Below are positions 1 to 26,437 of a stretch of DNA of 26,437 nucleotides, one piece after another. Location: contig CAYVPT010000001.1 in the NCBI GenBank assembly GCA_964453865.1, positions 1-26,437 on the forward strand, given 5' to 3'. The number at the start of each line of letters is the position of its first letter. Position 1 is the first letter of the stretch. This DNA is from an uncultured Dehalococcoidaceae bacterium. Its GTDB lineage: Bacteria > Chloroflexota > Dehalococcoidia > Dehalococcoidales > RBG-16-60-22. Under the pieces are notes generated by a model. It saw only the letters and a program-made list of their open reading frames with translations. It made no database searches and was not told where the DNA came from. A program made the position numbers and the translations under genes.

Positions 1-146
1 TGTCTGTCTGCCTATGTAATATTGTCTAGGACAATTGTTTTAAGATTTATACTATTAATTTTTGATAAGGATTGTGAAAAAGGGGAGTAGGGATGAATCC
101 ATTTTCAAGATATTTACGTGTAATCACCAGTAATGGTATAAGTTTG

Positions 147-1076
147 TTACACATTGTCCGCATTAAAAGCCATCACGTCGTCGATGGATTCCGCATCACA
201 AAAAAGCATGACAAGCCTGTCGATGCCCAGGGCGACGCCGCCGCATTCGGGGAGATTTGGGAGGGCTTCGAGGAATTTACGGGGCAGATCCATGCGTTGC
301 CGGCGTTCCCGGTAGATGGTGTCGATAGCTTTCCGGAAACGGGTCTCCTGTTCTATAACATCGGTAAGCTCGCTGTAGGCGTTGGCCAGTTCCAGTCCGC
401 CGATAAAAACCTCGGCCCGTTCGGCAACGCCGGTATTATCCGGCTTCAAGCGTGCCAGAGAAGCCGCGGCGGCGGGGTAGTCAAGTAATACGGTGGGGCG
501 GTCGGGGGGAAAGCCGGGGAGTACCTTGGTGACGAAATCCGTATCGAATCTCAGGGAGTCGTATACGGCGACGGGGTCCCAGCCGGCGGAGTTGAGGAAG
601 GCATCTCTTACCGTCACTCTGGGCCAGGGCCTTCCGATGTCTATAGCCTGCCCTTGATATTCTATCGTGTTCTCAAAACCGAGTTTGACGGCCAGCGTCG
701 TTACCAGGTCTTCGATATTGAGGATAATATCTTCGTAATCGGCGCCGGCGCGGTACCATTCCAGCATAATGAATTCCGGATTGTGCCACCGGCCCCGTTC
801 GCCTTTGCGGAAACAGTGACTGAACTGGAATATCCGGTCGTACCCGGCCGCCAGAAGGCGTTTCATGTGGAGCTCGGGTGATGTTGCCAGAAACCAGCTC
901 TCGCTTTGGAAAGGGACGATGAATTCCTCCGGGGCGACGGCAGGAGAACGTACGGGGGTCTCTACCTCCAGGAAGTCCCGTTCTTTGAAAAAAGCGCGGA
1001 TGTACTCATAAATCAGAGCCCGCCGCTGTAGATTGGATTGCCGGCGGGCAAGTCGCTGATTATCATCCTCCACCAT
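147..1076 (-). CDS. epmA: EF-P lysine ligase EpmA (GenX/PoxA), a class II LysRS catalytic-domain paralog
   Basis: 309 aa with TSPELHMKRLLAAG, FRKGERGRWHNPEFIMLEWY and GGVALGIDRL motifs. It lacks the anticodon-binding domain and starts 3 nt after the efp stop. Confidence 0.92.
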   Translation of the reverse strand: MVEDDNQRLARRQSNLQRRALIYEYIRAFFKERDFLEVETPVRSPAVAPEEFIVPFQSESWFLATSPELHMKRLLAAGYDRIFQFSHCFRKGERGRWHNPEFIMLEWYRAGADYEDIILNIEDLVTTLAVKLGFENTIEYQGQAIDIGRPWPRVTVRDAFLNSAGWDPVAVYDSLRFDTDFVTKVLPGFPPDRPTVLLDYPAAAASLARLKPDNTGVAERAEVFIGGLELANAYSELTDVIEQETRFRKAIDTIYRERRQRMDLPRKFLEALPNLPECGGVALGIDRLVMLFCDAESIDDVMAFNADNV

Positions 1077-1079
1077 GCG

Positions 1080-1646
1080 TCACTTTCCCGTAGAGACCCG
1101 TTCAATATAGCTGCCGGTGCGCGTGTCCACCTTGATAACATCGCCCACTTTGATGAAAGAAGGTGTGTCTATGCGGGCGCCCGTTTCCACGACAGAGGAT
1201 TTACTCTGCGGCGTAATCGTCGCCGTCTTGGTGGATATATCGCTTTCGATTACTTCCAGGTCGACGGTTATCGGCAGGGTGACATCGATAGGCTCATCGC
1301 CGTGCATCAGCATGGTCACCCCCATGCCTTCCTTGAGGAAATTCTTTTTATCGCCGAGTAACTCTGCGGAAATGCCGTGCTGTTCGTATGTTTCGGTATT
1401 CATGAAGATATACTGGTCGCCTTCATGGTAGAGGTATTGCTCGTCCTGGGTTGACAGGCTGGCGGTATCTACCTTTTCTCCGGAACGATAGGTACGGTCG
1501 ATAACGCCGCCGTCGCGAATGTTTTTCAGTCTGAAGCGATAAACGGAGCGTCCCTTCCCTGGCTTGGTGAATTCGGCTTCCTCTACATTGTAAAGCACGC
1601 CGTCGATGATTATCTTGGTGTTCTTGCGTACGCTGGAAATTTCCAT
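1080..1646 (-). CDS. efp: Elongation factor P
   Basis: KPGKG loop, YRSGEKV, YIFMNTETYEQ and VIKVDTRTGSYIERV motifs. The start is set at ATG 1646 behind AAGGAG, rather than the ORF-track start at 1670. Confidence 0.93.
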   Translation of the reverse strand: MEISSVRKNTKIIIDGVLYNVEEAEFTKPGKGRSVYRFRLKNIRDGGVIDRTYRSGEKVDTASLSTQDEQYLYHEGDQYIFMNTETYEQHGISAELLGDKKNFLKEGMGVTMLMHGDEPIDVTLPITVDLEVIESDISTKTATITPQSKSSVVETGARIDTPSFIKVGDVIKVDTRTGSYIERVSTGK

Positions 1647-1705
1647 TGAGGCTCCTTGTGGATTCGGCAATTTTTCATCAGGTAAATTCGGGACATGTTC
1701 ATATA

Positions 1706-1714
1706 ATTATAGCA
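1706..1714 (-). promoter_or_regulatory. Extended -10 promoter candidate for efp-epmA
   Basis: The minus strand reads TGCTATAAT (TGn-TATAAT) about 60 nt upstream of the efp ATG. Confidence 0.45.
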
Positions 1715-1773
1715 CTACTTTCTTTGTGTGAAAAAGAGTGTTTATTAAATTTCTATTTGCTTGGTATTTTATA

Positions 1774-1862
1774 CTCACCCCTTTATCCCCCTCTTCAGCC
1801 AGAATAACCAATGGTTTATACGATGTTACAGGCTGGAGAGGGGTCAGGGGTGAGGTTTGAAC
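1774..1862. repeat. Long imperfect palindrome, C-rich/G-rich REP-like family
   Basis: ctcacccct..ccccctcttcagcc pairs with ggctggagagggg..aggggtgag. The reverse complement of 1831-1862 matches 22408-22439 at 31 of 32 nt. Confidence 0.8.
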
Positions 1863-1918
1863 TTATCAAACAGATGAATTTAGGGACTATAATCAATATT
1901 TTATATCTACTCGGGTCT

Positions 1919-3991
1919 TCAGAGCATATGCCCAATTCTGGCCCCGTCGGCAATGGCGTTGACTATCAGGCCGGGCTCGCCGCAGCTGCCGATGTTATGT
2001 ATTTCCGGTGCTTTTCCTTCCAGGCTTTTCATTATTTCGTCGTTCGGCAGGTAAGGCAGGGTCACCAGAACAGTATCGGCTTCCAGGGTCTTCTTCTCGC
2101 CTTCCCGGGTGGTAATGACCAGACCTTTGTCAGTCACTTCCTCGTATTTAGCTTCGGTGTACCGGGGTATGCCTTTTTTATCCAGCCAGGGGAGAAAGCG
2201 CATCAGGTCCTCGACGGGTATGCCGTCGCCCAGCTCTTTTTCCGTATGCACGATGGTCACCCGGCGACCGCGCTTGATGAGGAATTCGGCGGTCTCGCAG
2301 CCGTGGATAGCCCCACCGACAATGACCACCCTTTTCCCGATAGGCATCCAGATTTTGGTCAGTCGCTGCAGCATCTTGACGCCGAAAAATTTCATGAAAA
2401 AGCGGAGCTGCCGGTGTAATTTCGAGCTGTTAAGGACACTACCGCGATTACTGCCGGGTATCTCGAGGTAGCTGGGTACAGCCCCCGCCGCCAGCACCAG
2501 CACATCCGGTTTAACGGCGTCGATATCACCGACGCCCACTTCTTTACCGAGATTAACGGCGACCTTTTCTTTGGTCATCTGGGTCTTGAAATACTCCACC
2601 AGAGCCAGGAAGTCGTCTCTCTCAACGCCCTTGAGCATTGCCGCCGTGGGCACCAGGCCGCCCAGCCGCGGATTTTTCTCATGGAGGCTTACCTCGTGTC
2701 CCCGATGCGCTGCCATTCGCGCCGCCTCCAGGCCGGAAGGCCCGCCGCCTATCACCATGATTTTTTTCTTTTTCCCGGCGGGTTTGAATGTGAATTCTCT
2801 CTCTTTGCCCAGGGAAGCATTGACCATGCATTCGAGGAGTTGGTTCTTATTGCGTACATCGATGCAGTGAAGGCAGCCGGTGCAGGGTCGGATATCATCG
2901 GTCTTGCCGGCGATTACCTTGTTGGGCAACTCGGGGTCGGCCAGCAGGCGCCGGGTCATGCCCACGAAGTCCAGCTTTCCCTGCTGTAAATATTCCTCGC
3001 CGATGACGGGGTCGAGCCGGCAGGCACAGAAGACCGGAACCCTAACCACCTTCTTGACGGCCTCGGTGAGGGGGACCAGAGCCCCCTTGCCCTGGCGGCT
3101 CCAGTCCAGATCTTTGGGCAAATCGTCCGGCGGCTCGGGATAGAACATCTTTTCCGGCTGAATGAGCCCGTCGCGGTGATGGTAGCTGTGGGCGCGGCAC
3201 TGGATGGCATCGGCGCCGGCTTCCGCCAGCAGCCTGGCCAGTTCTACGCCTTCCTCAATGGTGGTGCCTTTGGGATGCCGGTATTCCACGATATTTATCA
3301 GGCAGGTGACCGGGAAGTCCTGGCCCAGTCGTTTTTTTATCTCCCGCACGATATCGCCCATGAAGCGGACGCGGTTTTCCAGGGTTTGAGGACCGTATTC
3401 ATCCTCGCGTTTATTCCATACCCGCGATAGAAACGTATTGATCTGGTGGCAGGTGCCCCCGTTTACCTCAACGCCGTCATAACCGGCTTTTGCGGCCCGT
3501 TCGGCGGCTTTCGCCCAGATATCGATGTATTCCAGTACCTCGTCGTGACTCATCCCTCGGGGAACAGCGAAACCCGGGCCGGGAAGCTCGGCCTCTGTCA
3601 GTGCCGAGGCGGCTTTGGTATCGCGCTTGGGCAGCAGTCCGGTGGGATTCCAGGGGCCGGCGTGCTGGAACTGGATAAACGCCGGGCAGCCTTGCTTGTG
3701 GATGACTTTAACCAGCTCGGCATAGCTGGGGATGTATTTATCGTCGTCAAGGTGGAACTGGACAGGCGGGTGCTGGACGCCCAGGGGATATTCGACGCCG
3801 CAGGACTCCGTAATGAGCAGTCCCACGCCGCCTTTAGCCATGGCTTCATAGTATGCCAGGGCTCTATCACCGACGTAGCCGGTCCGTTCTATGAAGGATG
3901 TACCGTTGGCGGTCTTTATCATGCGGTTGCGGGTGCGCACCCTGCCGATATAGGCCGGTTCGAGGAGTTTTTCAAATTGACTATGGCTCAT
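1919..3991 (-). CDS. NADH:flavin oxidoreductase, old-yellow-enzyme TIM barrel with 4Fe-4S and FAD domains (FadH/BaiCD/enoate-reductase-like architecture)
   Basis: 690 aa. N-terminal RNRMIK..GGVGLLITE, NKREDEYG, the Cys cluster CTGCLHC-x11-C, and two Rossmann motifs (GGGPSG, GGAIHG). Confidence 0.9.
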   Translation of the reverse strand: MSHSQFEKLLEPAYIGRVRTRNRMIKTANGTSFIERTGYVGDRALAYYEAMAKGGVGLLITESCGVEYPLGVQHPPVQFHLDDDKYIPSYAELVKVIHKQGCPAFIQFQHAGPWNPTGLLPKRDTKAASALTEAELPGPGFAVPRGMSHDEVLEYIDIWAKAAERAAKAGYDGVEVNGGTCHQINTFLSRVWNKREDEYGPQTLENRVRFMGDIVREIKKRLGQDFPVTCLINIVEYRHPKGTTIEEGVELARLLAEAGADAIQCRAHSYHHRDGLIQPEKMFYPEPPDDLPKDLDWSRQGKGALVPLTEAVKKVVRVPVFCACRLDPVIGEEYLQQGKLDFVGMTRRLLADPELPNKVIAGKTDDIRPCTGCLHCIDVRNKNQLLECMVNASLGKEREFTFKPAGKKKKIMVIGGGPSGLEAARMAAHRGHEVSLHEKNPRLGGLVPTAAMLKGVERDDFLALVEYFKTQMTKEKVAVNLGKEVGVGDIDAVKPDVLVLAAGAVPSYLEIPGSNRGSVLNSSKLHRQLRFFMKFFGVKMLQRLTKIWMPIGKRVVIVGGAIHGCETAEFLIKRGRRVTIVHTEKELGDGIPVEDLMRFLPWLDKKGIPRYTEAKYEEVTDKGLVITTREGEKKTLEADTVLVTLPYLPNDEIMKSLEGKAPEIHNIGSCGEPGLIVNAIADGARIGHML

Positions 3992-4011
3992 ATATACCTC
4001 GATTTTCTTCT

Positions 4012-4129
4012 GTCATTCCAGCCCCGTATCGGGGTACGGGGTAAACTCCAGCTGGAATCCAGCGGTGGGGAAAGGGTGTGGATTCTGGATCTCGGGCTGA
4101 ACTCGGGCTGAAGCCTGCGCCAGAATGAC
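4012..4129. repeat. Inverted doublet of GTCATT/AATGAC-type palindromic repeats (REPIN-like)
   Basis: Unit 4012-4062 (gtcattccagc...gctggaatccag) faces unit 4080-4129 (ggattctgg...ccagaatgac). Relatives lie at 12500-12526 and 23240-23290. Confidence 0.8.
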
Positions 4130-4155
4130 AATATTATTATCTTAAAGCTCAATAC

Positions 4156-5085
4156 TTAGCATAAATGCAGGAGCTCTTCCACGTACTTCATGGCAGGTTT
4201 GAGAGTCTCGATGGACTTGTCTAAAAGCTCTCGTTCGTCCGACTCGATATCCCACTCCTGAATCTCCCGTACGCCATTTTTCCCCAGGACGGTGGGCACG
4301 GACATGCTCAACGAATGACAGCCGTACTCGCCGTCCAGTACCACGGAACAGGGAATCATCTCACCCGTATTCTGGCTGATGGCGCGGCAAACGGCGGCAA
4401 TGCCTACGGCGGTGGTCCAGGCGGCGGTGCGTCCGGTCTTCTCTCTGAGTTCTTCCAGCAGTTTCTGTCCGTCAGGCACCTGCTGCCGGATTTTCCTTTT
4501 TATATCCTCACCGATTTTCACGGGTTTTCCGTCAACTTTAGCCGAACTGAAAAGCAGTACCTGGCTGTTGCCGTGTTCGCCGATAACCGTGCCGGCTACC
4601 CGGCTGCTCTCGACACCGAGTGCCTGTGCCAGCCTCATACGGAAGCGTATGGAGTCGTTGTATGAATAACCGAGAATCTTATGCCTGTCCAGCTCACAGC
4701 AGCGGTACATGGCGTAGTTCAGCGGGCACACGGGGTTGGTGGCGGTAAGCACCACCGCATCGGGGGAGTACTGCCTGATTTTTTTAGAGATATCCTGAAT
4801 GATAGGCAGGTTCTGGGGGAGTACCTCCATGCGTGAATGAGTAACCTGGGCGGAACCCGCGGCGACCAGTACTATATCCGATTCTTTCATGTCTGCGTAG
4901 TCGCCGGATCTCACCTGCATATCGCGTCCCGTCACTGCTGTTTCGATGTCCATAGCGTGAAGGTCCACCATGTCCTGACGCGGTGTGTCTATCAGCACCA
5001 GTTCGTCGGCCAGCCTGTTTACGGCGATACTGAAGGCGGCACAGGAACCGACATTGCCCGTGGCTCCAATTACTGTAATTTTCAT
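4156..5085 (-). CDS. Lactate/malate dehydrogenase superfamily enzyme, divergent, substrate unknown
   Basis: GATGNVG Rossmann motif, TNPV, DSIRFR (Asp168/Arg171 equivalents), GEHG (catalytic His) and a C-terminal SVPTVLGKNGV. Confidence 0.88.
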   Translation of the reverse strand: MKITVIGATGNVGSCAAFSIAVNRLADELVLIDTPRQDMVDLHAMDIETAVTGRDMQVRSGDYADMKESDIVLVAAGSAQVTHSRMEVLPQNLPIIQDISKKIRQYSPDAVVLTATNPVCPLNYAMYRCCELDRHKILGYSYNDSIRFRMRLAQALGVESSRVAGTVIGEHGNSQVLLFSSAKVDGKPVKIGEDIKRKIRQQVPDGQKLLEELREKTGRTAAWTTAVGIAAVCRAISQNTGEMIPCSVVLDGEYGCHSLSMSVPTVLGKNGVREIQEWDIESDERELLDKSIETLKPAMKYVEELLHLC

Positions 5086-5252
5086 ATATGTCCCTCAACC
5101 TGTATTTACGTAAAACGAATTAAAAACGAGAGAAAGATGCTTGTATATGTAATTATATAACATCCGGAGTATAGAATCGAATAGCAAAGGGCTGAAAAAA
5201 CGTGAAAATCAGTTATTCCATCTTCCGTTTTGAACGGGCATCATAAATCTTC

Positions 5253-6137
5253 TTACTTCTTTACTCCGAGCCATTTGGTATCGTGCTCGTTGGACAGACA
5301 TATCGCGGTGAATGCGTAGGGTTTATCCACCCTCCTGGTAATCAGTGGACAGTGTACGAATCCCTTGGGAGCGACGACCACGGTTGGAGTATCGAAGACG
5401 TGGATTTCCTGCTCCTCACCCATGGCTATCTCTATCTCCGCACCTAGGTAGTTCGGATTATCCGGGTCCATTCCTACGAATACCAGCGCCTCATCATTGG
5501 GATGAACGTGCGGGTCCTGCTCGTGCCAGGCGCCCACTCCGGTTTGGAAAGCCCAGGTAAAGTTCAGGTTAAAGCCCGGGGTATTTTTACCGCTCCAGAA
5601 ACCTATGAAGTCGGCGTTGCCGCCCCTGGTACGCTTCATGTCGTGCATTTCCATCCTGAGAATAGAGTCCCCGTACTTGTTGGCCAGCCGCGAACCTTTC
5701 TCGCGTTTGGTCAATTCGGTGGTCTTCTCTTCGGCATCGGTGGAAATCGCCAGGAAACCGAAAGGTTTGTCTACCTTCTTGGTAACGATGGGACAGTGCG
5801 ATACACCCGCCGGGAGAACGACTATCGACGGCGAGGCGATGATATGCTCTTCCCCCTCGTCTCCCATTGCCAGTTCCACTTCCGCTCCCAGGGTATTGGG
5901 ATTATCATAATCAAGCCCGGTGAAAACAAAGACCTCCCCGTAGGGATGGACGTGACCGTACTTGCCGCCGACACCCCACTGGCCTACTTTGTTGTGGTAT
6001 CCCCATACAAAGCTTATATTCAGCCCTTCAAGGTCGCTGCCCTTTGGCCAGGTAATGTACTCGGGCTTGCCGTTACCACCGGGCAGTTCGTTATAAACCA
6101 GTTTTTTTATAAAATGCCCGTATTTAGTGTCTACCAT
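5253..6137 (-). CDS. Uncharacterised tandem (double) cupin-fold protein
   Basis: Two internal repeats of HVHP-x2-E...LGAE(V/I)E..MG..E.H......V..P.G..HCP, matching cupin motifs 1 and 2 with 3-His-1-Glu ligands. Confidence 0.75.
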   Translation of the reverse strand: MVDTKYGHFIKKLVYNELPGGNGKPEYITWPKGSDLEGLNISFVWGYHNKVGQWGVGGKYGHVHPYGEVFVFTGLDYDNPNTLGAEVELAMGDEGEEHIIASPSIVVLPAGVSHCPIVTKKVDKPFGFLAISTDAEEKTTELTKREKGSRLANKYGDSILRMEMHDMKRTRGGNADFIGFWSGKNTPGFNLNFTWAFQTGVGAWHEQDPHVHPNDEALVFVGMDPDNPNYLGAEIEIAMGEEQEIHVFDTPTVVVAPKGFVHCPLITRRVDKPYAFTAICLSNEHDTKWLGVKK

Positions 6138-6182
6138 TCGCTTTTATTCTCCTTTATTTGTCTTACCCGCAATAATATAAAG

Positions 6183-7088
6183 CTAGGTTACATAGCCGCT
6201 GGGACCTTTGCCGGTGTGGCCCCAGGGGCGAACCACGGCAAATATCCAGGGTTTATCCTGCTTATTGACGATGACGGGACAGTGCGGATGCCGGGCGGGC
6301 TGTATGGCGACCGACGGCTTGGTGATGACGTGCTTCTCCATTTCCTTGCCCATGTACATCTCCACCTCCGCTCCCAGGTCGCTCAGGTCATCGGGGTCGG
6401 CTCCCATGAAAAGCAGGAACTCGGTATAGGGGTGCACGTGCGGTTTGTCGGGCACCGGGCCGAATCTATAGGGCGCCTTGTTCATGCTTTCGTAGGACAT
6501 GTGAAAATCGAAATCCTTGCCGCGAACATCCGTGATAGCGCCTTCGTGGGTATCTTGGTTGAGCGGGCCGTAGTGCCAGGGGCCGTTACGCGTGAAAGCT
6601 AGGTGCTGGACGTTTTCCCGGTACTTGGAGCGCATGAATTCGGCGTGTTTGCCGGGCTTATTACCAAGTTTAACCGTCTTGGCTTTTGTTTCCGGCGCCA
6701 GCGATATCGCCATAAAAATGAAACGGTCGTCCATTCTCTGGATAGTAGCCGGCATATGCGGCATGCCTTTGGGCACCGCTATAGCCGTCGATGTGGTAAT
6801 CATGTGAGTTTCCTTTTCCTTACCCAGGCAGAGCTCGATTTCCGCTCCCAGGTAGCCCATGTCATAGGTATCCAGCCCCATGGCTATCATCACCTGATCA
6901 TAGTCGTGCACCTCGGCTTCGTAGGGAGCCTGGCCTATTTTCCCGGCCGACCAGAACGAACCGTAGCGGATATTGACATCGTAGCCGAGGAATTTACCGT
7001 TCATCTCGGTGCCCTGCCGGAAAAGGCCTGGACCATAATCTTTAAAAGATAAGCTTTTCATCAGGTGTCCGTATTTTGTCTTTGCCAT
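6183..7088 (-). CDS. Uncharacterised tandem cupin-fold protein, paralog of the neighbouring gene
   Basis: Same two-domain motif pattern and the same TKYGH N-terminus as its neighbour. The start is set at ATG 7088 behind GGAGG. Confidence 0.75.
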   Translation of the reverse strand: MAKTKYGHLMKSLSFKDYGPGLFRQGTEMNGKFLGYDVNIRYGSFWSAGKIGQAPYEAEVHDYDQVMIAMGLDTYDMGYLGAEIELCLGKEKETHMITTSTAIAVPKGMPHMPATIQRMDDRFIFMAISLAPETKAKTVKLGNKPGKHAEFMRSKYRENVQHLAFTRNGPWHYGPLNQDTHEGAITDVRGKDFDFHMSYESMNKAPYRFGPVPDKPHVHPYTEFLLFMGADPDDLSDLGAEVEMYMGKEMEKHVITKPSVAIQPARHPHCPVIVNKQDKPWIFAVVRPWGHTGKGPSGYVT

Positions 7089-7170
7089 TTTCTGTATCCT
7101 CCGTTTAACCGTTTTGACCAAAGTATAACGTTTCATGCGATTAACTGCAACGCCGGATACTATTTATCTT

Positions 7171-7238
7171 CGGGATAAGCCGTGGATGATACGAGGGAGG
7201 TTTGGGTGGGAATAGATAACACACGAGGGGGGTGGTGG
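7171..7238 (+). repeat. G-rich dispersed repeat, copy A
   Basis: cgggataagccgtggatgatacgagggaggtttgggtgggaatagataac plus a cgaggggggtgg tail. Confidence 0.9.
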
Positions 7239-7246
7239 CTCTATTC

Positions 7247-7275
7247 TTGACAAATTTATAGCTGGCACGTATTAT
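7247..7275 (+). promoter_or_regulatory. Sigma70-type promoter
   Basis: TTGACA-N17-TATTAT immediately upstream of the ATG at 7284. Confidence 0.6.
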
Positions 7276-7283
7276 GGGAAAAC

Positions 7284-7988
7284 ATGATAAACAAGAACAA
7301 TATCTTCATCTATATCGCTCTGGTTATAACCCCAACAATTTTCCTGATTGTGGAACACTATACCCACATCGAGTTCCTGCTGCATCTGGCAGCCATACCC
7401 CTCGAGGTGCTGGTGGCGGTATTCATCGTCGAGATGTATCTCGAAAGCCGGCAGAAGAAGGAGAGACGGCGCCAATTGATGCACATCAAGAGCTGCATGT
7501 TCCGCCTGGAAATGCGTAACCTGTTCGTAGCCAATTTTATGGCTTTGAAATCGCCGCCTTTGACCATCGCCCTGATAAAAGCGGCCACCTTAGATGAACT
7601 TAAAAAGATGAGGGAGGATGCCAACAGCATCGAATACCAATCACTGGAAGCGATGGAGCCGGTTATCATGGAATACGTCGAAGCCCAGTCAGTATGGCGT
7701 AATTTCATGAATATCGCCCTGGATTACGGTTTTGACGATATCTTTCACGATATGGTATATATCCTGCATTTTATCAGCGACGTGAAGAGTTATAAAGAGA
7801 ATAATCCGGGTAAGCTGTTTATCCATAAAGCCGCCAGCCACGAGTTACTGATGCAGAAAGTAAAAAAGGTTCTGGGTGACGGCATACGCAAGTATCTGGA
7901 CTATGCGATAGAGCTCAAGGAACAACAGCCGGAACTCTTTGACGAAATAGTCGCCGATTACGAACTGGCTACCCATATAAGAAGCTAG
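7284..7988 (+). CDS. Hypothetical protein with two N-terminal transmembrane segments and a helical cytoplasmic domain
   Basis: 234 aa ORF with hydrophobic residues at about 7-24 and 30-53, followed by the basic stretch RQKKERRRQ. It has its own promoter. Confidence 0.75.
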   Translation: MINKNNIFIYIALVITPTIFLIVEHYTHIEFLLHLAAIPLEVLVAVFIVEMYLESRQKKERRRQLMHIKSCMFRLEMRNLFVANFMALKSPPLTIALIKAATLDELKKMREDANSIEYQSLEAMEPVIMEYVEAQSVWRNFMNIALDYGFDDIFHDMVYILHFISDVKSYKENNPGKLFIHKAASHELLMQKVKKVLGDGIRKYLDYAIELKEQQPELFDEIVADYELATHIRS

Positions 7989-8032
7989 CGGGGCGATATA
8001 ACGTGACCATAGTAATCAAGCTTGTAACTATG

Positions 8033-8164
8033 CTACTTCTTTGATGGGGGATTGTTGCCTCTCCCACCCCCAGATTGTTGGCCGGTCCTGCTGGGCCAAT
8101 TAGGATTACCGCCTTTTCCGCTTCCCTTGCCACCGCTCTTGTTTGCCCCACTACTTTTACTCAT
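8033..8164 (-). CDS. Small Gly/Ser/Lys-rich protein (43 aa), not in the ORF track
   Basis: AAGGAGG Shine-Dalgarno sequence 5 nt before ATG 8164. Manual translation gives MSKSSGANKSGGKGSGKGGNPNWPSRTGQQSGGGRGNNPPSKK, with a TAG stop at 8035-8033. Confidence 0.65.
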   Translation of the reverse strand: MSKSSGANKSGGKGSGKGGNPNWPSRTGQQSGGGRGNNPPSKK

Positions 8165-8363
8165 CGTTTCCTCCTTACACAAATGTATTTTTATAATGTA
8201 AGATCAATAAATATGTGGATTTTACTACCTTACTGAAAAAATGTCAGTAGTCAATAATAAAGATAATAATATGCCAAATGGCATGGGTATATGCGTTGAA
8301 TTCTATCTAAGGATCAATCCCGCCTTGTCTTTATTTGCAGTTACTGAAAAAGGGATGTAACGG

Positions 8364-8414
8364 TTGACATCACTGGCTATGTAAGCTATAATAGTTATAT
8401 ACATAGCCACAGTG
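8364..8414 (+). promoter_or_regulatory. Consensus sigma70 promoter with overlapping operator palindrome (toxin-antitoxin autoregulation site)
   Basis: TTGACA (8364-8369)-N17-TATAAT (8387-8392). The inverted repeat ggctatgta (8375-8383)/tacatagcc (8400-8408) flanks the -10, with an outer cactg/cagtg pair. Confidence 0.8.
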
Positions 8415-8424
8415 GAGGTATTCA

Positions 8425-8673
8425 ATGCCGGGTACAGGTAGCAGGTCAAGATATTTCCTGGATGTAGAACCAGAATTACGCAATCGCTTTAAGGCTTTCG
8501 CGGCTTTGCAGGGTAAGACGATGAAGGAGTGGCTAACCGAGGCTATCATCGCCAAGCTGGAGGATGAAATTGACGCAGCAGAAGGGCTGGCAACTTTAGC
8601 TGACACTGAAGGTACAATGCCATTGGCAGATTATCTTGAATCACGTAAAGACAAGGATAGCCAGTCTGAGTGA
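8425..8673 (+). CDS. Antitoxin with ribbon-helix-helix-like N-terminus and acidic C-terminus
   Basis: 82 aa (RYFLDVEPELRNRFKAFAALQGKTMKEWLTEAI) with a GGAGG RBS. Its TGA overlaps the ATG of the RelE-like gene. Confidence 0.75.
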   Translation: MPGTGSRSRYFLDVEPELRNRFKAFAALQGKTMKEWLTEAIIAKLEDEIDAAEGLATLADTEGTMPLADYLESRKDKDSQSE

Positions 8674-8930
8674 TGTATCGGATTGAATTAAGGCGGAAGG
8701 CTCAGCGTTCTTTAGATAGACTGCCCAAAGGTGATTTTGACGCAGTTATCAGCGAAATAAAGAAATTAGCCGATTCACCAAGACCGAGAGGGGTTGAAAA
8801 AATCAAACGCGCCGGTCTGTGGCGTATCCGGCAGGGAGATTACCGGATAGTCTACAGCATTGATGAAGGTCAAAAGACCGTTACAATTTTGCGTATCGGA
8901 CACCGCCGGGAAATATACAGGTCTTTTTAA
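8673..8930 (+). CDS. Type II toxin, RelE/ParE (RelE/StbE) family
   Basis: YRIEL, LADSPRPRGVEK, WRIRQGDYRIVYSID and IGHRREIYR motifs. Confidence 0.9.
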   Translation: MYRIELRRKAQRSLDRLPKGDFDAVISEIKKLADSPRPRGVEKIKRAGLWRIRQGDYRIVYSIDEGQKTVTILRIGHRREIYRSF

Positions 8931-8972
8931 TTGGAGGCTGAGTCACTGAAAATATCCGTACTAGGATAGACT

Positions 8973-9000
8973 AAAAAAGGGGAGCTTTTCGGCTCCCCTT
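8973..9000 (-). terminator. Rho-independent terminator, probably bidirectional
   Basis: 9-bp stem aaggggagc/gctcccctt with a 6-nt loop. It has a T-tract on the minus strand and a weaker T-rich tail on the plus strand. Confidence 0.85.
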
Positions 9001-9022
9001 CTGTTTTTATTTAATCGGTTAA

Positions 9023-9050
9023 GCTACCATTGAATAAACATCGGGATGTC
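9023..9050 (-). repeat. Displaced copy of the dnaN 3' end (attR-like)
   Basis: gctaccattgaataaacat (9023-9041) is identical to 10591-10609, and the match extends to 28 nt with 3 mismatches. The minus strand encodes P-M-F-I-Q-W-stop, like dnaN. Confidence 0.85.
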
Positions 9051-9244
9051 AACTCGTTTGGACTTAAATTGTCCTGCTGAGGCAGGACTACCTATTAAAG
9101 TAATTGCTTAAATTGATATGCCTCCTGCGTCCAGTTTTATGTTCGACTTGAGAATCAGAGAGGGTGGCATTAATGGTCAAATAAACCTCTTTAGTTATCA
9201 TTCTTGATACCAAACGAGGTGCTAACAAGCTATCTATTACTATA

Positions 9245-9273
9245 TTGACACATGATGTAAAGTAAACTAAAGT
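9245..9273 (+). promoter_or_regulatory. Sigma70-type promoter for the flavoprotein pair
   Basis: TTGACA-N17-TAAAGT. The taaagt hexamer is tandemly repeated around the -10. Confidence 0.55.
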
Positions 9274-9329
9274 GTACATTACTAGACTCTGGTGATACTA
9301 CTGCTGAAAAATGGTTAAGGAGGAAGGTG

Positions 9330-9881
9330 ATGAAGGTTACCATCCTAAACGGAAACCCTGGCGTAAGCGACACCAGGTTTGATGATTATTTAAATAAGCT
9401 CTCCGATGCCCTTTCGTCAGACAGCAATGAGATAACTGTCTTTACATTGAGGGATATGGACCTGAAATACTGCCGTGGTTGCTGGGGGTGCTGGGTGAAG
9501 ACACCCGGGGAGTGTGTGGTGAAAGATGATACACGCGAGATACGCCGCCAGTGCATACATTCTGATTTAGTAATTTTTGCATCACCTGTTATCATGGGAT
9601 TTACCAGTGCCCTACTCAAGAGAGCACACGAAAGACTTCTACCGCTGATTCATCCTTACTTTGAACTCGTAGATGGCGTAGTACGCCACTTAGCAAGGTA
9701 TGATAAATATCCGCTTATGGCACTTCTTCTGGAAAAGGGGGAAGACGTTGATGAGGAAGACATTAAAATCATCTCCGATATTTATAGACGGGACGCTATA
9801 AATTTTAAGACTTCATTTTGTTTTACCAGGTTCACCAGCGATCCCACAGAGGAGGTAGCAAATGAAATTAACGGTCTTTAA
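9330..9881 (+). CDS. Iron-sulfur flavoprotein / NADPH-dependent FMN reductase family (flavodoxin fold)
   Basis: MKVTILNGNP, the CRGCWGCWVKTPGEC 4Fe-4S motif and DLVIFASPV. An AAGGAGG RBS precedes the ATG. Confidence 0.85.
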   Translation: MKVTILNGNPGVSDTRFDDYLNKLSDALSSDSNEITVFTLRDMDLKYCRGCWGCWVKTPGECVVKDDTREIRRQCIHSDLVIFASPVIMGFTSALLKRAHERLLPLIHPYFELVDGVVRHLARYDKYPLMALLLEKGEDVDEEDIKIISDIYRRDAINFKTSFCFTRFTSDPTEEVANEINGL

Positions 9882-10530
9882 CGGCTCCCCGCGTGGTAAA
9901 AGCAGTAACACCAGAGTTTTTATGGAACATTTCCTGAACGGTTTCACGACAACAGAGGGGAATACATACGAGATAGCCTATCTGAAAGATGTGAAAGATA
10001 GGGATACCTTTATCAGGCTATTCCAAGAGGCAGAGCAAGTGATACTGGCATTGCCTCTATATGCGGATGCCATGCCGGCGGCGGCGAAAGACTTTATAGA
10101 GTTGTTGGAACCGCTTTGCCAGAGGGAAGGCAATCCCGACATCGGATTTTTTGTGCAGTCCGGGTTTCCAGAACCAGAGCACTCCCGTTATCTGGAGCGG
10201 TACTACGTGAAACTGGCAAAACGCCTGGGGTGCCGGTACAAAGGCACGATAATCAGGGGCGGCGGTGAGAACCTAAGGATAATGCCAAGGTTGATGAACC
10301 GGAGACTGTTAAAAGCCTTCTACAAGCTTGGTGAGGCATTTGGCAAAACCGGGGAATTTGACAAAAAGATGGTGGCTAACCTGACCAAACCGGAGAGATT
10401 GTCCAAACTGATGTTCTGGATTATGAGAATTTTAGGCCCCAAAATGTACTGGAACCCGATGCTAAAGAAAAACAATGCCTATGAAAAGCGCTTCGACAAG
10501 CCTTATGCGGTTGAAGTGAAGACTGACTGA
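9862..10530 (+). CDS. NAD(P)H-dependent oxidoreductase, flavodoxin-fold family
   Basis: FNGSPRGKSSNT, LALPLYADAMP and QSGFPE motifs. It overlaps the upstream gene by 20 nt. Confidence 0.82.
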   Translation: MKLTVFNGSPRGKSSNTRVFMEHFLNGFTTTEGNTYEIAYLKDVKDRDTFIRLFQEAEQVILALPLYADAMPAAAKDFIELLEPLCQREGNPDIGFFVQSGFPEPEHSRYLERYYVKLAKRLGCRYKGTIIRGGGENLRIMPRLMNRRLLKAFYKLGEAFGKTGEFDKKMVANLTKPERLSKLMFWIMRILGPKMYWNPMLKKNNAYEKRFDKPYAVEVKTD

Positions 10531-10571
10531 GAAAGAAGAAAGAGGGAGGCTTATGTTACCTGGCCCCCCTT
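10531..10571 (-). terminator. Terminator-like hairpin just downstream of dnaN, inside the islet
   Basis: The minus strand reads aggggggc..gcctccct followed by the pyrimidine tail ctttcttctttc. The stem is imperfect. Confidence 0.4.
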
Positions 10572-10591
10572 GCCGCTATCAGCTGATGTTG

Positions 10592-11725
10592 CTACCATTG
10601 AATAAACATGGGCATGACGACGTGGATGTAGTTTTCCGTGCCGACCGGGCGCAGGAGGCCGGGACTGGAGGGATTGTTGGTTTCCAGGGCTACCTGGGCT
10701 TCCTCAAGGACGCTTAAGACATCAATCAGGTATTTACCGTTAAAGGCAATCTTGGACTCGTCGCCTTCAACGGTGGCGTCGATTTCGCCGACATCGTCAC
10801 CAATCTCTTCGGAGCGGGCGGAAACGGAAAGCTTGCCGGGATTGGTCTCGCTCCCCGGTGTTATTATCAGGCGGACGGTGCCACTGCCGTCCCGGGCAAA
10901 GATAGAGGCTGTCCGGGTGGCCCGGAGGAAATCGGCGACGCTGACAATCATGCGGGTGGTATAGCTCTGGGGGATAATCTGGGAGTAGTTGGGGAAGGTG
11001 CCCTGGACCAGCTGCGATACCAGTTCGACACTCTTAAGGCGGAAGAGTACCTGGCTTTTATCGGGATTAAGGGTGATGCTTACGGTTTCTTCCTCATCGG
11101 CCATGAGACGGTTCAGCTCGGATAACGTACGCGCCGGAATAATAACCTCGGTCTTCTCTTTTATCTCATCGGCGATGGGCAGCTTATAGACAGCCAAACG
11201 AAAGCCGTCAGCCGCGGCCAGCGTTAATGTCTTGCCTTCAAACTGGGCGCAGACGCCGGTAAGGACCGGACGTGATTCTTCTGTGGCGGCGGCGAAGGCG
11301 ACCTGCTCGATTGCCTGACGCAGGGCTTCGACTTCGACAGTGGTGGTAATGCCTTCATCGACGCTGGGAATCGGGGGGAATTCCTTGGCATCGACGCCGC
11401 TGATGCGGGCTTCGAACCGGGCGCATTTAAGACCCAGGGTCTTGGTCTGCGGCGAAAGCTGAACGGAAATCGTGTCACTGGGTAGAGAACTGACGAATTC
11501 GGTGAGAAGGCGGGCAGGTACGGTGATGGTCCCTTCGTCCTCTATCTTTACGCCTATCCAGCAACTGATGGCCATTTCCAGGTTGGTAGCCACCAGTTTC
11601 AATCGACCATCATCGGTAGCCAGCAGGACATTGTTTGTTATGGGCAGCGTCGTCTTGGTGGCGACCGCCCTGCCGACGATACCGAGTCCCCGGTTCAGAT
11701 TCTCCTGAAGACATGATAATTTCAT
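10592..11725 (-). CDS. dnaN: DNA polymerase III beta sliding clamp
   Basis: 377 aa with ATNLE, LAAADGFRLA, GTFPNYSQIIP, IAFNGKYLIDVL and YIHVVMPM motifs. Confidence 0.97.
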   Translation of the reverse strand: MKLSCLQENLNRGLGIVGRAVATKTTLPITNNVLLATDDGRLKLVATNLEMAISCWIGVKIEDEGTITVPARLLTEFVSSLPSDTISVQLSPQTKTLGLKCARFEARISGVDAKEFPPIPSVDEGITTTVEVEALRQAIEQVAFAAATEESRPVLTGVCAQFEGKTLTLAAADGFRLAVYKLPIADEIKEKTEVIIPARTLSELNRLMADEEETVSITLNPDKSQVLFRLKSVELVSQLVQGTFPNYSQIIPQSYTTRMIVSVADFLRATRTASIFARDGSGTVRLIITPGSETNPGKLSVSARSEEIGDDVGEIDATVEGDESKIAFNGKYLIDVLSVLEEAQVALETNNPSSPGLLRPVGTENYIHVVMPMFIQW

Positions 11726-11775
11726 GATGCACCCCCAAATTCTATTGGTGGACTAGTATACAACATAATCCGGTT

Positions 11776-12258
11776 CTATTCAAGCTCTATAGTGCCGCTC
11801 TTACCGCCGCTTTTGCGTACCAGGCGGATGTTCTCTATTTTCATACCGCGGTCGACGGCCTTGCACATATCGTATATCGTCAGGGCGGTAACCGTGGTGG
11901 CGGTCAACGCCTCCATCTCCACGCCGGTTTTACCGGTACTCTCGACGGTGGCGGTAATTTCTATGGTGCTGCTGGCTTCATCGGGGTTGAAATCGATAAT
12001 GACATTACCGATGAGCAACGGATGGCAAAGCGGAATAAGGTCAGGCGTGCGCTTGGCGGCCATGATACCGGCCAGTTTGGCAACGGAGAGGACATCGCCC
12101 TTTTTAGTGCCACCCTGCTGGATTGACTTAAAGGTGGCTGGCTGCATCCGTACGATGCCCCTGGCCACAGCCACGCGGGCGGTATCCGCCTTGGCGGTGA
12201 CATCCACCATCTTGGGTCGACCGGCATCGTCCAGGTGGGTCAGCTTTTTATCAGCCAT
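11776..12258 (-). CDS. moaC: Cyclic pyranopterin monophosphate synthase MoaC
   Basis: [34 protein letters not shown] and IYDMCKAVD motifs. Confidence 0.97.
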
Positions 12259-12355
12259 ATAACACCTTTTTAAGGAAACAATTCGTAGCTGGCTAGCTTT
12301 GAATTATTTTTCGAGTTATGTTAATTAAATGCCTGGAGGAGATATTTATTATTTA

Positions 12356-12437
12356 CCTCACCCCCTGTATCCCCCTCTCCTTACGAGGCTGGGAGAGGGA
12401 GAGTGGGAAGTCCTGGAAGAGGGGCTTCGCCCCTCTC
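12356..12437. repeat. Composite C-rich/G-rich palindrome with a gaggggcttcgcccctc module
   Basis: Same architecture as the reverse complement of 22494-22600 and as 23021-23097. Confidence 0.75.
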
Positions 12438-12499
12438 AGACGCCCCCTGTGTTTGTATCTTCCTTACCCCGATCTCTCCCATCTGGGGAGAGGGCTTAT

Positions 12500-12526
12500 C
12501 TGGATTCCCGCCTTCGCGGGAATGAC
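12500..12526. repeat. ATTCCC-N8-GGGAAT palindrome (dRS3-like REP)
   Basis: ctggattcccgccttcgcgggaatgac. It is preceded by another hairpin, ctctcccatctggggagag. Confidence 0.8.
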
Positions 12527-12536
12527 GGTTTTATTG

Positions 12537-13484
12537 TTATCCGCCTACCTGGGAAAAGGGACGGCCGTTGCGCTTTTTACCCTCGGCCAGGTGGTGGCTC
12601 TGCGGTTTCCTGGCAACGGCTTGCTCGATGAGTTCTTTAAGATCTTCCGTAGAGGCGCCGCGGCGCAGGGGCTCCCGGAGGTCTACTTCCTCTTCGCTGA
12701 GTAGGCAGGGACGCAATTTACCGTCGGCGGTGAGGCGGAGTCGATTGCACTGGTAGCAAAAGTGCTCGGTGACAGGAGTGATGAAGCCGATGGTGCCGTT
12801 AGCGCCGGGCAGACGGAAGTATTTGGCAGGGCCGTTGCCGACATCTAACTTCCAGGGCTCCAGCGCGCCCAGCGATTCGATTCGTTTTCTCATTTCGCTA
12901 ACAGCAAAAAGCCTGGTGGCAATCGGTTCTTCGCCGTTGACGGGCATGTGCTCGATGAAACGCACGTGCCAGCCATTGTTGATGGTCTTCCGGGCAAAAT
13001 CGGGGAGCTCATCGTCGTTAACCCCCGCCATGACGACCATGTTGATTTTTACGGGCTCGAGTCCAGCCGTATGGGCGGCTTTAATGCCGCGGAGGGTATC
13101 TTCAAGTTCACCGCAGCGGGTAATCCGGCGGAACCTCTCCGGCCGAAGGGTATCCAGGCTGATATTGACGCGGCGCAGTCCGGCTTTTTTAAGTTCGACG
13201 GCGTGCTGAGCCAGCAAAATTCCGTTAGTCGTTAGAGAAATATCGTCAATAGTATCAATACCCGCCAGCATTTTAACGAGGTCGGCAACTCCCGTCCTGA
13301 CCAGGGGTTCGCCGCCGGTAATCCTGATTTTATTAATGCCGAGTTGAGCGGCAACTCTGGCCACGGTATGGATTTCTTCATAGGTGAGGATATCGCCGTA
13401 GACGCAGCGCAGATTGCAGCGGTCCGTCACCGAGATGCGCAGGTAGTTTATAGGGCGCTGAAATGAATCGGAAATTCCGGTCAT
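12537..13484 (-). CDS. moaA: GTP 3',8-cyclase MoaA with an apparent in-frame deletion in the radical-SAM motif (possibly inactive)
   Basis: YLRISVTDRCNLRC, TGGEP, the C-terminal cluster FCYQCNRLR..C and a terminal GG. The CxxxCxxC motif lacks its third Cys (CNLRCVYGDIL). Confidence 0.9.
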   Translation of the reverse strand: MTGISDSFQRPINYLRISVTDRCNLRCVYGDILTYEEIHTVARVAAQLGINKIRITGGEPLVRTGVADLVKMLAGIDTIDDISLTTNGILLAQHAVELKKAGLRRVNISLDTLRPERFRRITRCGELEDTLRGIKAAHTAGLEPVKINMVVMAGVNDDELPDFARKTINNGWHVRFIEHMPVNGEEPIATRLFAVSEMRKRIESLGALEPWKLDVGNGPAKYFRLPGANGTIGFITPVTEHFCYQCNRLRLTADGKLRPCLLSEEEVDLREPLRRGASTEDLKELIEQAVARKPQSHHLAEGKKRNGRPFSQVGG

Positions 13485-13620
13485 TATGATACCTTCCAAT
13501 GGGTATTATACAGGAAAACGCTGTAGCAAGCCAGAAAGGGGGAGGGAGTGTTTGATATATTGAGGTAAAGAGTTTAGAATGATGCGGCGCAGGGGAATGC
13601 AGATAGAAGTTGATATCTTA

Positions 13621-13668
13621 CGGGCTAAGCCGTTGATGATACGAGGGCGGCCGGGTGGGATGGATAGA
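13621..13668 (+). repeat. G-rich dispersed repeat, copy B
   Basis: cgggctaagccgttgatgatacgagggcggccgggtgggatggataga. Confidence 0.85.
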
Positions 13669-13670
13669 AA

Positions 13671-13739
13671 TCTCCCTTTTCCAAAAGGGGGACAGTAAAA
13701 ATCACCCTCACCTTGCCCTCTCCCATCAAGGGAGAGGGG
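13671..13739. repeat. Two REP-like hairpins
   Basis: tctcccttttccaaaaggggga and tcaccctcaccttgccctctcccatcaagggagagggg. The latter is nearly identical to 23121-23159. Confidence 0.8.
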
Positions 13740-13747
13740 TAAAAACT

Positions 13748-13815
13748 CAGGGCTAAGCTGTAGATGATGCGAGGGTGGCTAGGGTGGGAATAGATAACAT
13801 ACGGAAGGGGTGGGG
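13748..13815 (+). repeat. G-rich dispersed repeat, copy C
   Basis: cagggctaagctgtagatgatgcgagggtggctagggtgggaatagataac plus a G-rich tail. Confidence 0.85.
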
Positions 13816-13825
13816 AACATATAGA

Positions 13826-14845
13826 GTGGATAAGTTCACTCAGGAAATAAGAGAGAAAGCCGGAGAGTCATCCTTCTCAGGGGTGGTGGCGGTATACCGG
13901 GGTAAAAAGGCATTATACCGGGAGGCGTTCGGGTACGCTGATATCGCCAACAAAAGGAAAAACAACGTAAAAACGAAGTTTGCCATCGCTTCCGGTACGA
14001 AGTTTTTCACCGCCCTGGGCATCGGCGCGTTAATCGACGCCGGTAAGCTGTCGCTGGATACCAATGTCCGGGAGATATTTCATCGGGATTTCTCTTATAT
14101 AGACTCGCGGGCTACTATAGCCCAGCTCCTGACGCATACCTCCGGCATATACGACTACTATGACGAGGACCTGGACATAGACCCGGAGAATTTCCACGTA
14201 GATATCCCGTGGTACCATCTGGAAACGCCTTCCGATTATTTACCGCTTTTTGAAAATAAAAGAGCGAAATACTCCCCGGGCGAACGCTTTTCTTACTCTA
14301 ACGGCGGGTTCATCCTGGCCGGCGTTATCATCGAACGAATCACCGGGCAGCTATATCGCGACTATATACGCGAGCACGTGTTCGCTACGGCAGGCATGGA
14401 TGACTCCGGGTATTACGCCTTTAACCGGCTTCCGGAAAATACGGCTTACGGCTATAAAAAGGGTCGGAACGGCGCACCCGAGACCAATATCTACAATCTG
14501 CCGGTGCGGGGGGCGTCCGACGGAGGGGCGTATACCACCGCCGACGACCTCCATAAGTTCTGGAGGGCATTATTTAATAACCGGATTCTTTCTAAAAAAC
14601 TCACCGGAACGTTTTTAACACCTCATGTCATTGTTGATGAGCCGATCGAGTACGGATACGGAGTGTATATTTCCAAATATAGCGGGATGGACATGTTTTT
14701 CATCGTCGGTGGGGATGCAGGAGTAGGTTTCGATTCCCGATACATCCCGGAAAAAGAGTTGCAGGTAACCATCATGTCCAACCATTCTGACGGCGAAGAA
14801 AAAATCAGAGACGTGATATACCCCGGGCTGGAGAAGATTCTGTAG
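13826..14845 (+). CDS. Serine hydrolase, beta-lactamase/AmpC-like peptidase family
   Basis: SxxK (ASGTK), LLTHTSG, YSN and GGD motifs. The start is set at GTG 13826 because the ORF-track extension only reads through repeat copy C. Confidence 0.88.
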   Translation: MDKFTQEIREKAGESSFSGVVAVYRGKKALYREAFGYADIANKRKNNVKTKFAIASGTKFFTALGIGALIDAGKLSLDTNVREIFHRDFSYIDSRATIAQLLTHTSGIYDYYDEDLDIDPENFHVDIPWYHLETPSDYLPLFENKRAKYSPGERFSYSNGGFILAGVIIERITGQLYRDYIREHVFATAGMDDSGYYAFNRLPENTAYGYKKGRNGAPETNIYNLPVRGASDGGAYTTADDLHKFWRALFNNRILSKKLTGTFLTPHVIVDEPIEYGYGVYISKYSGMDMFFIVGGDAGVGFDSRYIPEKELQVTIMSNHSDGEEKIRDVIYPGLEKIL

Positions 14846-14850
14846 CCGTC

Positions 14851-14927
14851 CGGGCTAAGCCGTAAATGACACGAGGGCGGCCCGGGTGGGAAAAGATAAC
14901 AGACGATAGGGGGTAAAGGGGGGAGGA
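14851..14927 (+). repeat. G-rich dispersed repeat, copy D
   Basis: cgggctaagccgtaaatgacacgagggcggcccgggtgggaaaagataac. Its tail ends in GGAGGAG, the RBS of the next gene. Confidence 0.88.
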
Positions 14928-14930
14928 GAA

Positions 14931-15590
14931 ATGGCACTGGATATTAAAATCATATCTCGCAGCATTGTGAACTGCTATCTTTTAAAGACCGATACCGGCT
15001 TTGTGCTTATAGACACGGGCCTTTCTTTTCAGCGCGGCGCCCTGAAAAAGGCGTTGAACCAGGCGGGATGCCAGCCCGGAGACCTCAAGCTAATCGTGAT
15101 AACGCATGCCGATTTCGACCATACCGGCAGCTGCTCATGGCTCAGGAAAAAGTACGGCGCCATTATAGCCATCCACCGCGAAGAGGCTGAAGCGGTCGAA
15201 ACCGGGAGGATGCTTCTCAGCCGTAAAACTAAATGGGGATTCTTCTCGCGGGTGATGATATACCTGGGGGGACTGCTGATTTTCCGCCGGTTCAAGCCCG
15301 ATGTGCTCATCTCGGACGGGGACGATTTGTCACCATACGGACTGGAAGGCAGGGTTATTCATATCCCGGGGCACTCCCGGGGGTCCATCGGGGTGCTTAC
15401 CGGGGAAGGCGACTTCTTTTGCGGCGACCTTCTAACGAACAATGGCAGCCCGAAAAGGAACGCCCTTGTCGACGACGCGGCGGAGATGGACGCCAGCATA
15501 GAGAGGCTGAAAACCCTTGATATAAAAACCGTTTATCCCGGACACGGGAAGCCTTTTAAGATGGAAGAGTTATTAAAGAATATCCAGTAA
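14931..15590 (+). CDS. Metallo-beta-lactamase-fold hydrolase
   Basis: VNCYLL, LIDTG, THADFDH (HxHxDH variant), HIPGHSRGS, FCGDL and YPGHG motifs. Confidence 0.9.
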   Translation: MALDIKIISRSIVNCYLLKTDTGFVLIDTGLSFQRGALKKALNQAGCQPGDLKLIVITHADFDHTGSCSWLRKKYGAIIAIHREEAEAVETGRMLLSRKTKWGFFSRVMIYLGGLLIFRRFKPDVLISDGDDLSPYGLEGRVIHIPGHSRGSIGVLTGEGDFFCGDLLTNNGSPKRNALVDDAAEMDASIERLKTLDIKTVYPGHGKPFKMEELLKNIQ

Positions 15591-15709
15591 ATAATAAAAC
15601 TCATCACTTTACAAATCAATTCCCACCTTCGGCTGAAAGCCATTTACAGCAAAAGAAGTCAAGATATAGTTATTTCTATTGTTTTATACTTAACCCGGGA
15701 GGTGAGAAC

Positions 15710-16637
15710 ACGAACAACTGGGAAAACGTAAACGCCGTCCAGCGTATGCAGGACTATATCGAACGGCATACGACGGAGGCGATAACCCTGCGTAGGCTGG
15801 CTAAAGCGGCCGGGTATTCTCCATGGCACGCCGCGAGGATTTTCAAGGAACTGACCGGAAAAACGCCTTTCGAATATATCAGAGAGCTGAGGCTATCGCG
15901 CGCGGTCTTGAAGCTCAGGGATAACGATACCAGGATTGTTGATGTCGCCCTCGATTTTGTATTCGATTCGCACGAAGGATTCACCAGGGCGTTTTCTCGT
16001 CAGTTCGGCATGAGCCTGCGGGATTATACCAAAAACAAGCCGCCGATAAAACTCTTCATGCCCAGCCGAATCCGTGATTATTACCTCATGCTGCAAAAAG
16101 GAGAAGAAGCCATGACCACCAAATCAAGTGTCAATACCGTTTTTGTCCAAGTTGTTGACCGCCCGGAAAGGAAGCTGATTCTGAAACGCGGCATCAAGGC
16201 GACACACTATTTTGAATACTGCGAAGAGGTAGGCTGCGAAATCTGGGACGTTCTTTGCGGTATCAAGGATGCTCTTTACGAACCTATCGGAATGTGGCTG
16301 CCAAAAAAACCTTATCAAGACGGGGACATCAGTTTACGCGCAGGGTGTAGAAATGCCGGTAAATTATACCGGGGAAGTACCGGAGGGGTATGATATTATC
16401 GACCTGCCGCCGTGCCAGATGATGGTTTTCCAGGGGCAACCCTATGATGACTGTAAATTCCAGGAGGCTATCAGCGACCTCTGGGAAGTGATGAAGACTT
16501 ACAATCCGGAGGTGTATGGGTTTGCCTGGGCGGACGAGGACGGCCCGAGGTTCCAGCTCGAACCGCAGGGATACCGGGGCTATATCGAGGCGAGGCCGGT
16601 GAGGCAGCTTAATGTGAACAAGCAAGATAGCGAGTGA
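15710..16637 (+). pseudogene. AraC-family regulator with C-terminal effector domain, split by a +1 frameshift and with ACG at the start position
   Basis: The AraC HTH (GYSPWHAARIFKE..IVDVALDFVFDSHEGFTRAF) is in the frame of 15746-16393. The protein continues as NLIKTGTSVYAQGVE..GYRGYIEARPV in the +1 frame after the A7 run at 16303-16309. Confidence 0.8.
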
Positions 16638-16671
16638 ATTACGGGAAACGCAGGTCAGAGTAAAACGGACA

Positions 16672-17280
16672 TCAGCCGCCGGGCTGACTTATCATGAGAG
16701 AGTTGCGGGCTTTAGCCGCCGCCCGCGCCCGGTGGCTGATTTTATTCTTTTCTTCCGGTGGCAGCTCGGCGAATGTTTTACCCAGTTCCGGAACGAAAAA
16801 GACGGGGTCGTAGCCGAAGCCCTGATTGCCCCTCGGTGTGGTGGTGATTACTCCCCGGCACTCGTCGGAGAAAAACTCAACTATGCCACCAGGTTCGGCG
16901 ATGGCTATAACACATCGAAAGCGGCCCGTACGATTGCCTTCGGGTATATCCTTGAGTTTATCGAGCAGGTAGTTGATTCTATCCGAATCCGAAGCGTCCT
17001 CGCCGGCATAGCGGGCGGACAGTACTCCCGGCTCGCCGCCGAGTACATCAACCTCCAGGCCGGAATCGTCAGCCAGCGTCAACAGTCCGCTTTCCGCAGC
17101 CAGAGACACAGCCTTCAGCCGGGCGTTTTCTGCAAAGCTCCCTCCGGTTTCCTCGACTTCCGTGATGATGCCCTGCTCAGCCGGTGTCACTATTTTATAA
17201 GGGATGCCCCGGAGCAGGCTTTTGTACTCGCGTACCTTGCCCTTGTTATTGGTGGCCAGCAGGAGCTTTTTTCGCTTCAT
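16672..17280 (-). CDS. rdgB: Non-canonical purine NTP pyrophosphatase (RdgB/HAM1)
   Basis: ATNNKGK, DDSGL, PGVLSAR, FGYDP and KNKISHR motifs. Confidence 0.96.
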   Translation of the reverse strand: MKRKKLLLATNNKGKVREYKSLLRGIPYKIVTPAEQGIITEVEETGGSFAENARLKAVSLAAESGLLTLADDSGLEVDVLGGEPGVLSARYAGEDASDSDRINYLLDKLKDIPEGNRTGRFRCVIAIAEPGGIVEFFSDECRGVITTTPRGNQGFGYDPVFFVPELGKTFAELPPEEKNKISHRARAAAKARNSLMISQPGG

Positions 17281-17366
17281 ACGGAGTCCCTTTTTCGTAA
17301 TTATAAAGGAAGCCGCAGCTTAATGCTACGGCTTCGTGTTTTTACCTGCTAATATTCCGCTCAGGT

Positions 17367-18464
17367 TCAGTCAAGGTCTTCGAATCTGTCCTTGAGCTTC
17401 TCCATGACCTGTGGCATAGTGGTATACTCCATCTCGTCGAGGGGCAGGCGGTGCGGCTCGAAAGGACCGTGGCGCCGCATCATGTCGGCCATCTCGTTGG
17501 CCTGGTGGCGCGCCAGGTTGAAAGCCTTATCCTTAAACATATCACGCGGGCCGACCAGCTTGCCGTTATTAAGCTGGTAACCCAGGCAGATGACCCGCGG
17601 CGGGCCGTCGAAGCGCGAGGGCGTGCTGTCCTCCAGGGCAACCGGCATCAGCGGGCCCATGTGGGAGCCGCGCATCCATCCCTCCACCAGGATGGGTGCA
17701 GCGAAGGGTTCGAGCACCTCACCTACCGCTGGGAAGATACCCTGGCAGCGGACGATGCATACCGGGTCGTCCTTGCCGACGTACTTGCCGGCCAGCAGCG
17801 AAAGTCGCTCTGTCGAGGAGGCTGACGCTATTTCTCCGGTTTCCTTATGGTAGATATACTTAACGGCGAATCTCGCCGGTGCCCCGATGAAGACCAGCAT
17901 ATCGTATATTTCTTCGGGGGAGCTGAAGCGTATTTTCTTGTGTTCTTTGACGTCATGCACCTCGAAGACATAGCCGGTGTGCATACTGGGGGCGATGACG
18001 AGGCCGATAGTGTTGAACGGGTCAGCGAACATCTTATAAAGAGGCATGTTCCAAGCCCCGGCGGAGGTCTTATCCGCCATGAAGATAAGCACCGGCTCGG
18101 AAGTCCTCTCTTCGAACTCCATCTCGGCGAGTCCCGGTCCCATGCCTTTGACATTACCGGAGAAAGCATCGGTCAAAAGGTCCTGGCCGGCGCCGTAGAG
18201 CTTCATCTTTTTAGCCAGTTCGGTGCCGGTAATAAAGGTATCCCAGGCCAGTTTGTGTATTTCATAATCGCCCGTTCCCTTCTCATGCGTCATGATGAGT
18301 TGCAGGTCGTCGCCGCACTTGGTTGCCTGACAGTCAATTAGCATTCCCTCTTTCCTGGCTTTATCCAGGCATTCCTGGGCCAGGGCGATGATATCGGGGT
18401 GGGATTCCGAGTGGCCTACGTAGCCACCGATGTCGGCCTTGATAACGCTCAATGTGATTTTCAT
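17367..18464 (-). CDS. fbp: Fructose-1,6-bisphosphate aldolase/phosphatase (class V FBPase)
   Basis: SVIKADIGG.VGH, YGAGQDLL.DAFSGN.KGMGP, YVGKDDP, GWMRGSH and FEPHRL motifs. Confidence 0.96.
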   Translation of the reverse strand: MKITLSVIKADIGGYVGHSESHPDIIALAQECLDKARKEGMLIDCQATKCGDDLQLIMTHEKGTGDYEIHKLAWDTFITGTELAKKMKLYGAGQDLLTDAFSGNVKGMGPGLAEMEFEERTSEPVLIFMADKTSAGAWNMPLYKMFADPFNTIGLVIAPSMHTGYVFEVHDVKEHKKIRFSSPEEIYDMLVFIGAPARFAVKYIYHKETGEIASASSTERLSLLAGKYVGKDDPVCIVRCQGIFPAVGEVLEPFAAPILVEGWMRGSHMGPLMPVALEDSTPSRFDGPPRVICLGYQLNNGKLVGPRDMFKDKAFNLARHQANEMADMMRRHGPFEPHRLPLDEMEYTTMPQVMEKLKDRFEDLD

Positions 18465-18478
18465 GGGGTACCTCCATT

Positions 18479-19021
18479 TTAATATTCGATTCCCTTGCGG
18501 GCTTTGATACCTTTCTCAAATGGATGTTTGACATTTACCATCTCGGTTACAAGGTCGGCCATCTCCAGCATGCGGTCGTTAGCATAACGACCGGTAAGGA
18601 TAAGCTCGACATGGGGTGGTTTTTCTTCGATGAGCTTGATGACGTCATCAAGTTCGATGAGTTTGTATTCTAGGGCGACATTTATTTCATCGAGCACCAC
18701 GAGGTCATGGTGACCGCTGTTAACGGCCTGACGCGCGGCTGCCAGGGCTTTCTCCGCCTGTTCTTTTTCCTCCGGCTTGACATTGAGTGGGTCGGTAAAT
18801 TCCCTGAAGCCGGATTTGAGTACCTCGACATTGGGGAGTTTCAGCAGGGTTTCAAATTCGCCATAGGAATAATCGCCCTTCATGAAAAAAACAATGAAAA
18901 TTCTAAGACCGTGACCGGCCGCCCTGAGTATGGTACCCAGCGCTGCTGTCGTCTTGCCCTTACCGTTGCCGGTAAAGATCTGGACCAGCCCCCTAGCGTT
19001 TTCAGCAGTCACTTGATTCAT
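18479..19021 (-). CDS. cobO: Cob(I)yrinic acid a,c-diamide adenosyltransferase (CobO/BtuR type)
   Basis: FTGNGKGKTTAALG P-loop, LDEINVAL, LILTGR, ADLVTEM and GIEY C-terminus. Confidence 0.93.
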   Translation of the reverse strand: MNQVTAENARGLVQIFTGNGKGKTTAALGTILRAAGHGLRIFIVFFMKGDYSYGEFETLLKLPNVEVLKSGFREFTDPLNVKPEEKEQAEKALAAARQAVNSGHHDLVVLDEINVALEYKLIELDDVIKLIEEKPPHVELILTGRYANDRMLEMADLVTEMVNVKHPFEKGIKARKGIEY

Positions 19022-19266
19022 TACTCCAGAAAATGGATGACCTGAGTAATCCCCAAGATATTCTATACATCATACCGTGTTAAACATGTAGGAATAGGAT
19101 AGAAATGAGTAGAATTTTTCTCCCGGGCAGTGCAGGCCTGGTAAGGGCTTGCTCTGATGTGCTGGTGCCTTAAGTCCAGAAAGCGTGATGAGACCCCGTT
19201 TCTTAAGGTAATTATCGGACAAACACAACAAAACCTCTTGTTATCATCGTTCTGTGTGTTTTTTAT

Positions 19267-19304
19267 AGTTTATCAATAAACCGTGGAATTGTCAACTGTA
19301 TACA
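19267..19304 (-). promoter_or_regulatory. Sigma70-type promoter about 240 nt upstream of cobO, with an adjacent TGTATACA palindrome
   Basis: The minus strand reads TTGACA (19295-19290)-N17-TAAACT (19272-19267). tgtataca lies at 19297-19304. Confidence 0.55.
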
Positions 19305-19334
19305 AACGTTCGCGGATAATTGGACTACTGGCGG

Positions 19335-19907
19335 TTATGGTGCCTGGTGTATAGCTTTTAGTCTTATCCTGAAGAAGGTGGTTATACCTGTCAGGGCGGG
19401 CAAGGCAATACCGTAAATTACGAGCACCCCCGGCACTTTAAGCCACCAGTCCACGAGGGGCAGCATGATAAAAAGAAAAGCCATGGACGGGGTAACATTC
19501 CTTCTTATGATGAGGATTAAGATAGTGGGTAATGCCAGTATGAGCATGGGCAGGGTTACCAGGACCAGCAGAACGCCGATGGTGGTACTCACACCGCGTC
19601 CGCCCCGGAATCCCAGGAAGACCGGCCAGTTGTGGCCGATGACGGCGGCGGCGCCGGTGAAGAGGACAACGGTCTGGGACATATTGGTTGCCTGAGCGAT
19701 AAGTACCACCGCCGCCCCCTTGGCGGCATCGATAATGCCTACCAGCATGCCCGCGGTGGGCCCAAGTTCGCGGTAGGCGTTGGCGGCACCGGCGTTTTCA
19801 TCGCCTATCTGCCGGATATCTTTCCCTTTCAGAAACTGCCCGGCGAGATAAGCGGTGGGCAGGGAGCCGAAAACATAACCTATTAAGATTACCAGCCAGA
19901 CGGGCAT
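19335..19907 (-). CDS. plsY: Glycerol-3-phosphate acyltransferase PlsY
   Basis: GYVFGSLP, DIRQIGDENAGAAN, DAAKG and GHNWPVFLGFRGGRGV motifs. The ORF-track extension runs through the tRNA, so the start is set at ATG 19907. Confidence 0.9.
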   Translation of the reverse strand: MPVWLVILIGYVFGSLPTAYLAGQFLKGKDIRQIGDENAGAANAYRELGPTAGMLVGIIDAAKGAAVVLIAQATNMSQTVVLFTGAAAVIGHNWPVFLGFRGGRGVSTTIGVLLVLVTLPMLILALPTILILIIRRNVTPSMAFLFIMLPLVDWWLKVPGVLVIYGIALPALTGITTFFRIRLKAIHQAP

Positions 19908-19922
19908 GTCACACTCCATTAG

Positions 19923-20006
<84 letters not shown>

Positions 20007-20018
20007 ATATATAGAGTA

Positions 20019-20047
20019 ATTGTATTGGCAAATAGGGAGGGTGTCAA
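20019..20047 (-). promoter_or_regulatory. Promoter of tRNA-Leu(-plsY)
   Basis: TTGACA-N17-TACAAT on the minus strand, just upstream of the tRNA. Confidence 0.7.
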
Positions 20048-20115
20048 GACTGGTATGTGCGGGTACGATTGATTTTTCTACTCTACCCAATGTTTACCTC
20101 TACCTTTTTACGAAA

Positions 20116-20157
20116 TCTATTCCCCTAGCCCCCTTCCTTTGTCAAAGGAAGGGGGAA
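20116..20157. repeat. REP-like hairpin
   Basis: tctattcccctagcccccttcctttgtcaaaggaagggggaa. Confidence 0.7.
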
Positions 20158-20327
20158 CATTAACAAAGGGAATCTTACTCATTGAAGCGTTGTGCAAAAC
20201 AGGTCAGTACCGGGAATGATTGAAAGATGACGCCGCCTCCTTCTTCCCCCACTTGGGAAAAGAGTAGGAAACACTTAACCGGACAGACCAGTACTGTCTT
20301 CCATCGGCCTGGATGTAAGGAACAAAA

Positions 20328-20360
20328 TCCCCCTTAATCCCCCTTTTTCAAAGGGGGAAA
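20328..20360. repeat. REP-like hairpin
   Basis: tcccccttaatccccctttttcaaagggggaaa. Confidence 0.7.
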
Positions 20361-20381
20361 TTTAGCAGGGAAAAAAGACTA

Positions 20382-20447
20382 CGGGCTAAGCCGTGGATGA
20401 TGCGAGGGCGGTTCGGGTGGGAATAGATAACATCGAGGGGTGGAGGG
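20382..20447 (+). repeat. G-rich dispersed repeat, copy E
   Basis: cgggctaagccgtggatgatgcgagggcggttcgggtgggaatagataacatcgaggggtggaggg. Confidence 0.9.
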
Positions 20448-20461
20448 ACAAAGTAAATGAC

Positions 20462-21079
20462 TTACCGGTGTGAGTTGCGGAATGACTTCATTTTACGGGC
20501 GTGTTTATGAAAAGTACCCTCTACCGCTTTCGTGGCGGGTTTATCCGGGGGGGGATTGGGGGCGTTCGACTGACCGGTTGGGGCCGGTTTTTCCCCCTGG
20601 GGTTTTGATGGACTCCCGGGATCATTTTTGTCACTGGCCCTGGCCGGTTTTTCCGGTGCCGGAGATTTTTGAGCAAGCCAGGCTTTATTAAGAGCCATAC
20701 CGATAAGACCGGCAATTACCTTGGTAAGGTCGGACGTTTGTTTGTAGAAACGTTTCTTATTGCGTGAGGCAATCCCCAGGATGCCGTGGATGTGGTAGGT
20801 CATCATAGGAGCGGCCACCATCCATTTGAAACCTGCATCAGGAAAAGATGACAGTCCGTACAACCCGTCGTTGGAAAGGTCGGGGATAACGATTTCGTTC
20901 CCCAGGCCGATGATTTGCTTGCTGAAGCGGTGGTTGGTATCTATCCTGACGATTTCATGCTTCATTTCCGGGGAAAATCCACGGTACGCCGCCAGTGATA
21001 ATATCCGCTTACGGGTATCGTAAGTCTGCACCCAGCAGCACTCCGTCTTCAATACCTGAGAAAGCGTATCCAGAGTCAT
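20462..21079 (-). CDS. Stand-alone GAF-domain protein with low-complexity C-terminal tail (true start may lie upstream)
   Basis: GAF-like pattern LSLAAYRG..IVIPDL..WMVAAPM..HGILGIASR..IAGLIGMAL, followed by a Pro/Ser/Lys-rich tail. Confidence 0.75.
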   Translation of the reverse strand: MTLDTLSQVLKTECCWVQTYDTRKRILSLAAYRGFSPEMKHEIVRIDTNHRFSKQIIGLGNEIVIPDLSNDGLYGLSSFPDAGFKWMVAAPMMTYHIHGILGIASRNKKRFYKQTSDLTKVIAGLIGMALNKAWLAQKSPAPEKPARASDKNDPGSPSKPQGEKPAPTGQSNAPNPPPDKPATKAVEGTFHKHARKMKSFRNSHR

Positions 21080-21314
21080 ATCCAGGAGCTTCTGGGGCTC
21101 ATTGGAGAGGGCTAATACCTCGTTGATATCCCTGATAGTGGTGAAAACGCTGTCGATTTTGATTTCAGAAGGTCCTCTTGAGAATTATAACGAATTTTCC
21201 AAATATATAAAAGTCGGCGACCTGTACTTTAAGCAAATTGTCTATATATATTATTATCATATATAGCGGGGAGATTTCCACAAAATACAGGAGTTAAAAA
21301 AAAGGGGGGTGATC

Positions 21315-21836
21315 ATGGAAACGCACGAAATGCTATCGAACGCTTACGGCGGTATATTGAGGACGCTGGAATATACCTTGGAAGGGCTAACCGAAGAAGA
21401 CCTGAACTGGCAGCCGAAGCACGACTGCAACAGTATCGGCTGGCTGGTCTGGCACCTGACCCGCTGGCAGGATGTTCAGTTCTCCTCTTTTATCGGTAAG
21501 GAACAGCTCTGGATAGAGGCGGGATGGCATAAAAAGTTCAACCGGCCGGCCGACCCCAAAGACAGCGGCACGGGTAGCAAGCCGGAGGACATCGCCAAAT
21601 TCAAATCCCCGGATGCTAAAACATTACTCGGTTACCAGCGGGTGGTACTGGAAAGGGCGCAGCAATGCTTCCCCACCCTGAAAAAAGCTGACCTGGATAA
21701 AATAGTTGAAGGTACGCCTTTCAAACCCCCGCCAACGTTCGGGATGATGCTGATTGTAACATTAAGCGATGGTATGCAGCACGCCGGGCAGGCGGCTTAT
21801 ATACGGGGCTTGCGCCAGGGGTTCGGCTGGCATTAA
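21315..21836 (+). CDS. DinB family (DinB_2) four-helix-bundle protein
   Basis: LNWQP..CNSIGWLVWHL and QHAGQAAYIRG, carrying the His ligands typical of DinB/YfiT proteins. Confidence 0.88.
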   Translation: METHEMLSNAYGGILRTLEYTLEGLTEEDLNWQPKHDCNSIGWLVWHLTRWQDVQFSSFIGKEQLWIEAGWHKKFNRPADPKDSGTGSKPEDIAKFKSPDAKTLLGYQRVVLERAQQCFPTLKKADLDKIVEGTPFKPPPTFGMMLIVTLSDGMQHAGQAAYIRGLRQGFGWH

Positions 21837-21921
21837 AAATACATAATGAATGACCGGGCAATATCGGTAAAAATCCTGGGAAAATATTGACAAATCGGTA
21901 TTTTCGTATTATTATGCGCAA

Positions 21922-22179
21922 ATGACAATGGAAGACAAAGTCATTAAGCCCCGGTTTGTCAAGGGACAGAAGGTCATTATCAAGCCTGTCAGCGAGTCCG
22001 GCATGTCCCAGCGGGAAAACGATATCAACCAGTACGCCGGTCAGGTCGGCGAGGTCTCCAATTACCACTGGATAAGCCCGCGCACCGGCCAGGTATTCTA
22101 TATCTACAACGTGAGTGTCGGCGCCAAAAAGAAAGAGATAGTCGTCTACGAGGACGAGATGGAACCCCGTTTAATCTGA
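21922..22179 (+). CDS. Small hypothetical protein, possibly SH3/KOW-like beta barrel
   Basis: 85 aa (PRFVKGQKVIIK..YAGQVGEV..YNV..EIVVYEDEME) preceded by TTGACA at 21886 and a TATTAT -10. Confidence 0.7.
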   Translation: MTMEDKVIKPRFVKGQKVIIKPVSESGMSQRENDINQYAGQVGEVSNYHWISPRTGQVFYIYNVSVGAKKKEIVVYEDEMEPRLI

Positions 22180-22195
22180 GAAGACGGCGGTAGAG

Positions 22196-22236
22196 AATAA
22201 ACGCGGGTTACCGGAAAAGCGGTAGCCCGCGTTATT
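22196..22236. terminator. Bidirectional terminator between the small ORF and tRNA-Cys
   Basis: 13-bp stem acgcgggttaccg/cggtagcccgcgt with A/T-rich flanks on both sides. Confidence 0.75.
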
Positions 22237-22249
22237 GTTTTAAGGGGAG

Positions 22250-22325
22250 TGGAGGCGACGGGCGGATTCGAACCGCCGAATAGGGATTTTGCAGACCCCC
22301 GCCTTAACCTCTTGGCCACGTCGCC
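22250..22325 (-). tRNA. tRNA-Cys (anticodon GCA), CCA encoded
   Basis: Acceptor stem ggcgacg/cgtcgcc, anticodon arm ggggt-ctGCAaa-atccc, T-arm ggcgg-TTCGAAT-ccgcc and a U73 discriminator. Confidence 0.96.
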
Positions 22326-22339
22326 TGGCTACATCCTAC

Positions 22340-22368
22340 ATTCTAAGCTAAAACGTAAAATGATGCAA
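22340..22368 (-). promoter_or_regulatory. Promoter of tRNA-Cys
   Basis: TTGCAT-N17-TAGAAT on the minus strand. Confidence 0.65.
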
Positions 22369-22407
22369 TATACATTTTAAAGGGTCCCGTTTGCCTCTGG
22401 TTGATAC

Positions 22408-22600
22408 GTTCAAACCTCACCCCTAACCCCTCTCCAGCCAGAGACACCGGTAAGGAACCACAGATATTTATGGCTGCAGAGGGGATCTCAGGAGAGAGGG
22501 GGCGAAGCCCCCTCTCATATACTCTCCCCCTCTTGAACATCCTGTAAAATCGAGTTAAAAGGATAAGACTGTTCGAGAGGGGGATAAAGGGGGTGATTAT
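22408..22600. repeat. Expanded composite palindromic element (MITE/REP-like)
   Basis: Its ends match the 1774-1862 element in inverted orientation. It contains inner hairpins, including gagagggggcgaagccccctctc (22494-22516). Confidence 0.8.
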
Positions 22601-22629
22601 TAGAAGAGACCAGATGCAAATAATACCTA

Positions 22630-22926
22630 CTAAAGCCGGCGGGTGAGGAACCATTTCTTAAGCTCGGGGTTGGTAAGCTTGGTACCGCGGTCGTAGTACA
22701 TTTCATATACCTCGCCCTCCGTGGTCTTGACGCGGTAGTAGTTGCGGTGGTGGCGGTGGTACCATTTCTTACGTTTAGGCGGGATATTGCCGTAGCCGTG
22801 GTCCGGCCAGAACTCCAGGACTTCGGCGACCTGATATTCGCGGTCATCGATGCGGAAAGACACCGGGGCTTTAACGTCCCCGCCGGTGGCGACCTCTATC
22901 TGTTTGGCGAAAAAGTTCTCGGGCAT
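22630..22926 (-). CDS. DUF6504-like small protein
   Basis: PVSF..DREYQV.EVLEFW..W..RNYYRVKT.EG.VYEMYYD..W.L pattern. The start is set at ATG 22926. Confidence 0.65.
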   Translation of the reverse strand: MPENFFAKQIEVATGGDVKAPVSFRIDDREYQVAEVLEFWPDHGYGNIPPKRKKWYHRHHRNYYRVKTTEGEVYEMYYDRGTKLTNPELKKWFLTRRL

Positions 22927-23020
22927 GGTGAAAAATACCTCAGTGATTATGCTAGCGGGGAATGGGAGAAGTGTCAATGGGGGGGGGTTATTTTTTCCTC
23001 ACCCCTTTTTTTCAGGTGAA

Positions 23021-23097
23021 CCTATCCCCCTGTGTCCCCCTTCCCTTGAGGATTAATGAAGGGAAGGGGGAGTAATTTAAAAGAGGGGCTGACGCCC
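23021..23097. repeat. Composite C-rich/G-rich palindrome
   Basis: cccccttccctt..gaagggaaggggg followed by a degenerate gaggggctgacgccc module. Confidence 0.7.
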
Positions 23098-23120
23098 ATC
23101 TTGCTGCGCAATTCCCGTTT

Positions 23121-23159
23121 TCACCCTCACCCTTACCCTCTCCCATCAAGGGAGAGGGG
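23121..23159. repeat. REP-like hairpin
   Basis: tcaccctcacccttaccctctcccatcaagggagagggg. Its last 24 nt are identical to those of 13702-13739. Confidence 0.82.
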
Positions 23160-23169
23160 ATATTAACTA

Positions 23170-23239
23170 CGGGATAAGCCGTGGATGAAACTGGGCGGAC
23201 TGGGTGGGAATAGATAAAAACCGAGGGGAGTGGAGGGGG
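23170..23239 (+). repeat. G-rich dispersed repeat, copy F
   Basis: cgggataagccgtggatgaaactgggcggactgggtgggaatagataa plus a cgaggggagtggaggggg tail. Confidence 0.88.
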
Positions 23240-23290
23240 CTGGATTCCAGCCGGAGTTTATCCTGAGCGTAGCGTGAGGGCTGGAATGAC
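23240..23290. repeat. GTCATT/AATGAC-type palindrome with an inner module
   Basis: ctggattccagccggagtttatcctgagcgtagcgtgagggctggaatgac. Confidence 0.8.
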
Positions 23291-23381
23291 AATAAGAAGT
23301 GGGAAAGACGCCGCCATTTACAGCTTACCCCTCTTTTTGGTAATCTAAGACGTAAAATTGCCCCGGCGCGGGAGGTGACGT

Positions 23382-24392
23382 ATGAAAGACGCCTATGCTA
23401 AAGCCGGTGTGGACATCAGCGCTAAGGATAAAGCCGTAGCTCGAATCAGTAGATTAGCCAAGTCCACGCTTCGTCCCGAAGTCCTGAGCGGCGTGGGATT
23501 CTTCGGCGGGTTGTATGAGTTCAAAGGTTATAAAAACCCGCTGCTGGTATCCAGTATCGACCAGGTAGGAACCAAAACAAAAATCACCTTTGCCCTGGAG
23601 AAGTATGACACCGTCGGCATCGACATCGTAAGCCACTGCGTAAACGATATTTTTACCTGTGGCGCCGAACCGCTTTTCTTTCTGGACTATATAGGACTCG
23701 GAAAGATGATTCCCGATAAGGTGGAGGCCATCGTCGAAGGACTGGCCAGGGCATGTCGCGAGGTGGGCTGCGCACTGATAGGGGGTGAAACGGGTGAGAT
23801 GGCCGGGCTTTATGCCACCATCGATGATTATGACCTGGTGGGATTCGTTATCGGGGTGGTGGAAAAAGATAAATATATCATGGGAAACGCGATTTCCGCC
23901 GGCGATGCCGTCCTCGGGCTGCCTTCCAACGGACTGCACACCAACGGCTACTCTCTGGCGCGAAAAATCTTCGGCGAGACCAGAGAAGCCTTGTTGAAAA
24001 GCTACCCCGAACTGGGCGGGACTGTCGGCGGAGCACTCCTGAAACCGCACACCTGCTATTATAACCAGCTTAAGCCTCTGCTGCCATTGATAAAAGGCAT
24101 GGCGCATATCACCGGCGGTGGCTTGATCGATAACGTGCCCCGTGTCATTCCCGAGGGCTTGGCGGTGCGTTTCGACAGTAGGAGATGGCCGGTGCCGCCG
24201 ATTTTCCCGCTAATGCAGCGGCTGGGAAAGGTCGACCGCGACGAGATGTACCACGTGTTCAACATGGGCATCGGCATGGTCATTGTTACCGCCCAGGAGA
24301 ACGTAAGTAAAATGACGCAGCAGTTACCCGAGATAATGGTCATCGGGGAAGTGGTCAGGCAGGAGGAGGAGAAGAGAGTAGCTATCGATTAA
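23382..24392 (+). CDS. purM: Phosphoribosylformylglycinamidine cyclo-ligase (AIR synthetase)
   Basis: YAKAGVD, VGTK, CVNDI..GAEPLFFLDY, SNGLHTNGYSL, AHITGGG and FNMGIG motifs, with a GGAGGTGA RBS. Confidence 0.95.
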   Translation: MKDAYAKAGVDISAKDKAVARISRLAKSTLRPEVLSGVGFFGGLYEFKGYKNPLLVSSIDQVGTKTKITFALEKYDTVGIDIVSHCVNDIFTCGAEPLFFLDYIGLGKMIPDKVEAIVEGLARACREVGCALIGGETGEMAGLYATIDDYDLVGFVIGVVEKDKYIMGNAISAGDAVLGLPSNGLHTNGYSLARKIFGETREALLKSYPELGGTVGGALLKPHTCYYNQLKPLLPLIKGMAHITGGGLIDNVPRVIPEGLAVRFDSRRWPVPPIFPLMQRLGKVDRDEMYHVFNMGIGMVIVTAQENVSKMTQQLPEIMVIGEVVRQEEEKRVAID

Positions 24393-24405
24393 GGTGGAAA
24401 GGGAT

Positions 24406-24924
24406 ATGACAAACGCTAAAAGGACCAGAATGGACCTTCTCTGGTCGATACTGTTAACTATATTGGGTATCGCCTGTTTCCCGGTAAATCCTCTTGTCCT
24501 GACGGGTGCTATCGAAGTGAAACAATACCTGCCGCTGGAAATCATCGCCTGGGTGGTACTGGCGTTCAGTCTGGTACTGGTCTTTGCACCGATGTTTATG
24601 TTTCCACGGCGGGGCGGGATTGTGAAAGGGAAATCATGGGTCAATACCACTAAGCTGGTGGACACGGGCATATACGCCATTGTCCGGCACCCGCAATACG
24701 CCGGCGGTATCTACGCAATTTTCCTGACCAATTTTCTGTTGTATCCGCACTGGCTGTTCGCTGTGCTCGGTGTCGTCGGCACTGTGGTTGTCTACCTGGG
24801 ATGTGTGGAGGAAGACAAGTTCCTTATCAAGAAGTTCGGCGAAGACTATAAAGCCTATATGCAGAGAGTGCCCAGAACAAATTTCTGGCCGGGAATAATA
24901 AGGCTAGCGTTACGTAGAAAATAA
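24406..24924 (+). CDS. Isoprenylcysteine carboxylmethyltransferase / PEMT-like membrane methyltransferase family protein
   Basis: LVDTGIYAIVRHPQY, EEDKFLIKKFGEDYKAYMQRVPR and several hydrophobic segments. Confidence 0.85.
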   Translation: MTNAKRTRMDLLWSILLTILGIACFPVNPLVLTGAIEVKQYLPLEIIAWVVLAFSLVLVFAPMFMFPRRGGIVKGKSWVNTTKLVDTGIYAIVRHPQYAGGIYAIFLTNFLLYPHWLFAVLGVVGTVVVYLGCVEEDKFLIKKFGEDYKAYMQRVPRTNFWPGIIRLALRRK

Positions 24925-24939
24925 ACGAAGGAGTCTTTC

Positions 24940-26437
24940 ATGAGAGCTATCGTCAGCGTATCGGATAAAACGGGGGTGGTGGATTTTGCTCGGGGACTGG
25001 TCAAGCTGGGCTACGAGATATTCAGCACCGGCAACACCAGGAAAGCCATCGGTGAGGGTGGGGTGGCGGTTAGAAGCGTCTCGGATATCACCGGCTTCCC
25101 GGAAATACTCGACGGACGTGTCAAGACCCTGCACCCGATGGTCCACGGCGGCATACTGGCACGCCGCGACCTCCCCGCCCACCTGAAAGAGCTATCAGAA
25201 AAGAAAATCGAAAAAATCGACCTGGTGGCGGTCAATCTCTATCCCTTCGTGCAAACGGTAGCCAGAGAAGGCGTTTCATTGGAAGATGCGCTGGAGAATA
25301 TCGACATCGGCGGGCCGACCATGATTCGCGCCTCCGCCAAGAACTTCCCCGGCGTCATCGTCGTCGTCGACCCCAAAGACTATCCTGTTATTTTAGAGAA
25401 ATTACAGAAGGGCGACATGCCTCTGGAAGAACGGAAACGGCTGGCGCAGAAAGCCTTTCAGCATACAGCCATTTACGATACGGCCATCGCGCAGTACCTG
25501 AGACAGGGCGAGGCGGGTATGCCCGAAGAAATCACCGTGGCCATGAAGAAACGCTACGCCTTGCGCTACGGCGAGAACCCGCACCAGACGGCGGCTTTTT
25601 ATGCGGAGCAGGCGGTGGGGGCAAAGCAGAACACCGGCATCACCTGGGCGGAACAGCTGGGAGGCAAGGAACTCTCCTTCAACAACATACTCGATGCCGA
25701 CGCCGCCTGGGGAGCGGCCGTCGATTTTACGGCGCCGACCGTCTCCGTCATCAAGCACACCAATCCCTGCGGGCTGGCCAGCCATGAAGACATCGCCGAG
25801 GCTTACAAACGCGCCTTCAGCGGCGATGAAGTGGCGGCCTACGGAGGTATTGTCGCCGCCAACCGGCCGGTCACTTTAGCCATGGCCGAAGCCATGAGGC
25901 CGGTCTTCTATGAAATCGTTATCGCCCCCGGCTACGAGCCGGAAGCTTTAAAGCTGTTGAAAGAGAAGAAGAAAGACCTGCGTATTTTAGAAGCGGAGCT
26001 ACCGCCCGGCTACGGTAAAGAGGAATGTGGGTATATCGACTACCGGCGGGTAAAGGGGGGCTTCCTGGTACAGGACTCGGACTCGGTGCCGGAGAAGCAG
26101 GTCGATATGAAGGTAGTCACCAAACGCGCCCCCACGGTCAAAGAGAAAAAGGACCTGCTCTTTGCCTGGCGTGCCTGCAAGCACGTGAAGTCCAACGCCA
26201 TCATGCTGGTGAAAGACAAAATGGTGACGGGGATGGGGGCGGGACAGCCCAGCCGTATTATCAGCGCGCAGATTGCCGGGGAGAAGGCAGGGGAGAAAGC
26301 CAAAGGCAGCGTCCTGGCTTCCGACGCCATGTTTCCGTTCAACGATGTCGTGGAGCACGCCGCCAAACTGGGCGTGACGGCTATCATCCAGCCCGGCGGC
26401 TCGATACGCGACCAGGAGTCGATAGACGCCGCCGATA
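24940..26437 (+). CDS. purH: Bifunctional AICAR transformylase / IMP cyclohydrolase, running off the window end
   Basis: Manual translation from ATG 24940 gives MRAIVSVSDKTG..GRVKTLHP..ENIDIGGPTMIRASAKN..LRYGENPHQ..KHTNPCG..KSNAI..SDAMFPF..IQPGGSIRD, with no stop before the end. Confidence 0.97.
   Translation, partial: MRAIVSVSDKTGVVDFARGLVKLGYEIFSTGNTRKAIGEGGVAVRSVSDITGFPEILDGRVKTLHPMVHGGILARRDLPAHLKELSEKKIEKIDLVAVNLYPFVQTVAREGVSLEDALENIDIGGPTMIRASAKNFPGVIVVVDPKDYPVILEKLQKGDMPLEERKRLAQKAFQHTAIYDTAIAQYLRQGEAGMPEEITVAMKKRYALRYGENPHQTAAFYAEQAVGAKQNTGITWAEQLGGKELSFNNILDADAAWGAAVDFTAPTVSVIKHTNPCGLASHEDIAEAYKRAFSGDEVAAYGGIVAANRPVTLAMAEAMRPVFYEIVIAPGYEPEALKLLKEKKKDLRILEAELPPGYGKEECGYIDYRRVKGGFLVQDSDSVPEKQVDMKVVTKRAPTVKEKKDLLFAWRACKHVKSNAIMLVKDKMVTGMGAGQPSRIISAQIAGEKAGEKAKGSVLASDAMFPFNDVVEHAAKLGVTAIIQPGGSIRDQESIDAAD

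Follow-up and report, generated by a model that had tools for sequence, protein, structure and literature searches.

Four neighbouring minus-strand genes of an uncultured, probably anaerobic Dehalococcoidaceae bacterium (order Dehalococcoidales) fall into two pairs, each conserved in its own right, that adjoin each other only in this genus. We assign the overall reading, including the cupin function proposed below, a probability of roughly 55%. The genes are located in a contiguous stretch of 26,437 nucleotides (GCA_964453865.1 CAYVPT010000001.1:1-26437), here called the window. In unit 1, the gene for a predicted NAD-linked 2-hydroxyacid dehydrogenase of the LDH fold precedes that of a FadH/naphthoyl-CoA-reductase-type flavoenzyme (OYE) with FMN, [4Fe-4S] and FAD, which would use NAD(P)H. 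Unit 2 consists of cupA and cupB, whose four barrels are predicted to form three canonical 3-His-1-Glu sites and one remodelled site.

Gene order in the window and in related genomes

ORFs and Pfam domains were in agreement with the first-pass annotation, which had described four consecutive minus-strand genes. They encode a 690-aa OYE/FadH-type Fe-S flavoenzyme (1919-3991), a 309-aa LDH/MDH-fold NAD-dependent 2-hydroxyacid dehydrogenase (4156-5085), the 294-aa bicupin cupB (5253-6137) and a second bicupin, cupA (ORF 6183-7136). The true start of cupA is the ATG at position 7088, giving a protein of 301 aa (6183-7088); a GGAGG sequence is located 9 nt upstream, and the orthologs start with MAKTKYGH in agreement with this assignment.

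Two gaps of about 165 nt, one with a REP doublet, had been reported and were found to measure 164 and 167 nt. The OYE-LDH gap (3992-4155) contains two dispersed REP/MITE-like elements with approximately 12 and 4 other copies in the same genome, as well as an inverted match (I3), and yielded 18 blastn-short matches in the genome, itself included. The equivalent gap spans 25–70 nt in most other genera, and it is widened here by the two repeat elements. The 167-nt gap between the LDH-like gene and cupB (5086-5252), where the two conserved pairs meet, is AT-rich unique sequence: blastn-short returned no further copies from the genome, and a consensus scan of the minus strand found neither promoter nor terminator. 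Only 45 nt separate cupB from cupA, and cupB is preceded by AAGGAG. Downstream of the OYE gene lies the housekeeping gene efp (1080-1670, minus strand; Pfam EFP domains) with a promoter-like site nearby at 1734-1706, as judged by consensus scan. Dispersed repeats occur on either side of the OYE gene (blastn-short, own genome). Outside the module, the divergent cupA/orf234 gap harbors a G-rich dispersed repeat of family D1/D2 (7171-7235, plus strand) without an Rfam match; this gap yielded 103 blastn-short matches in the genome, itself included. The remaining window content is housekeeping genes.

Among 54 species-level loci of cupB relatives, the same genus was the only one in which the LDH-like and OYE genes accompany cupB. 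In 22 loci cupA immediately precedes cupB, with varied redox neighbours. In four other species (L031, L034, L036 and L037) cupB is directly followed by efp, and the LDH-OYE pair therefore occupies a variable spot here. The surroundings of efp take at least three forms, cupA-cupB-efp, cupA-cupB-LDH-OYE-efp and efp-OYE-LDH; in the last of these, another cupin paralog is located two genes upstream of LDH. The order in genome G056 is epmA-efp-OYE-LDH.

The LDH-OYE pair itself is tightly conserved. An LDH ortholog (at least 48% identity) occurs in 14 genomes of at least 11 genera, and in every one of them the OYE gene is adjacent to it, usually after 25–70 nt; no third conserved neighbour was found in these genomes. 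Six of them have a cupin gene no more than two genes away from the pair, and the other eight do not. In four other genera these cupins are not orthologs of cupA or cupB but of other paralogs (C394, C144, C261 and C103), two of the cupins near the pair outside this genus being divergently transcribed; in G009 a co-oriented family cupin immediately precedes LDH.

The first-pass annotation had regarded the four genes as one candidate module and had stated that a lack of linkage in other genomes would speak against it. At the ortholog level no conserved four-gene linkage was found outside the genus. Judged from gene order, the four-gene set is not a fixed module; it is composed of two separately conserved pairs that stand side by side only in this uncultured Dehalococcoidales genus. 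What persists of the module is a looser link at the family level, as different cupin paralogs recurrently but optionally adjoin this OYE clade. The OYE cluster is the cupin family's most enriched neighbour, with a cupin within two genes of four of the eight OYE genes in the own genome (p=6e-4; 5.7% expected). In five other genomes the same was seen at 7 of 20 OYE loci; for the clade that shares at least 43% identity with the window's OYE, the figure was 5 of 8. These statistics are overstated because the compared genomes are kin, and some adjacency is expected by chance because family cupins make up 2.4% of all genes.

In four species, cupAB orthologs belong to operon-like strings that include GlcDEF-type 2-hydroxyacid oxidoreductases, and in three they accompany a NuoF/Nfn-like/FAD_binding_2 reductase set, in keeping with a 2-hydroxy/2-oxo-acid theme. 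In 12 species cupAB has a family III CoA-transferase at its side, as does another OYE-cupin locus of the own genome. Further cupAB neighbours are PPDK_N plus Glu_synthase-like, AKR-Fer4, ABC-F and P-type ATPase genes. The neighbours are thus heterogeneous and imply no single pathway.

The bicupins and their family

The description of cupA and cupB as paralogous tandem-cupin proteins held: they share 32% identity (E 2e-43) and their halves match each other, yet neither has a Pfam or NCBIfam match even at E=10. Structure prediction with metal-site comparison, which had been suggested as a check, returned a bicupin fold for cupB (AlphaFold AF2 model, pLDDT 94.6). The cupB barrels correspond to approximately 5739-6128 and 5292-5681. 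Both predicted metal sets are complete (H62/H64/E68/H114 and H210/H212/E216/H262, the latter followed by C263), and invariant residues were identified across 45 orthologs. The barrels of cupA lie at approximately 6696-7079 and 6231-6626. Its C-terminal barrel has the full HHEH set plus Cys, and the N-terminal metal site is remodelled to E/H/Q-H-Q-H (E-H-Q-H in the window), a change conserved in 22 orthologs. The pattern H-x-H-x3-E...H is thus retained in three of the four barrels.

A Foldseek search with the bicupin model ranked oxalate decarboxylase OxdC first (E 6e-16), and VIA comparisons with bicupins gave Z scores of about 15–18. Such fold matches are generic for bicupins, and quercetinase and oxalate decarboxylase outscore BacB.

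The own genome contains 69 genes of the cupin family with 81 domains, which form its largest cluster of paralogs, and 11 of 18 related genera carry 16–74 family matches. The family as a whole has no Pfam or NCBIfam model. HHEH sites are present in 49 of the 81 domains and HHQH sites in 17. An enoyl-CoA hydratase domain is fused to two distant members. We regard the cupins as an unnamed family of putative metal enzymes, whose metal sites are enzyme-like.

Sequence comparison led to just two solved proteins, the small cupins 6j4b (E 6.8e-6, domain profile) and 7eqk (E 4.3e-4), which share the pattern HxHxxDE...IPAGxxHC over a match of only about 65 core residues. H-x-H-x2-D-E, a gA-IE-l-dG-h insert and IPAG-x-eHC are common to both sides, and the fold match to the bicupin has a Z score of 9.8 at 21% identity. 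Both are probably beta-methyl-indolepyruvate epimerases of the MarH/StnK3 type; the PDB title of 7eqk reads 'a novel non-heme iron epimerase/lyase'. They are single barrels of about 125 aa from actinomycete antibiotic clusters with a methyltransferase and an aminotransferase. In contrast, two barrels are fused in cupA and in cupB, which also have a KYG segment at the N terminus and a longer insert between the motifs, and their family comprises 69 paralogs in catabolic or redox neighbourhoods.

The dehydrogenase and the flavoenzyme

Both enzymes had been described as having non-standard active sites, and this was confirmed. The LDH-like protein contains the Pfam domains Ldh_1_N and Ldh_1_C and retains the equivalents of Arg109, Asp168, Arg171 and His195 as well as the NAD-binding Asp. 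It shares both domains and the catalytic set with LDH-like (type 3) MDHs and L-LDHs. However, specificity position 102, Arg in MDH and Gln in LDH, is taken by Ala79 and the loop around it is shortened by one residue, a feature also present in orthologs of three other genomes. NCBIfam scores remained below the cut-offs for malate dehydrogenase (231 vs 283) and L-LDH (211 vs 303.55), and the best PDB matches were haloarchaeal MDHs (4e-57). Unlike MDH and L-LDH genes, this gene is always paired with OYE.

The flavoenzyme (Pfam Oxidored_FMN 1.7e-49, Pyr_redox_2 2.8e-29) has the same three-domain build as 2,4-dienoyl-CoA reductase FadH and 2-naphthoyl-CoA reductase NCR, namely an FMN TIM barrel, a [4Fe-4S] motif (C370-x2-C373-x2-C376...C388) and, at the C terminus, an FAD/NAD(P)H domain. 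His182 occupies the position of the FadH proton donor Tyr166. Its context N-G-G-T-C-H differs from that of FadH, and the substitution is kept in the cupin-associated OYE subclade. The classical H/N pair and the H..H..Y catalytic motif of enoate reductases are both absent. The best PDB matches were 2-naphthoyl-CoA reductase (6qkg, 1.6e-74) and FadH (1ps9, 8e-60), while scores against the NCBIfam equivalogs for BaiCD, bilirubin reductase and mycofactocin OYEs were all far below cut-off. The protein is thus an OYE-type Fe-S flavoenzyme as described, but 'enoate-reductase-like' appears to be a loose label, since its nearest solved relatives reduce 2-naphthoyl-CoA and 2,4-dienoyl-CoA. The substrate-side residues of both enzymes are altered; therefore, the substrate would be neither lactate or malate nor a classical enoate.

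Candidate functions and competing explanations

By analogy with characterized cupins, cupA and cupB may be O2-independent metalloenzymes that enolise a metal-bound intermediate of the 2-oxo-acid type (or a beta-dicarbonyl/enol), with the LDH-like protein and the flavoenzyme catalyzing partner steps; we infer this tentatively, at somewhat less than even odds. Such enolisation would lead to isomerisation, epimerisation or lyase reactions (C-C/C-X). Interconversion of 2-hydroxy and 2-oxo forms would fall to the LDH-like enzyme, and reduction of the activated C=C (or ring) bond that results would fall to the flavoenzyme; different cupin paralogs might adapt different plant-derived substrates to the shared redox enzymes. 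CoA-thioester substrates instead of free 2-oxo acids are possible.

In bacilysin synthesis, an NADH-dependent C=C reduction follows the step of BacB, whose isomerase role stems from later work than its designation as an oxidase. That designation is from a 2009 paper, and BacB binds phenylpyruvate at the metal site (PMC2797259). The succession of BacB and C=C reduction may parallel a cupin beside an ene-reductase here. AerE (aeruginosin) has a 4-hydroxyphenylpyruvate-bound structure (PDB 5zbf title). Like the window bicupins, BacB and AerE are compact two-barrel proteins (VIA Z 15.5 and 14.7, near-whole target covered); identity is 13–15% without a sequence-level match. They are biosynthetic, not catabolic, and their prephenate decarboxylase partner is absent here. 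StnK3 is a cupin epimerase that acts on a 2-oxo acid without O2 via C3 enolisation (PMC4742848).

The first-pass annotation had suggested a candidate CoA-independent module modelled on Stickland-type routes; the corresponding reading is a single four-gene, Stickland-like operon leading from 2-oxoacid via 2-hydroxyacid and enoate to the saturated acid, with the bicupins as dehydratase, lyase or isomerase between the LDH-like enzyme and OYE. Co-orientation, the conserved LDH-OYE pair, the cupins enriched near this OYE clade and the arrangement in G009 are in line with it. We nevertheless consider it unlikely, as cupA/B orthologs lack LDH and OYE neighbours in all species outside the genus, eight LDH-OYE loci have no nearby cupin, and those near the pair elsewhere are different paralogs; the wide gaps also argue against it. 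CoA independence lacks support, in view of the relatives of OYE that reduce CoA esters, the flanking CoA-transferases and the two hydratase fusions. Moreover, dehydration of free 2-hydroxy acids requires radical or thioester chemistry, as in 2-hydroxyacyl-CoA dehydratases. A cupin alpha,beta-dehydratase is chemically unlikely because the C3-H is not acidic without such a route. The genome has three HGD-D-type genes on other contigs, and the window contains neither a 2-hydroxyacyl-CoA dehydratase nor an activator. The clostridial reductive aryl-lactate pathway (fldH, fldA, fldIBC, fldZ/acyl-CoA dehydrogenase) likewise has both a 2-hydroxyacid dehydrogenase and an OYE-type Fe-S flavoenzyme, and the CoA-transferases near some cupAB and OYE-cupin loci add to the likeness. 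It differs in its D-2-hydroxyacid dehydrogenase fold, as opposed to the L-LDH fold here, in its dehydratase and activator, and in the enoate-reductase motif that the window's OYE lacks.

Chance juxtaposition of two unrelated pairs next to efp is a less improbable alternative, though still a doubtful one. The varying arrangements around efp, the repeats flanking OYE and the housekeeping surroundings would fit a rearrangement-prone spot, and family adjacency might reflect cupin abundance, as 5.7% of all genes have a family cupin no more than two genes away. However, chance alone accounts poorly for OYE being the single most enriched neighbour family and for an association that reappears in four other genera with cupins that are not orthologous, and at 5 of 8 loci of the same OYE subclade.

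As for the proposed cupin chemistry, O2-using bicupins of the quercetinase, gentisate or oxalate-decarboxylase type, cleaving rings or degrading oxalate under micro-oxic conditions, seem very improbable. The Bacillus subtilis bicupins OxdC and YxaG (quercetinase) are the best whole-chain fold matches (VIA Z 17.3 and 17.8) and, like cupB, have an identical 3-His-1-Glu site in both barrels. Yet identity to such enzymes is 9–13% (12–13% for OxdC and YxaG), no sequence model of these families matches, and OxdC and YxaG are 335–385 aa long, have extra helical arms and need O2. COX1 and cytochrome bd terminal oxidase genes were not found in the 85.5%-complete genome, the cupin neighbours include oxygen-sensitive Fe-S, tungsten and molybdenum enzymes, and 69 paralogs are hard to reconcile with O2 dependence in Dehalococcoidales. 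Least probable are non-catalytic cupins serving as ligand sensors, metal buffers or accessory/chaperone subunits of neighbouring redox enzymes. The conserved remodelling of one cupA barrel, the 15 of 81 domains without a full His set and the tandems of 2–4 small family cupins alongside large oxidoreductases would suit such roles, but family members carry no fused DNA-binding or signalling domain, 66 of the 81 domains retain three His plus Glu or Gln, and an enzyme is among the solved proteins closest in sequence.

Gene order around the cupin, dehydrogenase and flavoenzyme genes

Four consecutive open reading frames on the minus strand (1919–3991, 4156–5085, 5253–6137 and 6183–7136) encode a 690-aa OYE/FadH-type Fe-S flavoenzyme (OYE), a 309-aa dehydrogenase of LDH/MDH fold (LDH-like enzyme) and two paralogous bicupins, CupB (294 aa) and CupA (301 aa). 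The most likely start of cupA is at 7088, where GGAGG is located 9 nt upstream; the N-terminus of orthologs is MAKTKYGH. Open reading frames, Pfam matches and fold data confirmed the four genes as described in the first-pass annotation, which had interpreted them as one co-oriented catabolic module. The cupB-cupA gap comprises 45 nt and contains AAGGAG; the OYE-LDH and LDH-cupB gaps extend over 164 nt and 167 nt, respectively. A scan for consensus promoters and terminators found none in the two long gaps on the minus strand, a result that is silent either way on Dehalococcoidales promoters. Rfam models had no match in the gaps and detected two tRNAs alone elsewhere. The flanking genes have housekeeping functions (epmA, efp at 1080–1670 on the minus strand, dnaN, moaC/moaA, class V FBPase, purM and purH).

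Of 62 fetched loci with a cupB relative, each from a different species, 54 were analyzed for gene order. Only in a genome of the same genus (95% identity) did cupB have an ortholog of the window's LDH-like enzyme or OYE beside it, demonstrating that the proposed four-gene module is not conserved. A distant OYE paralog (28% identical) was located downstream of cupB in locus L066. A cupA ortholog (53–85% identical) directly preceded cupB in 22 loci. The other neighbors of the cupAB orthologs varied by clade. In 12 loci a divergent family III CoA-transferase was present, in many cases accompanied by an additional single cupin of approx. 185 aa. Four loci carried co-oriented genes for a 2-hydroxyacid oxidoreductase set resembling GlcD/GlcF/GlcE, and four an aldo/keto reductase that contains a ferredoxin domain. 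A set of NuoF-like, Nfn/GltD-like and FAD_binding_2 reductases occurred in three loci, and PPDK_N together with Glu_synthase-like proteins in three. In loci L031, L034, L036 and L037, cupB was directly followed by efp, indicating that the stretch between cupB and efp in which the LDH and OYE genes lie is variable. Dispersed repeats border the OYE gene on both sides, at 1821–1874 (approx. 14 extra copies in the genome) and at 4012–4140 (approx. 12), which fits a location of the pair at a rearrangement-prone site beside efp.

When 61 genomes of the taxonomic family were searched with the LDH-like enzyme as query, orthologs with at least 48% identity were found in 14 genomes from at least 11 genera. 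Each of these 14 genomes carried an OYE ortholog immediately downstream on the same strand. The gap between the two genes was 25–70 nt in most genomes and wider in the window, where it is the site of repeats. No third gene was conserved with this pair among the 14 genomes. What had been described as one module consists of two conserved pairs, cupAB and the LDH-like enzyme with an OYE of the His-type subclade, which has His where FadH has Tyr166. The value for the original finding is corrective, two units replacing one, and two well-defined, expressible targets emerge: a dehydrogenase/flavoenzyme pair with altered active sites (at least 11 genera) and a cupin pair (22 species). Literature searches retrieved no paper on the LDH-OYE pair or on the unnamed family of CupA and CupB, termed KYG cupins here.

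Divergent from cupA, orf234 (7284–7988, plus strand) encodes a protein of 234 aa with a hydrophobic N-terminus. It had no match in Pfam or NCBIfam, and the only homolog found belongs to the same-genus genome. A strong σ70-like promoter match lies ahead of it at 7247–7275. A G-rich intergenic repeat of approx. 60 nt occurs at 7171–7235, 13621–13655, 13749–13813, 14851–14915, 20382–20446 and 23170–23233. It is absent from Rfam; the cupA/orf234 gap gave 103 blastn-short matches in the genome, itself counted.

Bicupin architecture of CupA and CupB

CupA and CupB are 32% identical (E 2e-43), and every half can be aligned with the other halves, indicating four copies of one module of approx. 130 aa. 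Neither protein matched a Pfam or NCBIfam model, Cupin_2 included, up to E=10. Among 88 distant relatives, 20 reached Pfam Cupin_2 (best 1.1e-9), and on these matches and the fold the assignment to the cupin superfamily stands. Clusters in the ESM Atlas were unnamed and from Chloroflexota alone, one of them with Cupin_2 on 33% of its members. An AlphaFold (AF2) model of CupB calculated from 45 orthologs displayed two all-beta barrels (pLDDT 94.6, pTM 0.92). With this model, Foldseek returned Bacillus oxalate decarboxylase as top match (E 6e-16, 12% identity). An all-against-all structural search (VIA) aligned bicupins over residues 1–294 with Z 15–18. The individual Z values were 17.8 for YxaG quercetinase, 17.3 for OxdC, 16.4 for an IolB-like protein, 15.5 for BacB (3h7j; 214 of 224 residues aligned) and 14.7 for AerE (5zbf; 204 of 210), the latter two being whole-chain fold matches. 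The single-barrel protein 7eqk reached 9.8 at 21% identity.

Metal ligands of cupins are provided by two motifs, G(X)5HXH(X)3-4E(X)6G (motif 1) and PXG(X)2H (motif 2). Both barrels of CupB and the second barrel of CupA contain the canonical H-x-H-x3-E...P-x-G-x2-H arrangement (HHEH) followed by Cys-Pro. The first barrel of CupA carries E-H-Q-H, and this remodelled site is kept in 22 orthologs, in which the first ligand is E, H, Q, V or D and the Gln is invariant. At the superfamily level, the fold and the metal-ligand motifs are those of a bicupin; no curated sequence model is matched.

The cupin module is present in 69 genes (81 domains) of the bacterium's genome, where it constitutes the largest paralog cluster and 2.4% of all genes. 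Most forms are single proteins of approx. 150 aa, often in tandems of two to four, and twelve are two-domain proteins. In 11 of 18 other genera of the same taxonomic family, 16–74 matches per approx. 2-Mb genome were counted; none were found in the remaining genera of the 18 or in most of the order. The family is not limited to Chloroflexota, since relatives of CupB (32–38% identical) are also encoded by MAGs of Bathyarchaeia/Nitrososphaerota and by one of Eubacteriales Family XIII (L083–L085, L088).

OxdC, an enzyme of O2-dependent Mn chemistry with a lid Glu, is 12–13% identical to CupB and its Pfam and NCBIfam models remained unmatched, which places CupB outside this family at the sequence level. 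A phmmer search of the PDB with a cupin query yielded small cupins as sole matches. Among solved structures, a profile built from 19 single domains of the genome matched only 6j4b (E 6.8e-6) and 7eqk (E 4.3e-4), for which a single-sequence search gave E 0.002 and 0.26. These two proteins share the core motifs H-x-H..D-E and HC with the KYG cupins over only approx. 65 residues. They differ in context, as no methyltransferase or aminotransferase is found beside cupAB in the window. The PDB title of 7eqk refers to a non-heme iron epimerase/lyase. BacB and AerE are 13–15% identical to CupB and were missing from the phmmer and profile matches against the PDB. BacB is known with bound phenylpyruvate (PMC2797259), AerE was among the fold matches with bound 4-hydroxyphenylpyruvate, and StnK3-type epimerases are cupins that enolise a 2-oxo acid bound at their metal (PMC4742848). 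By analogy, such cupins enolising metal-held 2-oxo acids appear to be the nearest precedents for the KYG cupins.

Altered active sites of the LDH-like enzyme and the flavoenzyme

The LDH-like enzyme matched Ldh_1_N and Ldh_1_C of Pfam (2.1e-26 and 8.1e-24). Alignment with haloarchaeal MDH revealed that the equivalents of Arg109, Asp168, Arg171 and His195 are kept, in orthologs as well. Position 102 is Arg in MDH and Gln in LDH. At this position the LDH-like enzyme has Ala79, in a loop that is one residue shorter, and the same was seen in orthologs of three other genomes. Together with NCBIfam scores below cut-off (231 vs 283 for MDH, 211 vs 303.55 for LDH), these sequence features suggest an LDH-fold 2-hydroxyacid dehydrogenase that is probably neither MDH nor LDH. 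The genome's sole other LDH/MDH-fold gene (contig C7, 19313–20272, minus strand) encodes a longer, unusual substrate loop, GIGVTQGARSRDGQLTSR. A textbook MDH or LDH loop was not seen in this assembly.

The flavoenzyme matched Oxidored_FMN and Pyr_redox_2, and its closest solved relatives are 2-naphthoyl-CoA reductase (NCR, 1.6e-74) and FadH (8e-60). It has the barrel and the Pyr_redox_2 domain of this enzyme type, and the [4Fe-4S] cysteines C370, C373, C376 and C388 align with those of both. In contrast, the proton donor Tyr166 of FadH (OYE Tyr196) is replaced by His182. Scores against equivalog models were far below cut-off (BaiCD 328 vs 825, bilirubin reductase 333 vs 750, mycofactocin OYE2 367 vs 793). 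The motif N-G/A-x-S/T-C/S-H is common to the subclade with 43% or more identity to the window's OYE. Other OYE clades in these genomes exhibit different motifs, among them the classical H-G-A-H-G-Y (e.g. G007_26 from a related genome). The earlier label 'enoate-reductase-like' did not hold in a comparison of motifs: the window's OYE has N-G-G-T-C-H, the classical form being H-x-x-H/N-G-Y. All four proteins belong to known superfamilies, and none qualifies as a member of a characterised family.

Cupin/OYE association and possible pathway

In the bacterium's own genome, no gene cluster was more enriched at a distance of up to two genes from a cupin than OYE, with 4 of 8 against a background of 5.7% (hypergeometric p=6e-4, uncorrected for multiple testing). 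In five other genomes, a cupin gene was located within three genes of an OYE gene in 7 of 20 loci, and in 5 of 8 for the His-type subclade. For the LDH-OYE pair, 6 of 14 genomes had a cupin gene no more than two genes away. Outside the genus, the cupins concerned are orthologous not to cupA or cupB but to other paralogs in the genome (on contigs C394, C144, C261 and C103). Such repeated association with non-orthologous cupins argues for a functional tie at the family level rather than inherited synteny; because the compared genomes are kin, the statistics are indicative only. Non-orthologous cupins are enriched next to the His-type OYE clade, and a looser, family-level cupin/OYE link is real. 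This part of the original interpretation was borne out; the fixed four-gene module and the CoA-independent route were not.

A second His-type OYE clade (approx. 700 aa) is 43–47% identical to the window's OYE. In several genomes it is followed by two to three single-domain cupin genes on the same strand (L110:3292–6806, minus strand; L106:4949–10185; L148:8350–11456, minus strand), an arrangement that is tighter and more operon-like than that of the window.

The assembly comprises 2.78 Mb in 496 contigs. Related genomes are MAGs of uncultured Dehalococcoidaceae/Dehalococcoidales recovered from peat, fen and aquifer sediment; an enterobacterial origin, at first suggested by GC content, was rejected when megablast against E. 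coli genomes gave no match. Neither heme-copper nor bd oxidase genes were found in the assembly, which is 85.5% complete. Approx. 33 paralogous pyrogallol-hydroxytransferase-like molybdopterin enzymes and 19 aldehyde:ferredoxin oxidoreductases are present, several next to cupin genes. Further cupin neighbors are family 5 solute-binding proteins (18), SDR-sized proteins (37), aldo/keto reductases and one Zn-dependent alcohol dehydrogenase; example loci are L140:2836–5445, L141:876–3545 and L142:4565–6400 on the minus strand and L143:6587–8434 on the plus strand.

Stickland-type reductive 2-hydroxyacid operons combine 2-hydroxyacyl-CoA dehydratase, activator and CoA-transferase in one locus. The window differs, as none of the 20 open reading frames scanned matched HGD-D, BcrAD_BadFG or CoA_transf_3. 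HGD-D and CoA_transf_3 genes were found on other contigs: the genome has three HGD-D-type genes and approx. 11 family III CoA-transferase genes, one of which adjoins an OYE-cupin locus on contig C194. Two distant members of the cupin family carry an N-terminal enoyl-CoA hydratase domain. In the metagenomic protein P0204 (463 aa), an enoyl-CoA hydratase/isomerase domain (residues 9–202) is fused to a family cupin module (355–453), a mere hint at CoA substrates since one or two metagenomic proteins may reflect a gene-calling artefact. CoA-thioester substrates are possible in view of the CoA-transferases, HGD-D genes and fusions, and the proposal that the route is CoA-independent found no support.

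Three His plus Glu or Gln are kept in 66 of the 81 cupin domains, suggesting that the cupins are enzymes; as the organism is an anaerobe, they most likely act independently of O2. Beside cupAB, two non-homologous kinds of 2-hydroxyacid oxidoreductase occur depending on genus, LDH-fold here and GlcDEF-like elsewhere, which fits a 2-hydroxy- or 2-oxo-acid substrate. By analogy, a chemically coherent three-step scheme can be drawn, to which we assign a probability of roughly 35–40%. The LDH-like enzyme would create or take away a 2-oxo group, the cupin would move a double bond or stereocentre or cut beside it, and the flavoenzyme would reduce an activated C=C. A dehydratase, one of the roles originally considered for the cupins along with lyase and isomerase, is unlikely on chemical grounds if a 2-hydroxyacid is the substrate.

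The lifestyle of Dehalococcoidales that do not respire organohalides has mostly been deduced from genomes. The expansions of cupins, pyrogallol-transhydroxylase-like enzymes and aldehyde:ferredoxin oxidoreductases point to novel anaerobic chemistry on plant-derived compounds. A broader and rather unlikely proposal is that KYG cupins form a modular toolkit of O2-independent isomerases, epimerases and lyases, with which non-dehalogenating Dehalococcoidales of peat and sediments might funnel intermediates from plant polyphenols and organic acids to few shared redox enzymes. These would comprise the LDH-like/His-type OYE pair, pyrogallol-transhydroxylase-like Mo enzymes and tungsten aldehyde oxidoreductases. 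If true, the cupins would represent an enzyme class that has so far gone unrecognised although it is central to the turnover of carbon under anaerobic conditions. Judged by record titles, such bacteria have a wide distribution in peat, fens and aquifer sediments.

Follow-up and report, generated by a model that had tools for sequence, protein, structure and literature searches.

An apparently undescribed, directional G-rich intergenic repeat family in Dehalococcoidales

Results

Six co-oriented repeat copies in the window

The window, that is, the whole stretch of 26,437 nt that was analysed, comes from an uncultured Dehalococcoidaceae bacterium and carries, between housekeeping genes, six copies of a G-rich unit of 50–90 nt, all intergenic and all on the + strand (0 expected by chance). 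The core of ~50 nt reads CGGGMTAAGCCGTRGATGAYRC(GA/T)GGGYGG-N2-3-GGGTGGGAAWAGATAAC and is usually followed by a G-run tail. About 33 core positions are fixed, and the variable ones are saturated even inside a single genome. The copies and associated modules are:

7161–7236, + strand: copy 1, solo core with G-run tail; 61.0 bits
13606–13673, + strand: copy 2, tail-less core ending after GGGTGGGA; 48.6 bits
13672–13738, no strand assigned: companion hairpin modules inside the block of copies 2 and 3
13735–13812, + strand: copy 3, full core and tail; 57.7 bits
14840–14913, + strand: copy 4; 55.8 bits
20097–20358, no strand assigned: mosaic upstream of copy 5, on weak evidence
20371–20443, + strand: copy 5; 60.6 bits
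23156–23232, + strand: copy 6, core (CTGGG subtype) with tail; 61.2 bits

A degenerate 36-nt pattern matched the window exactly six times, always on the + strand, and gave no match in 100 shuffles. When both strands were scanned with a profile HMM trained on 66 copies, the six scored 49–61 bits (E 1e-14 to 1e-18). No seventh or reverse-strand copy appeared at relaxed thresholds, and a hidden reverse copy is excluded because the next-best window match on either strand had E = 0.56. The original prediction, made from the letters alone, had reported six copies, all on the + strand; repeat search, pattern search and HMM each recovered them. Its consensus proved accurate, down to the CGAGGGG..TGG tail present in five of the six copies.

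Between copy 1 and the start codon of a divergent − strand gene (6183–7136) are 35 nt; on its other side the copy stands immediately upstream of a promoter-like TTGACA-N17-TATTAT site for the + strand gene at 7284. Copy 2 is the first unit of an inserted block of ~235 nt (about 13619–13830) in the 5′ leader of a beta-lactamase-like gene. It is followed by the companion modules in the order CTCCCTTTTCCAAAAGGGGGA, CACCCTCACC and CCCTCTCCC-ATCAA-GGGAGAGGG; the CACCCTCACC hairpin module also precedes copy 6 and is present in the loci L036 and L144. The tail of copy 3, GGGGTGGGG, precedes the GTG/ATG of that gene by ~10 nt and is a candidate ribosome-binding site for it. Copy 4 begins 5 nt past the beta-lactamase-like gene's stop codon; its tail merges into the Shine-Dalgarno sequence and ATG of a metallo-beta-lactamase-fold gene (14931); orthologues of this copy are kept in L058, L144 and L150. 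Copy 5 has orthologues in L144 (decayed) and L146; about 20 nt separate the end of its tail from the stop codon of a GAF gene on the opposite strand (20462–21079). The mosaic upstream of this copy has C-run/G-run hairpins at 20131–20157 and 20339–20358 and, without significance (E = 2.7), a weak reverse-strand remnant of a core 3′ end at 20103–20130; on this weak evidence it may be a decayed head-to-head doublet. Copy 6 forms the right end of a mosaic of ~330 nt (about 22980–23310) between the divergent DUF6504 and purM promoters.

Near the copies, where the neighbours are housekeeping genes, we identified no mobilising or binding protein; as originally claimed, the window holds no transposase, and none was found beside copies elsewhere. 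A tblastn search of 1.09 Mb of ~8-kb pieces with approximate IS200, IS608 and E. coli RAYT queries returned no Y1/RAYT gene at E < 0.8, a weak negative.

Distribution and turnover of the family

The family occurs in 19 species-level Dehalococcoidales MAGs (uncultivated), with the core in 63 loci and 125–135 copies counted as HMM matches (135 in about 0.5 Mb of sequence). Neither 0.54 Mb of sequence from more distant relatives nor viral contigs contained it. Density varies from 6 copies per 26 kb in the window to 2 per 22 kb in L150 and 0 per 18 kb in L149. The core spacer carries lineage signatures: CAYWRT, CAYWAU and DAOUDZ have a 2-nt ‘CA’, and in CAYNDI, CAZCOB and the window it is 3 nt long and variable. 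The nearest neighbour of a copy came from the same MAG 27 times, against 15.6 expected. No near-identical copies were found: identity is 0.75–0.85 within a genome and 0.75 between genomes. This differs from what a transposing MITE or a REPIN population with a ‘master sequence’ would show, and fits independently selected functional sites equally well. With no match in Rfam and no description found in the literature, the family is a real dispersed repeat and apparently undescribed, as had been proposed. Two features lay beyond the view of the original prediction: nothing points to a recent burst, and the sequence of retained copies is constrained.

The presence/absence polymorphism on which the predicted mobility turned was found in comparisons of orthologous sites. 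The MoaA/bla intergenic region holds the 235-nt block in the window and only 13 nt, with conserved flanks, in L058; the block with copies 2 and 3 is likewise missing from L070. Between DUF6504 and purM, the 330-nt mosaic of the window stands against 8 nt in L144 and 4 nt in L146, and the TilS/DUF2344 interval measures 300 nt in L148 versus 40 nt in L144 and L146. Since one species carries an insertion where another has an empty orthologous site, copies have been gained and lost, which argues that the family spread by some duplicative or insertional process. No target-site duplication, sharp element end or conserved 4–5-nt target could be defined in the filled/empty comparisons; a possible GGGGAA duplication between the window and L058 is indistinguishable from the G-rich tail, and the other filled sites are multi-module. 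Among orthologous copies assigned by synteny, core identity was 70–86%, compared with 33–69% at 4-fold sites of the flanking genes; the core is therefore constrained. Some orthologous copies are visibly decaying (L144 7317, L148 6992 and L148 14597).

Other hairpin repeats usually form a mosaic with the copy at its gene-proximal end. The upstream 150 nt of the copies share 706 HSPs and the downstream 150 nt only 74, and GC-rich hairpins lie upstream of 44 of 103 copies but downstream of 12. Of the close pairs, 16 are tandem and 8 head-to-head, and none is tail-to-tail (p about 0.008 for 8:0); the tandem arrays have variable periods of 69–139 nt. A whole head-to-head doublet forms a long palindrome (L013, L037, L046 and L055). 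Inverted doublets hold 16 of 135 copies, 88% being singlet or tandem; the window has no doublets, and all six of its copies, like most others, are single directional units. Neither the head-to-head doublets of other genomes nor the role of the unit as a module of larger mosaics had been anticipated.

Orientation and strand bias

In the window, the shared polarity that the original prediction had given a chance of 1 in 32 holds, and the figure becomes 1/16: copies 2 and 3 (13621 and 13749) sit in one inserted block, leaving five independent sites. That orientation disregards the neighbouring genes is shown weakly by the window, because four or five of its six copies lie upstream of + strand genes, and is borne out by family-wide counts of copies relative to flanking genes (17 opposite/opposite, 15 same/same, 11 divergent and 8 convergent); orientation is independent of gene-strand bias as well. 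Polarity is strong within the chromosomal region syntenic to the window (9 + versus 1 − independent sites) and relaxes to a bias across the family, at about 65–70% relative to GC skew, with about 30–35% of copies in the ‘wrong’ orientation. GC3-based analysis placed 80 of 128 copies on the G3-rich strand (Spearman 0.35, p = 0.004), 41 of 63 loci agreed with GC skew, and distant neighbouring copies were co-oriented 30:13; single 8-kb loci can hold copies in both orientations. The G-rich strand of the copies thus lies preferentially, not exclusively, on the G-rich (presumed leading) chromosome strand, as measured on fragmented MAGs in which skew stands in for ori/ter position.

Folding and comparison with known sequence classes

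The sole self-complementarity of the unit is a short 5′ hairpin, (YT)ACGG-GMTAAG-CCGT(RG). Its 4–6 bp are pairable in 85% of cells, the same as in column shuffles; the alifold consensus contains 5 pairs and no compensatory changes, no covariation is seen in the aligned copies, and z-scores of −0.1 to −2.1 indicate no significant folding. No promoter is conserved with the unit. In an Rfam scan, the window passed the gathering threshold for two tRNAs only, and every covariance-model score on the repeat stayed below threshold, the best overlaps at E ≤ 10 being aspS RNA (17.9 bits; threshold 42.5) and RAGATH-10 (17.8; threshold 41.2).

The element fits neither a terminator, nor a CRISPR repeat, nor a classical palindromic REP unit, in line with the original prediction. 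CRISPR arrays consist of near-identical repeats with a constant 55–75-nt period and unique spacers; copies here are 63–90% identical and mostly kilobases apart, and the tandem periods vary. Integron attC sites have imperfect dyad symmetry and R″/R′ boxes (RYYYAAC...GTTRRRY), with cassettes all in one direction. Here, dyad symmetry is absent, AGATAAC/GTTATCT matches only the AAC/GTT part of the boxes, and the copies are flanked by housekeeping genes on both strands.

Discussion

At a little under even confidence, we tentatively read the family as a non-autonomous interspersed repeat, restricted to a lineage within Dehalococcoidales, that is built on a non-palindromic unit and has a lifestyle like that of REP/REPIN or BIME repeats. 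A sequence-specific protein acting in trans from another genomic locus would recognise the ~33 conserved positions; most plausibly it would be a single-copy, vertically inherited (domesticated) transposase or recombinase that propagates the element. Such a reader would explain the element's long-term conservation. The orientation bias could reflect a reaction on whichever strand the replication fork exposes, or selection against wrongly oriented G-rich copies. Some copies may have been co-opted, their tails supplying ribosome-binding sites of downstream genes or, in reverse orientation, the copies lying between a stop codon and an intrinsic terminator. The non-palindromic unit, the few inverted doublets, the incomplete strand bias, the lack of near-identical copies, of a definable target-site duplication and of a sharp element end, and the failure to find a mobilising or binding protein speak against this reading.

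Several properties would suit a host-selected oriented DNA site, in which the core binds a chromosome-organising, segregation or repair factor or embeds a polar G-rich word of the KOPS/Chi type, selection keeps each intergenic site and duplication is merely the origin of new ones. The constraint on the core in situ well above synonymous sites, the fixed positions alongside saturated ones within one genome, the missing burst signature, an orientation that tracks replicative skew rather than genes and the recurrence of conserved blocks at roughly 10-bp spacing (read from the alignment) all point this way. Polar words of the FtsK/SpoIIIE type are G-rich, and octamers such as GGGTGGGA resemble them, in resemblance only. 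We nevertheless consider such a site unlikely: known polar or organising sites span 8–20 bp, against 50 bp here, related genomes differ several-fold in copy density (from the window to L149), some orthologous copies decay, about a third are ‘wrongly’ oriented, and tandem arrays and inverted doublets are unexpected for a spaced signal. Like FtsK KOPS GGGNAGGG and Chi, the repeat is G-rich and shows a bias of similar strength (about 65–90%) towards the presumed leading strand; unlike these 5–8-nt, mostly intragenic words, it is 50–90 nt long and strictly intergenic. A G-quadruplex-forming element acting on replication or transcription would account for the conserved G3 tracts (GGGYGG..GGGTGGG, with G-runs on either side) and for the tails of copies 4 and 6 (14851 and 23170), which exceed a G4Hunter score of 1.5. 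The core falls below 1.5 and has no canonical four-tract motif, and the conserved non-G blocks (TAAGCCGT, GATGA, AGATAAC) would be left unexplained, making this reading extremely improbable.

Derivation from IS200/IS605 as a PATE or RAYT-type element, in which a Y1 HUH transposase would recognise the 5′ hairpin of the top, G-rich strand and insert it into the lagging-strand template, appears quite improbable. The direction of the bias is as this mechanism (PMC5027513) would produce if the G-rich strand is the lagging-strand template, a semi-conserved YTAC precedes the short 5′ hairpin, and the head-to-head doublets recall REPINs. Set against this, the one hairpin has 4–6 bp, no covariation and no partner at the other end, conserved information lies mostly in unpaired G-rich blocks, empty sites yield no definable 4–5-nt target, and the loci examined yielded neither a Y1 nor a RAYT gene (a weak negative). 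Orientation bias has been reported for many IS families (PMC3971601) and is therefore not diagnostic of IS200/IS605, and beyond strand bias the mechanism has nothing in its favour. An RNA-level element, be it a cis-regulatory leader or 3′UTR motif, a multi-copy small RNA or a Rho-utilisation-like terminator whose C-rich unstructured reverse strand ends transcription running against the element, is very doubtful. Several copies do lie in 5′ leaders with the tail as putative Shine-Dalgarno sequence (13749 and 14851 in the window; L004, L051, L052 and L058), and about half of the copies have their reverse complement between an opposite-strand stop codon and the hairpin of an intrinsic terminator with a T-run (L044, L049, L060 and L057). 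The C-rich reverse strand is almost unstructured in 4 of 5 copies (−2.5 to −6.6 kcal/mol per 80 nt), and in a possible GCCGU/GYGGY helix the positions opposite G vary only as Y, as RNA pairing would allow. Orientation to flanking genes is random, however, which favours neither transcript sense; base composition would suffice for a rut-like role, with no need of 33 fixed bases; and the repeated small RNA of the original prediction becomes unlikely given the missing structure, covariation, conserved promoter and Rfam match.

REP units are 20–40-nt imperfect palindromes able to form a stem-loop. The favoured REP/REPIN- or BIME-like reading rests on likeness of lifestyle to the REP/REPIN-RAYT and BIME repeats of enterobacteria and pseudomonads: short extragenic units, probably hundreds per genome, set amid housekeeping genes with no adjacent transposase, persistent across related species with lineage subtypes, and occurring as singlets, inverted doublets and clusters in mosaic with other motifs. 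The Dehalococcoidales unit differs in being no imperfect palindrome beyond its possible 5′ hairpin, in lacking the conserved 5′ GTAG and a dominant ‘master’ sequence, in that doublets are a minority, and in its replication-related strand bias. Repeat populations that pass vertically and persist for long are documented for REPIN-RAYT systems, which thus offer a precedent (PMC3116915; bioRxiv 10.1101/2022.05.22.493013).

Like MITEs (Correia/CREE, RUP, Nezha), the repeat is non-autonomous, intergenic and polymorphic between genomes, and its head-to-head doublets resemble terminal inverted repeats with unique DNA outside. Unlike MITEs, most copies are single ‘half’ units, with inverted partners only in the 8 doublets; no target-site duplication, related autonomous IS or near-identical burst was found, and retained copies are constrained rather than freely decaying. 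With PATEs and IS200/IS605 ends it shares asymmetry, a small 5′ hairpin and replication-related orientation bias, but not two subterminal hairpins, and no tetra- or pentanucleotide target, TnpA or TnpB was seen. It has no sequence similarity to pneumococcal BOX, Rhizobium RIME or mycobacterial MIRU, its modules are G-run/C-run hairpins plus an unpaired G-rich core, and the family is confined to a Dehalococcoidales subclade. As in BOX (boxA-B-C), RIME and MIRU, ordered modules keep a fixed relative orientation, one of them is tandemly reiterated (69–139 nt), and the elements lie between genes of operons, sometimes supplying translational signals.

A G-rich repeat occupies six intergenic sites of the window in one orientation

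The window covers its contig from end to end (26,437 nt). A repeat search grouped six copies in it, all intergenic, as one family (D1/D2).

Copies of the G-rich element in the window, by position
7171, + strand
13621, + strand
13749, + strand
14851, + strand
20382, + strand
23170, + strand (copy 6)

The degenerate 36-nt pattern TAAGCYGTNNATGA-N4-5-GGGNGG-N2-3-GGGTGGGA matched exactly these six sites, all on the + strand, and had no match in 100 dinucleotide shuffles. A profile HMM built from 66 non-redundant copies, run on both strands of the window with all filters off at E ≤ 50, scored the six at 49–61 bits, and the next-best match had E = 0.56. Since the pattern and HMM results agree, the coordinates and consensus of the original prediction are correct, as are its count of five copies with a G-rich tail and its statement that the window holds no reverse copy. 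The copies occupy about one in five intergenic regions, among ordinary genes (MoaA, a serine beta-lactamase-like protein, a metallo-beta-lactamase-fold protein, an AraC regulator, a GAF protein, DinB, PurM, dnaN, EF-P and others); as predicted, no mobilising enzyme is present, the window genes including neither transposase nor integrase.

The family is confined to one Dehalococcoidales subclade

A single scan of GTDB species representatives gave 63 stretches with the strict pattern, which come from 19 MAGs; every label is Dehalococcoidales, Dehalococcoidaceae, Dehalococcoidia or Chloroflexota. With nhmmer we counted 125 copies in these stretches and the window, and further copies came from syntenic loci collected through PurM and reductase homologues; the HMM scan of relatives proposed earlier thus covered stretches and loci from MAGs. 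Eighty metagenome loci (543,681 nt), chosen around beta-lactamase-like homologues at 51–81% identity, held no copy except in one fragment of the window's own organism. IMG/VR returned 0 matches to the element, and a phage or provirus origin was rejected on this ground. Because copies are absent from these distant loci and from IMG/VR, the G-rich family is confined to one Dehalococcoidales subclade, for which it can serve as a marker. Our literature search found no relevant description of a Dehalococcoidia repeat.

Density was 6 copies per 26 kb in the window, 4 per 21 kb in L144 (L numbers denote stretches or loci from related genomes), 3 per 15 kb in L148, 2 per 21–22 kb in L146 and L150, and 0 per 18 kb in L149. 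Many copies lie <100 nt from contig ends, where a repeat with many copies would be expected to break assemblies; in MAGs the element is thereby a practical nuisance. Dehalococcoidales genomes are small and streamlined; given that, and since the repeat fills about one-fifth of the window's intergenic regions and is kept in at least 19 species, it is unlikely to be inert.

The core is the gene-proximal end module of intergenic mosaics

In the copy alignment the conserved core spans CGGGM to AGATAAC (~50 nt). It is followed in most copies by aaCGA and a G-run, the tail, and is often preceded by a G-run and an A/T-rich spacer. The strict collection pattern forces part of the profile's invariance, which is therefore inflated; copies found by synteny only differ at 2–4 'invariant' positions, mostly in the 5' half. 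Two length variants, CGAGGG and CTGGG, occur together in most genomes. The spacer before GGGTGGG is a 2-nt 'CA' in 14 of 21 copies of the MAG CAYWRT, 6 of 7 of CAYWAU and 3 of 4 of DAOUDZ, and a variable pyrimidine-rich 3 nt in the window, CAYNDI, CAZCOB and DAOUEP.

Flanks of the copies differ, with 706 BLAST HSPs among copies in the 150 nt upstream versus 74 in the 150 nt downstream, and GC-rich perfect hairpins upstream in 44 of 103 copies versus downstream in 12 of 103. The upstream hairpins belong to a few families at variable distance from the core.

Hairpin families upstream of the core
AAGAGGGGC-N4-GCCCCTCTT
CCCTCTCCC-ATCAA-GGGAGAGGG, often with CACCCTCACC in front
TCCCCCTCTCC..GGAGAGGGGGA

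From the tail it is typically 11–100 nt to a gene boundary, and on the other side ~200 nt to the next gene. As the upstream side is itself repetitive and hairpin-rich, the core is the gene-proximal end module of intergenic mosaics. Close pairs comprise 16 tandem, 8 head-to-head and 0 tail-to-tail arrangements, and the head-to-head doublets form long imperfect palindromes of tail, core, spacer and G/C-run (L013, L037, L046, L055).

In two MAGs (L022 5728–5800, L025 1517–1590) the 3' side of the core meets an opposite-strand tRNA gene at that gene's 3' end, and the G-rich acceptor/T-arm sequence of the tRNA gene replaces the usual G-run tail.

Copies are gained and lost while the core is conserved

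Three clean filled/empty comparisons at orthologous sites bear out the expected presence/absence polymorphism among relatives. Between moaA and the beta-lactamase-like gene, where the promoter-like segment and the gene start align between the window and L058, ~235 nt comprising two copies and two hairpin modules in the window stand against 13 nt in L058; the site is empty in L070 too. At the second site, flanked by the divergent promoters of DUF6504 and purM, the window's 330-nt mosaic, with copy 6 at its end, compares with 8 nt in L144 and 4 nt in L146; L148 carries a different, 70-nt palindromic repeat. In L148, whose sequence is that of L009, tilS and DUF2344 are separated by a 300-nt mosaic, versus 40 nt in L144 and L146. 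Because a complex 50-nt sequence cannot recur by point mutation, these polymorphic sites show, if indirectly, that a duplicative or insertional process exists.

There are also old copies. The window, L058, L144 and L150 all keep one upstream of the metallo-beta-lactamase-fold gene, with a varying preceding gene (bla in the window and L058, none in L144, HAD in L150), and the window, L144 and L146 keep one at the 3' end of the GAF gene. Orthologous cores are 70–86% identical versus 33–69% at 4-fold degenerate sites of adjacent orthologous genes, most clearly between the window and L146 (0.80 versus 0.33). As core identity exceeds 4-fold-site identity, the core is, judging from these alignments, held by selection or some homogenising process. 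Copies at L144 7317, L148 6992 and L148 14597 are visibly eroding.

Copy identity was 0.75–0.85 within genomes versus 0.75 between species, no near-identical copies occurred among those compared, and the nearest neighbour lay in the same MAG in 27 cases versus 15.6 expected. With near-identical copies lacking and within-genome likeness barely above that between species, these comparisons give no sign of a recent burst and suggest only mild lineage-specific homogeneity. The lack of bursts, the saturated variable positions and the ~33 fixed positions kept at orthologous sites together show that the copies are more than decaying junk.

At L055 641–960 lie three nearly identical head-to-tail units of 107–113 nt, each a core plus a spacer containing CTCTCTATAACTCTCTATGGGGCG; their likeness indicates that tandem amplification took place here locally and recently, in contrast to the dispersed copies, which are old.

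The beta-lactamase-like gene (13832–14845) is flanked by two direct copies (window 13735–14913, compared with L058, L144 3036 and L150 19382). L144 lacks this gene and has one copy of the repeat separating the same promoter-like segment from the MBL-fold gene, and the slot in L150 is taken up by a HAD hydrolase gene. Taken together, the flanking direct copies and these two alternative states suggest repeat-mediated deletion or cassette-like exchange, and the repeat seems to drive local changes in gene content. Another kind of insertion occupies the moaA/beta-lactamase site of a more distant relative (L069 8790–9880): 1.1 kb, AT-rich, with reverse-strand ORFs and without the repeat.

Strand polarity is real but partial

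The original prediction held that orientation is independent of neighbouring genes, and this applies family-wide, since each of the four gene contexts is well represented (opposite/opposite 17, same/same 15, divergent 11, convergent 8, counted on a crude, simple greedy ORF map) and copy orientation shows no correlation with local gene-strand bias (rho −0.12, p = 0.33). Because orientation is random relative to genes, a promoter- or leader-only explanation was rejected; the copy alignment contained no promoter-like block conserved with the unit.

The reported polarity itself stands for the window-syntenic region, where ten independent insertion sites in five genomes divide 9 + versus 1 − (two-sided binomial p ~0.02) and GC skew is positive on the + strand in all of these loci. 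Family-wide it is only partial, as single 8-kb pieces can hold both orientations. With elements masked, the element lies on the G-rich strand in 41 of 63 loci (p = 0.023); net orientation is correlated with GC3 skew after correction for the coding strand (Spearman 0.35, p = 0.004), 80 of 128 copies are on the G3-rich strand (29 of 42 loci with |skew| > 0.05), and non-adjacent neighbouring copies are co-oriented 30:13. The leading strand was inferred from the skew of short pieces, and because 8-kb pieces give noisy estimates the true bias could be higher than measured. If polarity flips at ori/ter, the element would be a simple tool for orienting contigs of uncultivated genomes.

RNA, quadruplex and other identities

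A repeated small RNA had been among the original proposals, and several results make this option unlikely. Only two tRNAs in the window pass the Rfam gathering threshold, and at E ≤ 10 nothing exceeds 18 bits, so that the element matches no Rfam family. RNAalifold on 50 copies predicted five pairs with zero compensatory changes. When extended to YTACGG/CCGTRG, the predicted 5' hairpin can pair in 85% of cells, but column shuffles are exactly equal; an alternative GCCGU/GYGGY helix is 98% pairable, with variation confined to one side. Single-sequence folding z-scores ranged from −0.6 to −2.1 on the G-rich strand and from +0.5 to −1.3 on the C-rich one. With neither covariation nor significant stability in these analyses, a structured RNA was rejected, and an RNA-level reading is weak. 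So is a quadruplex reading: some tails alone reach a G4Hunter score of 1.5, the core does not, and a G-quadruplex was rejected for the core. Visual inspection of the copies showed A/T-spacer pairing with AGATAAC to be inconsistent, and it was rejected, as was a coding mini-ORF, because the core has 1-nt length polymorphisms. CRISPR (already discounted in the original prediction), attC, dif, tRNA-derived and tmRNA-derived origins were rejected, no supporting feature having been found.

A proposed persistent non-autonomous repeat

Clustering of 494 ORFs and Pfam scans for recurrent neighbours or transposases gave housekeeping genes only, and Y1/RAYT probes of approximate sequence had no match in ~1.09 Mb of loci. 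REP/REPIN populations are maintained with a single-copy RAYT (PMC3116915; bioRxiv 10.1101/2022.05.22.493013). Like them, the G-rich element is intergenic and modular, occurs as singlets, tandem arrays and inverted doublets, and is persistent across species and constrained, with no adjacent enzyme; unlike them, its unit is non-palindromic and strand-biased. Because this combination matches the REP/REPIN lifestyle, we propose, as the leading but tentative reading, a persistent non-autonomous repeat; a sequence-specific protein acting in trans, with its gene elsewhere, would recognise it. Individual copies have likely been co-opted on occasion, the tails serving as putative Shine-Dalgarno sequences for the window genes at 13832 and 14931; in other genomes, reverse copies with a stop codon on one side and a terminator on the other would be a further likely case.

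An IS200/IS605-PATE mechanism of HUH type, the origin first proposed, is one possible version of how such a repeat could move. The partial strand bias runs in the direction that it would predict, but the two subterminal hairpins are absent from the unit, and orientation bias, a feature of many IS families (PMC3971601; the IS608 mechanism is described in PMC5027513), is not diagnostic. The main rival is a host-selected oriented DNA site. In a still more novel reading, the core would be a new kind of oriented chromosomal signal, ~50 nt long and non-palindromic, under host-level rather than selfish selection, its G-rich strand read at the replication fork by a lineage-specific protein; candidates would be a nuclease or recombinase that has been domesticated, or a factor associated with the fork or with segregation. 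We consider such a signal improbable; the filled/empty polymorphism, partial polarity and in-situ constraint are compatible with it. If a dedicated protein does read the G-rich strand, the REPIN/RAYT paradigm of long-lived 'domesticated' repeats would gain a non-palindromic unit, in Chloroflexota.

Other features of the window

Perfect hairpins with a C-run arm and a G-run arm lie at 12467–12495, 13716–13738, 20131–20157, 20339–20358, 23035–23072 and 23136–23158. In front of copies 13749 and 23170, and of copies in L036 and L144, stands the CCCTCTCCC-ATCAA-GGGAGAGGG hairpin with its CACCCTCACC leader. A third, palindromic family, GGATTCCAGC...GCTGGAATGACA with variants such as GATTCTTCGC..GCTCAGAATGACA, is found at 4039–4063 and 23239–23292 and in L006, L017, L023, L026, L063 and L148 (3736–3765), often directly downstream of the G-rich element. 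A separate 54-nt repeat, GGAGAGGGGTCAGGGGTGAGGTTTGAAC..., is present once per strand, at 1821–1874 and 22396–22449 (87% complementarity), with related C-run/G-run words at 12358–12379 and 22575–22596.

On the − strand (10592–13499), moaA and moaC are followed directly downstream by dnaN (DNA polymerase III beta), with no dnaA nearby, an arrangement kept in L144, L150, L068 and L069. Relative to this block, the LDH/old-yellow-enzyme-type reductase/EF-P/EpmA-like block is inverted between the window (147–7136) and L150 (7941–13678), the closest long contig for comparing copy 7171. Between that copy and dnaN, a ParD/ParE toxin-antitoxin pair (8425–8930; Pfam E 1e-6 and 4e-14), followed by two FMN-reductase-like genes, lies in a segment (within 8000–10000) with a G+C of 0.42–0.44 versus ~0.52 elsewhere, which may have been horizontally acquired.

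Follow-up and report, generated by a model that had tools for sequence, protein, structure and literature searches.

The segment at about positions 9044-10611 of the window, the whole stretch of 26,437 nt from an uncultured Dehalococcoidaceae bacterium analyzed here, is very probably (about 85 %) a recombinase-less derivative of a family of large serine recombinase (LSR) islands that insert in the 3' end of dnaN. This family of serine recombinase islands at the dnaN 3' end was previously undescribed; its target is new, its kind of element is known. The elements are bounded by a copy of the dnaN tail at each end, the distal copies carrying a conserved non-dnaN arm, and they occur in tandem arrays with LSR genes at every stage of decay. 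The islet of the window retains both att sites without a recombinase gene. The persistence of about 12 codons from an LSR 3' end visibly marks it as a deletion derivative, which agrees with the initial annotation, where a minimal or decayed integrase-less element had been proposed.

The islet and its flanks

The features of the islet and its flanks are, from the target gene outward:

10592..11725, minus strand: dnaN, DNA polymerase III beta sliding clamp, 377 aa, the target gene (Pfam DNA_pol3_beta, _2, _3)
10586..10636, minus strand: attL, with the dnaN half-site, central CC at 10611-10612 and element P' half-site; holds the 19-nt repeat 10591-10609 (repeat and inferred dyad centre)
10567..10605, plus strand: 3' stub of an LSR gene, ~12 codons, reading ..PLPLSADVATIE*, distal part of the P' arm (alignment to LSR 3' ends)
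~10539..10571, minus strand: islet-borne hairpin followed by a C/U-rich tract (-20.1 kcal/mol, z = -2.3)
9862..10530, plus strand: cargo gene 2, flavodoxin-like fold / FMN_red, 222 aa (Pfam FMN_red/Flavodoxin_2)
9327..9881, plus strand: cargo gene 1, FMN_red flavoprotein, 184 aa, likely start ATG 9330 (Pfam FMN_red/Flavodoxin_2)
9245..9273, plus strand: promoter-like site of the cassette, TTGACA-17-TAAAGT (consensus scan, 10/12 positions)
9018..9069, minus strand: attR, with the element P half-site ..GAGTTGACATC, central CC at 9043-9044 and native dnaN tail B'; holds the 19-nt repeat 9023-9041 (repeat and PWM)
8973..9000, no single strand: displaced native dnaN terminator, bidirectional, also ending parE (-20.9 kcal/mol, z = -4.8, then U6 on the minus strand)

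Within the 26.4-kb window, the 19-nt sequence GCTACCATTGAATAAACAT has exactly two occurrences, 9023-9041 and 10591-10609, on the same strand; 100 dinucleotide-preserving shuffles produced no match, not even when 3 mismatches were tolerated. A repeat search extended the pair to 31 nt at 87 % identity, with all 4 mismatches on the gene-proximal side; on the minus strand the true dnaN copy reads ..VVMPMFIQW* and the distal copy ..VDIPMFIQW*. Both positions of the dnaN tail, and the extension of similarity with mismatches only on the gene-proximal side, had been pointed out in the initial annotation and were borne out. The direct repeats are copies of the dnaN 3' end, and the gene is restored, its intact ORF ending in MPMFIQW*. 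An assembly artefact, raised earlier as a possible source of the duplication, is excluded and the duplication is real: contigs of independent salt-marsh runs (Logan) span attL (X1, 10363-10669; X2, 10194-10624; X7, 10482-10632) as well as attR (X3, 8945-9299; X4, 8793-9238; X5, 8938-9088), with at most 3 differing letters in each of the six and zero differences in five of them. A PWM search of the window for more decayed dnaN-tail copies found none beyond these two. Because there is no third copy, this mechanism cannot be invoked for the low-GC parDE segment (7140-9022). The PWM scores of attL and attR were 32.4 and 36.5, and the P arm of attR resembles that of locus L002 and the consensus CA(G/A)ACATCC common to 27 distal copies.

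The displaced native terminator lies 22 nt past the distal repeat copy, confirming the strong minus-strand terminator described there earlier. The hairpin, promoter and two flavoprotein genes that the islet was said to supply were each recovered, by folding, consensus scan and Pfam, respectively. The islet-borne hairpin, probably a replacement terminator for dnaN as judged from its predicted fold, is weaker than the hairpin at 8973-9000 and partly conserved in the homologous cassette of locus L083. Cargo genes 1 and 2 overlap by 20 nt and would constitute an autonomously promoted pair of FMN-reductase-like flavoproteins. The islet is also foreign in composition, with a GC content of 0.45 versus 0.56 in dnaN and a GC3 of 0.45-0.59 versus 0.64-0.70.

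The islet has no LSR gene of its own beside attL, only the ~12-codon stub, and tblastn for LSRs detected none in the islet or elsewhere on the 26.4-kb contig. The stub aligns with the LSR 3' ends of loci L068 and L035 (..ILPSSTDVTTIAQTSA*). Furthermore, a contig from salt-marsh metagenome run X5, 95.7 % identical to the window over the covered 3' part of dnaN (10579-11020), reads ..IPIEIQPFPSSADVATIE at the stub position and carries an LSR 3' end with the P' arm of the window. Pfam searches of the islet revealed no transposase, and an Rfam scan of 6500-12500 gave no credible match.

The overlapping flavoprotein pair was also found in loci L083-L086. The cassettes of L083, L085 and L086 are 84-86 % identical to that of the window and lie between att-like copies of the P-arm type; the homology ends within the att copy. 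In L085 the cassette is located behind another element. Both promoter hexamers are unchanged in the window and in L083, L084, L085 and L086. Cargo gene 2 has 448 homologues across phyla, of which the closest (79-86 % identical) always occur together with gene 1.

The region downstream of dnaN in Dehalococcoidales

The comparison set consisted of 80 related Dehalococcoidales loci (species-level relatives) with dnaN, whose products share 74-88 % amino acid identity with that of the window. The order moaA-moaC-dnaN is syntenic across the loci, with moaC upstream in 71 of 71, and the DNA downstream of dnaN is hypervariable, without any conserved downstream gene. The flavoprotein pair was found beside dnaN in none of the 80 loci, whereas moaC is always present upstream, so that the pair is not syntenic with dnaN in the clade; such synteny would have spoken against an insertion. 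A PWM scan identified 34 extra dnaN-tail copies downstream of dnaN, none upstream and just 2 inverted; one or several extra copies are present in 20 of the 35 loci whose flank measures 3 kb or more. The islets at dnaN have a median size of ~1.5 kb and carry, for instance, genes for a heliorhodopsin, a CetZ tubulin, a radical-SAM enzyme, a hydrolase or the flavoprotein pair. About 10 arrays contain single-gene islets with P-arm families in common and unrelated cargo. The 30-nt element-side arms are conserved in families across loci despite unrelated cargo, which among related elements includes metabolic, transport, regulatory, R-M and Prim-Pol genes.

Empty-type sites are present in L029, L055 and L075, where a conserved native terminator follows dnaN after 20-26 nt; a homologous terminator lies behind the distal copy in L002 and L033, as in the window. 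Of the empty site suggested as a check in the initial annotation, the dnaN-terminator arrangement was thus recovered in these three loci; an isogenic empty site was not found. When 241 million metagenome contigs were scanned for the exact 19-mer, only two short ones matched (L081 and L082), neither with an empty site or an attP. L081 is a 1.1-kb contig with a distal copy of the P-arm type and the same tail (PWM score 40.4). L082 was dismissed as probably a chance match to the 19-mer.

Large serine recombinases at dnaN

LSR genes adjoin the dnaN 3' end in nine loci (L012, L018, L030, L037, L074, L078, L092, L093 and L095). They are convergent to dnaN, with the LSR stop codon ~20-29 nt inside it. 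The full proteins are 490-572 aa long, combine Resolvase, Recombinase and Zn_ribbon_recom domains, and match the solved structures of the SPbeta SprA/YokA, TP901-1 and A118 integrases. Complete elements with an LSR gene, Prim-Pol and both att copies were found in L092 (8.5 kb), L094 (8 kb) and L095 (9.2 kb). These 8-9 kb elements are the larger islands with the same duplication that had been anticipated with either a tyrosine or a serine integrase; the recombinase family proved to be of the serine rather than the tyrosine type. Including stubs, LSRs adjoin dnaN in more than 20 loci and form a decay series, from 500 aa via N-terminally truncated forms of 330-390 aa without the Resolvase domain and 46-230 aa to the 12 codons of the window. 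This recurrence of LSR genes and dnaN-tail copies across loci substantiates the earlier idea of a family targeting dnaN.

The LSRs have more than 1,500 database relatives at E < 1e-30, some of which lie beside genes other than dnaN. A search for a full-length LSR of the P'-arm subtype of the window gave 40 database hits, each of which lacks the Resolvase (catalytic) domain. A scan of IMG/VR with an LSR yielded no relatives.

Attachment sites and crossover

Dyad analysis of 26 reconstructed attP sites placed the dyad centre at CC with a score of 0.438, ~5.5 sd above background (mean 0.258, sd 0.033); symmetry reaches 58-96 % at offsets 2-6 and 9. The att sites of the window appear to share this imperfect dyad around a non-palindromic central dinucleotide, CC. 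As judged from symmetry alone, the crossover likely falls on the CC of the Pro codon in M-P-M, beyond the repeat by 2-3 nt on the dnaN side. On that reading, the 19-nt repeat would be the half-site that rebuilds the last residues of DnaN. The repeat itself was rejected as crossover core: 21 of the 27 attL/attR pairs of relatives differ within the 18-nt tail and the dyad centre is located outside it, so that the repeat is probably not the core. Perfect 18-nt identity was observed in 6 of 27 own attL/attR pairs versus 2.6 % of cross-locus pairs. In both copies of the window, Ile is encoded by the rare codon ATT; GTN is the usual codon at this position in relatives. This shared codon is not explained by a simple 2-bp LSR crossover, unless attP equalled attB beforehand or the copies were homogenised later. 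The predicted attB junction is dnaN..ATGCC followed by GATGTTTATTCAATGGTAGCTTAACCGATT.., and the predicted attP junction ..GAGTTGACATCC followed by CATGTTTATTCAATGGTAGCAACATCAGC... A 9001->10605 joint in run X4 was traced to a different organism and is not an att x att product.

Origin of the islet and alternative explanations

In the proposed scenario, an ancestral element with an LSR gene and the flavoprotein cassette would have entered dnaN by recombination between its attP and the attB of the gene, with the exchange at the Pro codon's CC in ..M-P-M-F-I/V-Q-W*. Under this crossover, the islet would supply the last six dnaN codons and the stop codon. Because the P' half-site mimics these codons, the essential gene would be rebuilt, with a new hairpin, and the native tail and terminator would be displaced by 1,568 bp. 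The LSR gene would have been deleted later, from inside; what overlaps or adjoins dnaN cannot be lost and would therefore have remained. Both hybrid sites are apparently intact and the islet could therefore be excisable by a cognate LSR, acting in trans or from a neighbouring element. By its retained att sites without a recombinase, the islet may be described as CIME- or psiSCC-like.

It is possible, though rather doubtful, that the islet is not an inert remnant but an actively trans-mobilised mini-element. Selection would have pared it down to cargo and two half-sites, and LSRs with genes at other places would carry it from one dnaN array to another, in the manner of psiSCC, CIMEs or integron cassettes. 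Such mobility would be in line with half-sites that look intact (central CC, family-consensus P arm, perfect 19-nt tail), and with the recurrence, at 84-86 % identity and in at least three contexts, of a cassette that is minimal already and includes the short P' stub; in L085 it lies behind another element. The small islets (median ~1.5 kb), the ~10 arrays of single-gene islets with shared P-arm families and unrelated cargo, and the LSR 3' end with the same P' arm on the run X5 contig point the same way. However, the layout of L085 would also arise when a newer element inserts at dnaN and pushes the cassette outward, graded LSR decay accounts for integrase-less islets without trans-mobilisation, and the mixed cargo orientation and the cassettes with their own promoters argue against it. 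Moreover, movement junctions were not encountered among the low-depth Logan contigs of 8 salt-marsh runs, which contained no attB or circle junction and no precise 1,568-nt skip. An extension of this explanation, in which the dnaN 3' end is an LSR-driven cassette platform analogous to an integron and the islet a live cassette, is improbable. Small, often single-gene units, each ending in a conserved ~45-50 nt recombination site (P arm plus dnaN-tail mimic), would then be captured, stacked, shuffled and lost by LSRs provided in trans by occasional full elements. The islet as an integron cassette proper was rejected: the contig encodes no IntI or tyrosine recombinase, the sites are dnaN-tail mimics and the recombinases of relatives are of the serine type.

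There may also have been no site-specific event in the lineage of the window at all, the block of tail, islet and attR having been inherited vertically or by homologous recombination from an anciently integrated relative; this, too, is rather doubtful. Cassette copies that are just 84-86 % identical must be old, LSR loss is almost complete, and 19-nt identity including the rare ATT codon is what gene conversion or homologous exchange would produce. Against this reading stands the absence of the flavoprotein pair near dnaN in all 80 species-level relatives; moreover, it concerns the route into this genome only and leaves an LSR att x att origin of the structure undisputed. It is very improbable that the insert owes its origin to a tyrosine integrase, to a transposon that duplicated its target site, or to a local duplication, either by chance or illegitimate, even though a gene with a Phage_integrase domain lies beside the LSR gene in one complete element (L092). 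No tyrosine integrase was present among the 25 listed of 89 Pfam families (73 islet ORFs) or among individually scanned ORFs. The shuffles showed that the repeat is not expected by chance, LSRs or their stubs occur at dnaN in more than 20 loci, and the element-side arms are conserved across genomes. A transposon or IS was rejected, as the islet ends lack terminal inverted repeats, a target-site duplication would be shorter than the repeat of 19-31 nt, and a transposase is missing. A prophage was likewise discarded: the islet contains two flavoprotein genes only, with no phage genes in the ORFs of related elements examined and no IMG/VR relative.

Comparison with known systems

Of the known systems, the ssrA-specific islands (ssrA-GIs) of Dehalococcoides and the SCC/psiSCC elements come closest. 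The ssrA-GIs, which carry the CcrB-like serine recombinase DsiB, belong to the same bacterial class as the dnaN elements (McMurdie et al. 2011, PMC3146451). Both types have a ~500-540 aa serine recombinase gene on the reverse strand adjoining attL, ~20-bp direct repeats that copy the 3' end of an essential, single-copy gene, an element-side motif that is conserved at the distal repeats and cannot be aligned to the target, tandem arrays and low GC. Many ssrA-GIs lack the integration module, as do the dnaN islets, and were interpreted as cis-mobilisable (PMC3146451). The target, however, is the protein-coding dnaN instead of a tmRNA gene. Unlike in ssrA-GIs, the LSR ORF runs 20-29 nt into the target, and six codons have to be restored by the element. 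A DsiA-like small recombinase or six-gene module was not seen in the dnaN elements, the complete ones having Prim-Pol/PriCT or D5_N. The dnaN LSRs are likened to DsiB and Ccr by description and organisation.

Staphylococcal SCC/SCCmec and ccr-less psiSCC elements occupy the 3' end of rlmH (orfX), where LSRs enter the last codons of a conserved housekeeping gene and restore it. They have direct-repeat flanks and form composite or tandem arrays, and recombinase-less, att-flanked elements can be moved by Ccr in trans. LSR integration in the last codons with restoration of the gene, repeats, arrays and recombinase-less members are all shared with the dnaN elements, whereas phylum and target differ and a single LSR replaces the ccrAB pair. 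The dnaN islets, which are putatively mobile, are also much smaller (median ~1.5 kb). CIMEs of the ICESt1/ICESt3 family, at the 3' end of fda, are mobilisable by accretion with an incoming element. Like the islet of the window, they are remnants that lack an integrase, are flanked by att sites and lie at a housekeeping gene's 3' end, but they depend on a tyrosine integrase and conjugative partners, neither of which was seen with the dnaN elements. Both SCC elements and the concept of CIMEs are taken up in the ssrA-GI paper (PMC3146451).

Integron cassettes resemble the dnaN arrays as small, often single-gene units at a fixed platform, each ending in a conserved site. The arrays differ from integrons in having no IntI and no attC hairpin, and in cargo of both orientations with its own promoters; the recombinase, when present, is element-borne and not platform-borne. 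Prophages with serine integrases interrupt protein genes (SPbeta in spsM, A118 in comK, Bxb1 in groEL1). The enzyme class is the same as that of the dnaN elements, which in contrast rebuild their target and have no phage genes in the ORFs examined.

Significance of dnaN as attachment site

These results identify the essential replication gene dnaN as attachment site of a serine recombinase family that is large and diversified; no report of dnaN as att site for recombinases or islands was found in the literature searched. The dnaN tail M-P-M-F-V-Q-W* includes Met and Trp codons, which have no synonyms, and the corresponding residues of the E. coli clamp tail are part of the pocket in which the clamp binds its partners. 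The tail would accordingly be a nearly invariant landing pad across species. At the same time, this target forces each element to bring a working set of last six codons. The graded LSR decay series provides a clear example of how integrase-less islets originate, and the natural attB/attP pairs with intact LSRs of L092, L093 and L095 are candidates for recombinase toolkits.

The dnaN 3' end, occupied in at least 57 % of the genomes with enough flank, is a major hotspot of genome plasticity among uncultured Dehalococcoidales. Assemblies also break here repeatedly, which bears on MAG completeness and on the tracing of accessory genes: 12 of the 80 contigs terminate ~40 nt or less from the dnaN stop codon.

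Duplication of the dnaN 3' end

The 19-mer GCTACCATTGAATAAACAT was found exactly twice in the window, in direct orientation, at 9023-9041 and 10591-10609, and gave no match in 100 dinucleotide-preserving shuffles, even with three mismatches allowed. The similarity of the pair reaches 31 nt at 87 %, confirming the duplicated dnaN tail of the initial annotation and its extension beyond the 19 nt. dnaN proper ends in the copy at 10591 (minus-strand reading ..VVMPMFIQW*); the distal copy reads ..VDIPMFIQW*. The features concerned are:

10592-11725, minus strand: dnaN, with three beta-clamp Pfam domains
about 10539-10571: moderate hairpin (-20.1 kcal/mol, z = -2.3), then a C/U-rich tract
9327-9881 and 9862-10530: overlapping pair of FMN_red/flavodoxin-fold genes, between the copies
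9245-9273: promoter-like site TTGACA-17-TAAAGT, between the copies
8973-9000: strong bidirectional native terminator, 22 nt past the distal copy (dnaN-strand fold -20.9 kcal/mol, z = -4.8, then U6)

The hairpin, promoter and two flavoprotein genes ascribed to the insert were thus all located between the copies. The proposed comparison of composition showed that this islet is more AT-rich than its surroundings, with a GC content of 0.45 versus 0.56 in dnaN and a GC3 of 0.45-0.59 versus 0.64-0.70 in core genes.

Logan contigs from independent salt-marsh metagenome runs span both the dnaN-side junction, attL (runs X1, X2 and X7), and the distal junction, attR (X3, X4 and X5), with at most three differing letters each and none in five of the six, which excludes an assembly artefact as the source of the duplication. 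One short run-X4 contig, derived from another organism, joins window positions 9001 and 10605, reading ..ENYIHVVMPM and then at once the terminator hairpin. The F-I-Q-W* tail is absent and both outer flanks differ from the window. This contig is not the att x att product; it may represent a broken tail, a chimeric unitig or an odd array member.

The dnaN locus in relatives

The region was compared in 80 Dehalococcoidales loci from GTDB species representatives (dnaN 74-88 % amino acid identity). Upstream of dnaN synteny is rigid (moaC occurs in each of the 71 loci whose flank is long enough, moaA in 65), and downstream no gene is conserved. The flavoprotein pair, parDE and other window genes had no counterpart adjoining dnaN in these loci; the synteny of the pair with dnaN that had been named as evidence against insertion is thus not found. 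In 12 of the 80 loci the contig ends within about 40 nt of the dnaN stop, a clustering that is the signature of a strain-variable junction.

Scanning with a position weight matrix (PWM) built from distal copies revealed 34 further dnaN-tail copies on the downstream side of dnaN; the upstream side yielded none, and inverted copies numbered only two. Of the 35 loci whose downstream flank is 3 kb or longer, 20 have one or more of these copies and several have two or three; distances between copies ranged from 239 to 9,062 nt (median about 1.5 kb). The hairpin GAAGGGGAGCnGAAAnGCTCCCCTTTT lies 20-26 nt past the dnaN stop in L029, L055 and L075; in L002, L033 and the window it comes after the distal copy. 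The arrangement in L029, L055 and L075 is the predicted empty-site configuration, found in different species rather than in an isogenic strain, and the terminator at 8973-9000 fits the displaced native end that had been predicted.

Mini-scars were seen just past the dnaN stop (L019 9323-9380, L025 10344-10377, L051, L072). In some an arm of family B (see below) begins about 15 nt past the stop, and others have a second, degenerate tail, ATGAATGTGCAGTGGTAA, some 40 nt past it; they look as if almost a whole element was deleted between its two ends. The sole strong tail copy outside the region downstream of dnaN is an inverted family-C arm-plus-tail copy 2.8 kb upstream of dnaN in L033 (3270-3299, minus strand; PWM 37.2), which may mark a secondary site or be left over from an inversion.

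A large serine recombinase at dnaN

Among the proteins encoded downstream of dnaN, a large serine recombinase (LSR) recurs most often; it has Resolvase, Recombinase and Zn_ribbon_recom domains, and its nearest solved relatives are the SPbeta SprA/YokA, TP901-1 and A118 integrases. Its gene is always convergent with dnaN, with its stop codon about 20-29 nt within dnaN (L012, L018, L030, L037, L074, L078). One dnaN-adjacent LSR has more than 1,500 database relatives at E < 1e-30, and three of four intact relatives on long contigs (69 %, 71 % and 47 % identical) overlap the dnaN 3' end. The larger islands with an integrase and the same duplication that had been anticipated do exist, with a recombinase of the serine type; three loci hold complete elements, with the LSR intact and tail copies at both ends:

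L092, 8.5 kb: LSR, Phage_integrase-domain gene, Prim-Pol/PriCT_1; a second LSR element is next to it
L095, 9.2 kb
L094, 8 kb: Prim-Pol/D5_N; adjoins a dnaN 3' fragment

The Phage_integrase-domain gene of L092 (8682-10004, 440 aa), directly beside the LSR, could encode a second recombinase, a directionality partner or cargo. In L094 the LSR side (11538-11567) is bounded by true coding sequence from the dnaN 3' end, 60 nt or more in length, and the neighbouring gene encodes an aldehyde:ferredoxin oxidoreductase, not dnaN, which suggests a decoy site or a rearrangement that carried the dnaN fragment away.

Cargo elsewhere consists of ordinary accessory genes: ABC and TRAP transporters, LuxR/MalT regulators, type I and EcoRI-like restriction-modification systems, Abi, a cysteine/ThiF/XdhC cluster, heliorhodopsin, CetZ tubulin, a radical-SAM enzyme and hydrolases. 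Single-gene islets between dnaN and a distal tail copy carry heliorhodopsin (L069 5562-6362) or a CetZ-type tubulin (L014 11219-12454). No phage genes were seen in the cargo examined, and no relative was found in IMG/VR.

LSR genes at dnaN show all degrees of loss:

full length: 490-572 aa
fragments without the catalytic domain: 330-390 aa (L087-L089, L091, all 40 L035-subtype relatives)
C-terminal stubs: 46-230 aa (L011, L021, L033, L035, L045, L060, L064, L068)

The stubs persist because deletion of the LSR part overlapping or abutting dnaN would damage dnaN. In the window, the antisense reading of the 35 nt that follow the dnaN stop, ..PLPLSADVATIE*, aligns with the LSR 3' ends of L068 and L035 (..ILPSSTDVTTIAQTSA*). 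A 1,145-nt contig of run X5, 95.7 % identical to the window dnaN over the covered part (10579-11020), departs from the window sequence at exactly 13 nt past the stop, where it reads ..IPIEIQPFPSSADVATIE; it carries an LSR 3' end with the same arm as the window.

Arms and probable crossover site

Left of the distal copies lie 30-nt arms that are not dnaN sequence and form families common to genomes with unrelated cargo:

family A: ..TACGCATGGAAAGGCAAACATCCCG (L009, L014, L021, L023, L031, L036, L050, L054)
family B: ..ATGTTACGATGAAAACACAGACATCCCC
family C: ..ATAGTGCAAGAGAATCAGACATCCCG

The window arm groups with that of L002, and CA(G/A)ACATCC is common to all families. When attP was reconstructed for 26 elements, dyad symmetry proved strongest about a centre between the two Pro-codon C's (AACATC-CC-GATGTT), with a score of 0.438 versus 0.258 +/- 0.033 in the background. 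This central CC does not vary and is non-palindromic, and symmetry at offsets 2-6 and 9 is 58-96 %. Since this layout is that expected of an LSR site, we infer strand exchange at 10611-10612 and 9043-9044. The 19-nt repeat would then be a half-site carried by the element to rebuild M-F-I/V-Q-W*. The alternative, that the repeat is the overlap core, was rejected because the dyad centre lies elsewhere and because, in relatives, attL and attR disagree at 1-7 wobble positions within the 18-nt tail in 21 of 27 pairs. The other six pairs, including that of the window, are perfectly identical (22 % versus 2.6 % of cross-locus pairings; permutation p = 0.009), and both window copies carry a rare ATT (Ile) codon. 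This identity needs either an element adapted to the host lineage or later gene conversion. The rare Ile-codon tail is also present in another array, as the sole other real match to the window 19-mer in the metagenome collection is a distal copy with the element arm in L081 (1028-1057, minus strand; ACAGATATCCCC + ATGTTTATTCAATGGTAG; PWM 40.4).

Origin and possible mobility of the islet

The initial annotation proposed a minimal or decayed member of a dnaN-targeting family, and both the LSR elements at dnaN and the LSR stub in the window support this. We consider the islet a recombinase-less derivative of a dnaN-targeting LSR island family, with a probability of about 0.85.

The overlapping flavoprotein pair is a conserved two-gene module (448 homologues across phyla). 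Cassette copies 84-86 % identical at the DNA level occur in other neighbourhoods on the JGI contigs L083, L084, L085 and L086. The L085 pair is bracketed, on the same strand, by a tail copy with an element arm (PWM 31.2) and a weaker copy (18.9), and L083 has a tail copy at the corresponding end (18.6). Homology to the window cassette extends past the hairpin and a short stub of the LSR-side arm to end within the att copy, and the promoter hexamers are invariant among the compared cassettes. The minimal LSR-less cassette thus occurs in at least three array contexts. These are compatible with mobilisation in trans, and also with newer elements inserting at dnaN and displacing the cassette outward. 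It is doubtful that the islet is still mobilisable, and a role of the dnaN end as an LSR-driven cassette platform is improbable.

Comparison with known islands

Among islands in protein-coding genes, SCCmec and psiSCC at the rlmH 3' end are the closest analogues. Of the systems described, the ssrA-specific genomic islands of Dehalococcoides come closest, with a CcrB-like 540-aa serine recombinase on the reverse strand adjoining attL, 20-bp repeats of the target 3' end, tandem arrays and a conserved non-target motif next to distal repeats; islands without the integration module were interpreted as cis-mobilisable (PMC3146451). The dnaN islands differ in their target, in the overlap of the LSR ORF with the target gene, in having a single LSR and Prim-Pol-type genes instead of a DsiA/RecF/ParB/Mom module, and in the predominance of very small, often single-gene, islets. 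No report of dnaN as a serine-recombinase or island attachment site was found in the full-text literature searched, the coverage of which is incomplete. dnaN is a new target for a known kind of element.

Other segments of the window

Directly beyond the displaced terminator lies a second low-GC segment (7140-9022; 0.446), which may be an older decayed island; no dnaN-tail copy bounding it was found. It contains:

8425-8930: ParD/ParE toxin-antitoxin pair
8033-8182, minus strand: small Gly/Ser/Lys-rich ORF
7284-7988: 234-aa protein without Pfam match

Homologues of the two leftmost window genes (147-1670; 68-70 % amino acid identity) lie within 0.35 kb past the distal att copy in L036 (13148-14650) and 9.7 kb downstream of dnaN in L031 (20337-20651), and the whole stretch 1700-10590 may therefore be accreted variable DNA. 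Two tandem paralogous genes at 5253-7136 (294 and 317 aa, no Pfam match) each look as if a unit of some 150 aa had been duplicated within them; the unit has H-x-H-P...G-A-E-x-E motifs and looks cupin-like. Single-unit relatives lie downstream of dnaN in seven other loci. The purine-rich stretch 7172-7230, which has loose ends at either side, is covered in four metagenome runs at a contig depth 10-50 times that of the adjoining sequence and is probably low-complexity or repeated sequence.
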